A program made the translations under genes and the position numbers. A stretch of DNA of 64,000 nucleotides from an uncultured Fibrobacterota bacterium (lineage in GTDB: Bacteria; Fibrobacterota; Chitinivibrionia; Chitinivibrionales; FEN-1185): NCBI GenBank assembly GCA_963753345.1, contig CAVWBU010000016.1, positions 197,150 to 261,149 on the forward strand, in the 5' to 3' direction. Shown piece after piece: positions 1 to 64,000 of this stretch. The stretch's first letter is position 1, and each line of letters opens with the position of its first letter. Under the pieces are notes generated by a model. It had not been told where the DNA came from, did not search any database, and saw nothing but the letters and a program-made list of their open reading frames with translations.

Positions 1-2
1 TT

Positions 3-1535
3 CTTGACTCCTATTTCGCACCCGGAAAGCGTGCAGGAGAGGATGTCGCCGTTGGCGGGATTGGGCGTCCGGTCGGCCTGCGCGCGCGTGTTGATCGGGT
101 CCCACACCACCGAAATGGCCTTGAGCCCCTGGGCGACCGGCGTCGCCGTGACGCCGTTGTCCGCCTCCCACGCCAGAATGGATGGATTGTTCCTGTCGCG
201 GATAATCATGTCCCGGTGGAGCTCGGACTTGAGAATGTATTTTGCGTCCGTCAAAAGTGTGCTGGAGAATGCGTTTTCGCCGTCGCCGCTGGGCTGTACC
301 AGCATGATTCCGTAATTGTCGCACGCGTTCACGAACCCCTTACTGCACGAGGAATGCCCCGGCCTCCACAGGCTGCCGCCGCACTGCGCCATCAGCTTCG
401 CGTCCCTGAACTCCTGCTCGTTGGGGACGGCCGAGCCCAGCGCGGGATAATCGTACCGGGAGGCGCCGCCGAACAGCAGGTGCTTATGTCCATTGACATA
501 GGGGAAGTTGTTGTCCCACGTGAGCACCCGGATTCCCAGCGGGTCCTCGAACACGTCGAGCGTCGTTGTCCCCACCTTCACGATGTGGTACACTTTGTAC
601 AAATACGGCGTACCGTACGTGCTGTTGTTCGGATACCACAGGGTGGGATTGGCAACGTCGCCCGTCTGGTCGAACACGTAGCTCTGGCCCGCCGCAATGG
701 ACTGCGTGGACGCGAGGCTAAGCACCACGTTGTTGCCGTTGCGGATGTCAACCACCTTCGTGGTGAGCGACACATTCTGGGCCGCGGCGCTTTCGTTGAA
801 TACGTTCGTCTGTATCTCGACCGTTGCAGAGGAACCGTCGCTTGCTACGGTCTTCGTCACCACATAGGTTCCCCACTGGTTGAGCACCGAGTAGACGTTC
901 TGGGGAATGTGCACCTTGTCGGTGATGTGCATCCACACGGGCCGAAACAGCCCGCCGTCCTCCTGGCCGAACCTGAACACTTCGGAGAAACCAGGGTCGG
1001 TATAGAATCCGCCGCTCTTGCCCACGCGCACCGCAAAAACATTGTCGGCCCCGCCGAACTGCACGCTGGGCGTGACGTCGACGACAAAGCCGATGAAACC
1101 GACCACGTGCGTGGCGGTGGGGTTGAGCGCGCTGTTGCCGGGTATGAACGTTCCGTTGATATATGCCGCTGCGCCCACGTGCGCGCCCTCCACCTCGATG
1201 AATATCTTCCTGCCCGCGTATTGGTTGTCAAGCGTGAAATGCTTCCGGTACCAGCAGATACCGCCGAGCATGGAGCCGTCGCCGCCGCCGCTCCCCTGGT
1301 TGATGAAGGTGTCAGTGTCGTTCCAGCAGTGCGGGATTCCGACATCTTTCCACCCGGCGTCGTTGAGGGCCGTGGTCTGTGCGTTGAGCGGGTCGCCCTT
1401 GGTGAATTTCCAGGGAGTCTCTCCGAGGTTGATCGTCACGCGATTGCTCGGTTCTGGCGAATAGGTCTCGGCAATGCCGAGAGTGACAAATGCGAGGACA
1501 AAAGCGACTAATGACGAGATACGTTGGGGGGGCAT
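3..1535 (-). CDS. Glycoside hydrolase family 2 (beta-galactosidase-like), secreted; 3' end runs off the window
   Basis: Not in the ORF track because it has no stop in the window. Manual translation from ATG 1535 (GGAGGT RBS at 1541-1546): MPPQRISSLVAFVLAF signal peptide, then WKF..GD, W..VGIPHCWN, WYRKHF, IFIEVEGAH (GH2 sugar-binding domain), then FVNACDNYGIML and IIRDRNNPSILAW (GH2 TIM barrel). Confidence 0.85.
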   Translation of the reverse strand, partial: MPPQRISSLVAFVLAFVTLGIAETYSPEPSNRVTINLGETPWKFTKGDPLNAQTTALNDAGWKDVGIPHCWNDTDTFINQGSGGGDGSMLGGICWYRKHFTLDNQYAGRKIFIEVEGAHVGAAAYINGTFIPGNSALNPTATHVVGFIGFVVDVTPSVQFGGADNVFAVRVGKSGGFYTDPGFSEVFRFGQEDGGLFRPVWMHITDKVHIPQNVYSVLNQWGTYVVTKTVASDGSSATVEIQTNVFNESAAAQNVSLTTKVVDIRNGNNVVLSLASTQSIAAGQSYVFDQTGDVANPTLWYPNNSTYGTPYLYKVYHIVKVGTTTLDVFEDPLGIRVLTWDNNFPYVNGHKHLLFGGASRYDYPALGSAVPNEQEFRDAKLMAQCGGSLWRPGHSSCSKGFVNACDNYGIMLVQPSGDGENAFSSTLLTDAKYILKSELHRDMIIRDRNNPSILAWEADNGVTATPVAQGLKAISVVWDPINTRAQADRTPNPANGDILSCTLSGCEIGVK

Positions 1536-1595
1536 TTTGTACCTCCGGATGATGGTTAGGCTCATTAGTACTTCACATATATCAACAATAAGAAT

Positions 1596-1747
1596 TGGGC
1601 GTTCCCCTCCCCCTCGTCAAGATTCGGGGTCGGGTCGGCCCTCCTTCCGGTCTCGGCCTTTGGCCTCGGGCCGCCTGCCACAAAGGCCCTGTGGGCCGTG
1701 GTCAGGCGGCACCGCGCTCCAGCGCGGCCTCCAGTCCTGCCTAACGC
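1596..1747 (+). repeat. Structured intergenic repeat, module A only (locus 1)
   Basis: tgggcgttcccc...ggtcggccctccttccggtctcggcctttggcctcgggccgcctg...caggcggcaccgcgctccagcgcggcctccagtcctgcctaacgc; close match to the copies at 42268 and 44163. Confidence 0.9.
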
Positions 1748-1861
1748 TTGGCAGAAGGGTATTTGCACATTTGCTCTGTTCGCTGCTGCACTAACCGAGC
1801 GACATTTCTCATTGTCAATCAACAATCAATCTCATCAGCAAATCCTTGACTGCGATTGCAA

Positions 1862-3481
1862 CTACTTTGAATTCCATGATGCCGACTGGGTTACTGTCTG
1901 GACCGGCGAATCGTCCTGATAGGAAACGACCACCGAATCCCCGTCCTGCACGGATATGAACCCCGGCCGTGAAGTCCCTGTTGTAAATCCGACCGTGGCG
2001 ATGAAATTTCTGATCGTCCCGCCCGTCACCCGTAAGGTGTCCTTGATGCCGACAGGGTCTTTCCGGCTTGCGATACCGACCACTGCCGTGCTGTCGGCAA
2101 TATCGTCGTCGCTCATGTTGATCGTCATCGCGCTGCCGGTCCCGTGGTATGCGGCCGAATCGAGGAACATCGTGGCGAGCACCGGCAGCCAGATGCAGGC
2201 CGGGGGCGCTATGTCCTGGGCCGGGGTCATGTCGTGATAGACAATCGTGATCGTGTCGGCTGCCGAGCCCGTCACGGCAAGCACGCTGTCGTGCACCGAG
2301 GCCTTGAGGGAAAACCAGATGTGCCCCATAAAGTCTCCGGCAGACCCTTCGACGGCATGTAAAGCGACCTGGAACCCTGTCTTGTCCCTCACGCTGGCAA
2401 CGCGCACAAGAACGGTTGAATCAGTGACGTCGGAATCCCAGACATGGATCGAGAGCGGCCTCACAACACCAAGAATCGGCGATCCGCCCGGCTGCACGAT
2501 GCCCGCAACACCGGTCCACGTCGTTGAAACGGAATCGACCCGCGCCGGGGATGATTCCGTGTAGCAGGCCGACACGACATCGCCGTCCCCGACCCTTAAG
2601 AGCCGTTTCGCGGAATCGGAATGCGTTATGGAAAACCACACGCTGTCGGAAAAGGTGCCGGCGGCTCCCGTCACCTTCGCCAGCCCCACGGTTATTCCCG
2701 CCGCGTCAGTGCCGCTTCTAACCTTTACATAAGCGAACTGCCCCGCGAGGCTCGAGTCGACCACGGTGATTACCAGCGGTACGATGCAGCTCTGGTAGGA
2801 GCCATTGTCAAATGAGATGATTCCGGCATTTCCGGAGGAGGAGGCGAGCAGAAAGTCGTTTGCACCCACATACGAAGAAATCGGCTTGCGCGCGACGGTG
2901 TAACCGGTTGCCGTTACAATAATGGTGTCGATTGCAAGGGCTGCAGATTTCGATAAGGCGCCGGACAAACCGTTACCAGCAATTCTTGATAACCCGTACC
3001 CATGGTCGGTATTGCCATCAAGCATCTTGAAAACAAAATCGGCGCTGCCGATCCTGAGTTTCACAAAACATAAGAGTCCAGCCGAAGTCCTTTTCCCGAA
3101 TGGATTGAACCGATAGTTGCCGCATTCCAGTTTCCGTTCGACGGCGGGGGCGATGGTCCGGCCTAGAAGATCGCAGACGTCAATGCGCACCGGCTGGCCG
3201 GCAACGGAAATCCCGAAAAATACGCTTCCTCGTTTGGCTACCGGCCGCTCTGCAGGTGAAACTCCGCCGTGAACAAAAGGTCCCACGCCCGAGCCCTTAA
3301 GCGCGTATCCGCCCGATGAATCGGTCGTTGTTGACAAAGGCAGCCCTTTCAGGGCCACCACCGCGCCTGCGATCCCCCTCAGTGAGGCCGAATCCCTTAC
3401 TGTGCCCGTGAGGTTGACGGATTGGGGAAAGGCGAAGGACAAAGCGCCGGCAAGGAAAATGATAGCGATGCTATTCTTCAC
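1862..3481 (-). CDS. Secreted protein: carboxypeptidase-regulatory-like N-terminal domain plus three ~105-aa beta-rich repeats
   Basis: Likely GTG start at 3481 (VKNSIAIIFLAGALSFA signal peptide). VNLTGTVRDS..IAGAVV motif. Three repeats of I.V.DSD....V.V.S..D..G....L..V.G....F...VWFS...V.DGD.V...Y. Confidence 0.75.
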   Translation of the reverse strand: MKNSIAIIFLAGALSFAFPQSVNLTGTVRDSASLRGIAGAVVALKGLPLSTTTDSSGGYALKGSGVGPFVHGGVSPAERPVAKRGSVFFGISVAGQPVRIDVCDLLGRTIAPAVERKLECGNYRFNPFGKRTSAGLLCFVKLRIGSADFVFKMLDGNTDHGYGLSRIAGNGLSGALSKSAALAIDTIIVTATGYTVARKPISSYVGANDFLLASSSGNAGIISFDNGSYQSCIVPLVITVVDSSLAGQFAYVKVRSGTDAAGITVGLAKVTGAAGTFSDSVWFSITHSDSAKRLLRVGDGDVVSACYTESSPARVDSVSTTWTGVAGIVQPGGSPILGVVRPLSIHVWDSDVTDSTVLVRVASVRDKTGFQVALHAVEGSAGDFMGHIWFSLKASVHDSVLAVTGSAADTITIVYHDMTPAQDIAPPACIWLPVLATMFLDSAAYHGTGSAMTINMSDDDIADSTAVVGIASRKDPVGIKDTLRVTGGTIRNFIATVGFTTGTSRPGFISVQDGDSVVVSYQDDSPVQTVTQSASWNSK

Positions 3482-3555
3482 AGATGTTTTCCGGCAAAAG
3501 AAATCTGAACGATGATAAGGTATTTGATGATGAAATCCTCTTTCGCTTTTCCATT

Positions 3556-3592
3556 TGACCTCACCCCCGGCCCCTCTCCTATGGGAGAGGGG
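3556..3592 (+). repeat. REP-like palindrome, CCTCACCCCC-CCCTCTCC/GGAGAGGGG type
   Basis: tgacctcacccccggcccctctcctatgggagagggga; a second copy lies at 38741-38778. Confidence 0.75.
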
Positions 3593-3661
3593 AGCAGCAT
3601 CCTCGCATGCTCTCCGAATTTTGCGTGGGATGCAGATGTCTTTCTTATCCAACAACTTTCC

Positions 3662-3812
3662 GTGGGTGCCCCGCAAGCAGTGCATATTCTTGCAGCCAGC
3701 TTTTCATGGGGGTCACCCAGGAGGGGGTAGCGGAGGACCAGACGCGCATGTCAGGATTGCTGATTTGTAAATTGGCGCGGCCGGGCCGGAGCGAGGGGGA
3801 AACTTCCCCCAC
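3662..3812 (+). repeat. Structured intergenic repeat, module B only (locus 2)
   Basis: gtgggtgcccc...gggggtcacccaggagggggtagcggaggacc...gggccggagcgagggggaaacttcccccac. Confidence 0.9.
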
Positions 3813-3833
3813 TTAAAACATCTAAATTCTATA

Positions 3834-5819
3834 TTAGTAAATAAAATCCATAATAGCATGCGCCGGTATCGTTGGCTTGACAATCTGCGAGCCCTGTTTG
3901 ATCTTGAACGAAATGGCCGCCGCAGTGTTGTTGTAGGCAACGACCACGATCCTTCCGTTGGTGTTCAAAAACGCGGTCGCTTCGAGATACGGATTGGTAC
4001 TTATACAGTTCAGCCTGATCGCGCCCGGCCGCAGGTATCTGCTGAAATGCGCGAGGTAATAATATGAAGGGCAATAGTGCACCGAATCGTTGTTGAAATC
4101 GATATACACCGACGAAGCGCAGCCCGTGTTCGGGTCGTGGCGCGGCAGGCCGTTCTGGTCCAGCACCAGGTTCCATTCGACCCATCCTTCCGTCCAGTTG
4201 TTCAAATCGCCGATGATGTCGTGCGCATAGTTCTGGCCGGTCGACCAGTTGCCCATGGGCAGGCCCTCTGCCTCTTCGGTTGCCAGCAGGTGTTTGGACG
4301 GAAAGTTGTCGTGCGTGGTCGCGACGTTGTCGAACTGGTCGCCGGAATACCAATGAAACCCCGTGCCCCATGCATACTTTGCCGCCGCGGTGTCGCCGAG
4401 AATGGTGCTGGCCCACGTTGCGACATGGTCCTTATTGTGGTCGAAAATCATCACCTTCACGTTGACCCTGTTCTGGGCCAGCGCCGGCCCGAGATTGTTT
4501 TTAAGAAAATCCCGTTCCGAGGCCGCGGTGTAGATGCACGATTCCCACGTTTGGGTGGCTTCGGGCTCGTTTTGTATGGTAACGCCCCATACGGGAATGC
4601 CGGCGGCGCCCATGGCCTGAACATACTTGACAAAAAACAATGCCCAGGTGTTCGCGCAGGCCGCAAGCAGCGTTCCGCCGTCGAGCATGTTGTTGTTCGA
4701 TTTCATCCAGGCCGACGGCGACCAGGGGGAGGCGAATATCCTGATGTCGGCCCCCGGAAGCGCCATGGCCTGCTTGATCGTGGGGATCATCCACTGTGTT
4801 TCGTGCTGGATCGAAAAGTTGTCCAGATTGTAGTCGCCGGGAATGCTGTCGTAGGAATACTTGGCAATGCAGAAATCGCAGCTCTGGAGATTGGTGCGGC
4901 ATACCGTATAGCCGGAGCCGGTAAAGGGGCTAAAATAGGCGTTGAGAATCTGGCTCCTCTTCTGGGCCCCTATTTTGTAGAGATTGTAGGTGGCTGCCTC
5001 GGTGAACGCGCCGCCGAACCCGAGGATGGCCTGATACCTGTGCGTCGTGTCTACGGTTATGGTGGCGACCGCAGAGCCGTCGTCGGCTGCGAAGGTCAGT
5101 GGAGGCTTGGCGGACAGGAAGTCGGCGGCCTGCGCGGTCTGCACCACCTGGACCGAACCAGGAGCCACGATCCTCTGGAGTTTGATGTCGTAGGTCCCGA
5201 TGAGACCCGGTATCGCCAGACCGGCAACACCGTATCCCACCGAACCGGCAAGCAGCGTATCGGCATCGGCAGCTTTCTTCCCGGCGGCCCCGGAAAGGTT
5301 GGTTACGGGGATCCGGTCGGGCGGCGTGCCGGAAAACAAACGCGAATCGACCGACGTGGCCTTGACAATGGAGATGTTCCCGCCGACCTTGACACGGAGG
5401 AATATCACCTGCGCGCCGCGCAGGCCGGGGTCAAGGCTGATCCTGTATTCCCCTCTCGATAACGTTCTGTCCGCAAGAGTCTCGAGGCGCTTTCCGGAAA
5501 CCGTGAATGCCTCAATCCCGACCGGCGCCTGCTCATCGGTCACGCCGAAACAAAGCTTTCCATTCGCGATATAGGCGCTTGATCTTTCGATGCGCGTTTC
5601 CGATGCCGGCTCGGCAATAGGCGTGCCGCCTCCAAGCACGTAATGTCCGACCGAATCCGAGTATGCGGTCCCGCCGGTTGCCGCCAAGCCCACGACCGCG
5701 CCCTGGATCGGCAGGCCGGTGCCTGAATCAGTAATAGTGCCGGTGATGTTAACCTGGGACTGAGCAAGGAAGACGATTGCTGCGATGCAAATAAGTGAAG
5801 TTTCAATTTTCCTCATCAT
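3834..5819 (-). CDS. Glycoside hydrolase family 30 (glucosylceramidase/beta-1,6-glucanase-like), secreted
   Basis: GFGGAFTEA, ASPWSPSAWMKSN, QNEP (acid/base), FHWY, ATEE (nucleophile) and EWNLVLD motifs; signal peptide and an accessory N-terminal domain. Confidence 0.92.
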   Translation of the reverse strand: MMRKIETSLICIAAIVFLAQSQVNITGTITDSGTGLPIQGAVVGLAATGGTAYSDSVGHYVLGGGTPIAEPASETRIERSSAYIANGKLCFGVTDEQAPVGIEAFTVSGKRLETLADRTLSRGEYRISLDPGLRGAQVIFLRVKVGGNISIVKATSVDSRLFSGTPPDRIPVTNLSGAAGKKAADADTLLAGSVGYGVAGLAIPGLIGTYDIKLQRIVAPGSVQVVQTAQAADFLSAKPPLTFAADDGSAVATITVDTTHRYQAILGFGGAFTEAATYNLYKIGAQKRSQILNAYFSPFTGSGYTVCRTNLQSCDFCIAKYSYDSIPGDYNLDNFSIQHETQWMIPTIKQAMALPGADIRIFASPWSPSAWMKSNNNMLDGGTLLAACANTWALFFVKYVQAMGAAGIPVWGVTIQNEPEATQTWESCIYTAASERDFLKNNLGPALAQNRVNVKVMIFDHNKDHVATWASTILGDTAAAKYAWGTGFHWYSGDQFDNVATTHDNFPSKHLLATEEAEGLPMGNWSTGQNYAHDIIGDLNNWTEGWVEWNLVLDQNGLPRHDPNTGCASSVYIDFNNDSVHYCPSYYYLAHFSRYLRPGAIRLNCISTNPYLEATAFLNTNGRIVVVAYNNTAAAISFKIKQGSQIVKPTIPAHAIMDFIY

Positions 5820-6017
5820 GGTTTACCTCTTCTCCTTGCGGACTGGTTTGATAAATGAGGTGATTGCAGCTACTGTTTTAAAAAAAGCCTCGCTGATCAA
5901 TAAACCATGAATATAATAAGGAAAGGTCATCATTATGTGGAACAAATTCTGTTAATTAGTTTATGAGGATTATACATTTATGAATTTACTCTGCAGTACA
6001 GTAATACAGCATCGATC

Positions 6018-6154
6018 TGTCACGGTGAGCACTTCGGCAAGCTCAGTGCAGGCTCTGTCGAACCGTTTCGTACTCGATGGGCCGTTGGCGAAGACGCCAC
6101 TGCTCTTTGCATCCGTACGCAGGCGTAGTCGCGGTCGACAAGCTCAGGGTGACA
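6018..6154. repeat. Inverted pair of REP-like units (TGTCACCCTGAGCTTGTCGA type) with a nested unit
   Basis: tgtcacggtgagc[acttcggcaagctcagtg..]..gtcgaacc ... tcgacaagctcagggtgaca; the outer halves are imperfect reverse complements. Confidence 0.6.
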
Positions 6155-6303
6155 TCAAATTTATGTAATCATACTTATGAACTTCTTAATGACTTCCAAA
6201 ATAATGTCAGCATCAATATAGAACTTGAACGAACTTGCTCAAAAGCCGCCGTCAGACCGCTCACCGCGTTGAGCGATTATTTGTTATCTTGATAAGATTA
6301 TCT

Positions 6304-6332
6304 TTGAAATTACGATCCATTTGCGGTATATT
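6304..6332 (+). promoter_or_regulatory. Putative sigma70 promoter for the TIGR02147 operon
   Basis: TTGAAA-17 nt-TATATT in an AT-rich stretch upstream of ATG 6419. Confidence 0.45.
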
Positions 6333-6418
6333 ATTGTCAGGTGCTCACCAGACAAAAGCAATGAATTGAATAATTGAAGAGCGCCTTTTATGAAAACATT
6401 CCAAGAAACAAGACTATT

Positions 6419-7297
6419 ATGAAACCCCTTACTGAATACACCGACTTCCGCACCTACCTCAATGAGTGGGTCGAGGACAGAAAATCGCAGGGCCTGCCCG
6501 GCTCAAACCGCTGGTTCGCCATGAAAATGGGAATCAATTCCACGTCGTGGCTCACCTCGGTGCTCAAGGGCGTCAAAGGGTTGTCAAAAGCGACCGCGAA
6601 CCGGCTTTCGCAGCTTCTCAAGCACTCGCCCATCGAGACGCGGTATTTCGAGACCATGGTTTTCTTCAACCAGGCCCGCACCATAGAGGAACGGAACAGG
6701 TATTACAAGGAACTCAACGCGCTGCAGAAACTCAAGGACGTGCGCACGGTGAGGCCAAACCAGTACGACCTGTATTCCACCTGGTATCACAGCGCGGTCC
6801 GGTCTCTTATCGGCATGCATTTGTTCGGAGCCGACGCAAAGGATTTCGAGCGGCTCGCCTCGCTGGTCTCGCCGCCGATCACCGCTTCGCAGGCAAGAAA
6901 ATCCGTCAAGCTGCTCGAACAACTCGACCTTATCAGATTGAACGGCCAGGGTTTCTTCGAGCTCACCTCATCGGCCATCACCACGGGCGAAAATATCCGC
7001 TCGCTTTCGGTGGCGAACTTTCAGCAGGAAACCATGCGGCTTGCGCAGGAGGCATTGGACCGGTATCCCCGTGAGGAACGGTACATAGGGACCGTGACTG
7101 TGGGCGCGAGCGCAGTGGCATTCGAGCAAATACGAAAAGTGCTCATGGATGCAAATGAGAAAATCGCCGAAATCGCGAACGCGGACGCCGATGCAGACCG
7201 TGTATATCAGGTGAATGTCCAGGCGTTTCCCTTGTCGAAAGCCGGCAGTGCCCCCAAGACCGCTGCATCGCAGCCGGACACAAAAGAGGCTGTATGA
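6419..7297 (+). CDS. TIGR02147-family protein (Fibrobacterota paralogous family, putative DNA-binding regulator)
   Basis: EYTDFRTYL, S.RWFA.KMGI.S, YFETMVFFNQA, YSTWYHSAVRSLI, PPIT..QA..SVKLLE.L, VYQVNVQAFPLS. Confidence 0.88.
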   Translation: MKPLTEYTDFRTYLNEWVEDRKSQGLPGSNRWFAMKMGINSTSWLTSVLKGVKGLSKATANRLSQLLKHSPIETRYFETMVFFNQARTIEERNRYYKELNALQKLKDVRTVRPNQYDLYSTWYHSAVRSLIGMHLFGADAKDFERLASLVSPPITASQARKSVKLLEQLDLIRLNGQGFFELTSSAITTGENIRSLSVANFQQETMRLAQEALDRYPREERYIGTVTVGASAVAFEQIRKVLMDANEKIAEIANADADADRVYQVNVQAFPLSKAGSAPKTAASQPDTKEAV

Positions 7298-7968
7298 AAA
7301 TCATGATGAATTTCTTTGTTCAAGCAATGCTGGTCACACTGGTTGCTTTGCTTTGCGCATGCTCTTCCGCGCCGCTTGCAGGCGGCAACAGCTCGCAGAC
7401 CGGCAATGCCGGCATCACCGTTGCTTCCTTGTCACAAAACATTTCCGGCACTACGCGGCCCGGAGCACTGGTCTTTATCTACGGCCGGTCGTATCTCCCC
7501 TATGCCACCCCTCCCGGGTTCCGTGACTCCACGTTCGCTGATGACAGCGGCCGGTTCGCTTTTACCCCCGATACCCAAGGATATGTAAATCTTATCGTCA
7601 ACGATGAACTTCACGGTACCACCGGGTTCATCAAGAACATTCCGGTCTTTGCCGATTCGGCGTTTACCGATACGATAGACACGCTTAAACACCCTGGCCT
7701 TCTGGCCGGCATTGCAACCGATTCCGCGGGATCGGCACTTGCGCTCTCGTATGTATATGTGCCGGGATCGCCGTTCTACACGGTCACAAGAAACGACGGC
7801 CAGTTCCTGCTCGGGCCGCTTCCCGCAGGCAGCTATACCATCGGCCTTTTTGCGAACTTCGTGGTCGCAAATGCCAATCCCGATCAGCTCATCGCAACAT
7901 TCACCACGGTTGCAGACACGAGCTCGGCGGTGGTGTATCCGGACAGCATTTCAACGTGGCACAGATGA
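7294..7968 (+). CDS. Lipoprotein with carboxypeptidase-regulatory-like domains
   Basis: Lipobox LLCAC followed by AGGNSSQTGNA; ATGA overlap with the TIGR02147 gene; DGQFLLGPLPAGSY. Confidence 0.78.
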   Translation: MKIMMNFFVQAMLVTLVALLCACSSAPLAGGNSSQTGNAGITVASLSQNISGTTRPGALVFIYGRSYLPYATPPGFRDSTFADDSGRFAFTPDTQGYVNLIVNDELHGTTGFIKNIPVFADSAFTDTIDTLKHPGLLAGIATDSAGSALALSYVYVPGSPFYTVTRNDGQFLLGPLPAGSYTIGLFANFVVANANPDQLIATFTTVADTSSAVVYPDSISTWHR

Positions 7969-8011
7969 AGAATGCAACAAAGACTTTACACCTCAACCAA
8001 GGAGGATGATT

Positions 8012-8617
8012 ATGACAAAAGCAGGCTTTCTGTCAGCAGCCATCCTGATGGCAATCATGTCGTTTGCGGTGCGGTCATCGGCAACCGATTCTCTCGCGGT
8101 AGACCCGCTGCACCCAACCACCGCCGACCCGATAACCTTCACCATCATTATACCGAACTGGGACTGCTGTACCCAGTATGCCAACGATTCGACGGTGACG
8201 CTCTTGGGAGACACCGGCGTGCTCCTCACCTACACGTACAATCAGCCGCAGGTGTGTCCCATGATAGCCTGCCTGAATGTCGATAAAGATCTTGTTTACA
8301 AAAGCGCGCCGCTCAAGGCAGGCACTTATTCGGTATACGAGCAGCGTGAACTTCTGTGCACCACGGGCATTTGCCCGGACATAGCATTTATCCTGGTGAA
8401 GATCGGAACCGTGACGGTAACACCTCCAACAGGCATTGTGAATCCGCCGCATCGGGCGCCCGTTGCTATCAGTTTGGGGACCAGCACCAGCGGGAAAATC
8501 TATGACGTAAGGGGCGTTCTCGTTTCATCATCCGCCGCGCGCGCCGGACTCCGAGCGCCAGGTGTTTATCTCGTCAAGAACGGATCACAAATGTCAAGAA
8601 CGATTGTTGCGCCATGA
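8012..8617 (+). CDS. Secreted Cys-rich protein with a short T9SS-CTD-like tail
   Basis: GGAGG RBS at 8001-8005; signal peptide; 6-Cys domain; C-terminal KIYDVRG...PGVYLVK. Confidence 0.75.
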   Translation: MTKAGFLSAAILMAIMSFAVRSSATDSLAVDPLHPTTADPITFTIIIPNWDCCTQYANDSTVTLLGDTGVLLTYTYNQPQVCPMIACLNVDKDLVYKSAPLKAGTYSVYEQRELLCTTGICPDIAFILVKIGTVTVTPPTGIVNPPHRAPVAISLGTSTSGKIYDVRGVLVSSSAARAGLRAPGVYLVKNGSQMSRTIVAP

Positions 8618-8684
8618 CGTCAGCCAGGCGAGTTTTCATCGAAAATCGACCTGGAACCTTAAAAGTCAATAAGGGAGGATTAGT

Positions 8685-10058
8685 ATGTTCAGAAAACCAT
8701 TCGTTATGATGATCGGGGTGGCCCTGCTTTCTCCCGGCACATTCGCCCAGACCGGGGTGCCCGTTTTGAATCCGGTCGTGATACGCGGGTCCGTGTATGA
8801 CGACACCTATCCTGCAAAACTGCTCATCGCCAACGTGAGAGTCAGGCTCTGGAAGCAGCTTGCGATCCTTCCTCCCCAGACCGGCAGCGCAAAGGCTCTG
8901 GCCGCGGACCAAACGCTCCTTGACTCGGCAGTGACGGATGCCACCGGCTGGTTTGCGTTCAAACCCGTTTTAGTAGGCACGTACCAGGTCTCATTTGACA
9001 AGCCGTCCTACGCAAGCAGGCAGATTTCCCTTACCGTCTATGCCGACACCACGCTTATGGTGCCCCTGCTTGCCGCAGGCGCGAAGGCGCGCGTGGCGGG
9101 GACTGTGCGAGCGGCGTGTTCCGGTCTCCTCGGCATGCCGTGCATTCTGCAGCCGATACCCGGCTGCGCTGTGACCGTTTCCCTAGCAACCGTGGTGCCG
9201 ATAGCGCCGGTTCCCCTCAATACGGCCGTTCTATCAACGATTGATTCCGTGGCATACTTCGCAATCACCGACTCCATGGGCAATTATGCCATCGACAGCA
9301 TCCCCATCGACGTGAACGGCGAGGGTATTTCGGTGTCGGTCAGCGTAGCGGGCTATGCCACCCAGACAATTGACACAACGATCCAGAACAACCTTACGAC
9401 AACCGTGAATTTCTCTCTTGCCAAGTCCGCCTCAGGTCCCAGAGACACGGTATACGTGACGCCGGTTCGCCCGACAACGTCCGATTCGCTGCACTTCACC
9501 CTGTATAATGCAAACCACTGCTGCGCCACCATCTACCGCGGCAACTCGGTTTCGGTTTCGGACACCATCATTTACCTATCGTACACCTACGACGATACCC
9601 TGTGCCCATACACCGACTGTTTTGCGGCGGGTTCGGAGACTGGTTTTTCAAGCAAGCCGCTGACGGCCGGCACGTATGCCATTTACAAAGTCGAAAGCAT
9701 GTATTGTCCACCAGGACGCGCTTGCCCGCTGTATCTCCTGGCGCCGGAGCGCGTCGGCAGCGTGATTGTTGGTCCTGCAGCCTCAGTGCGGCCGTATCCT
9801 TACAGTGCGACTCCAACAACCGCCATTGACATTGCGGGACAGGGCGTGTTGGTGACCCTGGCCGCCCCCGGCCACGCCACCCTGCGCGTGTACGATGTGA
9901 GCGGCAGGCTGCTCGCTGAACTGCACAACGGCTGGATGAGTGCAGGCGCTCACCGGTTCGCCATCGGCTCCCTGAGGCCGGCCGCAGGGATGTTCATTGT
10001 CAGCCTGGCTGTTGACGGGAAGACGTCTCTGGTGAAGACCGCGGCGCTTGCACGCTGA
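8685..10058 (+). CDS. Secreted protein: two carboxypeptidase-regulatory-like domains, a 6-Cys domain and a T9SS-CTD-like tail
   Basis: Signal peptide; TDATGWFAF..V..GTY; TDSMGNYAI; C-terminal LRVYDVSGRLL...GAHRF...AGMFIV. Confidence 0.78.
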   Translation: MFRKPFVMMIGVALLSPGTFAQTGVPVLNPVVIRGSVYDDTYPAKLLIANVRVRLWKQLAILPPQTGSAKALAADQTLLDSAVTDATGWFAFKPVLVGTYQVSFDKPSYASRQISLTVYADTTLMVPLLAAGAKARVAGTVRAACSGLLGMPCILQPIPGCAVTVSLATVVPIAPVPLNTAVLSTIDSVAYFAITDSMGNYAIDSIPIDVNGEGISVSVSVAGYATQTIDTTIQNNLTTTVNFSLAKSASGPRDTVYVTPVRPTTSDSLHFTLYNANHCCATIYRGNSVSVSDTIIYLSYTYDDTLCPYTDCFAAGSETGFSSKPLTAGTYAIYKVESMYCPPGRACPLYLLAPERVGSVIVGPAASVRPYPYSATPTTAIDIAGQGVLVTLAAPGHATLRVYDVSGRLLAELHNGWMSAGAHRFAIGSLRPAAGMFIVSLAVDGKTSLVKTAALAR

Positions 10059-10072
10059 CCACGATGCCAGCG

Positions 10073-10116
10073 AACGCGCACCATGGGTCACTCGACCCGT
10101 TGTGCGCGTTTTTTTT
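10073..10116 (+). terminator. Rho-independent terminator
   Basis: aacgcgcac..gggtc/gaccc..gtgcgcgtt stem followed by a T run, 15 nt after the stop at 10058. Confidence 0.75.
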
Positions 10117-10128
10117 CATCACTTTCCT

Positions 10129-10157
10129 TTGTATTTCCTTCCGCTATAAGGTATATT
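10129..10157 (+). promoter_or_regulatory. Putative sigma70 promoter for the RRM gene
   Basis: TTGTAT-17 nt-TATATT. Confidence 0.5.
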
Positions 10158-10227
10158 GCATTCAGGCAAAACGTGCCGGCGAGCCGTATGGCTCTTTACA
10201 ATCACAGTTTCAAGAGAGGTGTCTGGT

Positions 10228-10545
10228 ATGAACATTTATGTTGGTAATTTGTCGTTTGATGCCGGCGAGGCCGACGTCCGTCAGCTGTTTGAGGCCCATG
10301 GTCAGGTCGCGTCGGTGTCGGTCATCGAAGACAAATTCACCGGTAGGCCCAGGGGTTTCGCGTTTGTCGAAATGCCCACGGATGCCGAAGCTCAGGCCGC
10401 CATCGCGGCCCTCAACAGCAAGGATTTCAAAGGTCGCCCGCTCACGGTCAACGAGGCCCGTCCGCGCACCGAGCGCACCGGCAGAGGCGGCGGTGGTGGC
10501 GGGGGATATCGCGGCGGCAGGGATGGCGGACAGCGCGCGTGGTAG
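10228..10545 (+). CDS. RRM-domain RNA-binding protein with Gly-rich tail
   Basis: MNIYVGNLSF (RNP2), RGFAFVEM (RNP1), LTVNEARPR, GGGGGGGY; GAGG RBS. Confidence 0.95.
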   Translation: MNIYVGNLSFDAGEADVRQLFEAHGQVASVSVIEDKFTGRPRGFAFVEMPTDAEAQAAIAALNSKDFKGRPLTVNEARPRTERTGRGGGGGGGYRGGRDGGQRAW

Positions 10546-10596
10546 GTACGCGACAAAATCGTTAGCCAATAAGTAAATTTGTTCAATGGTTCAATA

Positions 10597-10643
10597 AAGA
10601 AGGCGTTCGAACGCGGGAAGCGGTCGGATGCCTTCTTCATTTA
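10597..10643 (+). terminator. Hairpin, probable terminator after the RRM gene
   Basis: aagaaggcgttcga...tcggatgccttctt stem followed by a weak T-rich tail. Confidence 0.45.
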
Positions 10644-10736
10644 CGGTAACTGGAACCAGGAGCTCAGGACACTCGAAAAGAAGATGCAAGAGATCGTCCG
10701 CAAAAAAGCGAAACGTAAAGCGGCAAGGAACAAACC

Positions 10737-11174
10737 ATGACAGCTTCGCACGACGCAATCGAACTTTACAAGATGACCTTCACCTGCTCCCAGGCGATCT
10801 GTGCCGCTTTCGGCGCAAACCTCGGCCTCGACAAAGAGACGGCGCTCAAAATCTCCTGCGCGTTCGGCGGCGGGTGCAGCCGGCTCGGCCTTACCTGCGG
10901 GGCGGTCACCGGTGCGTTCATGGTGATCGGGCTCAAATTCGGGAGAAGCAAACCCGACGACCTTGCCGCAAAGGAAAAGACTTATGCGATGACGCAGGAG
11001 TTTGCAAGGAGGTTCACCGCCATAAACGGCTCGCTCAACTGCACGGAACTGCTCGGCTGCGACATGGGCACCGACAAAGGATACGCCGCGGCAAAGGAGC
11101 GCAATCTTTTCACCACGCTGTGCCTCAAGCTGGTGAAAGATGCGGCGGAGATAGTGGAGAATATTTGCAAATGA
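10737..11174 (+). CDS. C_GCAxxG_C_C family putative redox-active protein
   Basis: FTCSQA, FGGG, TCGAVTGA, GSLNCTELLG, CLKLV. Confidence 0.88.
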   Translation: MTASHDAIELYKMTFTCSQAICAAFGANLGLDKETALKISCAFGGGCSRLGLTCGAVTGAFMVIGLKFGRSKPDDLAAKEKTYAMTQEFARRFTAINGSLNCTELLGCDMGTDKGYAAAKERNLFTTLCLKLVKDAAEIVENICK

Positions 11175-11346
11175 GAGTGGCTGCTATCATTCCTGCGGCG
11201 CGGAACTGTTCACGCTCGACACTTAAATTGGTTTGTCGCTATCCTATTCGATTCTTTGGATCTCGTCCCACCAATCCCTCAAAACCGCCGGGAGATTCAT
11301 TTTAATCGGCTCATTCTACAATTTACATTCTTCATTCTACAATTCT

Positions 11347-12735
11347 CTAGAACTCCGCATTCCCCGGCCACCTCGGAAACGGTATCACTTCCCTTATGTT
11401 CTGCAGACCGGTGACCAGGAGCATCAGCCGCTCGAAGCCCAGACCGAATCCTGCGTGCGGGGCCGAACCGTATTTCCTCAAGTCAAGGTACCACCAGTAG
11501 TCTTTTTCATTGAGGCCCAGTTCCTTTATCCTCGCCAGCAGCACGTCGTGCCGGTCTTCGCGCTCGCTGCCGCCGATAAGCTCGCCGATGCGCGGCACCA
11601 GAAGGTCCATGGCGCGCACGGTCTTTCCGTCGTCGTTCTGCTTCATGTAAAAGGCCTTGATCCGCTTCGGGTAGTCGCGCACGATCACCGGTTTCCCGTA
11701 GGCCTTTTCGGTGAGAAACCGCTCGTGTTCGGTCTGCAGGTCGCTCCCCCATTGCACCTTGAATTCAAAGGAGTCGTTCGCCTTTTCGAGGACGGCAATC
11801 GCCTCCGTATAGGTGATTCGCTCAAACGCGCTGTCGGCGATGTGCGCCAGCGAGTCGAGCAGAGAGGTATCGATGCGTTCGTTGAAGAACGCAAGGTCGT
11901 TGTTGTTATTGTCAAGCGCATAGCGCACCAGGTACCGCACAAATTCCTCGGCAAGCGCCATGTCTTCGTCGAGCCCGGCAAAAGCCATTTCGGGCTCGAT
12001 CATCCAGAACTCCGCAAGGTGGCGCGGCGTATTGGAGTTTTCCGCGCGGAACGTTGGGCCGAAGGTGTACACGCGTGAAAGCGCAAGCGCATATATCTCG
12101 GCCTCAAGCTGGCCGCTTACCGTGAGGCCCGCTTTCTTTCCGAAGAAGTCGCGGCTGTAATCAACGCCGCCTGCTGCGTCGCGCGGAAGATTTTCAAGCG
12201 GCAGCGCCGTGACCCGGAACTGCTCGCCCGCTCCCTCGCAGTCGCTGGTGGTTATAACGGGCGTATGTATGTAGTGGAACCCGCGCTCCTGAAAAAACTT
12301 GTGCACGGCGAAGCTCAGGGAGCTGCGCAGCCGTGCGACCGCGCCCATGGTGTTCGTCCTGGGCGCAGGTGGGCGATGTCGCGCAGGTACTCGAAACTGT
12401 GGTGCTTCTTCTGGAGCGGGTAGTCGGCCGGCGCGGACGGAAAATACGGTGATCTTCGACGCGCGCAGTTCCACGGACTGGCCCTTTCCGGGAGACTGTG
12501 CGAGCGTGCCCTCGCACGAGATTGCGCTGCCGGTTGTCAACTTGATGATGTCGACGCCGTAATTCGGAAGCGATCCGTCGGCGATCACCTGCAGCGAGGC
12601 GACACACGAGCCGTCGTTGACTTCAAGGAACGAGAATGTCTTGGCGTCGCGGCGGGTTCGGACCCAGCCGGCAACATTAATTTGCTCGCCAGTTTTACCT
12701 TTTGACAAGACATTGACAATCGCATCAGTCTTCAT
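11347..12735 (-). CDS. asnS: Asparaginyl-tRNA synthetase (contains two compensating frameshifts)
   Basis: [53 protein letters not shown]. Segment ~12362-12440 reads [21 protein letters not shown] in another frame. Confidence 0.96.
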
Positions 12736-12777
12736 TTACCGGGCTCCTGTACATGCACCAAAATGAATTTATTTCAT

Positions 12778-13163
12778 GTGGGGGAGGTTTCCCCCTCGCT
12801 GCGGCTCGGTCACACCACTTTACAAGTTAGATTTTCGATCATGCATGACCGAGCCTCCGCTACCCCCTCTTGGGTGCACCCCAAGTGGAAGCGGTTGCAA
12901 GCATCAAACACCTGTGTGGGGCACCCACCAGCGACTGTGGCAATAAAAATCGGCCCGACAGATTACCCAACAAAACGTTAGTGAAAGAAATCAAAGCCGG
13001 CAATCATCCTCTGCCCGCGCGCCAGGCAGGACTGGAAAAATGGTCCCGCTTGAGGCGGGATGCCGCCCGGACCCGCCGCTACTGCGGCATAGGACCGTGG
13101 CGGCCCGAGGCCAAAGGCCGAGACCGGAAGGACGGCCGCCGCCGCAAAGCGGCGGGGCGCCCA
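12778..13163 (-). repeat. Structured intergenic repeat, complete A-linker-B (locus 3)
   Basis: Reverse complement: A from 13163 (tgggcgccccgccgc...cctgcctggcgc) to ~13017; B from 12928 to 12778 (...gagggggaaacctcccccac). Confidence 0.9.
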
Positions 13164-13185
13164 TTTCCTTTTATTATTCTTGTGA

Positions 13186-13221
13186 CGCGGCCGGGCTGGA
13201 GCGAGGGGGATACCTCCCCCA
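13186..13221 (+). repeat. 3' fragment of module B
   Basis: cgcggccgggctggagcgagggggatacctccccca. Confidence 0.8.
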
Positions 13222-13245
13222 ATATGAAATTGCCTTTTATCTATA

Positions 13246-13764
13246 TCACTCACCAGAATAATTTATAAGCGTCTTTGGATCATACTCTCCAATTTTATCT
13301 TTATACTTCAAAAACGGCAGCCCTATTATACCGAACATTCCCGCCACTTCTCCACCCTGGCGCCTCACCATTTTCGCGACAGCCTCGAGCGTGCCGCCGG
13401 TCGCGATCAGGTCGTCGATGATGAGCCATTTTCCGGGAACAAGGTCTGCACTGTGGATCTGGAGCGTTGCCTGCCCGTACTCCAGCGCATAACTCTCTTC
13501 GATTGTTTTTCCCGGCAGCTTTCCCTTCTTGCGCGCAAGCACGAGCGGCAGTCCGCGCTCAACCGCGAAGCAGGATCCCAGGAGAAATCCCCGGCTTTCT
13601 ATTGCGATCACGCCGGTCACCGCGGTGTTTTTGTATAAAGCGAGCATCCGTTCCACGGTGTATTGGTATGCTTTTGGGTTTGTGAAGATGCTTGTCACGT
13701 CGTAAAACAGCACGCCCGGCTTGGGAAAATCCGGCACTTTCCTGATGGCATCGTCGAGGTTCAT
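13246..13764 (-). CDS. apt: Adenine phosphoribosyltransferase
   Basis: IRKVPDFPKPGVLFYD, IESRGF, RKKGKLPG, YALEYG, IIDDLIATGGT. Confidence 0.96.
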   Translation of the reverse strand: MNLDDAIRKVPDFPKPGVLFYDVTSIFTNPKAYQYTVERMLALYKNTAVTGVIAIESRGFLLGSCFAVERGLPLVLARKKGKLPGKTIEESYALEYGQATLQIHSADLVPGKWLIIDDLIATGGTLEAVAKMVRRQGGEVAGMFGIIGLPFLKYKDKIGEYDPKTLINYSGE

Positions 13765-13915
13765 GCGGTCTCCTTGGTTGTTGGTCAAAAGCGAGTTGGA
13801 AATATACGTTTCGAGACGGAATTCTCCAAGATCGGGCGGTTACAACAAGACAAGCTTGTGCCGCAAATGGCAAGGAAAATGTATATTGAAAGAGATGTAA
13901 TTAATTTAGAAAAAT

Positions 13916-14084
13916 TGGGCGTTACCCCTTTTGGAGTGGCATTCTATCAATGCCACTCCAAAAGGGGTCGGCTCTCCCTCCGGGCTCAGCCTGGCGGCCT
14001 CGTTGCCGCCTGTCCCTAACGCCTTCGGCGAGGGATCAGGCGTCAATCCCGCTATGGCGGGACCGCTCCGGTCCTGCCTAACGC
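13916..14084 (+). repeat. Structured intergenic repeat, module A only, with expanded first hairpin (locus 4)
   Basis: tgggcgtt, then a perfect 20-bp hairpin at 13924-13968, then ...tcccgctatggcggga...cctgcctaacgc. Confidence 0.85.
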
Positions 14085-14276
14085 GCCCAAAAAGTAGATT
14101 GGGCCCGGGCGCAGCTTGGCCAAGGCATGATTCAGCCAGGTCGGTACGTACGCTCAGGTGGATAGGGACGGATTCTACAGCAGCAGTCACTTTGGTTTTT
14201 CACAAGAAAGAATTTTTATTTCTTTTTTGATCGTTCGCGCTGGTGAAGAGTGGTGGATTTTACAGCGGCAGTCACT

Positions 14277-15227
14277 ATGGCTTTTTTTACAAAAAGAATT
14301 ATCCTTTCTCTCTTGATCGCCTCGGCCGGCCTTATCATATCCGGCTGTATGGGCAAGATCGCCACGAACATGTTTGCCGGCGCGCTGTCGAAGGACAATG
14401 GGGCCGCGGTGTTCTCCGGCGACGACGATCCCGAGCTCGTGGGAGACGCGCTGCCGTTCGCCATTAAAATGTACGAATCCCTGCTCGCCGGAAGCCCGAA
14501 CAACCCGGCGCTCCTGCTTGCCGCGGGAAAATCCCTGTGCATGTACTCGTACGCGTTTGTCCAGTCTCCGGCGGAACAGATGTCGGTAAGCGAGCTTGCC
14601 GAAAAAGAGGAAATGCTCCAGCGCGCCAAGCACCTGTACCTACGCGGACGCGACTACATTCTCAAGGCCGTTTCGCTCCGTCACCCGCATTTTGTGGAAC
14701 ACCTTACCAAAAGTGACTTTGCAGCCGCGTTCAAGAACATGTCGGCGAGGGACACCTCGTACCTGTACTGGGCGGGCTTGTCGTGGATGGCCGCGTTTTC
14801 CGTCGACAAGAGCGACGTGGCCCTTGCCGTGGACATTCCCCGAGCCGTGGCATGCATCAGCAAGGTTATGGAACTCAAGGACGGGTATGGCGAAGGCGCG
14901 GCGCACGAGTTCTTTGTCTCATATTACGGCGCCATGCCCGCCGCCATGGGCGGCAGCGAGGCAAAGGCGCGCGAGCATTTCGCGCTTTCCATAAAGTACT
15001 CGAACGGCGCAAAGGTAAGCCCCTACCTTGCCCTTGCGACCACGGTGTGCGTGAGGAACCAGAACCTCCCGGAATTCAAGACGCTGCTCGAGACCGCGCT
15101 CAAGGTGAATATCAACAAGAGCCGCGGCAACAGGCTTGTGAACATTCTCAACCAGCAGAAAGCCCGATGGCTTCTCGACCATACCGACGATTACTTTCTG
15201 CCCGCACAAGGAGACACCGCACAATGA
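14277..15227 (+). CDS. tatT: TRAP-T (TPAT) TatT TPR-like lipoprotein
   Basis: Lipobox IISGC; DDDPELVGDALPFAIK..ESLL...P.N; MGGS..KAREHF..SI; first gene of a TRAP operon. Confidence 0.85.
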   Translation: MAFFTKRIILSLLIASAGLIISGCMGKIATNMFAGALSKDNGAAVFSGDDDPELVGDALPFAIKMYESLLAGSPNNPALLLAAGKSLCMYSYAFVQSPAEQMSVSELAEKEEMLQRAKHLYLRGRDYILKAVSLRHPHFVEHLTKSDFAAAFKNMSARDTSYLYWAGLSWMAAFSVDKSDVALAVDIPRAVACISKVMELKDGYGEGAAHEFFVSYYGAMPAAMGGSEAKAREHFALSIKYSNGAKVSPYLALATTVCVRNQNLPEFKTLLETALKVNINKSRGNRLVNILNQQKARWLLDHTDDYFLPAQGDTAQ

Positions 15228-16231
15228 TTGCCCGACTGATTCTCCTTCTCGCCTCGTGCATATTCCTGTTTGTCCATGTCCCGCCGGCATGCGGCCTCAC
15301 GATCAAACTCGGCAGCCTCGCGCCCGCCGGCTCACCCTGGGACAAGGGGCTTTCCAGGCTCGCCGCGGAGTGGCAGAAGATATCCAACGGGACCGTCGAG
15401 CTCAAGGTCTATCCGGGCGGCATCGTGGGCGACGAATCGGACATGACGCGCAAGATGCGCATCGGCCAGCTCAACGCGGCGGGCCTTTCGGGCGTGGGGC
15501 TGTTCCGCATCTATCCCGAGATCGTCACGGTCCAGCTTCCCCTGTTTATCCGCAGCAACGAAGAGCTCGATTACGTTCTTGACAAGATGAAGCCGGCGTT
15601 CTCGAAAGAGCTGGAGCAGCGGGGGTTCAAGATCGTGATCTGGTCGTTCGTGGGATGGGTGCACTTTTTTTCCAAGAGCCCCGTGGTGACGCCCGACGAC
15701 ATGAAGAAGCAGAAGCTGTTCGTGTGGGCCGGCGACGCCGACGCGGCCCAGATCTGGAAGGAAAGCGGATTCCGCGTCGTCCCACTCACCCCCACCGACC
15801 TCATGCCTTCTTTGCAAAGCGGAATGGTGGAGGCCTTTACCGCGACCGCCCTTTCCGCCGCGTCGTACCAGTGGTTCGGGCTTGCCAAGAACATGTGCGC
15901 CATGAAATGGGCGCCGCTCATCGGCGGCATCGTTGTCTGCGCGAACACGTGGTCCAAAATCGACCCGGAGCTTGCCGCAAAGCTCGAGGCCGCGGCCGCC
16001 CAGGTCGGCGCAGACATGCAGGCCGAGATCCTCAAGGCCGATGTCGCGGCAGTGGACATCATGAAGAAAAACGGCCTCGTGGTCAATCCCGTCTCGCAGG
16101 ACGCCGAGAACACGTGGCGCGCCGCAGTCCAGGCCGGCTTCGAAAAGGGGTTCCTCAAGAACATCAACAACGACGTTTACGAAGCGGTGAAGAAATACGA
16201 TGCCGAATACCGCGCCGCGCACCCCAAGTAG
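15224..16231 (+). CDS. dctP: TRAP transporter substrate-binding protein (DctP/TatP)
   Basis: IKLGSLAPAGSPW, YPGGIVGDE.DM.RKMRIGQL, LQSGMVEA; ATGA-coupled to tatT. Confidence 0.88.
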   Translation: MIARLILLLASCIFLFVHVPPACGLTIKLGSLAPAGSPWDKGLSRLAAEWQKISNGTVELKVYPGGIVGDESDMTRKMRIGQLNAAGLSGVGLFRIYPEIVTVQLPLFIRSNEELDYVLDKMKPAFSKELEQRGFKIVIWSFVGWVHFFSKSPVVTPDDMKKQKLFVWAGDADAAQIWKESGFRVVPLTPTDLMPSLQSGMVEAFTATALSAASYQWFGLAKNMCAMKWAPLIGGIVVCANTWSKIDPELAAKLEAAAAQVGADMQAEILKADVAAVDIMKKNGLVVNPVSQDAENTWRAAVQAGFEKGFLKNINNDVYEAVKKYDAEYRAAHPK

Positions 16232-16250
16232 CAGGCGGCGCCTTCCCACC

Positions 16251-18062
16251 ATGAAATCGTTTTCCCAAACATGCGGCATTGCGCTGCGGCGCGCCGAGAA
16301 CGCGCTCGCGGTGCTCATTCTGGCCGGCCTGAGCCTCATTCCCATTCTGGAAATCTCGGCGCGCACCTTCTTGGGGACCGGCGTGCTCGGTTCCACCGAC
16401 TACGTCCAGCACCTTGTCTTGTGGATCACGTTCGTGGGCGGCATGTTCGCCTCGCGCGAGCGGCGCCACCTCTCGGTGACCGCGGGCCTGTCGCTGTTCC
16501 CCGCCCGCGCCCGCGTGTGGGCCGAGACCGCGGTCTCGTTCATTTCGGTGGCAGTGGTTTCCTGCCTCGCCTGGTCCGCCTACTCATTTGTTAAGGTCGG
16601 CATCGACCCGTCGCAGATGGTGGGCGCACTGCGGGCACAGTGGGCGGCATGCATCATGCCGGTCGGGTTCGGCGTGATGGCCCTGCGGTTTATCGTTCAT
16701 GCGCCGAAGGGTATCCTTTACAAGGCGATAGCCGCCTGCGGCGCCGTCGCGGTTGCGCTCATGCTCACGGCGGGCCTGCCTTTTGCGGGCAGAGTTGCGC
16801 TGCCGCTCGCGGTGATCCTCGTTGCGTCGTTTCCGTTCGGGGCGCCCATCTTTGTGGTGCTGGGCGGGCTTGCCCAGACCTATCTGCTGGGCGGCGGCGA
16901 GCTCGCCGCGGTTCCCAACGAAGCGTACACCATGCTCACCGGCCCGGTGATGCCCACCATACCGCTCTTCTCACTCGCAGGATATCTGCTTTCCGAAAGT
17001 AAAGCGGGCGAACGCCTCGTGCGACTCTTTCGAGCGCTGTTCGGCTGGATGCCCGGCGGCCTCACCCTCATGGCCATTCTGGTGTCGGCATTTTTTACCA
17101 CGTTCACCGGCGCATCGGGTGTCACGGTCATCGCGCTCGGCGGACTGCTTTCGTTCGTCCTAATCAGGAGCGGATACAAGAAAGGGTTCTCGGAAGGCTT
17201 CATCACCGCCTGCGGCAGCGTCGGGCTCCTGTTTCCGCCGAGCCTCGCGGTGATCCTCTACGGCGTGGTCTCGCATGTCAACATCCGTCATCTGTTCGTC
17301 GCGGGTATGCTGCCCGGCTTCTTCGTGGTGACCGCGATGGCAGTGGTGGGCGCGGCAAATTCCCGGCGCAACAAGATTCCCCGCACGCCGTTTAACGCAC
17401 GGGAAGCCGCCATAGCCCTCCGGGAATCGGCGTGGGAGATCCTGCTGCCCGTGTTTATCCTCGTGGGATTCTTCAAAGGCTACTTCACCCTTGTGGAAAC
17501 GGGCGCGATTTCGGTGCTGTACGTGGCGATCGTCGAAGTGGTGATCACCAGGGACATCAAGATTAAGAACCTTCCCTCGGCGCTTCTCACCTGCGTGCCC
17601 ATTGTCGGCGGGGTTCTGGTGATACTCGCGTCTGCAAAGGGGCTCTCCTACTGCGTGATCGACGCCGAAATCCCCACCAGGCTCTCTGCATGGGCGCAGG
17701 CGACGATCCACTCAAAGTACGTGTTCTTGCTCCTGCTCAACGCGGCGCTCCTTGTGGTGGGCTGTTTTATGGACATTTTTTCGGCCATCATCGTGGTGGT
17801 GCCGCTCATCGCGCCGCTGGGCGCGGCGTTCGGCATCGAGCCGGTGCACCTGGGCATCATTTTTCTCACCAACCTCGAAATAGGCTATCTTATGCCGCCA
17901 GTGGGCATCAACCTGCAGCTCGCCTCGTTCCGGTTCGGCGAGAACCTGCCTTCGATGTACCGGCTGATATTCCCTTTTGTTTTTGTCCTGTTCGCGGCGG
18001 TGCTTGCCATCACCTATCTTCCGTTTTTGTCAACGTGGCTGGTGCACATCATTTACGGCTGA
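16251..18062 (+). CDS. Fused TRAP small+large permease (DctQM)
   Basis: Many TM segments; IPLF.LAG.LL, FTGASGVT, GLLFPPS, GCFMD, EIGYLMPPVG.NL. Confidence 0.9.
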   Translation: MKSFSQTCGIALRRAENALAVLILAGLSLIPILEISARTFLGTGVLGSTDYVQHLVLWITFVGGMFASRERRHLSVTAGLSLFPARARVWAETAVSFISVAVVSCLAWSAYSFVKVGIDPSQMVGALRAQWAACIMPVGFGVMALRFIVHAPKGILYKAIAACGAVAVALMLTAGLPFAGRVALPLAVILVASFPFGAPIFVVLGGLAQTYLLGGGELAAVPNEAYTMLTGPVMPTIPLFSLAGYLLSESKAGERLVRLFRALFGWMPGGLTLMAILVSAFFTTFTGASGVTVIALGGLLSFVLIRSGYKKGFSEGFITACGSVGLLFPPSLAVILYGVVSHVNIRHLFVAGMLPGFFVVTAMAVVGAANSRRNKIPRTPFNAREAAIALRESAWEILLPVFILVGFFKGYFTLVETGAISVLYVAIVEVVITRDIKIKNLPSALLTCVPIVGGVLVILASAKGLSYCVIDAEIPTRLSAWAQATIHSKYVFLLLLNAALLVVGCFMDIFSAIIVVVPLIAPLGAAFGIEPVHLGIIFLTNLEIGYLMPPVGINLQLASFRFGENLPSMYRLIFPFVFVLFAAVLAITYLPFLSTWLVHIIYG

Positions 18063-18083
18063 CGCAATCCGAAAGGAGCTTTT

Positions 18084-19325
18084 GTGACGCTGTTTATTAT
18101 CACCGTGGCCGCCACCATGGCGGTGGCATTTCTGTGTTCCCTCATGGAGGCCTGCCTCATGAGCCTGTCGCTCGCCGACATCGCGAAGATCACCGAGGGC
18201 CGGCAGACCGTGGGCAACATCTGGAAGGGCCTCCGCGACAACATCCAGAAACCCATTGCGACCATCCTCGTGATCAACACGCTGGCGACCACGGTGGGCG
18301 CCGCGCTTTCCGGAACGCAATTCGCCGATCTTTTCGGCGTGAAATGGGTCTGGCTGTACTCAATCGTTCTTGCCATGATGATGATCCAATGGTCCGAGAT
18401 ACTGCCCAAGACGCTCGGATACCGCAATAACCGGTTCATCGCCGGCGTGTTCGGCCTGCCGTTCAAGGGGCTGGTCGAAGGCATGAGGCCCGTGCTCTGG
18501 GTGACGCAGTTCCTCAACCGCCCCTTCACGGGCAAGCGGGCCCTGTCGCAGGCGGATGCGCTCGGCGACATCAACGTGCTCACGCGGTTTGCCGCGCTCA
18601 ATAATCTTATCAGTAAAGAGCAGGCCCGACTCGTGATGCGGAGCATCGGCCTGTCCAAGACGCCGGTGTCCGAGGTGATGATGAAGCGCGAGCAAGTGAA
18701 GCTGCTGTCGAACACCATGACCCTCACCGACGCGCTGGTCGCCGCGCACCTCCACTACCACACACGCTACCCCATCGCCGACGGCGGCGACGTGGACCGG
18801 ATTTTGGGCTACGTCAATTTCAAGGACATCGTTATCGCGTTGCACATCAACCCCAAGGACCCCACGCTCAAGGGCATCATGCGGCCAATGCTGTTTGTCA
18901 ATGTTGCCGACACCGCGCTGGTGGTGCTTAACAAAATGATACTCGGCCACCACCACATCGCCATCGTGCGCGACAGCGCCGGCCGCACAGCAGGCCTCGT
19001 CACCCTCGAAGACATCATCGAGGAGGTGTTCGGCGAAATCCAGGACGAGTTCGACATTCTGCCCCGATTCGTGCGCGCCATTCCCGACAACCGTTTCCTG
19101 GCCGGCGGCGCCACGCCCATGAGCGAGCTGCGCGAAAAAGTGTGCCCGGACTTTCCCGACGTGCCGACCACCGTTGATTCGTGGATACGGTCGCACACGA
19201 GAAAGGCGCTGCAGAAGAAATCGGTGGTCAGGTTTTCCGGCTGGGAATTCGTGATTGCAAAGGTGAGAAGGTCGCAGATTCATGAGGTGATTGTGGAGTG
19301 TACGAAGAAGAATGATGGAGAATAA
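18084..19325 (+). CDS. CNNM/DUF21-CBS domain membrane protein (CorB/hemolysin-like)
   Basis: FLCSLMEA, ILVINTLA, SEILPKTLG, TRYPI, GLVTLEDIIEEVFGEIQDEFD. Confidence 0.9.
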   Translation: MTLFIITVAATMAVAFLCSLMEACLMSLSLADIAKITEGRQTVGNIWKGLRDNIQKPIATILVINTLATTVGAALSGTQFADLFGVKWVWLYSIVLAMMMIQWSEILPKTLGYRNNRFIAGVFGLPFKGLVEGMRPVLWVTQFLNRPFTGKRALSQADALGDINVLTRFAALNNLISKEQARLVMRSIGLSKTPVSEVMMKREQVKLLSNTMTLTDALVAAHLHYHTRYPIADGGDVDRILGYVNFKDIVIALHINPKDPTLKGIMRPMLFVNVADTALVVLNKMILGHHHIAIVRDSAGRTAGLVTLEDIIEEVFGEIQDEFDILPRFVRAIPDNRFLAGGATPMSELREKVCPDFPDVPTTVDSWIRSHTRKALQKKSVVRFSGWEFVIAKVRRSQIHEVIVECTKKNDGE

Positions 19326-19379
19326 AGAAAATATTCATGCGGGTGATGTTCAGCCTGTCTCAAAACTCAAGAGAAGATC

Positions 19380-19767
19380 TGGGCGCCCCGCCGAAGACGG
19401 CGGCGGTTCTCCTTTCGGGCTCGGCTATTCGCCTCGTTGCCGGACCGCCCTAGTCGCCTGCGGCGAGGGTCGGCCGGCAATGCGCTCTGGCGCACCCTTC
19501 AGTCCAACCTGGCGCAGCGGCATCAGAACTCTATTCAGTCAACTGTCTTCCTTACGCCAGGCAGAGTCTTTAATAAGTCAAAAGCAACATTTTTCTATAT
19601 GAACTTCTCAACTACTCTCCGTGGGTGCCCCCACACAGGAGTCTGGTTCTGCAACTGCATCCACTTGGGGGTCACCCAGGAGGGGGTAGCGGAGGACCGG
19701 TCGCGCGCATTGGAATGCTTGTTTGTAAAGTAGCGCGACCGGGCCGCAGCGAGGGGGATACCTCCCT
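19380..19767 (+). repeat. Structured intergenic repeat, complete A-linker-B (locus 5)
   Basis: A 19380-19515, linker ctattcagtcaa..cttacgcca, B 19621-19767; fills the gap between two convergent genes. Confidence 0.9.
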
Positions 19768-19800
19768 CCTTGCGTGCTTTTCTTATACGTCAAATACTAC

Positions 19801-22800
19801 TTATCTCGACACTATCCCCACCGCGCCGAAAAGCTTCGACACGGTCTTCTTCCCCGAAGGGTCGGCATACCACAGCACCAGCAAGGTGCGGTAGACGCCG
19901 GGCGCGCACTTCGTGCCGCGGGAGTTCGAGCAGTTCCAGTAGATGTCGAAGTCGTAGGTGCTCGACGACGACGCCACCCAGTTCGACGGGACTATTCCCT
20001 TAGTTGATTTCGAGCTGTCGACCGACGCCACCACGTTCCCGATAACGTCGAAGATGATGAGCCTGGCGGTCACCGTCTGATTGGCCACCGGCACGATCTT
20101 GAAGGTGAGAACCGCTCCCGCGCCGTCCTGCCGCACCCAGTTCCTCGCGTTTGGCTGGTATGCCAGGTTGAGCGCGCCCGGGTTTTCACGGTTGAACGTA
20201 CCCGTTGTCGGGTTCGGGGCCGCAAGGATCTGCTGAGCCCGCACGCTGCCGACCACCACCTGCACCAGCCGGTTGTTTGCCGCCGGCGCATTGACGGAGC
20301 CGCTTTGCGTCCGGTCCGACAGGCTTTTGCCGGTTGAATCCGAGACAAGGCTCAGGTAGTTCTTCGAGGTGAGATCATTGCCGTTTGTCATGTAGAAATC
20401 GACCGAAACGCCGGAATCAACCTGGAAGAAATCCTTGATGCCGACGAGCATGCCCGTGACTTCGATGAGCGTGTCGGTCCCGTTGGCGAGAACGGAATCC
20501 GTCCAAACGCGGATCAGGCTCCCGGGGGCGAGCGCCGTGTTGAAGCCGTTCCCGTTGGTACCGATCGGCTCGGAGAACGTTACGGTCACCTTGTCCTGCG
20601 TCCGGGAGCCGACCGACCCAATCGTCTTGGTCACCATCCAGATCACCGGCCCTGCCCCGTCCGTAGCCTGTGTGTTGACAACCGACGAAGCGCCGCTGAG
20701 CCCTGTAATGGTGATCGTCGGCGTCCATCCGGTCTGCGGATACTTGTACGTCGGGTCGGTGCTTTTCGGTTCGTCAAGATTAAGCACAAACACCGAGTCG
20801 GTCCTCGTGCCGTTTTGCGAGGTCACGCTGTCGACGGTAAGCGAATAGGTGACTTTCTGGCCAGTCACCGGGTCCTGGTATGTTCCGGAGAACGTAATGC
20901 TGTACGTGCCCGAGTCGGGCCAGGTGATGGGCTTGTCGAAATGCAGCACGATGTGGTCGAGGTAACCGTCGCCGTTGACATCCTCCGTCACCGCGCTTGT
21001 CAGCCGTGCGGCAGGGCCGGTTATGGAAACGAAAACGCTGTCGGAAACTGTTTTTCCGCCGGACGTGTCGGACGCGATAATAAACCCGTTCTCATCGTTC
21101 TTCACGGTGCCCGCATTGTAGTACACGCGGGAAACATTGGTCGCGTTCCCTATGGCATGCAGCGTTCCGGTGGTTGCCCAGTTGCCGGCCGCTTCGCCGC
21201 GATTGTTGCCGTACCTGTCGTATCCAATGGCGATGATGAGTTCCGAGCCGCTGGGATAATCCAGATGGATCGTATCGAGGTTTTTCCCGCTCAGGTCCTG
21301 CAGCGCAATGCTGCTGAGCGCGGCCGGGTACATGGTGAAGGGTCCCGACGAAGCGTTCACGCCCCTCATTGCGGCGACCACCGTCTCCATGCTGTCCTTG
21401 TCGGCCGGCGGAGCGTAGTACAGGACGAATTTCACCGTGTCAATGCCGTTCTGAAAACACTCCCTGAGCGGTGTGCCCATGGTCACCGCGGTGTCGCCGA
21501 TCACAAGGGGAGACGGCCGTCCGCTGCCGCCCGTGCCCAGGGCATTCTGATAGGTCACGCTGTCGCAATACGCCCCCGGCACGAGGCCGTCCTTGTTATT
21601 AATCCGCACCACGGCCGTCATGGTGTCGCCGGCGATGCGCTGCTGGGGCGACGTGAGAATCTGGATCTCCATCGTGACGGGCGGCCCGACCGTAAAATTG
21701 ACAGTCACGAAATCGGGTTTCGTCGTTACGGTGTCGTTGCCGAGCGTAACCCGTATGAAGCCCGTGCCGGGCTTGTCGGGAGAGAATGTCCAGTTCTGGG
21801 CGCTCGCGGGCGCCGCCGGCACGATACTCAGGCCAATCGAGCTTTCCCATTGCGCCGACACGAATTCCCACACCGAATCGGTGGACCGCTGGCCCTCGAC
21901 TTCAAGCGTGGTGTCCTGGTTCGTATTCATGGTGAGGTTTGTTATGTGCGTGGGACCGGCGCCCGTCACGATCCGCAGCGCAATGTAATAGTACTGCAGA
22001 ACAAGGGCCGTCGTGGTGTCGGTGAGCCCCGGATAGTCCAGGCTTGTGGCGACCACTTTTGCCCTGTCTCTGGGCGCGGACTCCACTCTTGTGATCACAC
22101 CCTCGCCCTGGCTCTTCTGGCCGTCGGCCACGGTCACCACCGCGGTGTCGAGACTCAGCCACGCCGTGTTCTGCGAGGTCCCGATGTAGTTCTGATAGGC
22201 GTCCCGTATCACCGCATACACAAGCCCGTACTTCACCGAGCTTGGAATTTGTACCAGGGTATCGGGATTGTCCTTGTGCGGACTCGCCTCCTCCCGCGGA
22301 TCGTTCTCGATAACAAGATGGACGGGCCTGCCGGCAACCACCGTCACTTTGATCGTCGCGTCGTAGGTCTGGCCGTTCTGCTTGAATTCTGCGGTGAGCA
22401 GCACCGTGTTGTTCGCCCGTGTCGGCGTGTACACGGTGGATGAGCCGGTCGCAGGAGTAAAGCTGCCTGTCGGAACGTCGGTGTTGCCCTGCTGCTCCAC
22501 AATCGACCATGTGATAGGCGCCGACGGCGATTCAAATGACGACAGCCAGTTGCCCGCCTTGTCGAACACCTTTGCAAATACGGGCAGGGCCTCTCCCGCC
22601 GAATCGACAATCGCCTGGTTCACGCCCGGATACGGCTGCTGCTTCGCGGGATCGCCTGCGGCCGGGTACAGCACGATGCTGCGCGCCCCGCCGGCAGTGA
22701 ACTGCACCTGTATCGAATCGGGCTTTGCCGAGCCGAGGCTCACCCGTATCACGCCGCTGCCCGTGTTGGTCGGCGACACGTTCCAGTTGTTCGAAGCGCC

Positions 22801-25800
22801 CGGAGGCGCGAGGACGGTGGTGAGGCCCGCGCTCATGGACCATGCCGCGGGAACATAGTCCCATCCCGTATTGTCGGAACGCAGCCCCTGCACCTGCAGC
22901 ACGGTGTCTTGTTCAATAGCCATTGTCAAGGAACTTATCTTTGTGGAGTCCCGCACCACGATGCGGAGCGCGGTGTAGGAAACGTTGCTGAGCACCACCA
23001 GCACGCTGTCCGTAAAGGCGGGCGTTTTCCCGTCGTGCGCAATCACCCATGCCTGGCCCAGGTTCGTTCTGCGCAACAGGATTCCGGTGCCCGTGGTCGG
23101 ATCGCCGTTGATCACGGCGGCCTGCGTGGTATCGCGGCTCAGCCACGCCGTGGGGTTCGAGAAGCCGACAAAATTGCCGAATTGATCCCGCAGCACCGCA
23201 TACACCGCCAGCGATGTGTCGGTGCCGAGAATGGCGACCTGTCCGGCGCGGTGCGCGGCATTGGGATACGCGGTCTTTCCGGTGGTGTCGGGCTCTATCA
23301 CGAGAAACGCGGCGGGTCCGGGAGTTATGGTGATTTTAATCGACTTCGACAGGGTGATATTCGCATCTGTATAGGTAGCCGTCACCGTGACGGTCTGATA
23401 GGCCTTGACTCCTGTAAACGTGGTCTGAAACCCGCTGGAGGGCAGGAGCGTCGCCGCCCCAGGCGGATCTGTTGTCCAGGTGAACGGCGCGTCGGAACGC
23501 TCGTACCCGCTCAGCCAGTCGCTGCTCTGCGTGAACAGCTTCGCCACAATCGGAAAGGGAACGCCCGCCACCACGGTGTCCGCTGGCGGATATGCCACGT
23601 TCGTCGCTGTGTTGGGCTGGCCCGGCGCAGGGTACAGCGCCATGACGGCGGGGTTGCCATAGGAGAAAATGGCGGTGATCGTGTCGGTTCTCTTTTGCGC
23701 TGCCGTGCCCCAGACGATGAATATCCTCCCCGAGCCCGGGCTTGCGGGAGAGAGGCTCCACGACGACGTGTCTGCCGCCGGCGCAGGCTTGTCAAACGAG
23801 AGGCCGCTGCTGCCCCATGTCACCTTGAGGTCGTCCCAGATGCCGCTGCCGTCGTCGCGGAGTCCGCGCGCCATGAGGGTGGTGTCCTGGTCGGTTCTCA
23901 TTTGCAAGGTATCGATGTTCACCGAGCCCCGCACCACGATCTGAATCTGCGAATAGCCCACCGCATCGAGGTTCACCTGCACCGAGTCCTTGAGCGCTCC
24001 CTGGGTCACGGCCACCCATGTGTTCGAGCTGTTCGGCGTCTGCCGCGTGATTTCCCCTTCCCCCATGGGCACGCTCGCATACGCGGCGGTCACCACACCG
24101 GTGTTCCTGCTTGTCCAGGTCGCGGCTGTCGCACGGCCCACAAAGTTGCTGTCGGCGTCGCGCAGCACCGCAAACACGCTGTCTTTGAGTACGGTGTTTC
24201 CCATGGTGATCGAACCGAGCCGCCTGTCTGCGTTGAGGCTTTGGCTGGAGTCCCAGACGGCCTCGATGACGAGTTGCGTGGGAAGGCCGGGCAGAATATG
24301 GAGCTGTATCGAGTCCCTGGCAACGACGCTGCCGTCGTTGTAGGTTGCGATCACGTAAACGGAGTTGTATGCCCTGGTCGGCGTGAATGCGGTCGCATCC
24401 CCGTTGGTCGGGATCACGGACCCTGTCGGCGGCAGCTTGTTGCCCGCGAATTCGTAGACCGTCCATGTGACCGGCGACGTGCCGGTTTCGTAGTCTTTAA
24501 GCCAAATTCCTGCTTTGTCAAACACTTTCGCCACTATGGGAACGGCAACGCCGGCCGTGTCCGCAATGGGGTACACCGGGTCGAAATAGGGAGCGTTTCC
24601 CGGGCCCGGGGGGCCGGTGAGAGGATAGAGCGCTATGTATCGCGGCGCACCGTGCAAAAAAGTCACCTGCACCGAGTCGGGCAGTGCACTCCCCAGGGTC
24701 ACCTTGATCCAGCCCGTGCCCGTGTCCGACGGATACACGAGCCAGCTCGCCGACGCCCCGGGCGCGCCCGTCAGGGTCTGCAGAGTGCCGGTTTCGGTCC
24801 ACGCGGCGGGCACGGAATCCCATCCCGTGCCGTCGGAGCGCAGGCCCTGCACCTTGAGAACAGTGTCCTGGTCTATGCTCATGACCAGGTTGTGGTTGTA
24901 AAGAGCCGCCGAGTCGCGCACCACGATGCGCAGCGCGGTGTAGGAAATGTTGCTTAACACAACGAGAACGCTGTCGTGCAAAGCAGGATTGCCCACATCC
25001 TGCGCGAACCACATATGCTTGGCCGGAAGCGTGTCATTGCGTATGCACACCCCCTCGCCTAGTCGCGGCATTGCCTACCGAGTCTCCCACCGTTGCGGGT
25101 GTTCCTGCTGGTCCAGGTTGTCGGATCGGAAAATGACGACGAAGTTGCCGATACTGGTCGCGCAGCACCGCGTATACCGATATTTTCGTCGCCGTGCCGA
25201 GGATGGTGACGGTCCCGGCCCGGTGCGGTGTATTGGGGTACGCGCTCTGCCCGGTTGCATCCGGCTCGATGACCAATTGGGAAGCGGCGGCGGGCAGAAT
25301 GGTGATGGAGATAGACTTGCTGATCCCGCCTGTAAAGGTCGCCGTCACCTTTACCGTTTTTCCCGCAACGGTTCCCATGAATGAGGCGATAGACCCGTTT
25401 ACAGTGAGCGTGCCCGCGGTTGTGGGATTCCCGACGGGATCGGTAAGGGTCCAGGCGAACCCCGACGCACCGGCGCCTTCATAGGCGCTGAGCCATTCGT
25501 TGCTTCCCGAGAATATCTTGGCGTACAGCGGGAATGCCTGTCCCGCCGTCACATTGGCCGAGGGAGCGTAGGCAGCGTTGCCCGGAACGTTGGGTGTGCC
25601 GGCGTTCGGATACAGCGACATGGTGGCAGGAGCGCCGACGCTGAACGTCGCATTTATCGTGTCGTACAGCGATCCCATGGAAATAAAGATCTTACCTGTC
25701 GCGGCCGTGTCGGGCTGGAAGGACCACGAAAAACCGTAAGGAGGGGAAAGTTTGAGGTACGGGCTGGCACCCCACTGCACTTGGACCGTGTCCCAGATGT

Positions 25801-27544
25801 TGCTGCCGTCCGCACGAAGCGCCTTTGCCCAGAGCGTGGTGCTTTGGTCGGTGGTCATCGAAATTGAACCAATGTCCGCGGTCGCCGCTTTATTGGAAAC
25901 AATGATGATTTTGGAATAAGACACGTTGGAGAGAATCACCTGCACCGAGCCGGACATGGCACCCTCATGCGCAGTGACCGTGGTGGTGCCGTTGTTGTTT
26001 GTATTCCTGGTGATCTCGCCTTCGCCCAGGGGCGCGTTGACTGTTGCGGCAGTTACATAAGCGACGTCATACGTCCACGGAGACAAGGCAGTGGCATAGC
26101 TCACGAAGTTACCGAACTTGTCCCGTAGAACAGCATAGACCGAGTCCTTGAGCATGGTGCTTGTAAACACAACAGTGCCGAGGGGGTTGTCCGCGTTCGG
26201 TTTTATCAGGGAATACGGGCTTACTAGGGAATACGGGTAGGGCTCGATCACAAGATGATTGGCAGCACCGGGTTTGATGAATACATGGATGGTATCCGTA
26301 ATCGTGCCGCCAAGCTCCGCCACATTTGCAACGGTGGCGATAATATCGTACCAATGGTAGGCATCAACCGCATAAAACTCGTTACTGGAATCCGTGTTGG
26401 GGAGCCTTGTCCTGAGCGAGTCCCGAAAACCAGTGCTGCTGTGCGTTAGTGAGTTCTCCACTCTCCAGGCTATCAGCGTGCTCAGATCGGACCTCACCGA
26501 GCCGAATTCGTCAATCACCTGGCCCGCCATGTGTATGGAATCACCGGCGGAAATCGTGTCGTGGTTCGGGACGACCGTCATGTTGATGTAGGGCGTGTTG
26601 AGCAGGTTCGTGGTGATGGTGATGTTGGATCCCGTTGCCTGGCGCTCGCAGTAAAAAATATCGATGGTTGCAGGCTGGCCCAGAACAAGGCCCAGTTGAT
26701 TGAGCATGCCGTCAAGCGCAAAACCTCCCGTCATGTTATTGTGCATTCCCCCCATGTCAAGAACAAGTTTGCCGTTGATGAATACCCACAGGTCGTCATC
26801 GCCCCTGAAACTGAACGTAAGCCCCAGCCTGACGATGAATTTCCTTTTCAGGTGCATTGCGAATGAGTAATTGTGCGGGTTTGGAGGGCGATCCTGAGCA
26901 AAAGCATTGTTGGGGAAGCCTGCCGGACCGATGTAATTCTGTCCGCCATTTTCGACGGCACCAGTGCCATAAACGTAATAATTCCAGTCTCTTGTGGCGG
27001 CATCGGCGCCGAATCCTTGGTTGTCAAGAGGGAAGAAATTCGGGTTGACGCTGAATTGATATTGTCCTACACCGGCGGCAGCATCGTAAATGAACGTGAG
27101 TGAATCCGGAATAACTATGTTCTTGTACGAGGTGTCGTAGGCGACGGCTGCAGGAGGGGTCTGTGTCATGACCCGCCCATACCCCACCGGAACCCCACCC
27201 ACTCCGTACGTCGGGCGCAGGTGGTCATCCCCCTGGCCGTAATTGCTTTGCGGCCACGGACGGAACCACTTGTTGACATAGTAGCTGAAAAGCATTGAAT
27301 CGCCGCGCACCGGCAGTCCGTCTGCGTCAAGAGTGTTTGCAACCAAACCAAGAAACGGCAGATTTTGACCTCGTGAACCGCCGGGATCGGTGCCGGGATT
27401 GAAGTCCGGGCATGACCCGTCGGAATGATAGTCAAAGAACGTAACCGGAATCTGCATGGTTTGCGGATACGTCTGCGCGTTTGCCAAACCAACCAATGCC
27501 ATCACCCCGACCGCTGCGCCGATAAATCGCTGCGTCATGAACAA
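19801..27544 (-). CDS. Giant fibro-slime (PA14-like) surface protein, ~2,570 aa if rejoined; split by indels near 25060-25155
   Basis: N-terminal TFFDYHSDGSCPDF, FFPLD, HNYSFAMHL, F.GDDDLWVFINGKLVLDMGGMH, FYCERQ; five ~325-aa repeats; DVNGDGYLD; C-terminal IFDVIGNVV...W...NSRG...APGVY. ORFs 25034-27544 and 19801-25071 continue the same repeat. Confidence 0.85.
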
Positions 27545-27669
27545 ACCCTTTCAGAAAGGCGTATATGTGAAGGTTGCAAAGTTTAAGTTCAATTTGTCAA
27601 CCGTGCCAAAACAACGGGAGATTCGCAGACGCGACTACTCCTGTAGCGTTGTATGCAGTAGTAGTCGTG

Positions 27670-27694
27670 GTGCTTCGCGTCGCTCGCAATGACA
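27670..27694. repeat. Single REP-like unit (TGCTTCG..GCTCGCAATGAC type)
   Basis: gtgcttcgcgtcgctcgcaatgaca; only one copy in the window, recognised from general familiarity. Confidence 0.4.
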
Positions 27695-27784
27695 CCAGAC
27701 TTTCTTTTCACCAACTTTCACGCCAAACTTCTCAACGTTTCAACTCTTTGCCTTTTTAACGCATTTTCTTTTCAACTATTCTCC

Positions 27785-27933
27785 GTGGGTGCCCCCACAC
27801 CAATGCTTGGTTCTGCTACCGCTTCCACACGGGGGCTACCCGCGAGGGGGTAGCGGAAGACCGGCGCGCGGTTGACAATACACACAAATGTTACCCCGCG
27901 CGCCGGGCTGAAGCGAGGGGGATACTTCCCCCC
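27785..27933 (+). repeat. Structured intergenic repeat, module B only (locus 6)
   Basis: gtgggtgcccccacac...gggggctacccgcgagggggtagcggaagaccggcgcgc...gagggggatacttccccc, preceded by a tcaac-rich tract. Confidence 0.9.
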
Positions 27934-27954
27934 TTGCATGCTTCATCATCTTTC

Positions 27955-30900
27955 TTATTTTATTAACGTCATCTTCCTGTCAAACACCCCGAGCTGCCTT
28001 CCGGTCTTGGCAACCGCGGACATCGAAATAACGTACACGCCGGCGACGACGGGCCTGCCGTCGGAGGACCGCGCGTCCCAAAGAAGATCGGAAGTCCCGG
28101 TCATGAAGCCCGGCGTTACCATGGTCCGCCACACGATCCGGCCGCGCAGGTCGTAAATGACGAATTTCACCTTGTCAACACCGTCGTACGGCAGGCTGTA
28201 CCGTATGCGGACGAACGTGCGGAACGGGTTGGGATACGTTCCCACGAACCGCAGCACGCCCGGCCTTGCAATCATGCGCGCCTTTGCGAGATACGCGGGG
28301 GTCCCCGCGAACAGCCAGCGATATTCCTTTGCGGCGGCGTCGACCGTCACTGCGGCGCCGGCGGCGGCAATGTCTTCAATCGAGTCTCTTGACGGATCGT
28401 AAAGCTTCGCGTTCATGCCCTGCGGCAGCGCCGCAGCGTTGCCGACCCGGTACGACATCGTGAGCCTTGCGTCGGTCTCGTTGCCGAACACGAGGAGGAA
28501 GGACGCGCCCCCGTCGCTCACGGAATGCGCCATGGCGTTGCCGCGCACGCGGCGTGCCGCGGCATCGTACACGCCGACGTACGCCTTGACAAGCGAGGGA
28601 GCCATCGGATAGTAGGAAACCGTCCCGGTCTTTGCGGCATGGTAACCGCAGTACACCGACGTAAGCGGCGTGCCGTCGGCAAGCGTCGGAACGACCGTGA
28701 GGGCCCAGCCGGCCGACGCTATCGCCGGTTTCTTGGCAAGGCCGATTTTCGACATCGCCTGCGGAAGGGGCGGAATCACGAGAGCAATGGTGTCGGCGCA
28801 GGGATTGTACACGGTGAAACCGGCGTCCGCGGCCGCGGATAGAACGGTCGCGGCGTTGCTGAGGGAATCAATGCCCGCAATGAATTTCGCCTCGGTACGG
28901 TACCTTCCGGCAGGGTCCTTGCGCCAGGAGTAGAACTCGAGGGTGTCGGGCGGGGAAATTGCAGAGCCCGTCGCCGTGAATATGTCTCCCAGCGCGATGT
29001 CGAAGTTGAACGGCAGGTCGAAATCGGTCCAGTTGCCCGGCGGGAGTTTGAGCGAAAAGGGCTTCAAGAGCGACGCCGTGATGCCGCGGCCGAACGTAAT
29101 CTCCGCCATGGCTTTGGTCTTGAGCCAGATCAGGGTTCCGCGCGAAAGCGCGAACTGCGCAGCGCCGGTGTCCGAGTATTCGGTCCATTTGGATTCGCTC
29201 GCGGCATTGCCGGATGAAGGAATCCAGCGGAAGACTCTGAACGCCGTATTGTCGTATTTCCATGCGCCCTTCACGGCCAGGGGCCTCAGCACGCTCCGGA
29301 TGTCCTGCGTGTCAAGGACCGCGTTCGTGGCCAGGGGCGCCCATTGCTGCGCGGTGGTGTGCAGGGACCCGGCCGTGTCGAGGATCACCGATCGCGACAG
29401 CACCAGGGAATCCCGGTGCGAGCCGTCGAAGGCGTACAGGACCGCGCGGACGCCGTTGTCGCCGCTCACGTACTGTCCGGCGACCCTGACGATGACCGTG
29501 TCGAGCGTGTCCGACAGCGTGGCGAACTGGCCGGTGTCGCTTGTAAAGAGCGACAACCCGCCCTTCGCCGCGTAGAAGTGCCACGAAACGTTGGAAATAT
29601 GGTCGCGGATCACGATCGTGTCGCTGAAGCCCTGGCCCGCAGGCAGCGAGTCCCAGGCGCCCGGCTGCACGGTGAGGCGCGGATGCGTGGTGTCGACCAT
29701 TGCGACAAACGGGAAATTAAGCTGGTTGGTGAGTACATACACGTACCTGCCGACCGTATCAACGGCAAACGGATCGCCGTCGACCATCCAGGCGCCCGAC
29801 GCCGTGCGGTAGAAGATGCGCACGTCGCTCAGGGTGTATCCCGGCGGAATCGTGTCGACCTTGATTCCCACATAGAAAGGAAGGCCGACGTCGGCGTTCT
29901 TGAATTCGAACCCGACGCCCGCCTGCACGAACCCGGCAAGCGCGGCGGGGGCGAACGTGACGTAGTACAGCGTGTTGTGGGTCACCGACGAGTCGCCGGG
30001 CGTGTTGAGCAGCCGCACGTTGTTGTTGAAGGCGAACACCGTGTCGTTCTGCTTTGTAAAGTAAACCACGTTTTGCCAGGTAAAGGCCGGCACGTGCACG
30101 CTGTCGTACGCCAGGGCAGTCGGCCGCGTCCACGCCCCGTCCGACCGTCTCAGCCACAGACTTACGTAGTAGGTGTGGTCGAAGATGATGTTGCCGCCTA
30201 CGTTCACGTATGCGCAGGCGTTCGCGGACGCGACATCGACCACCTGCTGCTGCCCGGTGTTCACCGTGGGCAGCGAATCCGCCGAGTACAGGATGCCGAT
30301 TTGCAGGCTGTCGGCCTGCGCCGGGTTCACGCTCCAGCACACCTTGATCTCGCTGACCGAGGTGTCGAACGTGAGGCTCGTCACCTGCGCGCTGTTGGAC
30401 GGCAGCGTGTCGCCCGCCTTGAGCGTGGAATCGGTCGCGCTCGCCGAGTCCGTAATCAGCGACCACAATCCTCCCTTGTAAACCTGGGCTCCGAAGTAGT
30501 ACCGCGTCTTTTCGTTGAACTTGTTCCCGATGATCACCGTGTCCGAGACCGCGGGAACAAGGGAGTCGAGATTGAGCGACGTGACGTCGGCGACGAGCGG
30601 AACCGCAGCGCCGCTGCGGTACCAGATCATGATGCGCTCGATGCCGGTCTGCGCCACGTTGTTCCACGTGAGCCGGATCCTGGTCGACGACAGCGCGTGC
30701 GCCGCGAGATGGATCGGGTTGTGCGGCCGCAGCTTTCCCACAAGGAACGACGTGGACAGCGCCGGGCTGTACCGTGCGTTCCTGCCGTGGAGTTCCACGG
30801 CGGCATACATGGTTTTCTGTTCGTTGTTGAACTGCGTGTTGACAATGGAAATTGCATACCGGGTCCCCGCCTTCGCCACGTCGGACGCGGAGTACCACTT

Positions 30901-33900
30901 CGTAACGGACTGGTCCTTAAAGTTCACCGTGTCGGTCGCAAGGCTGTACCAGACGCCCACCGAGTCGACCCGCGACGTGTCGATGCTGTTGGCGTTGTCG
31001 AGATAGATGCGCGCAGTGTCGTCGGGGAGGTACACGCCCGAGATGAGGAGTGGGTTGACAATGGGCATTGTGTCGCGCATGAGGACCTTGGCGCCGTTGC
31101 CGCTGTCGAAGGGCGTGATCTTCTTGTCGGTCCAGAGAATGCCCGTCATGAGGCCGTAGACGCTGTCGCTGCCGGTGAGGCCGGGCACGGCCACGGTGTC
31201 GGCGAACGAGGCCCCGGCGGCGCGCAGCGCGGCCGCCGCATAATACTTGATGAAAGCCGACTGCGAAGGCGTCTGCGGCCATGCCGACACCGCGTACCAG
31301 AGGCCTATGGAATCCGCGGACACGGATGCCGACGGCGGCGTTATCGCGTTGTATCCGGTGAGCCTGATGCGTATCTTCTGCGGCGAAACGTACGACCCGG
31401 TCATCTGGATGGGATTGGCGCCCGGGTTGTAGGCAAAGATCTGCGACGACGCGGTATCGGCGCCGCCGGGCCCGGTCACGGCAAGACGCACCGTGTAGGT
31501 GCCTGCCTGGGTGAAGGAATGCGTCGGGTTCTTCGAGGTCGAATCGGCCGTGCCGTCGCCGAATTGCCAGATCCTGCTTGTAAAGTTCCCTGTTGACGAA
31601 TCGTAGAACGAAACCGCGAGGGGCACCTGGCCCGAGGCCGGAACTGCGGAAAAGGCCGCGTGCACTTTTCCGTAGACAATCACCAGGGCCACGGCGCTCG
31701 TCACCGGCTGGCCGCAGGCGGCGCTCACCACGCAGTGATAATGCGCGCCGCTGTCGGCCGTCTGCGCCACAAACGCATAGGAGGCGGCTGTCCCGGCCGC
31801 TATCGCGGTAAACACGGTGTCGGTTGCCCCCTTCCTCTCCCACCGGTACGAAAGCGACGTTCCGGTCGCGGTGACGCCGAACGTAACGACCGTGCCCGAA
31901 GCAACGGTGTCGTTGGCCACGATCCACGCCGTGATCGCCGGGGGGTCGCACACCGTGAGCGTGACCGCCGGGGAAATGATGGAGCCGCACTTGCTGGTGA
32001 TGGAGCAGTGGAACTGGAGCCCGTTGTCCGATGCTTTGGCGGTCCTGACGTACGCGGCGGAGGTCGCTCCGGAGTCGTTGGTCCACACGTGGCCGTCGGC
32101 GCTCTGCTGCCACTGATATCCTATGTTTGTCCCGGCGACGACGACCCTGAAGGTGGCGGTTCCGCCCGTCACCACACTGGTGTCCTTAGACTGGCTGGCA
32201 ATTGACGGAGGAGAACACACCGTCAGGGTCGCCGCGGTTGAGGAATCCTTCCCGCACCCGTTCTGGATGGCGCACCGGAACCTGGCATTGTTGTCCGCTG
32301 CGGTCGCAACGAGCTGGTAGGTCGCCGTGGCCGCCCCGGTCCCGCCCGTCACGTTCGCCCAGGTGACGCCGTCCGCGCTTCTCTGCCACTGGTACACCAG
32401 CAGATTTCCCGCGGTGGAGATGCCGAACGTCGCCGTGTCCCCGATGTTTTTGTCCTGGTTGCCCGGCTGCGACACCACCTGCGGCGGCGTGCACACGGCA
32501 AGCGCCGCGCTGTTCGAATTTGCAGGAACGCCGCAGCCGTTGGAAACCGTGCACCGGAAAAGCCAGCCGTCCTGGTTCGACGCGGTTGTAAAGGTGTACG
32601 CGGCGGTTGTCCCGCCCGGGGTCACGTTGGTCCACGTGCCGCCGGCGTTTGAGCTCGACTGCCACTGGAACGACGGCGCCGGGTTTCCGCTCCCGACAAC
32701 CGAAAATGTCGCATTCTGGCCGGCCACGGCATTCTGGTTGACGGGTTGCGTGGCTATTGAAGCTGCAGTGCAAACGCCGATTGAAACAATGGTCGAATAA
32801 AGCTGGCCGCAAGGATTTGTGATATTGCATCTGAACTGGGCCGTGGAGTCTCCGGTGGCAACCGTAAAACTGTAGGAAGCAGTGGTTGCACCTGTCCCGG
32901 CAGTCACATTGGTCCACGTCGCCGCGCCGTCATCGCTTCTCTGCCACTGGTACGAAGGGGAGGTCACCTCTGCGGCAAGCGCCAGGCTGAACGACGCCGT
33001 CTCTCCAACCTGCTTGCCCGGCTGCGACACCGGCTGCTGGGTTATGGCAGGCGGCGTGCATACCGAAAGCGTTGCCGCCGTCGAAGTGGCGTTGAAGCAG
33101 GCAGTGGAAACGACGCACCGGTATTCCCACCCGTTCTGGCTTGTCGCTGTTGCAAAGGTCAAGACCGGAGTGATCGCACCGGCCACGTTGTTCCAGGTGC
33201 CGCCGCCGTCAATGCTGTTCTGCCACTGGTACGAAAGCGACGGCGTGCCGGTGGCTGCAACAGTGAACGTCGCCGTGTGACCGGCCGTGTCGCTTATGTT
33301 AACAGGATTCGCCGTGATCACGGGCTGGGAACAGACCGTGAGCGTCGCGGAAGCGGAGACCGCGGCGCTGCCGCACCCGTTGGACGCGCTGGCGCGGTAG
33401 AGGTATCCGTTCTGGGTCGCTGCCGTGGAAAAAACATAGGTTGCGGCTGTGGCGCCCGGCACGTTGTTCCATGTCGTCCCGTTGTCCGTGCTGTTCTGCC
33501 ATTGGTAATTGATAGTTCCGCTGCCGCTCGCCGCAGCCGTGAATGTCGCGTTGGAACCGCTGTTGACATTCTGGTTCGCCGGGTTCGCGGTGATCGCAGG
33601 CGGCGTGCAGACGCTGAGCGTGGCCGGAGTCGAGTACGCGATGGTCCCGCAACCCGGTACCGTTGCGCCGCAATGGTATTTATACCCGTTCTGGCCTATT
33701 CGCGGCAGTAAAGCTATACGCTTGGCGAGCCCGCGCCGCCGATGTCGTTGAACGTGTTCCCGCCGTCGGTGCTCACCTGCCATTGATAATAGAGACCCGT
33801 TCCGCCGCTCGCCGCAGCGGTGAACGTGGCTGTCTGGCCGGAAATCACGCTCTGGTCCGAAGGATTCGTGGTGATCGAGGCGGCAACGCAGACGGTGAGA

Positions 33901-36900
33901 GATGCGGCATTGGATGTTGCGCTTCCGCCCACGCACGCATTGGTGACGACACAGTGGAATTTTGCGCCGTTGTCGCTTCCCGCGGTTGTAAAGGAGTACG
34001 ACAAGGTGTTCGCCCCGTTCCCGATTGTCACGTTGTTCCAGGTGTTTCCGCCGTCTATGCTTTTTTGCCATTGATAAGCGGGACTCGTCACGTTTCCGGG
34101 GATCGTAATCGAATACGTTGCCACCGCGCCCGCGATGCCCGACCAGTCGGACGGCTGCGTGGCAATGGACGGCGGCGTGCAAACGGTGAGCGTGACTGCG
34201 TTGGAAACCGCGGGAGTGGCGCAGCCGTTTGCGACCAGGCACTTGTACTGGTTGTTGTTGTCCGTCGACGCCGTCGTGAAACTGTAGGTGGCCGAGGCTC
34301 CGCCGGACGGCACGTCGCCCCAGGTCACGCCGTTGTTGGGGCTGTACTCCCATTCATACGTGAACGCTCCGCTCCCGATGGCGGCCACGCTGAAGGAGGC
34401 GACTTGACCGGCGGTAACGCTCTGGTTGGAAGGCTGCGTGCTTATTGCCGTGGGCGTGCAGACAGCGAGTATCGCGGCATTTGTATAGATAAGATTGCAC
34501 GTGTTGAACACCTCGCACATGAACTGCGCGCCGCTGTCGCTCTGCGCGGTCGTAAATGAATACGTCGAATTTGTCTGCCCGGTAAGATTGTAGAAGGTGT
34601 AACCTCCGTCGTCGCTGCGCTGCCATTGCAGCGAAATGTTGGGCCCTGCCGCGGATATTGTAAAGGAAGCAGTTTGCCCTGCCAGCACGCTCTCGTTTTG
34701 GGTGTTAACGGTCACGGACGGCGGAGTGCAGACGTTGCAGACGGCAGCAGACGAGGTGGCATTGCCGCAGGTGCCGGTTACCTGGCAGCGGCAAAAAACG
34801 ATCGCGAATCGACCATTAGGTCGGTTGTAAAGGTATAGAGTCGGGGTAGTTCGCCGGTACCGTAATGCGAAATGGCTCCACGGCTTTCCGGTCCCGGGAG
34901 CTATACTGCCATTGATACGTGAGACCGGTGCCCGTCGCAGTCACGCTGAACGTGGCGTTCATCCCAGAAGGCACGGTATCGGTCTGGGGCTGCACCGATA
35001 TCGAAGGCGCCACGCAGGCCGGAGAAACGGAAAGTGTGGCATAGTTGGACGCAACAGTGCCGCAGGCATTGGTCACGTTGCACTTGAACCATGAACCGTT
35101 GTCCCCGATCACCGTTGCGAAGGTGTATGTTGTCGCCGTGCTCGCTCCCGCCGCGTTGTACCATGAGGTGCCGCTGTTGTCGCTGCGCAGCCATTGGTAT
35201 GAAGTGGCGCCTGTTGCGGTAACGCTGAAGGTCACGTTGTTCCCGGCACTCGTGGCCTGATTCGTGGGCTGGACAGTGATGGTGGCCGTCGGGCACAAGA
35301 CCGTGAGTGTCGCCACATTCGATGTTATGGTGCCGCATGCACCGGTCACAACACATTGAAACTGGGCGCCGTTATCCGCAGGATATGCAGTGGTAAAGCT
35401 GTATGTTGCCCCAGTTGCGCCGCCGATGTTTGTCCAGGTTCCGGTGTTCCGCTGCCATTGATATGTGAGACTGGAGCCGGTGGCTCCGACGGTGAAGGTG
35501 GCGTTCTGGCCCGCGTTGACACTTGTGTTGGAAGGCTGAGTGCCTATCGCGGGTGCAGTGCAGGTGACGGTGAGCGTAGCCGCGTTCGACGTTGCGTTTC
35601 CAAAGGAGTTGCTCACATAGCAGCGGAATTGTGCGCTGTTGTCCGCAAGAACCGTTGTGAAACTGTAGTTCGCGGTGGTGCCGCCTGATCCGCCCGAGAC
35701 ACTGTTCCATGTGGTGCCGCCGTTATTGCTGCGCTGCCATTGATAAGAGAGACCGCCGCCGGAGGCGACGACTGAGAAGGACGCAAGACTGCCCACACTG
35801 ACGGATTGGGACGAGGGTTGTGTGGTTATTGTGGGGATAGTGGTTGCTATCGGGGTAAAAGCAATCCATGTAGGGTTGGTTTGCTGGGACTGGTAGCAAA
35901 GATTCATCCAATCAGAAGAGCGGACAACGTTTGAAATTTCAACCTCATTGACTTGCCCTTGAAAGAACTGACCCCAGTTTGCATAATATTTTGATCCGAT
36001 CTGGTTGTAGTAATAGGTAGCTGCACCGAGAGGCGCATTATTTGTTGTTATTGCTCGAGAAACCCCATTTACATAAATAGCGGCAACTCCTGCGGTGGTC
36101 TTTGTGACACCTACATGCATCCAAGATGTGGATGGATTGGGGAAACTACCGTCAGTAGTCCAATCGTCATGGAGAGCATCTGAATTAGCACCTCTGCTCA
36201 AATTCAAATTACTGGTAGCATTGTATCGGTTGAAATCTATATACGAGCCACCAGTAGCCGAGCACATACTAATAATATTATCCTGATTACTGGTTCCGCT
36301 GGACCATACCCATGCGGAATACGTGATGTTTGGGGCAGTGGCAAAATTAATCCCATTGCCAAGATTTTTGGTTGCTTTTGTACCCGTGGTATAAAAATTA
36401 TTGTTAGTGGTTGCAATTGGAGTTCCCGTAGTATACCCGGTACCACCGGAAACTATGGAAATGGCTCCAACTCCTATTGCATTATTTCCACCGTTCGTTG
36501 TATTTCCGGCTGTCACTTTCACCGTTGCATTACCTCCGCCTCCAGAAATTGTCAAGGTATCACCAACGAAATATCCAGTACCTGCAGCCACAATAGTTGC
36601 TCCAGTCACAACACCTCCAGCAGCCGTAATATTCAAGGTGCACCCGGTTCCTTCACCGGAACAAGTATTAAAAGAGACGCCGGTAACAGCACCTCCGCCG
36701 CCCACAGAAGTAACATTGACAATTCCTCCATCTCCCCCGGACACGAGCAGTCGGTCACCTACGACATAGCCGCTTCCACCGGCTATTGGTGTAGTACTGA
36801 CTCCAGTTATAGACCCTCCCGCATTGACGGCGGTAACGTTTACCGTGCATCCGGTTCCAGAGGCACTTCCAAATATCGCAATGTATTTGCCAAGCAACCC

Positions 36901-37485
36901 GTTGCCAAGATTTTGTCCATAGGCAATTTGTCCAGAAACCTGATCGCCGCTGACCATATTATTTCCAGTGCCTGGATACACTCCAGTCGCATCAGCGTAC
37001 CCGGCAAAATTAGTGTTACCCTGCTCATTAAGGTGCCATACGCCCAAAAATCCGTTCGAACTGTTGAATACGTTGGCCCCGTTCGATTGGCTCGTCGCCC
37101 CCGTATTCCCCCAGTACATCTTGAACTGCGTCTGTCCGCCATTCGTAGTCCCGACCACATTGTCAATCTTCACCCATATCTCCGCGACCTGGTTCGCGTT
37201 GTCCCAGCGCTCTATCTGATACGGCTGCGGGGTCGTTCCGTCCATCTTGGAAAAACGGATGTCCGAACCGTCCGAATTGGCCTGGCTGAATATGCTGGGG
37301 GAGAAAGTGCTGCTTGTCAACCGTATGAGTACCGGGAAGTTCGCCTGGTCGGTGGCGACGCCGGTCGGCGCCGTAAGGGTCACGATATACGCGTGCAGCC
37401 ACGGCGAAAAATCATCGGCCCGCGCCCAACCGCTCACAAGCAGCACTGCTGCTGCCGCGGCAATCAATCTTCTGTCAATCTTCAT
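27955..37485 (-). CDS. Giant adhesin-like protein (~3,170 aa if rejoined): DUF2341-like + LamG + ~15 Ig-like repeats + PKD + FN3-like + FlgD/T9SS-CTD-like tail; frameshifted near 34800-34900 and 33690-33725
   Basis: Signal peptide; NFPVLIRL, DGSDIRF, YQIERWD...AEIWVK; GVWHLNE; FQGQVNEVEISNVVRSSDW; repeated I..QP....V..G..ATF.V.A.G....YQWQ...W; F.DSSTG...W.FGDG (PKD); YPNPF...IYDLRGR..W..WD.R...G..V.AGVY. ORF pieces 34816-37518, 33714-34715 and 27955-~33690. Confidence 0.85.
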
Positions 37486-37782
37486 TTCCCCCCACCTCAT
37501 GCTTTGCTCAGCCGACACTCTGCCACGGCCTGCTTGCGTTTTCGCAACCTTCTGGCGCGCTCATCAGCACCCATTCCAGCGCAAAAAGTCACCGTTAGAC
37601 ACGTTGCCCCGCTTCAATCCATATTATACAGCAGATCTCGAAAAAATACCGCACTTAATCGCATAAACCGAAAAATACAATATGCCTTTTTCAACCGCAT
37701 AACTAACAACCACCACACATCCTATGGTATGCGGTTGCCAAATTGACCACAATTGTTCAAATGTAAATATTAGCAATAAATC

Positions 37783-38261
37783 TGGGCGTTCCCCCATCTC
37801 AATTGTAGATTGTAGAATGAAGATTTGAAATGCGAAATGCGAAGACCAACCAGAATCTCTTTTCAATCTAAAATCATCAATCTAAAATCTACAATTAAGA
37901 GTCCGGGCGGCATCCCGCTGAGGCAACAGAATTCTATTCAGTCAATCACTTCTTCTTGCGCCAATTGGCATTCGAAACGCAGTATTCAGCGCATTCTCTC
38001 TATATTTCAAACTTTCCAACGTTTCAACTTTTCAACGTTTCAACGCTTTTTCTTCTAAGCTCCTCAACTTTTCAACTACTCTCCATGGGTGCCCCCACAG
38101 CGGAGTACGGTTTAGCCACTATCTTTTCTCGGGGTGCACCCAGGAGGGGGAGCGCCCGCCCAACAGGAAGGGCGGATAGCGCCGGAGGACCGGACGCGCA
38201 TGTTCAAATTACTGGTTTGTAAAGCGGCGCGGCCGGGCCGCAGCGAGGGGGAGCCTTCCCC
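37783..38261 (+). repeat. Structured intergenic repeat, disrupted A + linker + B (locus 7)
   Basis: A start tgggcgttcccc; an AT-rich inverted heptamer tract replaces the A core; remnant tccgggcggcatcccgct; linker ctattcagtcaa..cttgcgcca; B 38085-38261. Confidence 0.85.
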
Positions 38262-38298
38262 ACCCGGACGCTTTCTCTTGTTGGCAGGTTAATCTCAA

Positions 38299-38718
38299 TC
38301 AGATTCCAATCTCAATTTCCCTCTCACCATTCCCCTTGTCAACTAACCGTATCGTCACCGCATTCTCAGGCAAAACATCCGGAAACATATCGGCCCACTC
38401 AACCAGAACCACGCCGTCGGAGCGTGCGTATTCGTAGAAGCCGATCTCGGTAAGCTCTTCTTTACTCTTGAGCCGGTAGAAGTCGAAGTGGTACACGGGG
38501 AAGTTGGGCGATTCGTGGATATTGACAATGGAGAACGTTGGGCTCCGCACCGACGCGGGTCCGCACAGCGCCTCCACGAACCCGCGCACGAACTCGGTCT
38601 TGCCGGTCCCCAGTTCGCCGACAAGGGCGAAGACGTCGCCGGGAGAAGCAGTCGCCGCAAGGCTTGCGCCGGCAGATCTTGTATCTTGCACTGACTTGGA
38701 GATTATCTTTTCAGCCAT
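38299..38718 (-). CDS. tsaE: tRNA threonylcarbamoyladenosine biosynthesis ATPase TsaE
   Basis: GELGTGKT, SPTFSIVN, YHFDFYRL, LVEWAD. Confidence 0.95.
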   Translation of the reverse strand: MAEKIISKSVQDTRSAGASLAATASPGDVFALVGELGTGKTEFVRGFVEALCGPASVRSPTFSIVNIHESPNFPVYHFDFYRLKSKEELTEIGFYEYARSDGVVLVEWADMFPDVLPENAVTIRLVDKGNGEREIEIGI

Positions 38719-38740
38719 TGGTCTTTCTCTTTTGTCGTTT

Positions 38741-38778
38741 TGACCTCACCCCCGTCCCCTCTCCGCTCGGAGAGGGGA
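38741..38778 (+). repeat. REP-like palindrome (second copy of the 3556 type)
   Basis: tgacctcacccccgtcccctctccgctcggagagggga. Confidence 0.75.
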
Positions 38779-38941
38779 GAAAAGAGACAAAGTGACAAAG
38801 GGCAAACGACATAATGGAAGGTGCAAAGCACCACTACCAAACCCTCAAGGAACGTAGGGACAAAGTAATTCTTTGTTTCCAACTTTTCAACGCTTCAACT
38901 TTTCAACGTTTCGACGCTTTTTCTTTTCAACTGCTCTCCTC

Positions 38942-39086
38942 GGGTGCCCCCACACAGGTGTTTGATTCTTGCAGCAGGCTCTTCTTGGGGTGCACCCAGG
39001 AGGGGGTAGCGAAAGACCGGCGCGCGATTGGCCTGAGTTACGAATTAGGGGCGCGCCGGGCTGAAGCGAGGGGGAACCTTCCCCCA
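38942..39086 (+). repeat. Structured intergenic repeat, module B only (locus 8)
   Basis: gggtgcccccacac...ggggtgcacccaggagggggtagcgaaagaccggcgcgc...gagggggaaccttccccca. Confidence 0.9.
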
Positions 39087-39109
39087 CCAATAATTAATTT
39101 GGGATTTCT

Positions 39110-40678
39110 TTACTTTGGCTTCATTATTGCCAGCGGAATTATTATCTCCTCCATCGAAATCCCCCCGTGCTGGAAGCTGTTCTGGTACTGCCGCTGGTGG
39201 TTTTCGGCCTTGTCCGGGTAGACAAAGAAGTAATTCTCGCGCGCGATGATGCAGTACGAGTTGAGCGAGAACGCGGGGAGCCTGAAGATCGTGGGGTCGG
39301 AAAGAAACAGCGCGTGACGCTCGTCGCAGGTGATGTTCTCGCCGAACTTGTAACGGAGGTTGCGCGAAATTTCGCGCGAGCCGTACACCTCGGTGCCGCG
39401 CGTGCACAGCGTGGAGCCGTGGTCGGTGGTGAGGATCACGGTGCAATCCTGGCCGGCGAACTCCTTGAGGATGGCAAAAATGGTGGAGAACTGGAACCAC
39501 GACTGAGTGAGCGAGCGGAACGCGGTCTCGTCGGGCGCGATCTCCTGCAAAATGCTCGACGTGGAGCGGCTGTGCGTGAGCATGTCCACGAAGTTGACGA
39601 CAATGGAGACCAGCTGGTCTTTCTCGTAGGAGGCCGCCTTCTTGAGAAACTCCTTGGAATCCGATGCGTCAAGGATCTTGACGTACCGCGGGTCGTCGGG
39701 ATATTCGAGGCCGCAGGCCCGAAGCTTTCTGGCAAGGAGCTGGCGCTCGAACCGGTTGAGGCTGCTCTCGTCGTCCGACGGCGTCTTCCACAAATCGGGA
39801 TAGTCGTTCGCGATGTCCATGGGAAATTTCCCGGCGAACAGCGCGTTGCGCGCGAACGGCGTTGACGTGGGAAGAATGGAGAAAAAGTAGTTGCGCTCGA
39901 TGTCGAAGTACCTCCGCAGGAGCAGCTCTATGGCGCAGTACTGGTCGAGCCGCATGCAGTCGAGCACCACGAAGTAGACTTTCTTTCCCTCCTTGAGCCG
40001 CGGCACCAGAAACGTTTCCACGATGTTGGGCGACAGAAGCGGCGGGTTGTTCGCGCCCTTGAGCCACTGGCCGTAATTCTCCGCGATAAAATCGCCGAAC
40101 GCCGCGTTGCAGTCCGATTTCTGGCCCGCATGCGCCTGCCGCAGGCCCTCGTCCTCCACCTTCTCCAGTTCCAGGTCCCATTTGGTAAGGTTTTCGAAAA
40201 GGCGGGTCCAGTCGCGCGCGGTCATGGGGGCCGACATGGCAAGCCGGGTGTCGGAATAGTTGCGCACGAATTTCTGCGTGATCTGCGTGGAAATGATCTG
40301 CTTGGAATCGAGCAGCTTCTTGCACACTGAAAGGATCTGGCTCGGATTGACCGGCTTGGTGAGGTACCCGTCGATCTTCTTGCCGAGCGCCTCGTCCATG
40401 AGGTGCTCCTCTTCGCTCTTGGTGACCATCACCACGGGCATGTCCGGCGCGATCTCCTTGATTTCCTCGAGCGTGGTGAGGCCGTCCTTGCCCGGCATCT
40501 GTTCGTCGAGCAGAACGATGTCGAACGCCTTGGCGTTTTCCTTGATCAGGTGGATGGCGTCGTGGCCGGAATACACGGGCGTCACGTTGTAGCCGCGCGT
40601 TTCAAGGAACATGATGTGCGCGCGGAGGAATTCTATTTCGTCGTCGGCCCAGAGAACGTTCTTTCTTGTACCGCTCAT
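39110..40678 (-). CDS. porX: PorX-like response regulator (REC + PglZ alkaline-phosphatase-like domain)
   Basis: LWADDEI, LLDEQMPGKDG, TKSEEE, KPVNPSQIL; DCMRLDQ, SILPTST.FARNA.FAG, NFVDMLTH, TTDHG, FQHGGISMEE. Confidence 0.88.
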   Translation of the reverse strand: MSGTRKNVLWADDEIEFLRAHIMFLETRGYNVTPVYSGHDAIHLIKENAKAFDIVLLDEQMPGKDGLTTLEEIKEIAPDMPVVMVTKSEEEHLMDEALGKKIDGYLTKPVNPSQILSVCKKLLDSKQIISTQITQKFVRNYSDTRLAMSAPMTARDWTRLFENLTKWDLELEKVEDEGLRQAHAGQKSDCNAAFGDFIAENYGQWLKGANNPPLLSPNIVETFLVPRLKEGKKVYFVVLDCMRLDQYCAIELLLRRYFDIERNYFFSILPTSTPFARNALFAGKFPMDIANDYPDLWKTPSDDESSLNRFERQLLARKLRACGLEYPDDPRYVKILDASDSKEFLKKAASYEKDQLVSIVVNFVDMLTHSRSTSSILQEIAPDETAFRSLTQSWFQFSTIFAILKEFAGQDCTVILTTDHGSTLCTRGTEVYGSREISRNLRYKFGENITCDERHALFLSDPTIFRLPAFSLNSYCIIARENYFFVYPDKAENHQRQYQNSFQHGGISMEEIIIPLAIMKPK

Positions 40679-40788
40679 GAAGTACGCCTCGTTCTATCGG
40701 CTTGTTAACATAATACGGAATTCCACCGCAGAGACACGGATGACACAGAGGAACCCTCGATGATTTCCAAACCGTCAACTGTCAACCG

Positions 40789-42180
40789 TCAACTTCTTTC
40801 AATTGCTTTCCCTGTACCTTCGCCATTATTCTTGCCAATCATTTTATCTGAAAATAATTGATCTCGGGTGCGGCCGTTTCCGGGCCCAAGTTTTCCCTGG
40901 CTATCCATGCGCGCGGGCAGGTCTATGAAGAACGTGGTGCCCTTGTCCTTCTGCGACCAGAAAAGGTATATCTTTCCCCGGTGGTAGTCCTCCACGATCC
41001 GCTTTGCAAGCGTGAGCCCCAGGCCCCACCCGCGTTTCTTGGTGGTGTAGCCCGGCGCGAACACTTTTTTCTGGTCCTCCCACAAAATGCCCTTGCCGTT
41101 GTCGGTGTGCGACACGCGCACGAACCTGTCCGCTTCCAGATACTCGGTTTTTATCTCGATGAGGCCGTCGTTCTTGACAATTGCGTCGACCGAATTCTTG
41201 AGCAGGTTTTCGAACACCCACTCGATAAGCTGGCTGTTGGCCGAGATTTTCGGCAGAACGCCGGGCGTGAGCCGGATTTCGATGTGCTTGCCGAGGAAGG
41301 GCAGCCGCGTGCGGAAATAGACCGCCGCATCGTTGAGCACGGCGTTGATGTCGCACGGGACAAGCGCCGGGACCGATCCGATCTGCGAGAACCGGCTGGT
41401 CACCTTGCGCAGGCGCGAAAGGTCGTTTTCCATGTTTTCGGCCACGGCGTGCACCTGCTTGACAAAATCCTCCGGATCGATCGGCTCCTCGGAGCTCATG
41501 AGCGAGCGCGTGTATTCGATCCATCCCATAAGCGACGAAATGGGCGTGCCCAGCTGGTGCGCGGTCTCCTTTGCCAATCCCACCCACAGGTTGCTGCGCT
41601 CGGTGACGCGGATGTTCTGGAACCCCAGAAACGCGAAGAAGATGAACGCGGCCACGAGGCCCGCCTCGATGTACGGCATCCGCGACAGGCTGTAGATGAG
41701 CTCGCTGTTGCCGAACACGAGGTACCCCAGCTTCGTCTGCGTTTCGCTCAGGTAAAGGACCTTGGGCGCGTAGCTCTCCTTGTATTCGGCCATCTTGGTC
41801 CGCACCAGGCCCACGGCCCCGGCCGACGAGTCGTGCGGCTGCACTTCGGTGCGGTTGAACATGGTGCCCACGTACACGTTGCGCCACATCACCGGGTTCC
41901 ACGTCGTGTCGGTGATGACCACGGGAATGTTCGTCTTGCGGATGATCTCCTCGAAAATCACGTTCATTTCCTGGTTGCTCATGCGCTCGGTGATGGCGGT
42001 GCGGATGAGTTCGGCGTAGGTCTGGGTCACGCTCACGGCGTCGCCCTGCAATTGCATGATGATGGTGCGCGTGTACTGCGCGTACCATATGAATCCGGCG
42101 ATGCACGCGAGCAGGAGCACGTAGCGTCCGGTGAAAGGCCGGATGCGCATGAGGAAGCGGTAAAATGCTGCGTTGGCCAT
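40789..42180 (-). CDS. Membrane-bound sensor histidine kinase
   Basis: Two TM segments; LAKETAHQLGTP (H-box), ENLLKNSVDA, DNGKG, GWGLGL. Confidence 0.93.
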   Translation of the reverse strand: MANAAFYRFLMRIRPFTGRYVLLLACIAGFIWYAQYTRTIIMQLQGDAVSVTQTYAELIRTAITERMSNQEMNVIFEEIIRKTNIPVVITDTTWNPVMWRNVYVGTMFNRTEVQPHDSSAGAVGLVRTKMAEYKESYAPKVLYLSETQTKLGYLVFGNSELIYSLSRMPYIEAGLVAAFIFFAFLGFQNIRVTERSNLWVGLAKETAHQLGTPISSLMGWIEYTRSLMSSEEPIDPEDFVKQVHAVAENMENDLSRLRKVTSRFSQIGSVPALVPCDINAVLNDAAVYFRTRLPFLGKHIEIRLTPGVLPKISANSQLIEWVFENLLKNSVDAIVKNDGLIEIKTEYLEADRFVRVSHTDNGKGILWEDQKKVFAPGYTTKKRGWGLGLTLAKRIVEDYHRGKIYLFWSQKDKGTTFFIDLPARMDSQGKLGPGNGRTRDQLFSDKMIGKNNGEGTGKAIERS

Positions 42181-42267
42181 ACTAATAATATCTTCTTTTA
42201 CAAATAGTAATTCTTGTTAAATCGATTAAATAATTGACAATATACAATATTTAATAACTTATAAAGC

Positions 42268-42693
42268 TGGGCGTTCCCCTCGCCTTCGTCAAGTCTCAGG
42301 CTCGGGTCGGCCCTCCTTCCGGTCTCGGCCTTCGGCCTCGGGCCGCCTCGGCCCTAGGCCGCAGTAGCGGCGGGTCCGGGCGGCACCGCGCTCCAGCGCA
42401 GCCTCCAGTCCTGCCTAACGCGCGGCAGAAGAAATCTATTCTGTAAAGCTTTATCTTTGCGCCAGCCTGAATTCTCAAGGAGCAAAACAACGCTTTCTGC
42501 TTGAACTGCTCGACTCCTCAACTTATCAACCTTTCAACTATCTCTCGTGGGTGCCGCCACAGCAATGTATGGTCTTGCAGCAACTTTGTCAAGGCGGCCA
42601 CCCAGGAGGGGGTAGCGGAGGACCGGCGCGCGTTTGACAATATATTGAAATGCTTAGCGCGCACCGGGCCGCAGCGAGGGGGATACCTCCCCC
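42268..42693 (+). repeat. Structured intergenic repeat, complete A-linker-B (locus 9)
   Basis: A 42268-42421, linker ctattctgtaaa..tttgcgcca, B 42547-42693. Confidence 0.92.
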
Positions 42694-42712
42694 GCCATAA
42701 TTTTCATTTTTA

Positions 42713-43998
<1,286 letters not shown>

Positions 43999-44162
43999 AG
44001 ATCAAAGGTTCCTTTTTCTTCGGGGACCTACGTGCAAAGTATGAAGAGTGTTGACGAAACTTACTAAAAATAGTCTTTTGATGAGGAGGGCTGGAATGAA
44101 TAAGTAGCATGGCGATTCCAGATTCTGGTGGGGGCACCGCTTCGCGAATTACAGATAAAGCC

Positions 44163-44526
44163 GGGCGTTCCCCTCGCTGCGCTCGGGTCGGCCGTCCTTC
44201 CGGTCTCGGCCTTCGGCCTCGGGCTGCCTGCCACGAGGGCCCTGCGGGCCGTGGTCAGGCAGCACCGCGCTTCAGCGCGGCCTCCAGTCCTGCCTAACGC
44301 GCGGCAACCGAAGTCTATTTCGTAAACTACTATTTCTTGCGCCAGCCGGAGTCCCTGCGTGGAATTTTAACCTATCATCAAATCTCCGTGGGTGCCCCCA
44401 ACCGAAGCATGTTTCTCGCAAATAAACTGACTTGGGGGCCACCCAGGAGGGGGAGCGCCCGCCCAACGGGAAGGGCGGAAAGCGCCGGAGGACCGCAGGG
44501 CCGGAGCGAGGGGGAGCCTTCCCCCA
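44163..44526 (+). repeat. Structured intergenic repeat, complete A-linker-B (locus 10)
   Basis: A 44163-44300; B 44388-44526, with a cgccc..gggcg insert and a short gca-loop arm. Confidence 0.92.
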
Positions 44527-44586
44527 CATGAATACTTTTTCAGCTTTGTGTGACTTTCCATCTCCTTCCCGCCTAAATATTATTTT

Positions 44587-45033
44587 TTGATGTCCTTCAG
44601 GTTCAACGCACACTTCCCAAAAAGGACCCATCACTTGCAAACCTTCCCCCCAGTCGAATCCCTTCTTCCCCACCGGCCTCCCGCCATTGTCGTGGATGCC
44701 ATTGTCGCATTTGAAAAGGGAAAAATCAAATGTGCTCGAACGGTGCGGCCAAACGAGCACTACGGCCCGGGCCTCTCGCCCGAAGGCATCGTGGAGTTCT
44801 GCGCGCAGGCAGCCATCCTGTGCGAGGCTATGGAATCGGGCGGCGCCAGGAAACAGGGCGTGCTTGCGGGCATCGACGATTTTGTCTTTTCCGGCAGCGC
44901 AGCTTCGGGCGACAAACTTGAAGCGGAAATAACCGTGAAAACAAAATTCGGCAACCTCGGCCTGTTCGAATGCAGCGCGACGGTGAACGGCGCCCCGTTG
45001 GCCCACGGCTTTATCAAGGCGGCGCAGTCGTGA
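44587..45033 (+). CDS. Hot-dog-fold 3-hydroxyacyl-ACP dehydratase (FabZ/ApeP-like); true start possibly TTG 44635
   Basis: LLPHRPP..VVD, GIVEFCAQA, GVLAGID.F. Confidence 0.8.
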   Translation: MMSFRFNAHFPKRTHHLQTFPPVESLLPHRPPAIVVDAIVAFEKGKIKCARTVRPNEHYGPGLSPEGIVEFCAQAAILCEAMESGGARKQGVLAGIDDFVFSGSAASGDKLEAEITVKTKFGNLGLFECSATVNGAPLAHGFIKAAQS

Positions 45034-46145
45034 CCGTGGCACCACGCAGCGCGGTCGTCATCGAGGAATGCGGCATTCTCTGCGGTCTTGGCTCGCTTGA
45101 CGAAACAGTAACCGACTTGTTCGACGGCGCGAGCGCTATTGTTCCCGGTCCGTGCTTCGGCGTGCCCGTTGCCTACGCGCCGTTCGAAAACATCGCATGG
45201 CGCAGCCTGCGGTCCGCGGCCGAAGCGCTTGGCCCCCGCATAACCGTGTCGGAGCTTGACAAAGACACAACCGTTTTCATTTTCTGCGCGGCAAAAGGCG
45301 ACATCTCCGCGCTCGAGGCGTACTGCGAATCGCGCACGCCGCCCGCCGAATTTCTGCCCCTGCTTTCCTCACAGGCCGCGTTCGCGCACAAGATACTCGG
45401 CGCGCCTGCGGGCAGGACCATCGTGCTCTCCGACGCCTGCGCATCGGGCGCCACGGGCGTCGAGATAGGCAGGGAACTTCTCGTTTCCGGCCGCGCGAAA
45501 GCCGCGGTGGTGTTCGGCTTCGACGGCATTTCGCGCTTCGTTGCCACAGGGTTCCAGTCGCTTTCGGCCCTGTCGCCCTCGGGCGCGCGTCCGTTCGACA
45601 CATCGCGCGACGGCCTCACCATCGGCGACGGCGCGGCCGTCGCCCTGCTGACGTACCGCGAAGCGTTTTCCGGCGACATAACGGTTGCCGGCGCCGGCAG
45701 TTCGAACGACGCCAACCACCGCACCGGGCCGTCGCGCACGGGCGAGGGCCTTTTCCGCGCGGCAAAGGCCGCGCTTGACGATGCGGGAATGTTGCCCGGA
45801 CAGATCGGCGGCGTCAAGTGCCACGGCACCGCGACAAAGTACAACGACGCCATGGAGGCCAAGGCCATAACAAGCCTGTTCGGCGAAGCGATTCCCCCTT
45901 GCTTTTCGATAAAAGGCGCCATCGGCCATACCAGCGGCGCCGGTTCGCTTCTGGAAATCTGCGTCGCCGCCGAATGCCTGCGCCGCAGGCTGGCCCCGCC
46001 CACAGCGGGTTTTTCCACCCTCGGCGTGGACGAGTCCGTGCCCGTGTCCGCGTCGCAGCAGGTGCTTTTGTCAAACACCATGCTCTGCCTGTCGGCCGGG
46101 TTCGGGGGCATCAATGCGGCTGTCGTGCTTTCGGAGGTGCGATGA
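45030..46145 (+). CDS. Beta-ketoacyl-ACP synthase (FabB/F-like)
   Basis: SDACASG, RPFD..RDG...GDGA, HGTAT..ND, KGAIGHT, GFGG.N. Confidence 0.9.
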   Translation: MTVAPRSAVVIEECGILCGLGSLDETVTDLFDGASAIVPGPCFGVPVAYAPFENIAWRSLRSAAEALGPRITVSELDKDTTVFIFCAAKGDISALEAYCESRTPPAEFLPLLSSQAAFAHKILGAPAGRTIVLSDACASGATGVEIGRELLVSGRAKAAVVFGFDGISRFVATGFQSLSALSPSGARPFDTSRDGLTIGDGAAVALLTYREAFSGDITVAGAGSSNDANHRTGPSRTGEGLFRAAKAALDDAGMLPGQIGGVKCHGTATKYNDAMEAKAITSLFGEAIPPCFSIKGAIGHTSGAGSLLEICVAAECLRRRLAPPTAGFSTLGVDESVPVSASQQVLLSNTMLCLSAGFGGINAAVVLSEVR

Positions 46146-46921
46146 GCGGGCGCATATTCATCGAATCGTTTTCTTCCCTTACGGCAGAGGGAATTACCGG
46201 ACCCTCCGGCATGCGCGGCTGGGACAGCGGGCAGAAAGGCCCGCAGGACGTGCGGCGCGACCAGGTTCTCAACAAGCCGTATGTCAATTTCGGCAAACTC
46301 ATGCTTCCGGACAAGCTTGCCTTTAGCGCGGCATCGGCGGTCCTTTCGAATTGCGAACCGGCAAACCCGGAAACAACCGCAATAACGCTCGGCATCTGCG
46401 CGGGTTCGCTCTCCACCGATTTGCGGTACATGGAATCGGTGCTCGCCGGCTTCCCGAGCCCGGCCATCTTCTCGGCAACGCTCCCTTCGTCGGCGATCGC
46501 CGATGTCGCAATCTACTTCGGCATTAAGGGTCCCAACCGCGTTATCGCCGGCAACAGCGGAAGCGGACTTTTGGCCCTCGACCTCGCCTGCACGATTCTC
46601 GCATGCGGCAAGGCGTCGGCCGCGCTCTGGCTCTGCGTGAACGCCGTGGAGCCGCAGGACGCTGGCATTCCCCTGCTTGACGAATCGGTTACAGCGGCGT
46701 GCAGCGCGTATGCGCTGCTCCTTGCCTGCCGCCGCCTGCCCGGCGACCTGGGCATCGGCCTCACGGCGTCGTTCGCTCAGGCCGCCGACAAAGGTGCGGC
46801 GTCCCGCGACGAAGTATATTTTACGCAATTATTCGGACTCCTGCACGAGCGGAAAAGCGGCACGGTGCACGCAGTCTCGGGCGACACGGCCGCGACGCTG
46901 TCGCTTGCAAAGGAAGCATGA
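46142..46921 (+). CDS. Ketosynthase chain-length-factor-like protein
   Basis: FGKL...DKLAF, D..Y, PSPAIFSATLPS...I...IKGPN; no ACAS-type catalytic motif. Confidence 0.78.
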   Translation: MSGRIFIESFSSLTAEGITGPSGMRGWDSGQKGPQDVRRDQVLNKPYVNFGKLMLPDKLAFSAASAVLSNCEPANPETTAITLGICAGSLSTDLRYMESVLAGFPSPAIFSATLPSSAIADVAIYFGIKGPNRVIAGNSGSGLLALDLACTILACGKASAALWLCVNAVEPQDAGIPLLDESVTAACSAYALLLACRRLPGDLGIGLTASFAQAADKGAASRDEVYFTQLFGLLHERKSGTVHAVSGDTAATLSLAKEA

Positions 46922-47181
46922 TGGAACAGCTCATCGACACGCTCCGGAGGCAGATCGTCGCCACGCTGAAACTGTCCGACGTCAAGCCGGAGGACATCGA
47001 CCCTGACGCGCCGCTCATCGGCGCAGGCCTCGGCCTCGATTCCATCGACTCGCTCGAGCTGCTCGTGCTCCTCGAAAAGGAATACGGCGTGACGGTCCCC
47101 GACGTAAACGTGGGCAGGCAGGTGTTCGCATCGGTGCGTTCGCTCGCCTCCTACATAGAGCAACACCGTAGCAAAGGATAG
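46918..47181 (+). CDS. Acyl carrier protein
   Basis: PEDID.DAPL.G.GLGLDSIDSLEL (phosphopantetheine Ser). Confidence 0.92.
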   Translation: MMEQLIDTLRRQIVATLKLSDVKPEDIDPDAPLIGAGLGLDSIDSLELLVLLEKEYGVTVPDVNVGRQVFASVRSLASYIEQHRSKG

Positions 47182-47212
47182 TTTTCCCCTGGCTTCGCTC
47201 CCCCTTATCGGC

Positions 47213-48364
47213 ATGGGCGCGGTCTGCGCCGCGGGAACGGGCGTCGCTGCCGTACGCGACGCCGTATACGAAGGCAGGGACGGTCTTTCCCCTTTGTCTA
47301 TTTTCGAAAGCGGGCTTAAGGCTCCGCCGCTCTGCGGCCAGGTGACTCGCCTGCGCGACGAATTCGGCTCGCCCAACAGGACCATTGCGCTGGCCTGCGT
47401 TGCCGCCCGTGAAGCGCTCGCCCCGGTTGCCGACCCTGGCGGCATGCGCATAGGCCTCGTGTTCGCCACTACGGTTGCGGGAATCACCAGATCGGAACTA
47501 TTCTACAAAGCCCTGCGCGCCGACGCTTCGGCCGCGGCGAAAGCCGCGGAGGAACTCGCCTTCCACGAACCGTGCGCCGCGGCCGGCTTTCTGTGCCGCG
47601 CGTTCGGGCTTGCGGGCTTTTTTACTCTGTCAACCGCCTGCTCCACCGGGCTCCATGCCGTGGGAATGGCGAAACGCCTTGTTGAGGCCGGCGAATTCGA
47701 CGCGTGCCTCGCGGTGGGCGCGGACGCGCTCTCGCTTCTCACCATCCGCGGGTTCTCCAGCCTCATGCTTATCGACCCCAAGGGCTGCAAGCCGTTCGAT
47801 CGGCGCCGGGCGGGCACGAGCCTGGGCGAAGGCGCGGGCGCAATGCTTGTCGCATCGGAAGAAACCGCCCGGAAGCTCGGCGCGGCGCCGCTCGCCCGTA
47901 TCGGCGGATGGGGCGCGTCGGCCGACTGCCACCACATGACCGCGCCCCACCCCGAGGGACTCGGCGCGCAGAAGGCCATGGCCGCCGCGCTTGCAGAGGC
48001 TGGCATCGCACCTTCGGACGTGGGCGCCATCGCCACCCATGGGACCGCCACGCCCGACAACGACAAATCGGAAAGCGCGGCAATAAAGGCGCTGTTCGGC
48101 GCAGCGCCGCCATTCTTCTCCGTAAAGAGGACGATGGGGCACACGCTTGCCGCCTCCGGCATTCTCGAGGCGGTGTTTGCCGTGTGCGCCCTGCGCGACG
48201 CCACGGTCCCGCCTACGGCTGGATTCGAGCAGGCCGATCCTGCAATCGGGCTTTCCCCATCCGATCGTCAGCACAGGGAGATGCGGCACATCATAAAGAA
48301 TTCGTTCGGCTTCGGCGGCAACAACGCTTCAGCGGTTTTTTCGTTTGCAGAAGGGGGCCGGTAA
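47213..48364 (+). CDS. Beta-ketoacyl-ACP synthase (FabF-like); start uncertain
   Basis: STACSTG, KPFD.RR.G..LGEGA, HMTAPHPEG, HGTATPDND, KRTMGHT, NSFGFGGNN. Confidence 0.9.
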   Translation: MGAVCAAGTGVAAVRDAVYEGRDGLSPLSIFESGLKAPPLCGQVTRLRDEFGSPNRTIALACVAAREALAPVADPGGMRIGLVFATTVAGITRSELFYKALRADASAAAKAAEELAFHEPCAAAGFLCRAFGLAGFFTLSTACSTGLHAVGMAKRLVEAGEFDACLAVGADALSLLTIRGFSSLMLIDPKGCKPFDRRRAGTSLGEGAGAMLVASEETARKLGAAPLARIGGWGASADCHHMTAPHPEGLGAQKAMAAALAEAGIAPSDVGAIATHGTATPDNDKSESAAIKALFGAAPPFFSVKRTMGHTLAASGILEAVFAVCALRDATVPPTAGFEQADPAIGLSPSDRQHREMRHIIKNSFGFGGNNASAVFSFAEGGR

Positions 48365-49164
48365 TGATGGCCCCTCTTTTCATTTGCGGTTTCGGAGCGG
48401 CAATCCCGTCGGTCGACGCACAATGGCAGGCGGCAATCCCGGCAAACCTGAAGCGCCGGAGCCCGCGCATCTGGCTCATGGCATACGTTGCCGCGGCCCG
48501 GCTGCTTGCAACCACCGGCGAAAAACCGCGCTCGCTGGTGACGGGGACCGCGCTCGGCGCTCTTGACGAAACAAGAAACTTCCTCGACGGCATATTCAAG
48601 GACGGGTTCGGCTCGCCCACAAGTTTTATCGCCTCGGTGCACAACAGCATGGCCGGCAAACTTGCTCTCGATTTTGCCATAGACGGCCCCAACCTCACAT
48701 TGTGCGACGGCCAGAACTCCCTTGCATCGGCGATCGCTTCGGCCGCGCTCCTGCCAGCGGATGCGTTCCCGTGCCTCGTGGTCGCTGTTGACGAAAGCAT
48801 ACCGCTTTTCCGCGATCTTATTCCGCATCTGTCTCCCGGTTGCAGAAAGGGGCTTGCCGCAGCATCGGAAGAAGGCGCGGTTGCCCTGCTCCTTTCGAAA
48901 ACGCTCGTCCCCGGCGCGGCAACGGTGCGCGCCGCCATGCCGTCTCCTGTCGGTGCCCGGAACCCGCAGGATTGCGCCGCCGCGCTTGCAAAATCCTTCG
49001 GCCCGGGCCATGCCGGAGTGAGGCCGGTTGATTCGTGCACATCCTTTCTGAGCGCCGCGATTCAGGTGCACGCGGCACTACTGTCGGGGCGTCCGGGAAA
49101 GCATATCATGCTTTCTCATTCACCTTCGTCAATGGCCTGTGCGGCCATCGAGGTTGTCCTATGA
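48364..49164 (+). CDS. Ketosynthase chain-length-factor-like protein
   Basis: LKRRSPR, GTALG....T..FL, SPTSFIASVHNSMAG.LA. Confidence 0.78.
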   Translation: MMAPLFICGFGAAIPSVDAQWQAAIPANLKRRSPRIWLMAYVAAARLLATTGEKPRSLVTGTALGALDETRNFLDGIFKDGFGSPTSFIASVHNSMAGKLALDFAIDGPNLTLCDGQNSLASAIASAALLPADAFPCLVVAVDESIPLFRDLIPHLSPGCRKGLAAASEEGAVALLLSKTLVPGAATVRAAMPSPVGARNPQDCAAALAKSFGPGHAGVRPVDSCTSFLSAAIQVHAALLSGRPGKHIMLSHSPSSMACAAIEVVL

Positions 49165-49955
49165 ACCCCTTGCTTTTCTGGTTCGCGTCGTTTGCCGGTC
49201 TTGCCGCCGCTTTCGTGCTCCTGCCCGAGGTGCGGCTCATCACCGCGATTCTTGCGGTTCCGTACGTCGCCGTGTTTATCTGGGGAATCGTGGACCTGCG
49301 CAGCAGTTTCTTCGTGCGAGCATATATCCGCAACAAATGGGAACCATCGAACGTGGGACTCACGTTCGATGACGGGCCTGACGAAAATCTCACGGCCGAC
49401 ATACTCGACCTCTGTAAACGGTTTGGGTTCTGCGCCACGTTCTTTGTCGTGGGCAACCGTGCGCAGGCGCACCCGCAGCTTGTCAAGCGCATGATCGCCG
49501 AAGGACACGTGGTGGCGTGCCACGACCTCAGCCACTCGCTGTCGTCGAATTTCCGTTTTGCCAATGCAATGATCCGCGACATCGGCGCGGCCCAGGCGAT
49601 TGTCGCAGGCATCGTCGGCGCCAGGCCGCTCTTGTACCGTCCTCCCGTGGGGCTTGCAAACCCGCACCTCGGAAGCGCGCTCGCCGCACTCAAAATGAAA
49701 TGCATCGGCTGGAACAGGAGCGCGCGTGAGGCCGGCAACAGGCGCATCAGCAGCATCCGGCGGATTTCCGGCCTCAGGGTGAGGGGCGGCGACGTGCTGC
49801 TGCTGCACGACTGCCTTCCGGTCCCTGATTACAAAACGGAAATCCTGGCGCAGCTTGAGTCTTTGTTTTCGAGAATACGGGACGCAAAGCTCGTCCCCGT
49901 TGGAATAAACGACCTTTTCGAGATCACCGCCTACAAGGTTGACAATGCGCAATAA
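49161..49955 (+). CDS. Polysaccharide deacetylase (CE4/NodB) with N-terminal TM segments
   Basis: LTFDDGP, ATFFVVG, H(D)LSH, YRPPVG, LLLHD. Confidence 0.9.
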   Translation: MNPLLFWFASFAGLAAAFVLLPEVRLITAILAVPYVAVFIWGIVDLRSSFFVRAYIRNKWEPSNVGLTFDDGPDENLTADILDLCKRFGFCATFFVVGNRAQAHPQLVKRMIAEGHVVACHDLSHSLSSNFRFANAMIRDIGAAQAIVAGIVGARPLLYRPPVGLANPHLGSALAALKMKCIGWNRSAREAGNRRISSIRRISGLRVRGGDVLLLHDCLPVPDYKTEILAQLESLFSRIRDAKLVPVGINDLFEITAYKVDNAQ

Positions 49956-50340
49956 TCTATCGACCGATCCGGGCTTGCGGCAGGCCTTGACAACCGCTCT
50001 GTCTGACCTGATCGTGTCACCTGACAAGCGCTCCATCAACGCGGCATTTCTTCTTCCGGCAGACTCCCCTGTTTTCGCGGGCCACTTTCCCGGCATGCCG
50101 GTGATCCCGGCCGTGTATCAGGTGGCGCTATGTACAGAGGCTGTCAGGCGCATAGGGTCGTACGAGTTGAAAGGAATTTCCAAATCGCGGTTTTCGAAGA
50201 TGTGCATACCGTCGATCAACTACGATTTAAAAATATCGCTTGCGGAAAAGGGAGCAGAGGTTGAAGCGACGTGCTTGATTCACGAGGCGAACAAGAAGGC
50301 GTTGTGTTCGAAGATTGTTTTGATATTTAGGAAGAAGTGA
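49945..50340 (+). CDS. Hot-dog-fold dehydratase (ApeI/FabZ-like)
   Basis: VFAGHFPG.PVIPAV motif. Confidence 0.8.
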   Translation: MRNNLSTDPGLRQALTTALSDLIVSPDKRSINAAFLLPADSPVFAGHFPGMPVIPAVYQVALCTEAVRRIGSYELKGISKSRFSKMCIPSINYDLKISLAEKGAEVEATCLIHEANKKALCSKIVLIFRKK

Positions 50341-50346
50341 TAGGTT

Positions 50347-50732
50347 TGGGCGTTCCCCTCGCTCCACTCGGGTCGGTTTTATTTGAGACAAGATAGGAGT
50401 TGGGCGCCCCGCCGCTTCGCGGCGGCGGTCCTCCTTTCAGGCTCGGCCTTCGGCCTCGTTGCCGCCTGTCCCAACCGCCTTCGGCTAGGGATCAGGCGGC
50501 AATGCGCTCCAGCGCACCTTCCAGTCCGACCTGGCGCGCGGCAACGATAATTTATTCTGTCAATTAGTCTTTCTTGCGCCATCCCAGCATTCAACTTTCA
50601 ACTCGCAACTTTCAACTCTCTTTCTCGGTGCCCCCGCAGCAATGTGTGGTCTCGAATCTGCTTTATCAAGGGGGCTACCCAGGAGGGGGTGACGGAGGAC
50701 CGCAGGGCCGCAGGCAGGGGGATACTTCCCCC
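50347..50732 (+). repeat. Structured intergenic repeat: extra A 5' fragment plus complete A-linker-B (locus 11)
   Basis: Fragment tgggcgttcccctcgctccactcgggtcgg at 50347-50376; A 50401-50537; B 50627-50732; lies between convergent genes. Confidence 0.9.
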
Positions 50733-50743
50733 ACAAGAAGACT

Positions 50744-52357
50744 CTATTCTTTTATCACTTTCGGGCGTGTGTACTTTCTTATCAGAAACAATCCCACTGC
50801 CATTAAAACAATAAATACCGACAATAGCACCGGCCAATCACCAACCTTAGTGTACAATGTAGGAATCCGATACACGCTCAGGCCTCCCGACAGACATGTG
50901 CGCGTGTAAATATCGGTCTTCTTTGTAATCCTGCCATATTGATCGACGAACATGGTAATTCCCGTGTTGGCGGCCCTCGCGAGCGGCACGCCGTTTTCTA
51001 TGGTCCTCAGGCGCGCCATGGTCGCGTGCTGGAACGCGCCCGAGCTCCTGCCGAACCAGCCGTCGTTCGTGATGTTGACAAGAAGGTTTGCGCCGCGGAC
51101 CACGCGCTCGCGCACCGAGCCCGGGTAGATTATCTCGTAGCAGATGAACGGCGCGGCCCTCACCGTTTTCCCCATTGCAAACACCACCGGGTCCCTGCCC
51201 GCCTTGAAATCGGCCTGTCCGAGGTTCACGCGGCTCAGGATGGGAAACACGCCCGTGAACGGCAGCGTCTCTGAAAACGGAACAAGGTTCATTTTGCAGT
51301 ACGGCGAGAACTTCTGCGTGACCGGATCGAGAAAGAACGCCGTGTTGTACACGAAATAATCGCGGCCGTTGTTGCGCGGCGCAGGGTCCCAGTGGAGCGC
51401 GCCCACAATCATGGGAACGCGAATAATATTGAGCCATCCAATCACCCGCTCGACAAGCTGGGGTCGCCGGAGCAGATAACACAACAGCGCGCTTTCGGGC
51501 GTGATCACGAGGTCCGGTTTGGCAAGCGCTGCCTCCTTGAGGAGCGATTCCATGACGGCAAACGACGTGTCAAGCGACGTGTTGGTCCAGTGGTTCTGGT
51601 CGATATTCCCCTGGAGCAGGGCGATCTTCACGGGATTGACATCAGGCGAAGGCCCCTGCTTCATGCGGAAGTATCCCCACACCGAAACTGCCGCGAGCAC
51701 GATCGCAAACACCGGCAAGCCGAGGCGGACGGCGCCTTTCCGCTTGAGACTGCTCAGGAATTTCCACGCGAGCATGTTGCCGAGAATCACGGCAAAGGTG
51801 AGGCCGAACACGCCGGTTATCGAGGCAACCTGTGCCAGCGGCAGCAGCGGCGCGAGCGCATAGCCCGCGAAGTTCCACGGAAACGAAATTTCCCCGAGCG
51901 TTCGCTGATAATCCAGCAGGACCCAGATCGACGGAAAAATGATTACGGCAAGACTGGGAAATTTCTTTATGGTAAACCTGAACAGCATTCCGAGCAAAAG
52001 GTAATACAGGCCTTCGTACAGACAAATGATCAGCACGCCGATCACCACAAGGTGCCACAGGCCTTCCGGGACCACGAACGCGATCCAGTAGAACTGGCAC
52101 CCGCACGCCACGAACCCAAAGAGATAGCTGCGCCACGCCGCGCTTGAGCGCTTCGGCGCCAGGCTCACCAGAAACAGAGGCAGGCAGGCGAAGAAGCTTA
52201 ACAAGGGGAAAAACGTGAAAACAGGATGCAAAAGACCGTTGAACGGCGGCATGGCCAGCGCGTAGAACACGCCGCCTAAGCTGGCGATCCAGAGACCGTG
52301 CTTAGAAGCAGAAATATTTGTAAACCGGGAGAGAATAGAGCTTGTTGATGAGAGCAC
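50744..52357 (-). CDS. lnt: Apolipoprotein N-acyltransferase; start approximate
   Basis: FPWN..GY, QGNI, PESA, K.NLVPFSE, ICYE, NITNDGWFG.S.G..QH, RAANTG. Confidence 0.93.
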   Translation of the reverse strand: MLSSTSSILSRFTNISASKHGLWIASLGGVFYALAMPPFNGLLHPVFTFFPLLSFFACLPLFLVSLAPKRSSAAWRSYLFGFVACGCQFYWIAFVVPEGLWHLVVIGVLIICLYEGLYYLLLGMLFRFTIKKFPSLAVIIFPSIWVLLDYQRTLGEISFPWNFAGYALAPLLPLAQVASITGVFGLTFAVILGNMLAWKFLSSLKRKGAVRLGLPVFAIVLAAVSVWGYFRMKQGPSPDVNPVKIALLQGNIDQNHWTNTSLDTSFAVMESLLKEAALAKPDLVITPESALLCYLLRRPQLVERVIGWLNIIRVPMIVGALHWDPAPRNNGRDYFVYNTAFFLDPVTQKFSPYCKMNLVPFSETLPFTGVFPILSRVNLGQADFKAGRDPVVFAMGKTVRAAPFICYEIIYPGSVRERVVRGANLLVNITNDGWFGRSSGAFQHATMARLRTIENGVPLARAANTGITMFVDQYGRITKKTDIYTRTCLSGGLSVYRIPTLYTKVGDWPVLLSVFIVLMAVGLFLIRKYTRPKVIKE

Positions 52358-52614
52358 GGGAAGATTCCACCTTGGGAGGAGGGGGTTATTATCATTGATG
52401 AATAATAGATAAAATAAGTTGTGGGAACAGAATGATTGGCCGGGGAAATATCGAAAGGGGCATGGAGCGACCATTGCCGGAATATATGAAATGTAAAAGT
52501 CTAGTTTGATCTTTGCGCAATATGGTGGTATATTCCCGGCATGATCAGACGCGCCGTTTCCAGGCGGCTCCATAGCGCGGCGCGTCGTTTTCTCCACCGA
52601 CGGGATAGATCATA

Positions 52615-53748
52615 ATGAAAGCAGCCCTACTCGAGGACGTTCGAAAACTTACCGTGAGGAGCATTCCCGACCCCAAACCTTCGGAACGTGAAGTTGTGAT
52701 CGGCGTAAAGGCCGTTGGGGTGTGCGGCACGGACTGTCATATCTACCAAGGTCACGGCAACTGGAACTTCGACAGCCGGGGCCGCGCAATTCCTCTCACC
52801 GAGAAACCGCAAATTCTGGGTCACGAATTTAGCGGCGAAGTTCTGGGCGTCGGGTGTGAAGTGAAAGACCTGGCGCCCCGCGACCATGTATTGTGCGACC
52901 AGGGCATAAACTGTGTGAGCCGCGGACGCCCGCTATGCGAGTATTGCAGGTCCGGAGATTCCCACCAGTGCCTTTACTACGGCGAACACGGTGTCACCGG
53001 TCTTCCGGGCGCCATGGCCGAGTACATCGCCATGCCGGCGGTCAACTGTATTAAGATGCCCGACGGCATGTCCTTCGAACAGGCGTCCCTCGTCGAGCCG
53101 CTCGGGTGCGTGGTCCATTCCTGCGACCGGGTGGACCGTGCCTCCGGCCGATTTACGTTTTCGGGTCCGCGGCGCATTCGCCGTACCCTTGTTTGCGGTG
53201 CCGGCCCCGCAGGACTGTTTTTTCTCCAGTACCTGCGCCGCGTGAAGGGGTTTGACGGCACAATTCTTGTTTCGGACGTTCGGAAGAAAAACCTCGGATT
53301 GGTCAAACACTTCGGAGGAACGCCGGTCAACGCGGCGCAGGAGAACCTTGCCGAGTCGGTGATGGAGTTGACAGGAGGGGAACGGATCGATTACTTTGTC
53401 GATGCATGCGGCAGCGCGGATGTTTTCGATTATGCGGCCGGCCTGCTGCGCAAACAAGGTACCTTCCTCCACTACGGAGCCGGCCACAAGGGCCGTGATT
53501 TGAGCGCTATGAATCCACTGCTGTTTCTGGAACCGACGCTGGTAACCTCGGTAGGCGCATCGGGCGGTTTCGACCCGGACGGACGCCCCTCGACCTACCG
53601 TCGCGCGCTGGAGCTGCTGAGCAGCGGCACGATTGAGGTCCTGCCGCTCATCACGCACCGCTACGGCTCGCTGGAGGAAATTCATACCGCATTCGATACG
53701 GACTTTGGACGGGAGGATTACATTAAGGGTGAGCTGAACCTGAGCTGA
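52615..53748 (+). CDS. Zinc-dependent medium-chain alcohol/polyol dehydrogenase
   Basis: GVCGTD.H, GHEFSG, C..C..C..C structural Zn site, EPL, GAGPAG. Confidence 0.9.
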   Translation: MKAALLEDVRKLTVRSIPDPKPSEREVVIGVKAVGVCGTDCHIYQGHGNWNFDSRGRAIPLTEKPQILGHEFSGEVLGVGCEVKDLAPRDHVLCDQGINCVSRGRPLCEYCRSGDSHQCLYYGEHGVTGLPGAMAEYIAMPAVNCIKMPDGMSFEQASLVEPLGCVVHSCDRVDRASGRFTFSGPRRIRRTLVCGAGPAGLFFLQYLRRVKGFDGTILVSDVRKKNLGLVKHFGGTPVNAAQENLAESVMELTGGERIDYFVDACGSADVFDYAAGLLRKQGTFLHYGAGHKGRDLSAMNPLLFLEPTLVTSVGASGGFDPDGRPSTYRRALELLSSGTIEVLPLITHRYGSLEEIHTAFDTDFGREDYIKGELNLS

Positions 53749-54003
53749 TCTGACCTCGGATCGAATTCCGTCTTGTGAAGAGAGCGATAGGGATATGTAG
53801 TGAACTATGTATACGGATTAAAACAGGTTGTTGATGAGAATTATCATCTTCCAATTAACCACAATATGGAGAGCCTCCCGTTGAAAGCCTCCCCGGAGGG
53901 AGGTTTGGTGGGGCGATATAATAAGCATTTTCCCAACGGGATCTAAAGGGCGGAGCCCTTTCCATATCTTGGTCTTTATTTTGATTTTATTTTTGAATTC
54001 TCT

Positions 54004-54519
54004 CTACTTCCCCTTTCTCTCCTCCGTCATATAGCACTCCACGATTTCCCCGTAGTAAAGCGAATGGTAATCCTTCTCCGGATACAGGTGCTTGTACTCC
54101 TCAATCAGATTTTTCGGGTCCATTGCCGATTTGTAAACGATCTTGCATTCAAACTGCATGCCCCTGAGCATCACGATGGGCGACCGGACGCTGCTGCCCG
54201 GGATCATTTCCAGGCCGCATTCCGCCGCCTTCCTGACGTTTCTTCCGGACCTGGACCCGCAGAATTCCAGCTGTTTTCCCATGTCCGTCTGCGGTACCGA
54301 CACGGTGAAGTCCTTTGCGCGCTCGATGATGCCGTGGGTGTGGCGCGTGTTGCGCACCGCGACGGTGAGCATGGGCTTGCCCCAGATAAAGCCGAGCTGG
54401 GCCCAGCCGATGGTCATGGTGTTCACGTCGTCGCCCGCGAGCGTGGTGAGAAACGCGCCGTCGCCGCGGAGCTGGGTCATCACCGCGTGCATGACCGTCA
54501 TGCAATCAACGTTCTGCAT
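54004..54519 (-). CDS. Flavin reductase-like (flavoredoxin) protein
   Basis: NTMTIGW, WGKP, R.TRHT, CGSRSGR, ECKIVY, HSLYYGEI. Confidence 0.85.
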   Translation of the reverse strand: MQNVDCMTVMHAVMTQLRGDGAFLTTLAGDDVNTMTIGWAQLGFIWGKPMLTVAVRNTRHTHGIIERAKDFTVSVPQTDMGKQLEFCGSRSGRNVRKAAECGLEMIPGSSVRSPIVMLRGMQFECKIVYKSAMDPKNLIEEYKHLYPEKDYHSLYYGEIVECYMTEERKGK

Positions 54520-54727
54520 GGTTGATTTCTCCTTTGTTCGTTTTGGTGTTGTGGCCCCGGATACGAATATAAAAAGAATCACCATAGAGGCGCAAAGATT
54601 GCGGAGGAAACTTCACACGGAGGCAGGGAGGCTGCAGCGAAGGAAACCGAACCGGTGAACCAGGGAGGGAATCTTGCCAGGGCCATCATTCGGCCGACTT
54701 TTACTGTCACCTGTCAACAGCCAACCG

Positions 54728-55876
54728 TCAACTTCTCTCGGTTCTCGACCACGCAGCGGACCGGATGCCCGCCACGTACCGGAAGAATCCGAGGAACAGC
54801 GCCGCGTTCATCGAGATGAAGTAATACAGGGGCCTCACCGGACGCACGGGCACGGCAAGGTACGAGAGCGCAACCGCCGCCACACACACCCCGGCCCAGA
54901 ACAAAACCGCGTATGCCGACGGCCCGCCCGCAAACGCGAGCACGGCGCACGAAAGCGCGGTGCTCAGGATAAAGAAAGGCGAAAACCACCGTGTTGCTTT
55001 ATGCGACACATAGCAGAACCACGGCCACCCCCTCAGGGGATTGAGGAAATCGAGCAGCCAGAAAAACGCCTGGAAATTCCCGGCGCCGATGCGGATGCGG
55101 CGGGAAAACTCGTGCCGGAGGTTTTCGGTGGTGTCTTCTTCGGACACCGCCTCGGCGTCGAAAATCACCCGCCGCCCGCCCCGGATGATGTTCATGGGAA
55201 TGAGCACGTCATCGTTTGAGTAGGCGTTGTAGCGGATGGGCCGGAACAGCTCCCTGCGCACCGAGTAGAACCCGCCGTACGCGGAAATCGTGCTGTGCAG
55301 GCGCGATTCCAGCACTTTCTGCCGCGACTCAAAGGACCGGTACAGCACCTCCTCGAGCTCCTTCTGCACGAACACATGCTCGATATGCCCGCCCACGCCG
55401 CCCACCAAAGGGTCGGCGAAATGGCGCACCATCTTTGTAAGGCTGCCGGGGCGGTGCATCGTGTTCGCATCGGTAAACATAAGAACGTCGGCTTTCACCT
55501 GCGGCGCCAGCCTGTTGATCACCTCGGTCTTGCCGCCGCGCGCGTCCGCGATCCACAGATGCACGCGCGCGTCGCCCATCGACCGGACGATGTCATGCGT
55601 CGCGTCGGTGCTGCAGTCGGAGCCTATCCATATGTCAAGTTTATCCTTCGGGTAATCGAGCGCCAGGATGTTCTCGATCTTCCTGCGGACCACGGCCTGC
55701 TCGTTGTACACCGGCACGATCACGGCCACGGCCGGGAAGAACGATTCGCTTGCGGCCGCGGGCCTGCCGAACACCCGCGCGAAGAACGAAAGCAGCAGCG
55801 GATAGATCGCGTAGGAATACGCGAGCAGAAACAGCGACAGCCAGAAGAGAATCTGGAGCAGGAGAATGAGCATCAT
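54728..55876 (-). CDS. Glycosyltransferase family 2, membrane-bound
   Basis: VPVYNE, SDCSTD, FTDAN, DD, RRIRIGAG; flanking TM segments. Confidence 0.92.
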   Translation of the reverse strand: MMLILLLQILFWLSLFLLAYSYAIYPLLLSFFARVFGRPAAASESFFPAVAVIVPVYNEQAVVRRKIENILALDYPKDKLDIWIGSDCSTDATHDIVRSMGDARVHLWIADARGGKTEVINRLAPQVKADVLMFTDANTMHRPGSLTKMVRHFADPLVGGVGGHIEHVFVQKELEEVLYRSFESRQKVLESRLHSTISAYGGFYSVRRELFRPIRYNAYSNDDVLIPMNIIRGGRRVIFDAEAVSEEDTTENLRHEFSRRIRIGAGNFQAFFWLLDFLNPLRGWPWFCYVSHKATRWFSPFFILSTALSCAVLAFAGGPSAYAVLFWAGVCVAAVALSYLAVPVRPVRPLYYFISMNAALFLGFFRYVAGIRSAAWSRTERS

Positions 55877-57354
55877 GCCGCCGTTGTCCGTTTGAGTGAG
55901 GGGCGGAGCAGGTGGCCAAACAGCGTGCGCCCGCCCATAAGGAGCCGCTTCGCCTCGCCGGGGTTGGAGAGGGCCTGCAGCGCCTTGGCCGCCAGGTACG
56001 ACGGCCTCAGGTAGAACTCGCGCCTCGCCCTGTCGCAGAAATCAACGAGGGTCTCGTAGGACAGCGACGGGTTCGACACCACCGACGAGTGCATGCCGTC
56101 GTCGGTGAGCCATTGCCGGAAGTCCTCGGTGACGATCCAGCCCTTTTCCTTAAAGTACGTGTAGTCGCTCGTGCCGGGATACACCATGATGGGAAAAAAC
56201 TGCGCGGTGTCGGGACTCAGTTCCTTGGCGAAACGCAGTGTGGTCTCGAGCGTCTCCCGCGTTTCGCCCCGGTTGCCCACCATGAAGCAGCCGTGGATAA
56301 GAATGCCCGCGCGCTTTGCGTCCTTCATGAACCGCCGGATTTTTTCGAGCGTGGTGCCCTTCTGAATGTTGTCGAGGATCTGCTGGTCGCCGCTTTCGAA
56401 GCCCACGCAGAACAGCCTGCACCCCGCCTTGCGCATGGCCGCCATGGTCTCGTAGTCGACATCGGCGCGCGAATTGGCCGACCAAGGAATGCCGGTTGCG
56501 CGCGCCCCGACAAGCGCGGCCGACAGCTCGCGGCACCGCAGCGCATCGGCCGTGAGCGTGTCGTCTTCGATCATTATTTCCCTCACCTGCGGAAAGTTTT
56601 CCTTTATGTAAACAAACTCCTCCACCACGCTCGCCACCGACCGCCTGCGGTAGCGGTGGCCCTGCAGCACCTGCGGCACCACGCAGTAGGTGCAGCGGAA
56701 CGGACACCCGCGGCCGGTCATGATTACAATAAGCGGATGGCGGCTGTGCCCGTAGAAGTACGGTTCCACGGACAAGTGCTTCCTGTAAACCGCCGACACC
56801 ATGGGCAGGCTGTCGAGGTCGGTGATGTAGGGCCGGGGTTCGTTGCGTTTGGTTTCGCCGCGGGAGTTTCTCCAGGCGATGCCGGCAACCCCGGAAAGAT
56901 CCCGTGCGGCCGGAGCCACGGAAAGCGTTTCGGCAAGCGCAAGCAGCGTCGCCTCGTATTCCCCGAACGCAACCGCGTCGAGCGCGGCATTGAGCGCCAG
57001 CGTTTCCAGGGGCAGCGCGGACACGTGCGCGCCCACGAGCACCGTAAACAATCCCGGTACCCGTTTCTTGATGTCGCAGGCCGCGGCAACGTCGCTGTAA
57101 ATGCTCGGGGTCGACGTGTCGACGATGAGAAGGCCGGGAGAGAAGGCTGCTATTCGGGCGGCCGCTTCCTCCAAGGAAAGCCCCGCAGCGGGCGCGTCGA
57201 TAAAAAGCAGTTCGTGGCCGTGCTTTTCAAGATACCCCGCCGCATAGGCGAGCCACATGGGATAGTACAGCGTTCCGCTTTTTGCCACGGCAGGGGAGCG
57301 CGATTCGCGTGAATAGCGCGGAAGAAAAGGCGGGTTAAGCGCTGCAATCTTCAT
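55873..57354 (-). CDS. B12-binding radical SAM protein (HpnJ-like)
   Basis: YYPMWLAY, GEYE, GRGCPFRCTYC (CxxxCxxC), EDDT, VGFESG, PGT. Confidence 0.88.
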   Translation of the reverse strand: MKIAALNPPFLPRYSRESRSPAVAKSGTLYYPMWLAYAAGYLEKHGHELLFIDAPAAGLSLEEAAARIAAFSPGLLIVDTSTPSIYSDVAAACDIKKRVPGLFTVLVGAHVSALPLETLALNAALDAVAFGEYEATLLALAETLSVAPAARDLSGVAGIAWRNSRGETKRNEPRPYITDLDSLPMVSAVYRKHLSVEPYFYGHSRHPLIVIMTGRGCPFRCTYCVVPQVLQGHRYRRRSVASVVEEFVYIKENFPQVREIMIEDDTLTADALRCRELSAALVGARATGIPWSANSRADVDYETMAAMRKAGCRLFCVGFESGDQQILDNIQKGTTLEKIRRFMKDAKRAGILIHGCFMVGNRGETRETLETTLRFAKELSPDTAQFFPIMVYPGTSDYTYFKEKGWIVTEDFRQWLTDDGMHSSVVSNPSLSYETLVDFCDRARREFYLRPSYLAAKALQALSNPGEAKRLLMGGRTLFGHLLRPSLKRTTAA

Positions 57355-57446
57355 TGACAAATATGCAATCTACGGAACGTGCGTCCCGGGAAAGCGCACC
57401 GGCATTTCCGGCACGCGCCGCCCCTGCGAAGAAGGGAGATCCGGTT

Positions 57447-57776
57447 TTAGATAAACTGGTCTATCTTGGCCTGGAGCGCCTTTTTCGCCAGGAGACCAAC
57501 GTGCTGGTCAACCACGCTGCCATTCTTCACAAAAAGGATGGTCGGGATGTTGCTTACCGAGTACCGCGACGCGGTGAGCGGCGAAGCGTCCACGTTGAGC
57601 TTCCCGATCTTGATCCTGCCGCCGTATTCGCGCGCCAGTTCCTCAACGATGGGGGTGAGCATCCTGCAGGGCCCGCACCACTCGGCCCAAAAATCCACCA
57701 GCACCGGGACCGGCGACTTAAGCACGTCGGCCTCAAAACTCGCATCGGTAAATTCTACCAGAACATCACTTGACAT
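57447..57776 (-). CDS. trxA: Thioredoxin
   Basis: VDFWAEWCGPC, IPT. Confidence 0.96.
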   Translation of the reverse strand: MSSDVLVEFTDASFEADVLKSPVPVLVDFWAEWCGPCRMLTPIVEELAREYGGRIKIGKLNVDASPLTASRYSVSNIPTILFVKNGSVVDQHVGLLAKKALQAKIDQFI

Positions 57777-57830
57777 AAACGACTCCTCCCCGGGCCCGCC
57801 ATGTGCACCGGAAGGGCGACCAGCCCGCCG

Positions 57831-58133
57831 TCACCCCCGCTTTTGAAGCGCGTCCAGAACCGCGGCCCGCAGTTTCTGCCAGCCCGCCGGATCGTTCCTG
57901 TATCGATTGACAAAGGCTTTTGCCGTTGCCCCGTTTATTCCCGTAAGCGCGCACAGGCGGCGATAGCGCTGGGCCGCCTGCGTGCGCGAAACCGTCTTGT
58001 CGGTGGCAAGCAATTCGATGCCCGCAAAGTAGGAAACGAGATTCTGGTACGGCGGCGCTATATCGGCGGCACGAACGGCGCCGATCGCGCAGATCAGAAA
58101 TAGTGCGGCCAGCATCAGAAGGTTCTTTTTCAT
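57831..58133 (-). CDS. Small exported hypothetical protein
   Basis: MKK + hydrophobic signal peptide; co-directional with trxA. Confidence 0.6.
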   Translation of the reverse strand: MKKNLLMLAALFLICAIGAVRAADIAPPYQNLVSYFAGIELLATDKTVSRTQAAQRYRRLCALTGINGATAKAFVNRYRNDPAGWQKLRAAVLDALQKRG

Positions 58134-58208
58134 GCTGTATAAAAATGCTTGGTTCGGGACAAAGAGTCAAGATGATATAACCGTGTTTACAAGAGAAAGA
58201 TTTAAAAT

Positions 58209-58388
58209 TGGGCGTTCCCCCGCTTCGCGGGGTCGGTTCTCCTTCCGGTCTCGGGCGTTGCCCTCGGGCTGCCTGCCACGAGGGCCCTGCGGGCCGTGGC
58301 CAGGCAGCATCCCGCTATAGCGGGACCTCCAGTCGCTCCTAACGCGCGGCCGAAGAAATCTATTCAGTTAAGCTTGTCTGTGCGCCAA
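58209..58388 (+). repeat. Structured intergenic repeat, module A plus linker motif, no B (locus 12)
   Basis: tgggcgttccccgcttcgcgggg...cctaacgc (58345), then ctattcagttaa..tgtgcgcca. Confidence 0.9.
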
Positions 58389-58493
58389 CCTGATTTACAA
58401 AGGAAATTGTCCGGGCATTTTTTTTTGCTTCTCAACTCCTCAACCACTCAACTTTCTTAAATCTGTCAACCGTCAACTTTCAACTTTTAACTC

Positions 58494-59501
58494 TTAACTT
58501 CTTCCATACAGCTCCTCCAGCCCCCTCACCACCGCTTCGGGCCTCACCTTCCTCATGCATTTCCGCGACCCGGTGAGACACACGTTGCCGCCGTGCGCGT
58601 GACAGGGCCTGCAGAACCGGGCAGCCTCGAACACGCGGAAAGCAGGTTCGCCATAGGGAAAAAAACCGAAATGCGACGTCGTCGGGCCGTAGATGATGCC
58701 GGTCTTCACGCCGCAGGCCCTTGCAATATGCGAGAGTCCCGTGTCGTTGCCCAGGGCGACCGTACATTGCGAAACGAGACACGCCGTTTCGTACAGCGAC
58801 AGCTTTCCCGCGGAGGAAACACAGCGGTCGCCTACGGCGCTTTTCATCCTGTCGGCCGCGGCAATGTCCGAGGGCCCGCCGGCGATGAGCACGTCCCATC
58901 CCTTTGCGGCGAAATACCTGCCCACAAAGGTGTAAAACTTCGCGGGCCACTCCTTGTTCTTCCACGCGCTGAACGGAAACAGGGCGATGCGCGGCCGGAC
59001 CACCCCGCTTTCCGGGAGGATACCGAACGCGGTCCCGCATTTTTGTTTGTCAAGAATGAGGCGCGGCGCGGGAAATGCGCCCGGCGCGCCTTCGAACCCG
59101 CATGCCCGGGCGTACCGCGCGACCACGTTGTCTCCCTTGGGGTACAGACTGGCCCTAAAAAGCAGCAACACCGCGCGCTCAAAATGCCGCTTGCCCACGA
59201 CCGAAGCCTTTTCCAACGACACGAGGTCCTTCCGCAGAGAAAGGCTTCTGCGGCTGTTCTGCAGGTCGATGATCCTGCTCCACGCCGCGCCGGACAGCAC
59301 GGCCGCGGCTTCGCGCTCGCCGCCCTTGTCAACCGCAACCACCCGTGCCAGGCGCGGGTCGGCCGAGAAAAGTCCGGCGTATTTCCTGTCCGTTGCAAAC
59401 CAGAGGTTCGCCGTCGGAAACGAGGACTTCAGGTATTCGAAGACGCTCGCGGCAAGGACCACGTCGCCCATCGAGGAGAGACGGATGATGAGGATTTCCA
59501 T
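58494..59501 (-). CDS. Glycosyltransferase family 9 (LPS heptosyltransferase-like)
   Basis: ILIIRLSSMGDVVL, DLQ, KEWP, GKLSL, GNDTGLSHIA, YGPT. Confidence 0.92.
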   Translation of the reverse strand: MEILIIRLSSMGDVVLAASVFEYLKSSFPTANLWFATDRKYAGLFSADPRLARVVAVDKGGEREAAAVLSGAAWSRIIDLQNSRRSLSLRKDLVSLEKASVVGKRHFERAVLLLFRASLYPKGDNVVARYARACGFEGAPGAFPAPRLILDKQKCGTAFGILPESGVVRPRIALFPFSAWKNKEWPAKFYTFVGRYFAAKGWDVLIAGGPSDIAAADRMKSAVGDRCVSSAGKLSLYETACLVSQCTVALGNDTGLSHIARACGVKTGIIYGPTTSHFGFFPYGEPAFRVFEAARFCRPCHAHGGNVCLTGSRKCMRKVRPEAVVRGLEELYGRS

Positions 59502-59604
59502 GATTTTTTCGTTCCGAAAAATACCTTCCGATAGGAGCGCCGTGGGGGCAAAATATATTTTGATTTGAGTTATTTCTACCAAGCTGAAGAAAGGATTTTT
59601 TCAT

Positions 59605-60028
59605 GTGGGGGAAGTTTACCCCGTCGGGTACTTCCAAGGGTCGTCCCCCTTGCTCCGGCCCTGCGGTCCTCCGGTGCTTTCCGCCCTTCCCGTTGGGCGG
59701 GCGCTCCCCCTCCGGGGTGCACCCCTTGAAGGTGTAGTTGCAAGAATCAAACACCTGTGTGGGGGCACCCAAGGAGAGGTGTGGATTGATGATTGCGGAA
59801 TGTGGATTAAAAAAACCTTAGGTGGTTATTTTAAGATTCTGGTTGGCGCAAGAATATACCTTGACACAATAGATTTCCCCCTGCCGCGCGTTAGGTGGAC
59901 CGGAGTGGTCCCGCCGTAGCGGGATTGCCGGCCGACCCCGGCCGAAGGCCATCGGGGCGGTCCGGCAACGAGGCCGAACGGCCGAGCCCGTAGGGAGACC
60001 GGCCCGAGCGCAGCGAGGGAAACGCCCA
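59605..60028 (-). repeat. Structured intergenic repeat, complete A-linker-B (locus 13)
   Basis: Reverse complement: A 60028-59888, linker ctattgtgtcaa..cttgcgcca, B 59771-59605 with a ~23-nt insert in the terminal hairpin region. Confidence 0.9.
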
Positions 60029-60075
60029 AGATTTCTTTTCACGAATTCACCACCATTGATCAAGGCAATAATATC

Positions 60076-61209
60076 ATGAACGAACCCTCACCGCTCAAAG
60101 AACCGGGCAAACGCTACATTCGTCCGGCCGCGGCCCCTGCCGTCAACCCCTATCAATCGCCCATGCCTGCAGTGGGCGACAAGATCGGGCCCAGCCGCAT
60201 CACCCAGCTCGTGGGCGAGGGCGGCATGGCGAACGTGTACAAGGTGTGGCACGAGGGCCTCGAAGTCACCAGGGCGCTCAAGATCCTCAAGAACGCTTCC
60301 GACAAGGAGCTGCGCGACCGCTTCTTTACTGAAGCGAAAATACTGGCCGACATACACCACCCGAACATCATCGAGATCCACAACATCGGCTACTGGGAGC
60401 AGCAGATACCGTTTCTGGAAATGGAGTTCGTGGACGGCGTGTCGATACGCGATCTTATTACGACGTGCGGCAGGTTCCCGCTCCCCGTGGCCCTCATCAC
60501 CGCGTATTTTGTGTGCCAGTCGCTCCACTACGCGCACACCAAGGACTACACGCTCTACGGCAAGGTTTACAAAGGCCTCATTCACCGGGACATCAAGCCC
60601 GACAACGTACTCATCTCCAGGGACGGCAACGTCAAGCTCATGGACTTCGGCATTGCCAGGCCGTCGGAGGTGAGCCTGCACACCATCGGCGGAAAGGTGA
60701 TGGGATCGCTCGCCTACCTCTCGCCGGAGCAGCTCGAAGGCAGGGACATCGACCACCGCAGCGACATCTTCTCGCTCGGATCGGTGCTGTACGAAATGAT
60801 AAGCGGCCAGCGGGCGTTCCCGCAGAAAACGATTTCCGAGCTTGTGCGGCATAAGGCAAAAGGCGAATACGCGGCGCTTGACTCGTTCGGCACCGGCGCG
60901 CCTGCATCAGTGGTCGGGCTGGTGAACAAAAGCATGGCGCTTGCTCCCGATGACCGTTTCGCCACCGCCGCGGAAATGGCAAACGGCCTGTACCGCGAAT
61001 TCAAACTGATCTGCGACCGCGCACCGTCGGAAGTGATTTACACGTTCATCCAGGACCCGGTCCGCTGGCAGGCCGACGCTGCGTCATTGCCGGCGAAACC
61101 GGCGAAGAAGACCATGTCGATGCGGACCGTTGTCATCCTCACGGCCGCAGCTTCGGTCGCCGCCGTTTCGCTTCTGTTCGTCCTCGCGAGGCTTGTGGGA
61201 TTATTGTAG
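60076..61209 (+). CDS. Hanks-type Ser/Thr protein kinase with C-terminal TM anchor
   Basis: GEGGMANVY, ALK, HRDIKPDN, DFG, YLSPEQ, SDIFSLG. Confidence 0.94.
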   Translation: MNEPSPLKEPGKRYIRPAAAPAVNPYQSPMPAVGDKIGPSRITQLVGEGGMANVYKVWHEGLEVTRALKILKNASDKELRDRFFTEAKILADIHHPNIIEIHNIGYWEQQIPFLEMEFVDGVSIRDLITTCGRFPLPVALITAYFVCQSLHYAHTKDYTLYGKVYKGLIHRDIKPDNVLISRDGNVKLMDFGIARPSEVSLHTIGGKVMGSLAYLSPEQLEGRDIDHRSDIFSLGSVLYEMISGQRAFPQKTISELVRHKAKGEYAALDSFGTGAPASVVGLVNKSMALAPDDRFATAAEMANGLYREFKLICDRAPSEVIYTFIQDPVRWQADAASLPAKPAKKTMSMRTVVILTAAASVAAVSLLFVLARLVGLL

Positions 61210-62085
61210 GGAAACGGTCTGTATGCTGTCGATATCGGGGAAGAACATGGTCTCCGGATCGACGGGCGATCCCTGATACCAGACTTCGTAGTGCACGTGC
61301 GGGCCGCTGGTCACCCCCGATATTCCCATGGTGCCGATGCAGGCGCCCTTCTTCACTTTCTTGCCGGTAAACGCGTCGACCGTGCCCAGGTGCGCATAGA
61401 CGGTGCTGTACCCGAACGCGTGATTGATGATGATCCGCTTTCCCCAGACCTTGCCGTCTTCGACGCGCGCCACGGTCCCCGACGCGGTGGCCAGGACCGG
61501 CGCGCCCCGAGCGCCGATGAAATCGTCGCCGTAATGGCGTTTCATGGTGCCGGTGAAAGGGTCCTTTTCCACGTCGAAGCGGGCGCCCATAACAGGATTG
61601 CCTTCAACCGGACAAATGAGCGGGATAGAGTCGAAACAGCCCGGCCTCCTCACCGCGGTTGCAATGGCGCCGCGGAACAGTTCGTCCGAAGCGTTCACTC
61701 TTGCAACAAATTCGTCAGGGGCCGGCTCGGTCTGCCTGGTTCTTGTCCTCGCCCGGCGCCGGTGGTCTTCTTTTTTCCCGAAATCGCCCTGCAAGGACAT
61801 GCGTTTGCGTTCGAGGCTCTCCAGCTCAGTGGAGAGCATTGCGCGCAGCCGGTAGAGGGGCCGTATTATGTCGCGCAGCTTCTTGTTCTGTTGCTCGAGG
61901 TTATGCTCCTGGTTCTGCTTGACGACGTCGACGGTGAATCCGTTGAATGGGATAAAGTAACCGGCGAACCCCGCGGCGATAACGATGCTCGCCGCGACAA
62001 CAAGGATCCGTGAAATACGGATCGTGCGGACCTTTGCTCCGCCGGACGGAACAAGGAGGATTCCTCTGGGCCTGCGGTTCTTCAT
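61201..62085 (-). CDS. M23-family peptidoglycan metallopeptidase
   Basis: N-terminal TM + coiled coil; DPFTG, HYGDD (HxxxD), YAHL, GPHVHYEV. Confidence 0.9.
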   Translation of the reverse strand: MKNRRPRGILLVPSGGAKVRTIRISRILVVAASIVIAAGFAGYFIPFNGFTVDVVKQNQEHNLEQQNKKLRDIIRPLYRLRAMLSTELESLERKRMSLQGDFGKKEDHRRRARTRTRQTEPAPDEFVARVNASDELFRGAIATAVRRPGCFDSIPLICPVEGNPVMGARFDVEKDPFTGTMKRHYGDDFIGARGAPVLATASGTVARVEDGKVWGKRIIINHAFGYSTVYAHLGTVDAFTGKKVKKGACIGTMGISGVTSGPHVHYEVWYQGSPVDPETMFFPDIDSIQTVSLQ

Positions 62086-62098
62086 GAAGCGGGATGAA

Positions 62099-62455
62099 TT
62101 ATGCGCCGACGGAATCAGTTGGCTCGCCGGGCCTGCCCTTGGTCTTTCTCGCCTCTTCGGCCACGGCCTTCATTTTTCTTTCAATGGAGGCAAGCTCCTG
62201 ATTGAGGGCGCGGATATTGTCCACGGCCTTCCTCACCGGCAGATCGTTTGCGACATCGGAAGCCTTGCCGGATTCCATAAGGTCGAAAATCCGCTCCCCT
62301 ATGTCAACGCAGTTCTTCTCGATTTTTTTCTTTGCGGCGAATTCTTCGATCTTGAGCTTGCCGATCTTCGAATACTCCTCAATCTTTTCAATGGAGACGG
62401 CCGCGCCTTCCTTGAAGTTCTTTTTTATTTTTTCCCACATGTTGTCCATGTCCAT
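62099..62455 (-). CDS. Hypothetical coiled-coil protein
   Basis: AGGAGG RBS; amphipathic helical sequence; directly upstream of the M23 gene. Confidence 0.7.
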   Translation of the reverse strand: MDMDNMWEKIKKNFKEGAAVSIEKIEEYSKIGKLKIEEFAAKKKIEKNCVDIGERIFDLMESGKASDVANDLPVRKAVDNIRALNQELASIERKMKAVAEEARKTKGRPGEPTDSVGA

Positions 62456-62582
62456 GAGTCCCTCCTGAGAGTTAATGTTGCCGTGGCGTATAAGTATTCG
62501 ATGTTTTAATGTTTCGATGTAAAGATACTATGTGTGAAGGATGTGGGTGCAAGTTGTAATAGCTCACCCTCCGGTCCACCTG

Positions 62583-63993
62583 CTATGTAACAAGGCAATA
62601 AGAAAACGCTACCTTCGAAAAAGAGATTTCAACAACCTGCTATCCGTGCTTTTCGCACAATTTTGCTGTTCGTGAAATTGGGAGATGGTGTCAACAATTC
62701 TAACGCTCGTTAAGGATTGCTCCTTAACAAAATGGACCGACGTTGTACACCACATTCCCGAACCTCTTGTCGATTTCTTCTTTTTCAAAAAGTCGTAATC
62801 CTATTTTGTCGTACACCCTACGCTACAATCCCTAGCTGATATTCCTGATTTAAGATCATGCAAGAGCGTAGCCGTACTACCAGCTTGCGTGCCACCGCCA
62901 CTATCGCTTTCTTCTTACTACCCGAGTTTTTCCATACTGCCTCAAACTTGTCTCGTAATACTGGATCCTTCCGGATTGCTACCCATGCACTTTCTATCAT
63001 CCACGATCGCACAAACGTCGGTCCTTGGCCGGTAATACGTCCCTTATGTTCCGTCTCTCCTGTCGAATATTCACTTCCCGTCAATCCAAGAAAATTCGCT
63101 ATCGACTTGCTTGTGCTGAAGCGGGTAAAATCTTCCCCTAATTCCAGCACCAACCGCATGGCCGTCAACCAGCCTATGCCCGGAAGACTTCGTGCGATGG
63201 CGAAGGCTCTCTGATACCGGGGCTTCTTACTCAAGGCCAGCAACTCCTTACGCAACTCCACCTGATGCGTCCACAAACTCTCCAGAATCGACAGCAGCAC
63301 CGTGATCGACTTCTTCAACGATTCCCCAACGGATAATTTCCCAACGTCTCGAAATTCCCGCTTCGCCCATGCTTTCTCTTCCGGGACCGGCGACTCTATC
63401 CCATGATATTGCAGCAATTTCCTGATGCGGTTCCGCGTCGACTTAATCTCCTTCTCCACGGCATTAAGTGTCCGGCATATCTGCCGGTCCTCTCTTCGCT
63501 CCCGATCGGGAACATAACAACCTCGGTAATCGTTGTCTTCGAGCATCTTCGCCAACCGCCACGCATCTCTTCTGTCTGTCTTCACCCTGTTCACTTTAGC
63601 TTCCAGCATCAAATGGGGCGGCAAAACCACGCATTCTATCCCGTCCGCATTCAGCTGGTCGTACAGATTAAAACCCCTAAACCCCGCCTCGTACATCACC
63701 TTTATTCTGCACTCCGGAAATCGTCGCAGCAAAAAAGTTCGTAGCACTTCATAGTTCGCAGGCATACTCGTATCATGAATCGCCTGCTTCTCTGAACGGA
63801 CACATACCCGCCAGGTCTTCCTCGCATCATCAAGTCCAACAAAAACCTCTTTACCTTTAACGAACCAATCTTGCATTTTCCTGTCCATAAGCTACCTTCC
63901 TTTCTTTGTGGTGTTCTTAGCACCACGTGTGGGTGAATCTTTATAGAAAGAAGGTAGCTTTTTTATACCCCGCCATGCAACTCGTTAACATAG
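62583..63993 (-). mobile_element. IS110-family insertion sequence; ends approximate
   Basis: Lower-GC segment holding the transposase, ~235 nt of downstream non-coding DNA, and imperfect inverted repeats ctatgtaacaag (62583-62594) / ctcgttaacatag (63981-63993). Confidence 0.65.
62818..63888 (-). CDS. IS110-family DEDD transposase/recombinase
   Basis: VGLD, YEAG, KTDRRDA (DEDD tetrad); LPGIG..TA...ELG, RF, FLGL....STG....GRIT..G, AIVAVARKL. Confidence 0.94.
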   Translation of the reverse strand: MDRKMQDWFVKGKEVFVGLDDARKTWRVCVRSEKQAIHDTSMPANYEVLRTFLLRRFPECRIKVMYEAGFRGFNLYDQLNADGIECVVLPPHLMLEAKVNRVKTDRRDAWRLAKMLEDNDYRGCYVPDRERREDRQICRTLNAVEKEIKSTRNRIRKLLQYHGIESPVPEEKAWAKREFRDVGKLSVGESLKKSITVLLSILESLWTHQVELRKELLALSKKPRYQRAFAIARSLPGIGWLTAMRLVLELGEDFTRFSTSKSIANFLGLTGSEYSTGETEHKGRITGQGPTFVRSWMIESAWVAIRKDPVLRDKFEAVWKNSGSKKKAIVAVARKLVVRLRSCMILNQEYQLGIVA

Positions 63994-64000
63994 TAACTAA

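Follow-up and report, generated by a model that had tools for sequence, protein, structure and literature searches.

Do the repeats that fill the intergenic gaps of this DNA form one two-part element, or do their parts have histories of their own? An initial annotation of the window (the whole 64-kb stretch analysed here) had described an A-linker-B repeat at 13 loci. Repeat finding and profile scans recovered all of these loci, A-only, B-only and composite, where they had been reported (Table 1). Of the window's 15 gaps measuring 250 bp or more (rough ORF calls), 12 contained modules, in agreement with the claim that most large gaps are filled. In total, nhmmer found 10 A, 10 B and 11 C matches in the window, together with an extra solo C hairpin. 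From the analyses below, the 'composite' is probably two independent non-coding, stem-rich repeat families placed head-to-tail, each copied separately in trans.

Table 1. Module loci of the window. R1 is the model of A and R2 the model of BC, i.e. B with the terminal hairpin C.
Feature	Positions	Strand	Evidence
A alone	1596-1763	+	nhmmer E 3.8e-34; R1 171.8 bits
BC without A: B hairpin, optional hairpin, terminal C hairpin	3646-3815	+	nhmmer B 3646-3738, C 3780-3815; R2 178.2 bits
Complete A, tail, B, C composite	12774-13164	-	nhmmer A 13002-13164, B 12854-12943, C 12774-12810; R1 136.2, R2 157 bits
Solo C hairpin, inverted relative to adjoining composite 12774-13164	13190-13222	+	nhmmer C E 3.4e-08
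A alone, long variant of first hairpin	13916-14098	+	nhmmer E 1e-21; alignment; R1 116.2 bits
Complete A, tail, B, C composite	19380-19768 (A 19380-19560)	+	nhmmer; R1 174.7, R2 187 bits
BC without A	27768-27934	+	nhmmer; R2 167.6 bits
Disrupted A, then BC	37783-38261	+	alignment; nhmmer; R2 170.3 bits
BC without A	38923-39089	+	nhmmer; R2 162.7 bits
Complete composite	42268-42699 (A 42268-42465)	+	nhmmer; R1 190.4, R2 177.4 bits
Complete composite	44163-44531 (A 44163-44345)	+	nhmmer; R1 190.7 bits; R2
Complete composite, short form without optional hairpin	50401-50738 (A 50401-50582)	+	nhmmer; R1 168, R2 124.1 bits
A alone	58208-58388	+	nhmmer; R1 182.3 bits
Complete composite, insertion in C hairpin loop	59601-60029 (A 59843-60029)	-	nhmmer; R1 155.7, R2 117.6 bits

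Module A forms a multi-branched GC-rich fold of ~185 nt. On the 3' side of its core lies a short hairpin, and after it come TTCAAC units of 7-8 nt in a variable array. The 'linker' is mostly this 3' tail of A and not a spacer. Module B and terminal hairpin C together span ~155 nt and comprise three stems: B forms a long hairpin, the middle hairpin is variable and may be missing, and a GGGGGA-NNNN-TCCCCC hairpin ends the unit. The near-invariant stretches GGGGGTAGCGGARGAC and GGCYGNAGCGA join these stems. At the locus with the disrupted A, the 5' end of A at 37783 is followed by an AT-rich insert and by the 3' part of A at 37903-37964(+), and its BC carries an additional GC hairpin. The edges of composite 44163-44531 are marked by loose contig ends at 44163 and 44525-44532.

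Compensatory base-pair changes supported the stems of both A and BC, as the proposed fold had required. Pair counts were taken from alignments fitted to the models, and double changes were often common to whole subfamilies, so that they represent fewer independent events than cells; on this basis, 89.2% of cells in A were paired, compared with 36-46% when partners were slid, both sides had changed in 18 of 37 pairs, and none of 500 shuffles reached the observed score. The corresponding values for BC were 92.6% against 50-61%, with both-side changes in 18 of 32 pairs, and 52 distant BC sequences gave 93.1% against 56-68% and 17 of 32 pairs. Their middle hairpin was 99% paired, and all five of its pairs showed changes on both sides. 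The given strand of BC was the more stable one in 66 of 80 copies and the outer B stem showed a CG/UG mix; conserved wobble pairs (U-G in 46 and G-U in 47 of the 52 distant sequences) favour folding of this strand. For A, the opposite strand was the more stable one in 62 of 80 copies, and single mismatches were G-T in 66 cases and A-C in 59. A is without strand asymmetry, so that an RNA role for this module has no support.

The genome, designated G000, is a metagenome-assembled genome (MAG) of an uncultured Chitinivibrionales (Fibrobacterota) genus, the phylum being the one guessed in the initial annotation, and is 94% complete. Its 4.52 Mb gave 419 A, 277 B and 195 C profile matches, which chained into 454 loci covering 129,964 bp, i.e. 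2.9% of the MAG; 105,294 of 668,382 bp of intergenic DNA lay under module matches. Such an abundance greatly exceeds what chance would give. The architectures were A alone (142), ABC (131), AB (60), BC (53), convergent A+A- pairs (26) and B alone (22). In 40 of the 454 loci the overlap with an ORF of 300 aa or longer reached 60 nt or more, with the element at one end of the ORF call in the largest 12 of these overlaps, and conservation tracked stems rather than codons, which bears out the earlier statement that the copies hold no credible ORF. The same elements occurred in four further MAGs of the genus and in contigs of public DNA runs, and an assembly artefact is thereby ruled out.

The taxonomic ranges of the two modules were different. 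Among 151 Fibrobacterota genomes, strong R1 matches were confined to the genus (G000, G001, G002, G004 and G005), with three more matches of 35 bits each; A was not found in G003. R2 matches, in contrast, were present in 83 of the 151 genomes; the RNA-model scan scored only 16-17 candidates per genome, and copy numbers outside G000 are lower bounds. The exact BC core pattern occurred in 42 of 151 (reversed control, 0), with 70 copies in G000, 34 in G001 and 1-10 in the others. With its 277 B copies, BC is here a locally amplified form of a phylum-wide three-stem motif. Nearest-neighbour distances of ~0.13 for A and ~0.10 for B show that the copies are old on average, unlike those of a recent burst.

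Comparison of orthologous gaps in sister species revealed empty, A-only, BC-only and opposite-strand occupied states, as the filled/empty-site comparison proposed earlier had anticipated. The site of composite 42268-42699 was empty in G003, held BC only in G004 and held a degenerate A with BC in G002. The gap of composite 44163-44531 contained A only in G004 and an opposite-strand A in G005, and the site of composite 50401-50738 was empty in G004 and held an opposite-strand BC in G005. Strain-variant contigs with 94-99% identical flanks also differed in modules. Gain and loss of copies has thus taken place among species as well as among strains. One A copy (G000:C16:177895) was missing from a 99%-identical allele and matched a copy on contig C21 with 99.2% identity over 132 nt and sharp block edges. 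All four strain-level filled/empty pairs were whole-segment replacements rather than simple insertions, in short-read contigs that break at repeats; breakpoints lay at module edges, e.g. the first base of the B stem, and no target duplications were seen in these comparisons. Such replacement of intergenic segments fits allelic recombination as well as transposition.

These results bear directly on the earlier interpretation of A-linker-B as one non-autonomous 360-480 bp element that moves as a unit, with A-only and B-only copies as truncated derivatives. The near-invariant order and strand of A, B and C (~195 ordered loci in G000 and ~3 that break order or strand) would be expected of such an element, and window copy 12774-13222 is bounded by inverted C hairpins, which form a ~38-nt terminal inverted repeat in this one copy. 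Likewise, 20 of 176 composites had their nearest A relative within the set of the five closest by B, against ~5 expected, an excess that stems in part from duplicate strain contigs. However, across the same 176 composites A and B divergence was uncorrelated (Mantel r = 0.014, null sd 0.015), BC was retained at orthologous sites while A was present, absent or replaced, and strong A matches are restricted to the genus whereas BC extends across the phylum. The recently copied block comprised the A core only, ending at CCTGGCGC before the tail and BC, and A alone was the commonest form. General terminal inverted repeats were not seen in end profiles of the modules; G-runs at -60 to -20 were limited to 71 of 362 A copies, all from two subfamilies, and hence are no general terminal repeat. 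The single-element reading is already largely refuted and must be regarded as improbable, while the description of non-coding, stem-rich repeats that fill intergenic gaps was sustained.

The initial annotation had also placed no mobilising enzyme in the window. An IS110-family transposase is in fact encoded there at 62818-63888(-), but it did not co-occur with A across the genus. A four-copy IS5-like element of the genome was rejected as parent; its ends are AT-rich and unrelated to the modules. Reverse transcriptase (PF00078) gave no match in the genome, which speaks against an origin as retroelement-derived repeats. The suggested association with a Y1/HUH gene was not borne out: six-frame searches of the 94%-complete G000 gave no match to the Y1 transposase domain (RAYT/TnpA, PF01797; control search positive in 6 of 14 genomes) and none to the TnpB domain (PF07282). 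Taken together, the three domain scans and the IS110 and IS5-like comparisons linked no enzyme to the elements.

The BOX elements of Streptococcus pneumoniae are laid out as boxA-boxB(n)-boxC. As described in parts of PMC3049150, they are, like the present repeats, interspersed, intergenic, non-coding, strongly folded and without a transposase of their own. In both systems the module order is fixed and the middle part varies, a likeness of design for which no homology is claimed: there is no sequence relation, the Fibrobacterota modules are much larger (185 and 155 nt), A and BC differ in evolutionary history and taxonomic range, and one of them, BC, has few-copy relatives across the whole phylum. 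Insertion-sequence (IS)-derived MITEs of the DDE type, e.g. Correia/NEMIS and ERIC, are likewise short, non-autonomous, structured and intergenic, and share terminal inverted repeats with a parent IS and show target-site duplication at filled sites. Effects on neighbouring transcripts would be expected here as for MITEs, but the Fibrobacterota modules have neither general terminal inverted repeats nor visible target duplications, and no parent IS with the same ends was found. Where A and BC copies lie far apart, the genes between them are ordinary and unrelated to one another.

REPs are imperfect palindromes of ~20-40 nt, typically arranged as inverted doublets, and in REP/REPIN-RAYT systems the genome carries a RAYT (Y1 transposase) gene that is usually flanked by REPs. 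Palindrome-associated elements of the IS200/IS605 type, or omega-RNAs, accompany TnpA (Y1) or TnpB encoded in the genome. An origin of the modules in one of these systems would agree with their intergenic, palindromic and abundant nature and with the 26 loci at which two A copies converge. The portions of PMC3116915 and PMC3337134 available for comparison add mosaic arrangements, vertical persistence in a lineage and some inverted doublets as common traits. The assignment is nevertheless very improbable, given that both enzyme domains were missing from the searches above. The units, moreover, are multi-branched and exceed REPs in length 5- to 8-fold, inverted A doublets are rare (26 of 454 loci) and not the rule, and there is no cloud of identical 'master' copies as in REPINs, nearest neighbours being ~10-13% apart.

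Rfam 15 gave no match for the whole window at the gathering score, three chance-level matches (17-18 bits against cut-offs of 45-80) for 42200-44600 at E <=10, and none for seven distant loci at E <=0.1, in accordance with the view that no described family is involved. As far as they are covered in parts of PMC5737381 and PMC7668255, orphan RNA motifs such as HEARO, GOLLD, ROOL and the Fibrobacter motif Fibro-purF share with BC its conserved junction nucleotides, covarying stems and lineage-restricted range. BC differs from the motifs covered there in being multi-copy, not bound to one gene and amplified hundreds of times in one genus, and in having no Rfam family match; the core motifs were not found printed in the literature, and the supplementary motif lists of PMC5737381 lay outside both this search and the comparison.

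BC, and perhaps A, might instead be host-serving RNAs (small RNAs, or structures acting in cis as 3' ends or insulators), maintained by selection and multiplied by duplication and recombination without a dedicated enzyme. The junction sequences near-invariant across the phylum, the conserved wobble pairs and the covarying middle hairpin all agree with this, as do certain placements: in several Fibrobacter-like genomes some BC-like copies lie at conserved places next to the same genes, including the 3' end of the leucyl-tRNA synthetase gene in four of them, which looks like a stable functional element and not a mobile one. The gene on the 5' side pointed away in 30 of 47 distant instances, and a transcript would therefore have to start from a promoter of its own, like that of a small-RNA gene. 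BC is also biased in orientation: between co-directional genes, ABC and BC loci were antisense in 73 cases and sense in 23 (A alone, 34 and 37). The host-RNA explanation is still rather unlikely, because ~280 copies in one genus far exceed known sibling small-RNA families, copies occur in convergent, divergent and co-directional gaps near background proportions, and the genes next to the copies are mutually unrelated. The elements showed no consistent site resembling a promoter or a terminator, and in distant genomes the sequence 3' of the last BC hairpin was not U-rich. Another reading takes the modules as folded-DNA recombination sites, attC- or Xer-like, at which a site-specific recombinase swaps intergenic or gene cassettes. 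Integron attC sites contain a core and an inverse core site and have an integron integrase in their vicinity. The whole-segment swaps between strain variants, with breakpoints exactly at module edges, are suggestive here, as is a Fibrobacter-like locus with three motif copies and a gene fragment (repeat pairs spaced 6.7-7.3 kb), whose copies bound differing cassettes of Fib_succ_major, AbiEii and PIN genes; according to part of PMC5737381, attC sites do get picked up as 'RNA motifs'. Against this, the neighbours of most copies are ordinary housekeeping genes, in the window those for seryl-tRNA synthetase, a histidine kinase and Lnt; no recombinase is tied to the copies, and conserved G-U pairs point to DNA less strongly than to RNA. 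The probability of recombination sites is accordingly low.

The modules are best read as trans-mobilised, non-autonomous structured repeats. BC would have descended from a motif held in few copies, some at conserved places, by other Fibrobacterota, and would have multiplied to a few hundred copies in this genus, where A is apparently still being copied. Each family would spread separately to further intergenic positions through an enzyme provided in trans, which, we infer, recognises the strand in its folded form and not terminal inverted repeats. The stretch immediately upstream of BC may be where A copies preferentially insert or persist, which would explain the fixed order A->B->C, and selection might then purge sense-direction BC copies between co-directional genes. 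A tentative extension, for which the odds are clearly below even, is that the BC core represents an undescribed class of functional nucleic acid in Fibrobacterota that became self-propagating in one Chitinivibrionales genus and draws A to its upstream side. Such a core could be a three-way junction whose joining strands, GGGGGUAGCGGAAGAC and GGCUGNAGCGA, are invariant; it would be retained at a handful of sites in most of the phylum's genomes and could act as a protein-recruiting or catalytic RNA or as a folded single-strand DNA site for an enzyme. If true, this would be a new structure-guided mobile system without RAYT, TnpB, reverse transcriptase or terminal inverted repeats. The BC core itself is a heavily multiplied version of a three-stem motif that is shared across the phylum and absent from the RNA family catalogue.

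Repeat finding on the window (about 58% GC, with AT-richer gaps) recovered the families of the initial annotation, which had described one composite intergenic element, A-linker-B, at 13 loci, and placed them at the same coordinates. The seven complete copies were aligned and gave three profiles, i.e. module A (187 positions), the long hairpin B (98 positions) and C (38 positions), the last consisting of a terminal GGGGGA-NNNN-TCCCCC hairpin and its GC-rich lead-in. All 13 loci were found again with 10 A, 10 B and 11 C matches in the window, and one solo C was added. Of the 15 window gaps that measured 250 bp or more by rough ORF calls, 12 held modules. In the source genome, a MAG of 4.52 Mb in 55 contigs (94% complete) with the window at C16:197150-261149, BLAST with the seven copies as queries yielded 470 loci, and iterated nhmmer searches yielded 419 A, 277 B and 195 C matches forming 454 loci with a total of 129,964 bp, or 2.9% of the genome. 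Module matches covered 105,294 of the 668,382 intergenic bp (about 16%) and occurred in 380 of the 878 gaps with a length of 300 bp or more. Many short contigs (C1-C14, C17, C22, C25, C29, C33, C38-C39, C43-C45, C50-C51 and C53-C55) matched parts of large contigs at 90-99.8% identity; they represent strain variants within the MAG and slightly inflate the copy counts.

The 454 loci comprised A alone (142), ABC (131), AB (60), BC (53), convergent pairs of A copies (26) and B alone (22), and the order and strand A, B, C were violated at only about three of them. The distance from A to B had a median of 68 nt (5-75% range 27-102 nt) and that from B to C a median of 36 nt, varying with the presence of optional hairpins. 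Conserved edges were TGGGCG, at the 5′ end of A, and, on the 3′ side, the C hairpin; flanks were purine-rich 5′ of A and pyrimidine-rich 3′ of C, and contigs from public DNA runs had loose ends at several element edges in the window. A terminal inverted repeat formed with the C hairpin held for one window copy and was not general. The linker began with a short hairpin (CGGCATCCGCAA...), followed by 1 to about 7 tandem TTCAAC units of 7-8 nt, and sometimes also contained other small GC hairpin modules. The density of T[CT]AAC units per 100 nt was 1.6 downstream of A-alone copies, 1.8 upstream of B in composites and 0.76 upstream of BC-alone copies, against a background of 0.19 in other gaps. 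Since the density was high after A-alone copies and lower before BC-alone copies, the array is part of the 3′ side of A. Tandem arrays of 7-8-nt units (TTCAAC, TGTCAAC, ACAAAGTG) adjoin GC-rich modules across the source genome.

Locations of the features discussed in the text (C, contig of the source MAG)
Feature	Location	Strand	Remark
Solo C module	window 13190-13222		
Gap compared between species	window 42181-42725		ABC in the source genome
Variable orthologous gaps	window 43999-44635; 50206-50775		opposite-strand copies included
Loose ends of public contigs	window 42268; 44163; 44525-44532		
Tandem 7-8-nt unit array	window 38000-38065		
Polymorphic A copy	C16:177895-178069		
Third repeat family, examples	C15:31688-31806; C16:178130-178240		outside the window
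A-like module starting GGTGGGGGCACCGCTTCGCG	window 44128-44147; C2:5757-5915; L012 and L014		L012 and L014: ortholog of window 42181-42725
IS110-family transposase	window 62818-63888	-	356 aa; PF01548 + PF02371; six-frame search
IS5-like DDE element, four copies	C18:84.6-85.5 kb; C32:215.2-216.1 kb; C49:51.1-51.9 kb; C35:54.6-55.3 kb		
Domain-repeat protein	window 27955-34353	-	2132 aa
Neighbouring ORF	window 34816-37518	-	900 aa
Cassette locus L129	G089:C19:24000-43904		Fibrobacter-like genome
BC core on viral contig L130	L130:9743-9792		

Sequence-only nhmmer alignments were unusable for consensus folding, because variable hairpins were misaligned, and covariance-model alignments were used. 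The models of A (R1) and of BC (R2) were run over the window and 38 loci of relatives and gave 46 and 63 matches, respectively. In alignments fitted to these models, 89.2% of the cells of A were paired versus 36-46% with slid partners, with changes on both sides in 18 of 37 pairs, and 92.6% of the cells of BC were paired versus 50-61%, with such changes in 18 of 32 pairs; subfamilies share many of the double changes, so that independent events are fewer than cells. The observed covariation score was reached by none of 500 shuffles for either model. The compensatory changes that the initial annotation had proposed to seek with covariance models are present in both halves. Strand was judged from mismatches and stability, both independent of any predicted structure, and the results were mixed, in that BC favours the given strand and A does not. 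In A, single mismatches inside Watson-Crick-only helices were strand-symmetric (66 G-T versus 59 A-C), and folding was better on the opposite strand in 62 of 80 copies. In BC, 38 G-T versus 23 A-C mismatches were counted, the given strand was the more stable in 66 of 80 copies (z -3.4 versus -2.5), and two positions of the outer B stem had U-G more often than any other pair (e.g. UG 47 versus CG 10).

The reading of A-linker-B as one element did not hold, and four kinds of evidence show that A and BC are two families. Over 176 composites, pairwise divergences of A and B were uncorrelated (Mantel r 0.014; permutation sd 0.015, permutation maximum 0.05). The window gap carrying ABC in the source genome has orthologs with a degenerate A and BC in G002, with BC and a different 5′ module in G004, and with no element in G003, all three belonging to the same genus; the gap in G003 measures 182 bp. 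In strain-variant contigs of the MAG with 99% flank identity, both alleles had BC, and only one had A, the A tail and another repeat. The taxonomic ranges also differ. Among 151 genomes of the phylum, R1 was strong only in the source genome and its relatives G001, G002, G004 and G005, where 16 of 16 scored candidates matched in each, and gave three matches of about 35 bits elsewhere. R2 matched 83 of the 151 genomes, including 48 of 55 in one family containing genomes that we infer to be Fibrobacter-like from Fib_succ_major domains in locus L129; only 16-17 candidates were scored per genome, so that counts outside the source genome are lower bounds. With two separate families, the fixed A-B-C order needs another cause, and A would land, or be retained, preferentially directly upstream of BC.

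Complete-copy BLAST found elements in four of the five other genomes of the genus, the exception being G003 (99% complete), and almost none outside the genus; an exact B 20-mer occurred in 42 stretches in three MAG records (Fibrobacterota, Chitinivibrionales and Fibrobacteres). All alignments had the same BC core, i.e. a first hairpin, GGGGGTAGCGGARGAC, a variable second hairpin and GGCYGNAGCGAGGGGGA-NNNN-TCCCCC. The exact core pattern was present in 42 of 151 genomes and its backwards control in none, with 70 matches in the source genome, 34 in G001, 10 in G004, 5 in G005, 4 in G002 and 1-7 in each other matching genome. The second hairpin ranged from about 10 to 100 nt and varied in sequence while its pairing was kept. 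In 52 distinct distant BC-like sequences, 93.1% of cells were paired versus 56-68% with slid partners, and 17 of 32 pairs showed double changes. The middle hairpin was 99% paired in this set, with all five pairs changed on both sides, and the junction helix had U-G in 46 and G-U in 47 of the 52 sequences; the last hairpin was invariant by construction, because the loci had been chosen with that pattern. The BC half, the most interesting part and one outside the framing of the initial annotation, is a conserved three-stem motif of the Fibrobacterota that has multiplied explosively in a single lineage. The core pattern with a short middle hairpin was also seen on the viral contig L130, its single occurrence among 2.9 million viral contigs.

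Orthologous gaps varied between species, so that the filled and empty sites to be expected of a mobile element, as suggested in the initial annotation, do exist. One polymorphic A copy has close counterparts on C21 (99.2% identity over 132 nt) and on C47 (97.8% identity over 139 nt); the near-identical block started about 35 nt 5′ of TGGGCG and ended sharply at CCTGGCGC, the mark of a recent event in which the A core alone was copied. The copies are old on average, nearest neighbours lying at distances of about 0.13 (A) and 0.10 (B). The strain-level differences speak against simple transposition, all four being whole-segment replacements with breakpoints at module edges and no visible target duplication. 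In four public short-read DNA runs the contigs stopped at the repeats and none bridged an empty site; short-read assemblies of these peat/sediment organisms are broken by the repeats.

A six-frame family search of the source genome found no Y1 transposase, TnpB domain or reverse transcriptase, one match to an rve integrase and seven to DDE_Tnp_1, the latter being a four-copy IS5-like element (one copy split in two) and two single matches. The 20-nt ends of the IS5-like element (CTTAGAGCTTATCCATAAAT) are AT-rich and unrelated to the modules. An IS110-family transposase lies in the window; G005 alone has an ortholog (83% identical), G002 has distant relatives, and nothing related turned up in G001, G003 and G004. 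The gene therefore does not follow A and was rejected as mobiliser. An autonomous parent with a gene between A and BC was also rejected, the 10 candidates enclosing unrelated ordinary genes, as were multi-copy proteins as transposases, their multiplicity reflecting MAG redundancy. If abundant structured repeats do spread here without known mobilising enzymes, a new copying mechanism may await discovery. The IS110 gene is single-copy in the source genome and sits in a low-GC stretch (0.475-0.50). The C35 copy of the IS5-like element is degraded, with an in-frame TGA, and a four-copy "ORF" considered as rRNA proved to be antisense to the IS5-like transposase.

No credible Rfam match was obtained at the gathering score or at lax E-values, in keeping with the initial annotation, in which no described family had been recognised. 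The core motifs were not found printed in the literature searched; the authors of PMC5737381 screened intergenic regions of Fibrobacteres, and the supplementary lists of that paper lie outside this comparison. The elements are real and abundant, and no description was found in Rfam or the literature searched. Among the known kinds, pneumococcal BOX elements and REP/BIME mosaics are closest in their modular interspersed design, whereas the features tested for membership in REP/RAYT and IS200/IS605 systems, and the terminal inverted repeats tested for MITEs, were not found. If these results are correct, Fibrobacterota carry a conserved structured motif missing from RNA catalogues and directly testable in cultured Fibrobacter succinogenes, and a single genus illustrates how a motif of this kind can grow into a genome-filling repeat.

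Naive ORF calls were overlapped by 232 single-orientation loci, which shows that the repeats can be mistaken for genes; because of these spurious ORFs, gene context was counted with the elements masked. Of the single-orientation loci, 402 had called genes on both sides; these lay in co-directional (217), convergent (98) and divergent (87) gaps, the background gene pairs numbering 2138, 692 and 688, respectively. Within co-directional gaps, BC-bearing elements were antisense in 73 cases versus sense in 23, and A alone in 34 versus 37. The antisense bias suggests that BC is costly on the sense strand of operons. Among 51 distant instances, the 5′ and 3′ genes were on the opposite and same strand in 15, both opposite in 14, same and opposite in 11 and both same in 6; the 5′ gene was not called beside a same-strand 3′ gene in 4, and the 3′ gene was not called beside an opposite-strand 5′ gene in one. 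Some distant placements were conserved between genomes. A riboswitch-like tie to one gene was rejected, the neighbours (leucyl-tRNA synthetase, HsdM, Fic, an ORF6N protein and an acyl-CoA dehydrogenase fragment) being mutually unrelated. Simple scans revealed no consistent promoter-like or terminator-like sites at the elements, and the last hairpin (P3) was rejected as an intrinsic terminator, distant genomes having no U-rich tail past it.

At locus L129, a 236-aa C-terminal acyl-CoA dehydrogenase fragment with a BC-like motif occurs three times, 6.7-7.3 kb apart. These repeats bound different cassettes (Fib_succ_major proteins, an AbiEii toxin and a PIN protein), and no integrase was seen at the locus. 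Further repeats were observed in the source genome. A third structured family (about 120 nt, two CCCCGNNGC...GCNNCGGGG hairpins) was present at 66 loci, of which 46 had a length of 100 nt or more. An A-like module starting GGTGGGGGCACCGCTTCGCG has about 10 loci, and its first 20 nt recur as remnants about 40 nt 5′ of some A copies. Small modules with GATTGCTTCGC...GCTCGCAATGACA and CCTCACCCC...GGAGAGGGG hairpins are also recurrent. In the window, DNA repeats of about 276-282 nt make up the gene of a large protein containing Ig, PKD and FlgD-Ig domains, and the neighbouring ORF also contains copies of these repeats.

Follow-up and report, generated by a model that had tools for sequence, protein, structure and literature searches.

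Most bacterial interspersed repeats are plain hairpins or else short elements with inverted repeats at their boundaries. Modular mosaic repeats include the BIMEs of enterobacteria and the RIMEs of rhizobia, and integron attC sites and the ends of IS200/IS605 elements act as folded single-stranded DNA, with structure conserved over sequence and an enzyme that recognises the fold. In attC the inverse core site lies 5' and the core site 3', and the sites occur in cassette arrays. Compensatory changes in the REPIN hairpin were interpreted by the authors as a sign of single-stranded DNA structure (excerpts of PMC3116915). Pneumococcal BOX elements consist of boxA, boxB and boxC modules, which are found in a preferred order or alone, vary in length and have strong predicted folds (excerpts of PMC3049150), and bacterial MITEs such as Correia, RUP and Nezha are small, non-coding, intergenic, of high copy number and patchily distributed (excerpts of PMC3184786 and PMC3049150).

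In an uncultured bacterium (genome G000; draft assembly, 94% complete) we analysed a window, i.e. a whole stretch of 64,000 nucleotides, that holds exactly nine full-length copies of a repeat termed Module A, a number on which nhmmer and a covariance model agree. The covarying copies have one branched fold in common; this points to a new family of small mobile DNAs whose spread requires folding. An nhmmer search over the 4.5-Mb assembly gave 389 matches scattered over 55 contigs, 336 of them full length and 323 of these distinct; the density in this one genus of the order is about one copy per 13 kb. Module A is 137-170 bases long, has a G+C content of 64-83% compared to 56% for the genome, and lies outside rough gene calls in 307 of the 336 cases. 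Convergent gene pairs enclose 99 of 323 classifiable copies (31%), whereas they account for 15% of all intergenic gaps.

The first-pass annotation had already placed the nine copies and divided them into six with gcgTT/AAcgc ends and three with gcgCC/GGcgc ends, none being mixed in the window, and both observations were reproduced (Table 1). The paired changes it had read from internal stems were also found: gcCgcctg/caggcGgc in the 1596 copy versus gcTgcctg/caggcAgc in the 44163 and 58209 copies, three forms of the last hairpin (ccgcgc/gcgcgg, tcccgc/gcggga and tgcgc/gcgca), an inner stem of ggc/gcc, ggtt/aacc or ggtc/gacc, and ggcc-ttc-ggcc versus gggc-gtt-gccc (58253). The minimum-energy fold of the 19380..19515 copy as DNA is the whole branched model, and the DNA fold of the 50401..50537 copy has a z-score of -4.5. 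The full order of the repeat is Module A, a linker, B and C. Over the whole assembly B stands behind A in 169 of 336 copies and the complete A+B+C series occurs 116 times, while neither B nor C follows A in 166 of the 336; B precedes C in 166 of 189 cases. As in mosaic repeats, distinct modules thus have a preferred order and also stand alone. Behind the 58209..58345 copy, short TCAAC-like units take the place of B-C. Loose ends of other copies start at 44163 and at 44525-44532.

Table 1. Module A copies of the window with downstream modules B and C, and helices of the reference copy 58209..58345. Scores are cmsearch bits against the Module A covariance model (137 positions).
Feature	Position	Strand	Remarks
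Module A	1596..1747	+	TT/AA ends; no B-C behind; 138.3 bits, model 1-137
Module A	13019..13163	-	CC/GG ends; 108.4 bits; inverted repeats I2, I3, I6, I7
B, C	B 12849-12921, C 12766-12825	-	downstream of Module A 13019..13163
Module A	13916..14084	+	TT/AA ends; 106.7 bits; P2 fold-back long, near-perfect
Module A	19380..19515	+	CC/GG ends; inner stem ggtt/aacc; 111.5 bits
B, C	B 19609-19704, C 19729-19773	+	downstream of Module A 19380..19515
Module A	42268..42421	+	TT/AA ends; 109.7 bits; linker, then B, C
B, C	B 42535-42630, C 42654-42698	+	downstream of Module A 42268..42421
Module A	44162..44300	+	TT/AA ends; 125.2 bits
B, C	B 44376-44471, C 44493-44537	+	downstream of Module A 44162..44300
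Module A	50401..50537	+	CC/GG ends; inner stem ggtc/gacc; 121.3 bits
B, C	B 50612-50707, C 50693-50737	+	downstream of Module A 50401..50537
Module A	58209..58345	+	TT/AA ends; length exactly that of the model; 138.7 bits
Module A	59888..60028	-	TT/AA ends; 87.6 bits; inverted repeats I1, I4, I5, I10
B	59644-59785	-	downstream of Module A 59888..60028
P1 5' arm	58212..58216	+	pairs with 58341-58345; closes the module; 98.9% of cells paired
P1 3' arm	58341..58345	+	partner of 58212..58216
P2 hypervariable side arm	58218..58232	+	short form in this copy
P3, P3b, P3c 5' arms	58235..58248	+	rod from P1 to junction
P3c, P3b, P3 3' arms	58326..58339	+	partners of 58235..58248
P4 hairpin	58253..58263	+	gggc-gtt-gccc here; 90.1% paired
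P5 long irregular hairpin	58268..58308	+	three stacked helices; 79.0%, 84.4%, 86.5% paired
P6 last hairpin	58310..58325	+	85.1% paired; 6/6 pairs covarying

The fold of Module A comprises ten helices including the junction. A rod of P1, P3, P3b and P3c closes a junction of the three hairpins P4, P5 and P6, and P2 forms a side arm with no fixed sequence or length; three-base loops are frequent in the hairpins, and conservation within the module is highest in the short unpaired motifs that surround the junction. Two of the five P1 pairs vary (UA in 85-86 versus CG in 40-43 cells), and copies from other genera show covariation at three of the five, with as many as four types of pair. P3 is paired in 90.7% of cells, P3b in 96.4% and P3c in 92.6%; the latter two covary although they lie outside the covariance model, and pair 35-123 of this rod was picked out by an unbiased mutual information analysis. 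Both-side changes occur at 16 of the 17 P5 pairs. In other genera P4 is 95.7% paired, with three of four pairs covarying, and P6 97.9%. The P2 segment exists in 236 distinct forms among the 336 copies. Its long class of 32 fold-backs is 95.6% Watson-Crick paired, with arms merely 45% alike between copies.

The ends of 314 of the 336 full-length copies are matched (TT/AA 223, CC/GG 91), and another 17 have one changed position or an end that cannot be read. Many mismatched ends across the genome, which the first-pass annotation had named as evidence against its fold, were not seen: five copies are fully crossed (TT/GG 4, CC/AA 1). Fisher's test on the four clean end classes gives p = 9e-74, a value that ignores kinship among the copies and, because they are related, overstates the evidence. 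Shuffled and slid structures are the better controls. For 131 copies aligned to the covariance model, 87.5% of the cells are paired, compared to 73.6% after shuffling, a level reached by 0 of 500 shuffles, and 36-49% with slid partners; 641 cells are changed on both sides, versus 220 after shuffling. Copies from other genera are 89.9% paired versus 63.3% when shuffled, with both-side changes at 32 of 38 pairs.

The first-pass annotation had proposed a multibranch fold under purifying selection. The multibranch fold holds, whereas the selection has to be qualified. Wobble is nearly absent, with G.T found 15 times and A.C 27 times in 22 well-aligned pairs and both eight times in the long P2 stems, and departures of single copies from the common form are about equally frequent in stems and in conserved loops. 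Because of these two features, the constraint probably acts on copy-making lineages, or partly via templated arm-on-arm repair.

The distribution among relatives is patchy. Within the genus at least 125 scored matches were obtained in each of four of the five other species, and none in G003 (99% complete); matches were found in 15 of 81 genomes of the order and in 12 of 151 genomes of a phylum sample, in which the 84 genomes of families f10-f19 gave none. In G018, from another family of the order, the same fold is built from wholly different stems and the unpaired motifs are kept, and other genera contain at least six compensated forms of P1. Syntenic positions differ as well. An intergenic site without the module was found once in G002 and once in G001, where the flanks are too diverged for reading a target-site duplication; at one site the orientation of Module A is reversed, and both species have collapsed copies that retain both ends. 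The 13916..14084 copy has a syntenic counterpart in G001, according to pairwise alignment. Of six syntenic pairs between G000 and G001, one is near-identical, one differs in P2 alone and four differ in several helices. Two syntenic copies are 96-97% alike, more than their flanks and above the 85-90% of the species' genes; alternatively, these could be needed by the host. Recent insertions or excisions were not observed among relatives, whose flanks are too diverged, or in public sequencing runs, whose contigs are broken at the repeats.

We favour, with a probability of roughly 0.55, the reading that Module A opens a new mosaic repeat that is structured, non-autonomous, intergenic and GC-rich, is comparable to REPIN, BOX or BIME elements, and spreads via a folded single strand. 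We infer mobility, a folded single-stranded intermediate from which new copies would arise, and a trans-acting enzyme that would read both the shape and the junction motifs. Copying would continue just in those lineages in which every helix is paired, and this requirement, possibly along with arm-on-arm repair, would result in clean Watson-Crick covariation. Inserted copies may then drift, lose whole hairpins or get overwritten by other copies. Several observations count against this reading. Y1_Tnp (PF01797) had no match in G000 or in G001 (73% complete), each of which holds at least 150 scored Module A copies, although as draft assemblies they provide weak evidence; the rough gene calls contain no multi-copy transposase, but IS elements may be unassembled. 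Furthermore, nhmmer found no A, B or C within ~1.5 kb of the five Y1 loci in G002 and the one in G004, no insertion was caught, and long terminal inverted repeats are lacking since P1 has only five pairs.

The first-pass annotation had itself raised the possibility that all covariation stems from two clonal subfamilies, each with its own master and with unconstrained pairing. In agreement with this, the type of P1 is tightly linked to that of the adjacent P2 (0.86-0.92 bit). However, P1 shares only 0.00-0.11 bit with the variants of P5 and P6, which lie between its arms, and the variants of the individual helices combine with little restriction, into 60 haplotypes among the 131 aligned copies; mutual information amounts to 0.70-0.98 bit within pairs and, the P1-P2 block excepted, to 0.0-0.2 between helices. 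Since helices outside the model covary, assortment is free and the fold recurs in another family, two clonal subfamilies are therefore excluded for practical purposes, a verdict with which the additional P1 forms of other genera agree. A mutational origin, in which template switching or mismatch repair at transient hairpins would copy one arm onto the other, ectopic gene conversion would reshuffle hairpins among the ~340 copies, and the fold, formed only at times, would have no role, deserves more weight but appears quite unlikely to us. Such a mechanism has been described (excerpts of PMC8794818), and it would fit the almost purely Watson-Crick stems with few one-sided changes, the near-perfect long P2 fold-backs with their dissimilar arms, the common three-base loops, the overwriting of syntenic copies and the coupling of neighbouring columns, all of which are beaten by the pairing partner in just 12 of 23 pairs. 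It fits less well with P1 and P3, whose arms meet over a distance of 110-130 nt with all other helices lying between them, or with P3 being independent of P1 (0.16 bit) while the two arms of P3 have 0.98 bit in common. Because architecture and unpaired motifs persist in another family with different stems, mutational bias alone should not suffice.

The fold could instead be selected at the RNA level, with Module A co-transcribed with its neighbours and serving the host by protecting 3' ends, by attenuation or as an insulator, roles reported for some REP/BIME and BOX elements. We regard this as unlikely, though as a rival to be taken seriously. Genes upstream on the same strand end a median of 27-30 nt before the module, the A-run of its 5' flank is on the other strand a T-run after the fold, on the plus strand a few G.U pairs are seen in P3c (6 and 7 cells), conservation of the junction motifs extends over families of the order, and the two syntenic copies mentioned above exceed their flanks in conservation; BOX and BIME elements are also known to affect expression (excerpts of PMC3049150). 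On the other hand, there is no clear orientation rule (100 antisense versus 70 sense copies in co-directional gaps), wobble is favoured on neither strand, a terminator scan found no site at any module (19 sites versus 18.7 expected), G003 lives without any copy, and four of the six syntenic copies are replaced rather than conserved. It is scarcely conceivable that a described RNA family, such as a known ribozyme, a riboswitch or a transposon-associated guide or bridge RNA, includes Module A. The branched fold and conserved junction are the whole case for this, and against it Rfam 15 had no match in the window at gathering scores, a permissive search returned three chance-level matches to eukaryotic families (E-values 2-9), and TnpB (PF07282) had no match in G000. 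Doubtful, but of interest, is a wider departure. Module A might represent a structured mobile element of a class of its own, in which the conserved three-hairpin junction and the unpaired motifs would be a recognition or catalytic core, as the substrate of a so far undescribed single-strand enzyme or as a self-processing RNA, and a dedicated mechanism would diversify P2 and restore its pairing; or else it might be a structured RNA used by the host, with upwards of 300 copies in each genome.

If the copying machinery reads the fold, as in the structured mosaic repeat that we favour, each genome would offer hundreds of natural variants, making a good system for the evolution of structure-dependent mobile DNA and helping to tell selection from templated repair as the source of compensatory changes. 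On the practical side, contigs of public sequencing runs end at Module A-type repeats, so that short-read assemblies of this lineage are broken by them, and RNA-motif screens may misread them as RNA genes.

Among the known systems, REPs and REPINs resemble Module A in being extragenic, GC-rich, present in hundreds of copies and persistent in their lineages, with a fold kept by compensatory changes, as far as the excerpts of PMC3116915 extend. However, two inverted REPs of ~20-40 nt make up the single long hairpin of a REPIN, which is mobilised by RAYT (Y1) transposases, while Module A has a rod, a three-hairpin junction and a side arm; neither a resident Y1 in G000 or G001, a RAYT flanked by the repeat nor a single-hairpin unit was found. 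Module A shares with MITEs its small size, lack of coding capacity, intergenic location, high copy number and patchy occurrence among relatives, but MITEs are AT-rich with terminal inverted repeats and target-site duplications (excerpts of PMC3184786 and PMC3049150), whereas Module A is GC-rich with a terminal pairing of 5 bp, and terminal inverted repeats of at least a dozen bases shared with a resident IS, typical of MITEs of DDE transposons, were not observed. With attC sites and IS200/IS605 ends it has in common that structure is kept over sequence. Its GTT at the 5' and AAC at the 3' end, present in the TT/AA type alone, are the reverse of the attC order, and the copies are dispersed. A TnpB/IscB guide or a retroelement RNA finds no counterpart either, with zero matches to TnpB or reverse transcriptase (RVT_1, PF00078) in the 94% complete G000. 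The likeness to BOX, BIME and RIME is one of the way of working, not of membership. BOX folds are stem-loops in PMC3049150, the excerpts of which describe no conserved multi-helix junction or hypervariable, perfectly paired arm. Module A has these features along with conserved unpaired motifs, and it is retained in several families of its uncultured order.

The nine copies of Module A, a branched intergenic repeat of 137-170 bases, that the first-pass annotation had reported are real and are the sole full copies in the window. Six have gcgTT...AAcgc ends and three gcgCC...GGcgc ends, and every further stem swap listed at the time can be read in the alignments. Their setting, on contig C16, is ordinary chromosome, with tRNA ligases, a TRAP transporter, a two-component pair and an apolipoprotein N-acyltransferase. 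The source assembly is a draft of 55 contigs and 4.5 Mb (94% complete), in which a profile built from the nine window copies identified 389 matches, 336 of them covering the whole profile (323 distinct). TT/AA ends occur in 223 of these full copies and CC/GG ends in 91, so that 314 of the 336 are matched. Many mismatched ends across the genome had been named as an outcome that would refute the proposed fold; they were not found, since fully crossed ends are limited to five copies (TT/GG in four, CC/AA in one), while a further 17 carry a single change or an unreadable end. A scan of public genomes with a gapped form of the end pattern proved too loose: its 120 hits were isolated chance matches in unrelated GC-rich genomes, and nhmmer confirmed none of them. 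Near-duplicate contigs in the source genome (C4 and C5 compared to C16:176000-181000; C10/C39/C43; C8/C50/C51) suggest a strain mixture in the bin.

For RNAalifold, the quality of full 336-copy alignments by MAFFT and hmmalign was insufficient in the variable helices, and a covariance model was used instead, built from the nine window copies with the structure set by hand. The model alignment comprises 131 of the 336 copies, namely the matches in the window and in twenty other 20 kb stretches picked for high copy density. Here 87.5% of 4825 cells are paired, compared to 73.6% after shuffling (none of 500 shuffles reached 87.5%), and only 36-49% pair when the partners are slid by 1-3 columns. 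Two-sided changes are present in 29 of 38 pairs and account for 641 cells, against 220 in shuffled data. This alignment is fitted to the model and thereby biased in favour of structure, but two checks escape the bias. Mutual information computed on a simple profile alignment (322 distinct copies) recovered these stems and, in addition, a pair that the model lacks (columns 35-123, in P3b; T:A in 170 and C:G in 118 copies). Moreover, the columns of helices P3b and P3c, unpaired in the covariance model and added to the counted structure afterwards, pair in 96.4 and 92.6% of cells, both with two-sided changes. The fold that emerges is a rod (P1, P3, P3b, P3c) that closes a junction where the hairpins P4, P5 and P6 meet; the P2 side arm branches off near the base. 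Minimum-energy folding of the copies at 19380 and 50401 as DNA gives essentially this rod and three-hairpin junction, and eight single-strand folds (four copies, both strands) have z-scores of -1.75 to -4.5, similar for the two strands.

Within the genus, at least 125 scored matches were obtained in each of four of the five other species (125 to at least 150). None was detected in the remaining species, G003 (99% complete), or in two other genera of the family. Across the order, 15 of 81 genomes from six families have matches at E <= 1e-5; in a sample spread evenly over the phylum, 12 of 151 genomes match, all within that order, and none of the 84 genomes from families f10-f19 does. Four genomes from other genera, G012, G013, G016 and G018 (the last from another family of the order), together hold 33 matches (31 distinct), whose divergent stems keep their scores down to 26-59 bits. 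Nevertheless, 89.9% of their cells pair, compared to 63.3% after shuffling, two-sided changes affect 32 of 38 pairs, and P1, the helix that closes the module, occurs in at least six compensated forms, while the unpaired junction motifs are kept. The case for conservation of the fold itself rests most strongly on these copies. The multibranch fold with covarying stems proposed from the window is thus supported by the shuffling and sliding controls, by P3b and P3c and by the other genera. The purifying selection read from it is supported likewise, though the constraint probably acts on lineages that give rise to new copies, or in part through templated repair of one arm on the other.

A second outcome named against the earlier claim, that all covariation reflects two clonal subfamilies, was not borne out. 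The 131 copies show 60 variant combinations, and the P5 and P6 variants assort without regard to the P1 type, though both helices sit between the P1 arms. Mutual information reaches 0.70-0.98 bit within key pairs and 0.00-0.2 bit between helices, with two exceptions, P1 with the adjacent P2 (0.86-0.92 bit) and neighbouring pairs in one helix (up to 0.37). P3, which is nested directly within P1, assorts independently of it (0.16 bit), whereas the two sides of P3 share 0.98 bit. A stricter neighbour test tempers this picture: the partner carried more information than any variable column close by in only 12 of 23 pairs (medians 0.72 bit for the partner and 0.63 bit for the best neighbour). Independence of adjacent positions could not be upheld, and local blocks exist. 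Hairpins may be exchanged between copies as units.

The P2 arm is hypervariable, with 236 distinct segments of 9-81 nt in the 336 copies. Its long class comprises 32 distinct fold-backs of 40-51 nt, in which 580 of 607 stem positions are Watson-Crick paired and the first 20 nt have a median pairwise likeness of only 45% (ungapped). A pattern search for long P2 hairpins outside Module A copies found none. BLAST with 36 long P2 queries gave non-self matches for 21; of these matches, 120 fall within other A copies and 15 at other places, several of which are partial A copies. A role of the arms as guides or spacers was rejected.

Module A lies outside the rough gene calls in 307 of 336 copies, and 31% of copies occupy convergent gaps, compared to 15% expected. 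An A-run flanks the module on the 5' side, and beyond the 3' end conservation continues for ~50 nt. Two further hairpin-forming repeats, modules B and C (274 and 189 matches in the genome), often follow: of the 336 A copies, 169 are succeeded by B, and the full set of A, B and C is present 116 times. The A-B linkers also hold units similar to the TCAAC-like units found behind one copy (see table). Within one 20 kb stretch, seven A copies were compared with the syntenic sequence of a congeneric species (G001), where four have a counterpart in the same place and orientation, one a collapsed A and one an inverted A-B-C, and one place is module-free, with flanks too diverged to show a target-site duplication. 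Among six syntenic full pairs, one is ~97% identical, one ~96% identical apart from an unrelated P2, and four differ in several helices, in one case including the P1 type itself. Collapsed forms of ~40-70 nt retain P1, P2 and the 3' tail and have no P4-P5. The lineage seems to hold several families of GC-rich multi-hairpin modules. In public DNA contigs from four runs, repeat-to-repeat joints and depth spikes were observed, and no bridged empty site was found. The short seryl-tRNA ligase ORF in the window probably results from an assembly error that locally shifts the frame.

Coordinates and contents of sites around modules A, B and C (G000, source genome; G001-G005, other species of the genus; L, loci; C followed by a number, contigs)
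Feature	Location	Content
B/C without Module A	window 3650-3830	
B/C without Module A	window 27726-27952	
B/C without Module A	window 38026-38282	
B/C without Module A	window 38881-39105	
TCAAC-like units	window 58346-58500	short units in place of B and C, behind A copy 58209
Promoter-like TTGACA-17-TACATT	window 42564-42592 (-)	in module B loop; faces A and kinase gene
Seryl-tRNA ligase ORF	window 42901-43998 (-)	only 365 aa; matches class II core in part only
Single-base gaps	window 42959/42963, 43050/43053	public-run contigs vs window
Two very long ORFs	window 27955-37518 (-)	2132 and 900 aa; tandem units of ~276-282 nt
AsnRS-APRT site	G000	C, B, A on minus strand and a further C
AsnRS-APRT site	G001	B and C, opposite strand
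AsnRS-APRT site	G002	short gap, no module
Kinase-SerRS site	G000	A-B-C
Kinase-SerRS site	G002 (L164, C26)	collapsed A with both ends kept, B and C
Kinase-SerRS site	G004 (L169), G005 (L170)	other GC-rich hairpin modules, matching none of A/B/C
Kinase-SerRS site	G003	182 nt, no module
Collapsed Module A	G001 (L225, C139)	
Other GC-rich multi-hairpin modules	L129:10880-11160	no match to A/B/C; in place of or beside A

Profile searches for Y1_Tnp, TnpB and RVT_1 gave no match in the source genome, and an all-against-all comparison of its gene calls revealed duplicate contigs and no IS elements. Among the relatives, the occurrence of Y1, TnpB and reverse transcriptase genes does not track Module A. 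Multi-copy IS elements are often missing from draft bins, so the absence of an enzyme is weak negative evidence. The congener G002 carries a minimal IS200-like element of ~550 nt (L245-L249; five copies compared, 99.6-100% identical) with a hairpin near each end, and no modules were found flanking it or a Y1 gene of G004. In its hairpins, the 4-base loops are similar to the P6 loop most common in Module A, which is no more than a weak lead.

We favour, with a probability of about 0.55, a mobile mosaic repeat whose fold is required for its spread. That the module instead serves the host as an RNA element appears unlikely to us. The conserved pairing would suit such an element; however, wobble pairs are rare and favour neither strand (119 G.T vs 106 A.C over all pairs of the 131 copies, 15 vs 27 in the 22 best-aligned pairs, 8 vs 8 in long P2 stems), and the few plus-strand G.U pairs are confined to P3c. 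Three-base loops are common. Co-directional gaps hold 100 antisense and 70 sense copies, a weak bias; a second weak bias, in orientation with respect to GC skew (p ~0.01), is confounded with gene strand. A terminator reading was discarded, as the scan for terminator-like sites called none at the modules. Pairing of purely mutational origin is an unlikely alternative too. Template switching is described in PMC8794818 as a source of compensatory changes and is retained as a rival; beside this stand the compensated P1 forms and retained junction motifs of the other genera.

Module A has no match in Rfam 15, and a keyword search of the literature found no description of it, although such a search cannot prove absence from print. 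By behaviour, one of its two closest kinds are the REPINs, which are likewise extragenic, reach high copy number and show compensatory changes in a fold that is read in PMC3116915 as single-stranded DNA; the other are the BOX-type modular repeats, as portrayed in PMC3049150. Defining traits of REP-RAYT systems and of classical MITEs were looked for and not found in Module A, and it is therefore filed outside the named families, as a new form of structured, non-autonomous interspersed repeat that is likened to REPINs and BOX-type repeats by its behaviour.

Follow-up and report, generated by a model that had tools for sequence, protein, structure and literature searches.

Two kinds of repeated module, A and B, recur between positions 12,778 and 60,028 of a 64,000-nt stretch of DNA from an uncultured Fibrobacterota bacterium (the whole stretch is hereafter the window), and an earlier note had read them as outward-facing recognition structures of folded single-stranded DNA (ssDNA), which raises the question of whether the modules fold as DNA or as RNA and by what process they are spread and rewritten. 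The family reaches beyond this interval to an A copy at 1589, a B copy at 3646 and the rest of the genome. The copies and associated features of the window are as follows.

1589–1762, minus strand (folded purine strand on minus): unpaired module A (nhmmer, 128.7 bits)
3646–3819, plus strand (purine strand plus): unpaired module B adjoining a gene stop (nhmmer, 126.6 bits; gene end at 3834)
12771–12943, minus strand: module B of a B-A doublet, with A at 13004–13171 (113.3 bits)
13004–13171, plus strand (purine strand plus): module A of the same doublet (91.4 bits)
13180–13229, plus strand: stub of a B outer end, outside the preceding A (33-bit partial match at 13156–13229; inverted repeat I22)
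13960–14097, minus strand: module A with a truncated outer arm (95 bits; sequence)
19373–19532, minus strand: module A of an A-B doublet, with B at 19602–19768 (107.8 bits)
19602–19768, plus strand: module B of the same doublet (139.9 bits)
27767–27935, plus strand: unpaired module B (124.8 bits)
38066–38264, plus strand: module B with an additional arm; upstream, only the outer stub of an A remains (108.7 bits; sequence)
38922–39094, plus strand: module B; at the orthologous site, four relatives have C, B, C and no module, respectively
42261–42437, minus strand: module A of an A-B doublet, with B at 42528–42702 (122.3 bits)
42438–42527, no strand: spacer of about 90 nt between this A and B, carrying short CAAC repeats and the motif GTCAA-N10-TTGCGC, which is semi-conserved
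42528–42702, plus strand: module B of the same doublet (132.6 bits)
44155–44316, minus strand: module A, preceded by a stub of a module C outer end (116 bits)
44369–44534, plus strand: module B with one arm capped by cc-GCA-gg (102.1 bits)
50394–50553, minus strand: module A of an A-B doublet, with B at 50608–50741; the site is empty in three relatives (116.5 bits)
50608–50741, plus strand: module B of the same doublet (102.7 bits)
58203–58361, minus strand: unpaired module A (117.7 bits)
59599–59787, minus strand: module B of a B-A doublet, with A at 59873–60035 (93.7 bits)
59618–59642, minus strand (purine strand): 25-nt cassette D inside the outer hairpin loop of this B (sequence; census)
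59873–60035, plus strand (purine strand plus): module A of the same doublet (99.3 bits)
62562–62581, minus strand: final 20 nt of an A copy, broken by an IS1111-type element (sequence)

The B stub at 13180–13229 may be the remnant of an earlier occupant, and the join to the left of the A remnant at 62562–62581 looks chimeric. GTCAA is degenerate in the spacer at 42438–42527. All A and B motifs quoted in the earlier note were recovered in the window on the strands it gave. On the strand opposite to the A-to-B direction, ggcc-GAA-ggcc was found at 42327, 44208, 50445 and 59940, ccccgc-GAA-gcgggg at 58218, ccgccgc-GAA-gcggcgg at 50409 and ggccc-GCA-gggcc at 44238 and 58283, together with two purine-rich A linkers (3 and 2 copies in the window), and the A-to-B strand carried the B purine tracts, 3 and 9 times in the window, along with cc-GCA-gg at 44493, 50700, 50708 and 59660. 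An Rfam search of the window returned no family at gathering score, nor at E ≤ 5 except for three chance matches, and a tRNA search of the window returned none.

Genome-wide, nhmmer detected 403 copies of A and 280 of B, 679 of these 683 matches lying for the most part outside called genes, and about 450 of the 1,602 long intergenic gaps were occupied. A, B and a third module, C, are non-coding intergenic repeats, the modules being 150–190 nt long and multibranched, and when two are paired their purine strands point away from a short spacer: in 229 of 240 close A/B pairs the purine strands lay on opposite strands and diverged from the spacer, in line with the outward-facing arrangement proposed earlier, and paired C copies obeyed the same polarity in 26 of 26 cases. 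The 198 A-B doublets had spacer lengths centred near 94 nt, and GTCAA was present in 143 of 183 B-paired A copies. Solo copies were unbiased with respect to the replication strand (52:50, 27:28), and the A-B doublets showed a bias of 87:44, which may follow gene orientation. Flanking genes were ordinary chromosomal genes, no gene family being enriched beside A or B in the source genome (G000). The family was present at high copy, in inverted doublets, and patchily across the genus: the relative G001 (73% complete) was rich in A and B, G003 (99% complete) had no detectable A or B, and many A/B sites were empty in relatives.

The idea that A and B are two dedicated ends of one unit is not supported: other doublets of the same polarity exist (A-A 29, B-B 2, C-A 23, C-B 3), no A or B partner lay within 400 nt of 147 of the 403 A copies or of 78 of the 280 B copies, and modules replace each other at the same site. 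In the comparison with a sister genome, 30 of 34 orthologous sites were reused with A, B or C interchanged, and the other four lacked A and B in the source genome. We consider it very improbable that A and B form the ends of a non-autonomous element excised and inserted whole by an HUH transposase: the doublets with their regular spacers, the four A/B-empty sites and the HUH genes of the genome would suit such an element, but the ends are interchangeable, complete copies are hardly ever shared (344 of 345 A copies were unique, yet parts were common to many copies), and, by eye, neither a clean junction nor a target duplication was seen at the four empty sites, where divergence or erosion is too far advanced for junctions to be read. 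The left and right end hairpins of IS200/IS605 lie on the same strand, whereas the folded strands of A and B are opposite in those 229 of 240 pairs, and PF01797 (IS200-type TnpA) had no match in G000 (94% complete) or in G001, which also sets the family apart from IS200/IS605 derivatives.

To which strand and to which nucleic acid the fold belongs was addressed by tabulating loops per strand. In 65.5 kb of A, perfect c(GNA)g-capped stems of at least 4 bp numbered 376 on the purine strand and 11 on its complement; in 44.3 kb of B the corresponding counts were 56 and 0, giving 432:11 for the two together. Their density in A (5.7/kb) far exceeded that in genes (0.21) and in other intergenic DNA (0.26). 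GNA accounted for 375 of 941 triloops of A, against 6.5% in base-shuffled A copies, and 369 of these 375 were closed by c-g. The caps pointed out in the earlier note are real, and their number is beyond chance. Loops of the form cGNABg (89) prevailed over cGNRAg (9) and cUUCGg (5), and the genome-wide tabulation thus did not yield RNA-type loops. The alternative reading of cttcgg as a UUCG tetraloop is disfavoured in A, where at least 3 bp of pairing formed in the triloop register at 498 of 682 CTNCGG sites and in the UNCG register at 24, and is left undiscriminated in B (168 versus 169 sites preferring each register). Two exceptions were noted in A, an ACA loop on the other strand in the central arm of 44 of 348 distinct copies and an H4 tetraloop readable on either strand.

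Internal loops and base pairs likewise marked the purine strand as the folded one. Of the A copies 336 of 340, and of the B copies 191 of 257, had a GNA/GNA internal loop, with all four middle bases occurring, and a GA/GA internal loop was present in 333 of 344 A and 342 of 346 B copies; (GNA)2 is a DNA structural motif, and tandem GA and purine 3x3 loops stabilise RNA too. G·T occupied about 1% of stem cells (A, 108 of 11,073; B, 61 of 4,935), compared with 59 G·U cells of 833 (7%) in 49 tRNAs of the same genome, although the alignment cells behind these counts are not independent of one another. Given 8 copies from the window, RNAalifold found three hairpins and the closing helix and missed the long central stem. 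Taken together, the loop and pair statistics appear to favour DNA over RNA, because UUCG and GNRA loops in true register are rare, G·T is far scarcer than G·U in tRNAs, and solo A copies are indifferent to the direction of transcription (37:32 for the sense strand); judged from sequence, the modules likely fold as ssDNA. Opening of the strands during replication, transcription or supercoiling would let the purine strand fold, and that the fold acts as DNA formed in this way is probable. PMC5737381 warns, however, that sequence makes it difficult to distinguish ssDNA from RNA motifs.

A related family, Flavo-1 (Rfam RF01705; Weinberg et al. 2010, PMC2864571), is classed by Rfam as an sRNA on the strand equal to the purine strand of A. 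When 9 copies from the window were aligned with a 52-bit Flavo-1 match and five further scaffold copies, A had the same terminal scaffold and GNA/GNA internal loop on its purine strand, that is, the same closing helix, outer hairpin and junction, and Flavo-1 is likewise dispersed between genes in both orientations (40 versus 21 tandem contexts). In place of the single G·A of Flavo-1, A has a tandem GA and a 4x4 loop; its distal arms number three or four, against one in Flavo-1, and its polarity relative to B or C is obligate. A also fails the Flavo-1 model (gathering threshold 42 bits), which had no match in the window and none at E ≤ 10 in G000, where 150 of 456 candidates were scored; the scaffold is absent from B and C. 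Phage genomes carry single scaffold copies, and in none of 13 cases in viral contigs (0 of 13) was the scaffold purine strand sense relative to both flanks, which tells against the DNA reading. No gene family was enriched next to 19 viral scaffold copies or about 120 bacterial Flavo-1-type loci, and B patterns had no match in viral contigs and one chance match elsewhere.

The purine strands might be small RNAs transcribed divergently from the spacer, or mRNA 3′ stabilisers or pause sites spreading through RNA, and the divergent geometry would suit a two-way promoter, with a TTGAC hexamer directed at the A purine strand in 143 of 183 B-paired copies. B is indeed oriented to transcription, its pyrimidine strand being sense in 105 of 140 tandem contexts and its outer end pointing towards a gene 3′ end in 185 of 275, it adjoins stop codons, and for 71% of A and 76% of B copies RNA folding parameters, too, prefer the purine strand. 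Even so, we regard this explanation as quite unlikely: by eye, the consensus has no -10 box at promoter spacing after the hexamer, in-register GNRA and UUCG loops are nearly absent and G·T is scarce, solo A shows no preference for the sense strand, and Flavo-1 matches in Flavobacterium lie sense, antisense or off transcribed regions (PMC9723704).

How the copies change was examined at the orthologous sites, where the interior identity of A copies (0.70) was the same as for random pairs. Between such sites, A helices had changed on both strands in 54 cases, on one strand in 4 and on neither in 21, and B helices on both strands in 14 and on one in 13, the weak two-strand rule in B stems being partly due to alignment; helices differing on both strands together between related genomes would point to DNA rewritten while folded. 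Linkage in A mirrors the fold: columns that pair with each other over distances of up to 132 nt had r2 of 0.72–0.92, and neighbouring helices on one strand had r2 of 0.04–0.10, with P0/P1, P0/P3 and P1/P3 showing all four combinations. Simulated linear conversion broke the two longest-range pairs in 12–23% of copies after one round, compared with about 4% observed. No clean excision joint was found in sequencing-run contigs over 36000–52000, which broke at repeats. If the fold is DNA, we think it rather likely, a little less firmly than the DNA fold itself, that the fold governs exchange or that only correctly folded products persist. Under the former, a break and rejoining at matching stem points would swap everything distal between two folded copies.

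Selection at each locus could yield equal linkage without fold-directed exchange, and the modules may instead be folded-DNA sites serving the host (e.g., binding primase, a restart helicase, gyrase or a nucleoid protein, on both strands), with RecA conversion among about 700 copies and per-locus selection against broken helices in place of a dedicated enzyme. The reuse of 30 of 34 orthologous positions, set against the occupied fraction of long gaps, fits this explanation, as do a copy number tracked by no enzyme, the scaffold single copies in phage genomes and the d(GCGNAGC) mini-hairpins at phage G4 and ssiA priming sites and N4 promoters, which share the c(GNA)g cap (PMC13037366, where the RNA counterpart of the tetraloop form is reported as much less stable) but, unlike the dispersed and modular repeats here, each consist of one small hairpin at an origin or promoter. 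We nevertheless judge it rather unlikely. Per-locus selection must be weak, because the family is missing from G003 and relatives have many empty sites; yet some 96% of the long-range pairs have stayed intact, though simulated linear conversion breaks pairs fast; and a cutting step is still required for new insertions and for the GAC-specific cassette D, which was inserted inside A or B on the purine strand in 56 of 56 cases and preceded by host GAC in 61 of 65.

Enzymes of the HUH type, to which the earlier note had looked for recognition of the hairpins, are encoded in the source genome, namely three RAYT-like open reading frames with subclass 2.4 motifs, at C27:259564-260436, C35:162288-162770 and C32:21864-22664 of G000, and one IS91-like protein at C26:285187-286656 (profiles NF047646, PF04986). 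Two custom Y1 profiles gave a best E of 0.13, on a RAYT-like ORF, and missed the HUH proteins, as PF01797 did, and no relaxase (PF03432) was found in the genome. A lay about 105–113 nt downstream of one of the three RAYT-like genes in G000 and of one in G002, the latter being the only one of 12 such loci in relatives with A beside it. G003 had 6 RAYT-like matches despite undetectable A and B, and the A/B-rich G001 had none, so that the link of RAYT to A is weak. Double-foot GTAG/GCAG REPs occurred at 27 A arm tips, and no GTAG patterns were found outside A. IS91-like Y2 genes did not track the copy number of the repeats, and no enzyme tracked A/B copy number among the genomes compared; 20 Y1 loci from relatives had no A or B, which is little informative because most of them come from repeat-free families. 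Two small GIY-YIG genes were rejected as partners as they carry other repeats, and 8 tyrosine recombinases as they showed no consistent link. An IS1111-type element targets A, and its guide segments match A.

Among known systems, the family also resembles REP/BIME/REPIN repeats with RAYT (subclass 2.4, PMC6006769), which are also high-copy extragenic folded repeats in inverted doublets, patchy within a genus and colonised by an IS110-family element, and subclass-2.4-like genes and double-foot REPs are present here. The differences are that A and B are multibranched and 150–190 nt long instead of hairpins of 21–65 nt, that the module has no 5′ GTAG/GTGG foot (GTAG/GCAG REPs being confined to the 27 arm tips), that there is no convincing REPtron, and that interiors are likely rewritten in place. 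An integron attC site is a folded single strand recombined as a duplex (PMC5737381), with an invariant GTT/AAC core. Common to both would be a folded strand treated as a duplex, as the nested linkage would need, and attC sites, like A, are targeted by IS1111 elements (PMC11187229). On the other hand, A and B form no cassette arrays, GCC/GGC stands in for the GTT/AAC stem in 93–97 of 345 copies, and the flanking genes are ordinary.

Our preferred explanation, held tentatively at somewhat short of even confidence, is that A, B and C fold as ssDNA and are rewritten in place, arm by arm, through a fold-reading nick-and-rejoin process. The subclass-2.4-like RAYT (HUH Y1) of this genome, working in trans together with host repair, is a possible but doubtful candidate for the enzyme; in this reading the system would be a large modular REPIN/BIME relative on a Flavo-1 scaffold, mostly selfish, with possible secondary effects of B on mRNA 3′ ends. 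Less probable still is a dedicated enzyme that treats folded stems as a duplex and swaps whole arms chromosome-wide, always on the purine strand, with the Flavo-1 ‘RNA’ (Bacteroidota, Fibrobacterota, phages) as the simplest representative of a superfamily of recombination or priming sites made of folded DNA, a reading that we consider unlikely.

Natural ssDNA folds beyond the hairpin are rarely published, as PMC5737381 says of a candidate attC-like motif, and our search of the open literature, with few subscription papers covered, returned no description of the A/B family nor of Flavo-1 as DNA. The family offers hundreds of natural variants of one fold, showing which pairs, loops and junction bases are kept, and its DNA-or-RNA question is resolvable with a few oligos. 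The IS1111 element with A-matching guides would be a natural RNA-guided recombinase whose targets on the chromosome number several hundred. Flavo-1, which Rfam lists as an orphan ‘sRNA’ and which occurs in cultured Flavobacteria and Fibrobacter, is recast as a probable DNA element and is testable there, and in-place, fold-respecting rewriting bears on how REP-type repeats spread and persist.

In the window, module A was observed nine times and module B ten times, together with stubs, all located between ordinary genes. Profiles built from these copies with one refinement round, applied at a cut-off of 30 bits, retrieved 403 A and 280 B matches from the whole genome holding the window (G000; 4.5 Mb, 94% complete), amounting to 2.4% of its sequence, with 679 of the 683 matches falling mostly outside genes called by a self-trained model. 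A third module, C, in which a GNA-capped left half is joined to an outer half common to B, gave 38 matches in G000 and was frequent at the corresponding sites of G004 and G005, two other genomes of the genus. Copies of C include, among others:

Contig C15, 82688: module C
Contig C16, 184401: module C
Contig C16, 243022: module C

The distribution within the genus was patchy, with the B pattern matching 134 times in G000, 96 in its sister genome G001, and 22, 11, 10 and 0 times in G005, G004, G002 and G003, respectively; the corresponding counts for an A 12-mer were 115, 58, 12, 5, 9 and 1, the single G003 match being at control level. No description of this family was found in the literature searched, including an excerpt of PMC3733652.

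The earlier note had read A and B as two outward-facing single-stranded DNA (ssDNA) recognition structures lying on opposite strands, and this polarity was borne out genome-wide: in 229 of 240 neighboring pairs (<400 nt apart), the purine strands, which are the putatively folded ones, were on opposite strands and directed outward from the spacer (198 A-B, 29 A-A and 2 B-B doublets), and all 26 paired module C copies followed the same rule. It is impossible for both folds to lie on one transcript. The idea of A and B as two dedicated ends proved too narrow, as A, B and C are interchangeable at long-lived sites. The spacer, with a median of about 94 nt, contained a GTCAA-N10-TTGCGC motif by A, short CAAC repeats by B, and often further small palindromes. 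Small palindromic families also clustered in or near repeat sites (window 27620-27700, 37797-37900 and 38745-38785), including a CGTC/TGTC-type REP dimer, a 35-nt inverted repeat in place of the interior of A, and a purine/pyrimidine hairpin that we take to be one known from DUF559 genes.

Each motif quoted in the note was located in the window on the strand named, and the strand-specific, DNA-type folding grammar it proposed was found to be real. Perfect stems of at least 4 bp capped by c(GNA)g numbered 376 on the purine strand of A versus 11 on the opposite strand, and 56 versus 0 in B, with a background density of 0.21-0.26 per kb outside the modules. Helices were derived from column covariation among distinct copies (348 of A, 263 of B), with none assumed beforehand. 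For A, this gave a closing helix accompanied by an outer hairpin, three distal arms, and a long stem with two interruptions, namely a purine 4x4 loop containing a tandem GA and a 3x3 loop. The GNA/GNA form of the 3x3 loop, in which all four bases occur at the middle position, accounts for 336 of 340 A copies and 191 of 257 B copies. The two tandem GA sites were intact in 333 of 344 cases and in 342 of 346, respectively. Only when read on the strand bearing the GNA caps do the GNA/GNA and GA loops consist of purine mismatches.

Several features favor DNA. GNAB loops are stable in DNA, and in-register tetraloops comprised 89 cGNABg, 9 cGNRAg and 5 cUUCGg, with the triloop register favored at 618 of 682 CTNCGG sites in A. 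G·T pairs made up 1.0% (A) and 1.2% (B) of stem cells, compared to 7.1% G·U in the 49 tRNAs of G000, and the sense strand of solo A copies was split 37:32. An excerpt of PMC13037366 places GNA hairpins at phage G4, ssiA and N4 sites and gives r(GCGAAAGC) a value of 39 °C, far below the DNA form. Other observations favor RNA or count against a clean answer: the pyrimidine strand of B was sense in 105 of 140 tandem contexts, its outer end was toward a stop in 185 of 275, 44 A copies had one loop flipped to the other strand (the loop strand of hairpin H4 being ambiguous), and a TTGAC hexamer was directed at the purine strand of A, although with no -10 at promoter spacing. Moreover, sequence alone cannot reliably tell ssDNA from RNA motifs (PMC5737381, excerpt). 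Taken together, we consider it probable that the fold acts as DNA, not RNA.

Among 296 genomes of its phylum, 39 contained matches to the terminal scaffold of A, which was also matched in Bacteroidota genomes and in viral contigs, where 16 of 80 loci were flagged and 14 were genuine by eye, with further copies in another scan. One viral copy scored 52 bits with Rfam Flavo-1 and aligned with A continuously at both ends, and the Flavo-1 model holds, on the purine strand, the same 3x3 loop as A, whereas A itself gave no match to the model. Given the shared strand, loop and ends and the missing model match, A is, on these sequence features, built on the Flavo-1 scaffold but not a Flavo-1 member by Rfam's test. 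Flavo-1 matches in Flavobacterium psychrophilum are sense, antisense or beyond transcribed regions (PMC9723704, excerpt), and the main text of PMC2864571 (excerpt) has Flavo-1 in a table only. In phage contigs, a lone Flavo-1-scaffold element was observed right after a perfect TTGACA (L065:862, L088:1501, L098:1501, L102:1501, L150, L161 and L234). In the first four of these loci, it lies between downstream genes and an opposite-strand small helix-turn-helix gene, presumably terminase-small-subunit-like. Another viral contig contains a Pistol-ribozyme-like match (L083:2555-2634; 33 bits versus a gathering score of 34.5).

HUH proteins, the enzyme class named in the earlier note, were present in G000 as three RAYT-like ORFs and one IS91-like Y2 protein; PF01797 had no matches in G000 and G001. 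The RAYT-like ORFs score under the NF047646 cut-off and display NH[IF]H, WQ and YIxNNP motifs, two with internal insertions, features assigned to RAYT subclass 2.4 (PMC6006769, excerpt). Double-foot REPs of the subclass-2.4 kind were seen as the tips of 27 arms of A; none was found outside A in a search limited to GTAG patterns, the GCAG variant being sought inside A only. Two RAYT-like genes from different clades, one each in G000 and G002, are followed 105-113 nt downstream by an A copy that shares their orientation; 11 of 12 RAYT-like loci in relatives had no A or B, RAYT-like genes occur in G003, which lacks the repeats, and none was found in G001, which carries them. A tie between RAYT-like proteins and A is best treated as a lead rather than a result. 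A small GIY-YIG gene with ~102-nt tandem repeats on either side sits immediately upstream of one of the RAYT-like genes (G000 locus C27:259555-262773). The Y2 transposase has six close copies in G002:

Contig C26, 285187-286656: IS91-like Y2 transposase, with apparent integron-type sites upstream (by eye)

One A copy in the window is interrupted by a mobile element:

Window 62582-64000: IS1111-type element
Window 62818-63888: its IS110-family gene

Sub-terminal inverted repeats, and a non-coding region downstream of the gene, match the IS1111 pattern (PMC11187229, excerpt), and the insertion point is a CT in the closing helix of A. The same site was used in G005 (protein 83% identical) and metagenome locus L455 (81%), both with A flanks on either side, and, in a different A allele, in a contig of sequencing run X2; insertion was seen in three genomes or contigs (window 62582-64000, L452 and L455) plus this run contig. 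Two short segments of the non-coding region match the target: the first changes along with the target allele among three compared copies, and the second matches the purine strand across the CT. More distant relatives insert in other hairpin repeats (by eye), and IS1111 targeting of REP and attC sites offers a parallel. The element does not account for the spread of A. The assembly join at 62561/62562 looks chimeric, since four sequencing runs continue past window 62561 into the terminal part of contig C39, and an A copy matching window 62562-62581 forms the end of contig C42. Elsewhere in the window, the seryl-tRNA synthetase gene (42700-43998) loses its frame close to the 3' end, with an ORF stop at 42901, and a single frame accounts for 316 of the 433 residues in the comparison with relatives; two gaps in the run contigs over this stretch make an assembly error possible. 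A large immunoglobulin-repeat protein (27955-37518) is divided into two ORFs at ~34353-34816, possibly by a frameshift.

Whole A copies were unique in 344 of 345 cases, with single helices common to dozens, and linkage tracked the fold rather than linear position, as paired columns up to 132 nt apart showed r2 of 0.72-0.92 and adjacent helices on the same strand 0.04-0.10. All four combinations were seen for the helix pairs P0/P1, P0/P3 and P1/P3; some close pairs showed three combinations only, for which no recombination is needed. In simulations of linear gene conversion run on the real copies, a single round disrupted the two longest-range pairs in 12-23% of copies and three rounds did so in 22-40%, compared to about 4% observed. 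From 41 G001 loci picked by B matches, 34 repeat sites were mapped to G000 by both flanks (82-94% identical among those inspected), 30 being occupied in G000 and 4 not. At orthologous sites, modules swap with polarity kept, and old outer-end stubs persist outside the new module. The 12 same-orientation orthologous A pairs had a median identity of 0.70, equal to random A pairs; their helices had changed on both strands in 54 cases and one strand in 4 (21 unchanged, 5 unscored), and the closing helix was unchanged in 10 of 11. Among 16 orthologous B pairs, three were >90% identical, and the two-strand rule was weak (14 both strands, 13 one). The 25-nt cassette D was found within A or B in 56 cases, all on the purine strand and spread over at least 4 sites, with 61 of 65 distinct insertions coming after host GAC. 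Together, these data rule out simple copying of whole units as the chief way in which copies change, and call either for exchange at paired fold positions or for exchange that is frequent but followed by stringent loss of products that misfold. We tentatively, at somewhat less than even confidence, regard A, B and C as a folded-ssDNA repeat system of the REP/BIME kind on a Flavo-1 scaffold, whose repeats would be rewritten in place in a way that depends on their single-stranded fold.
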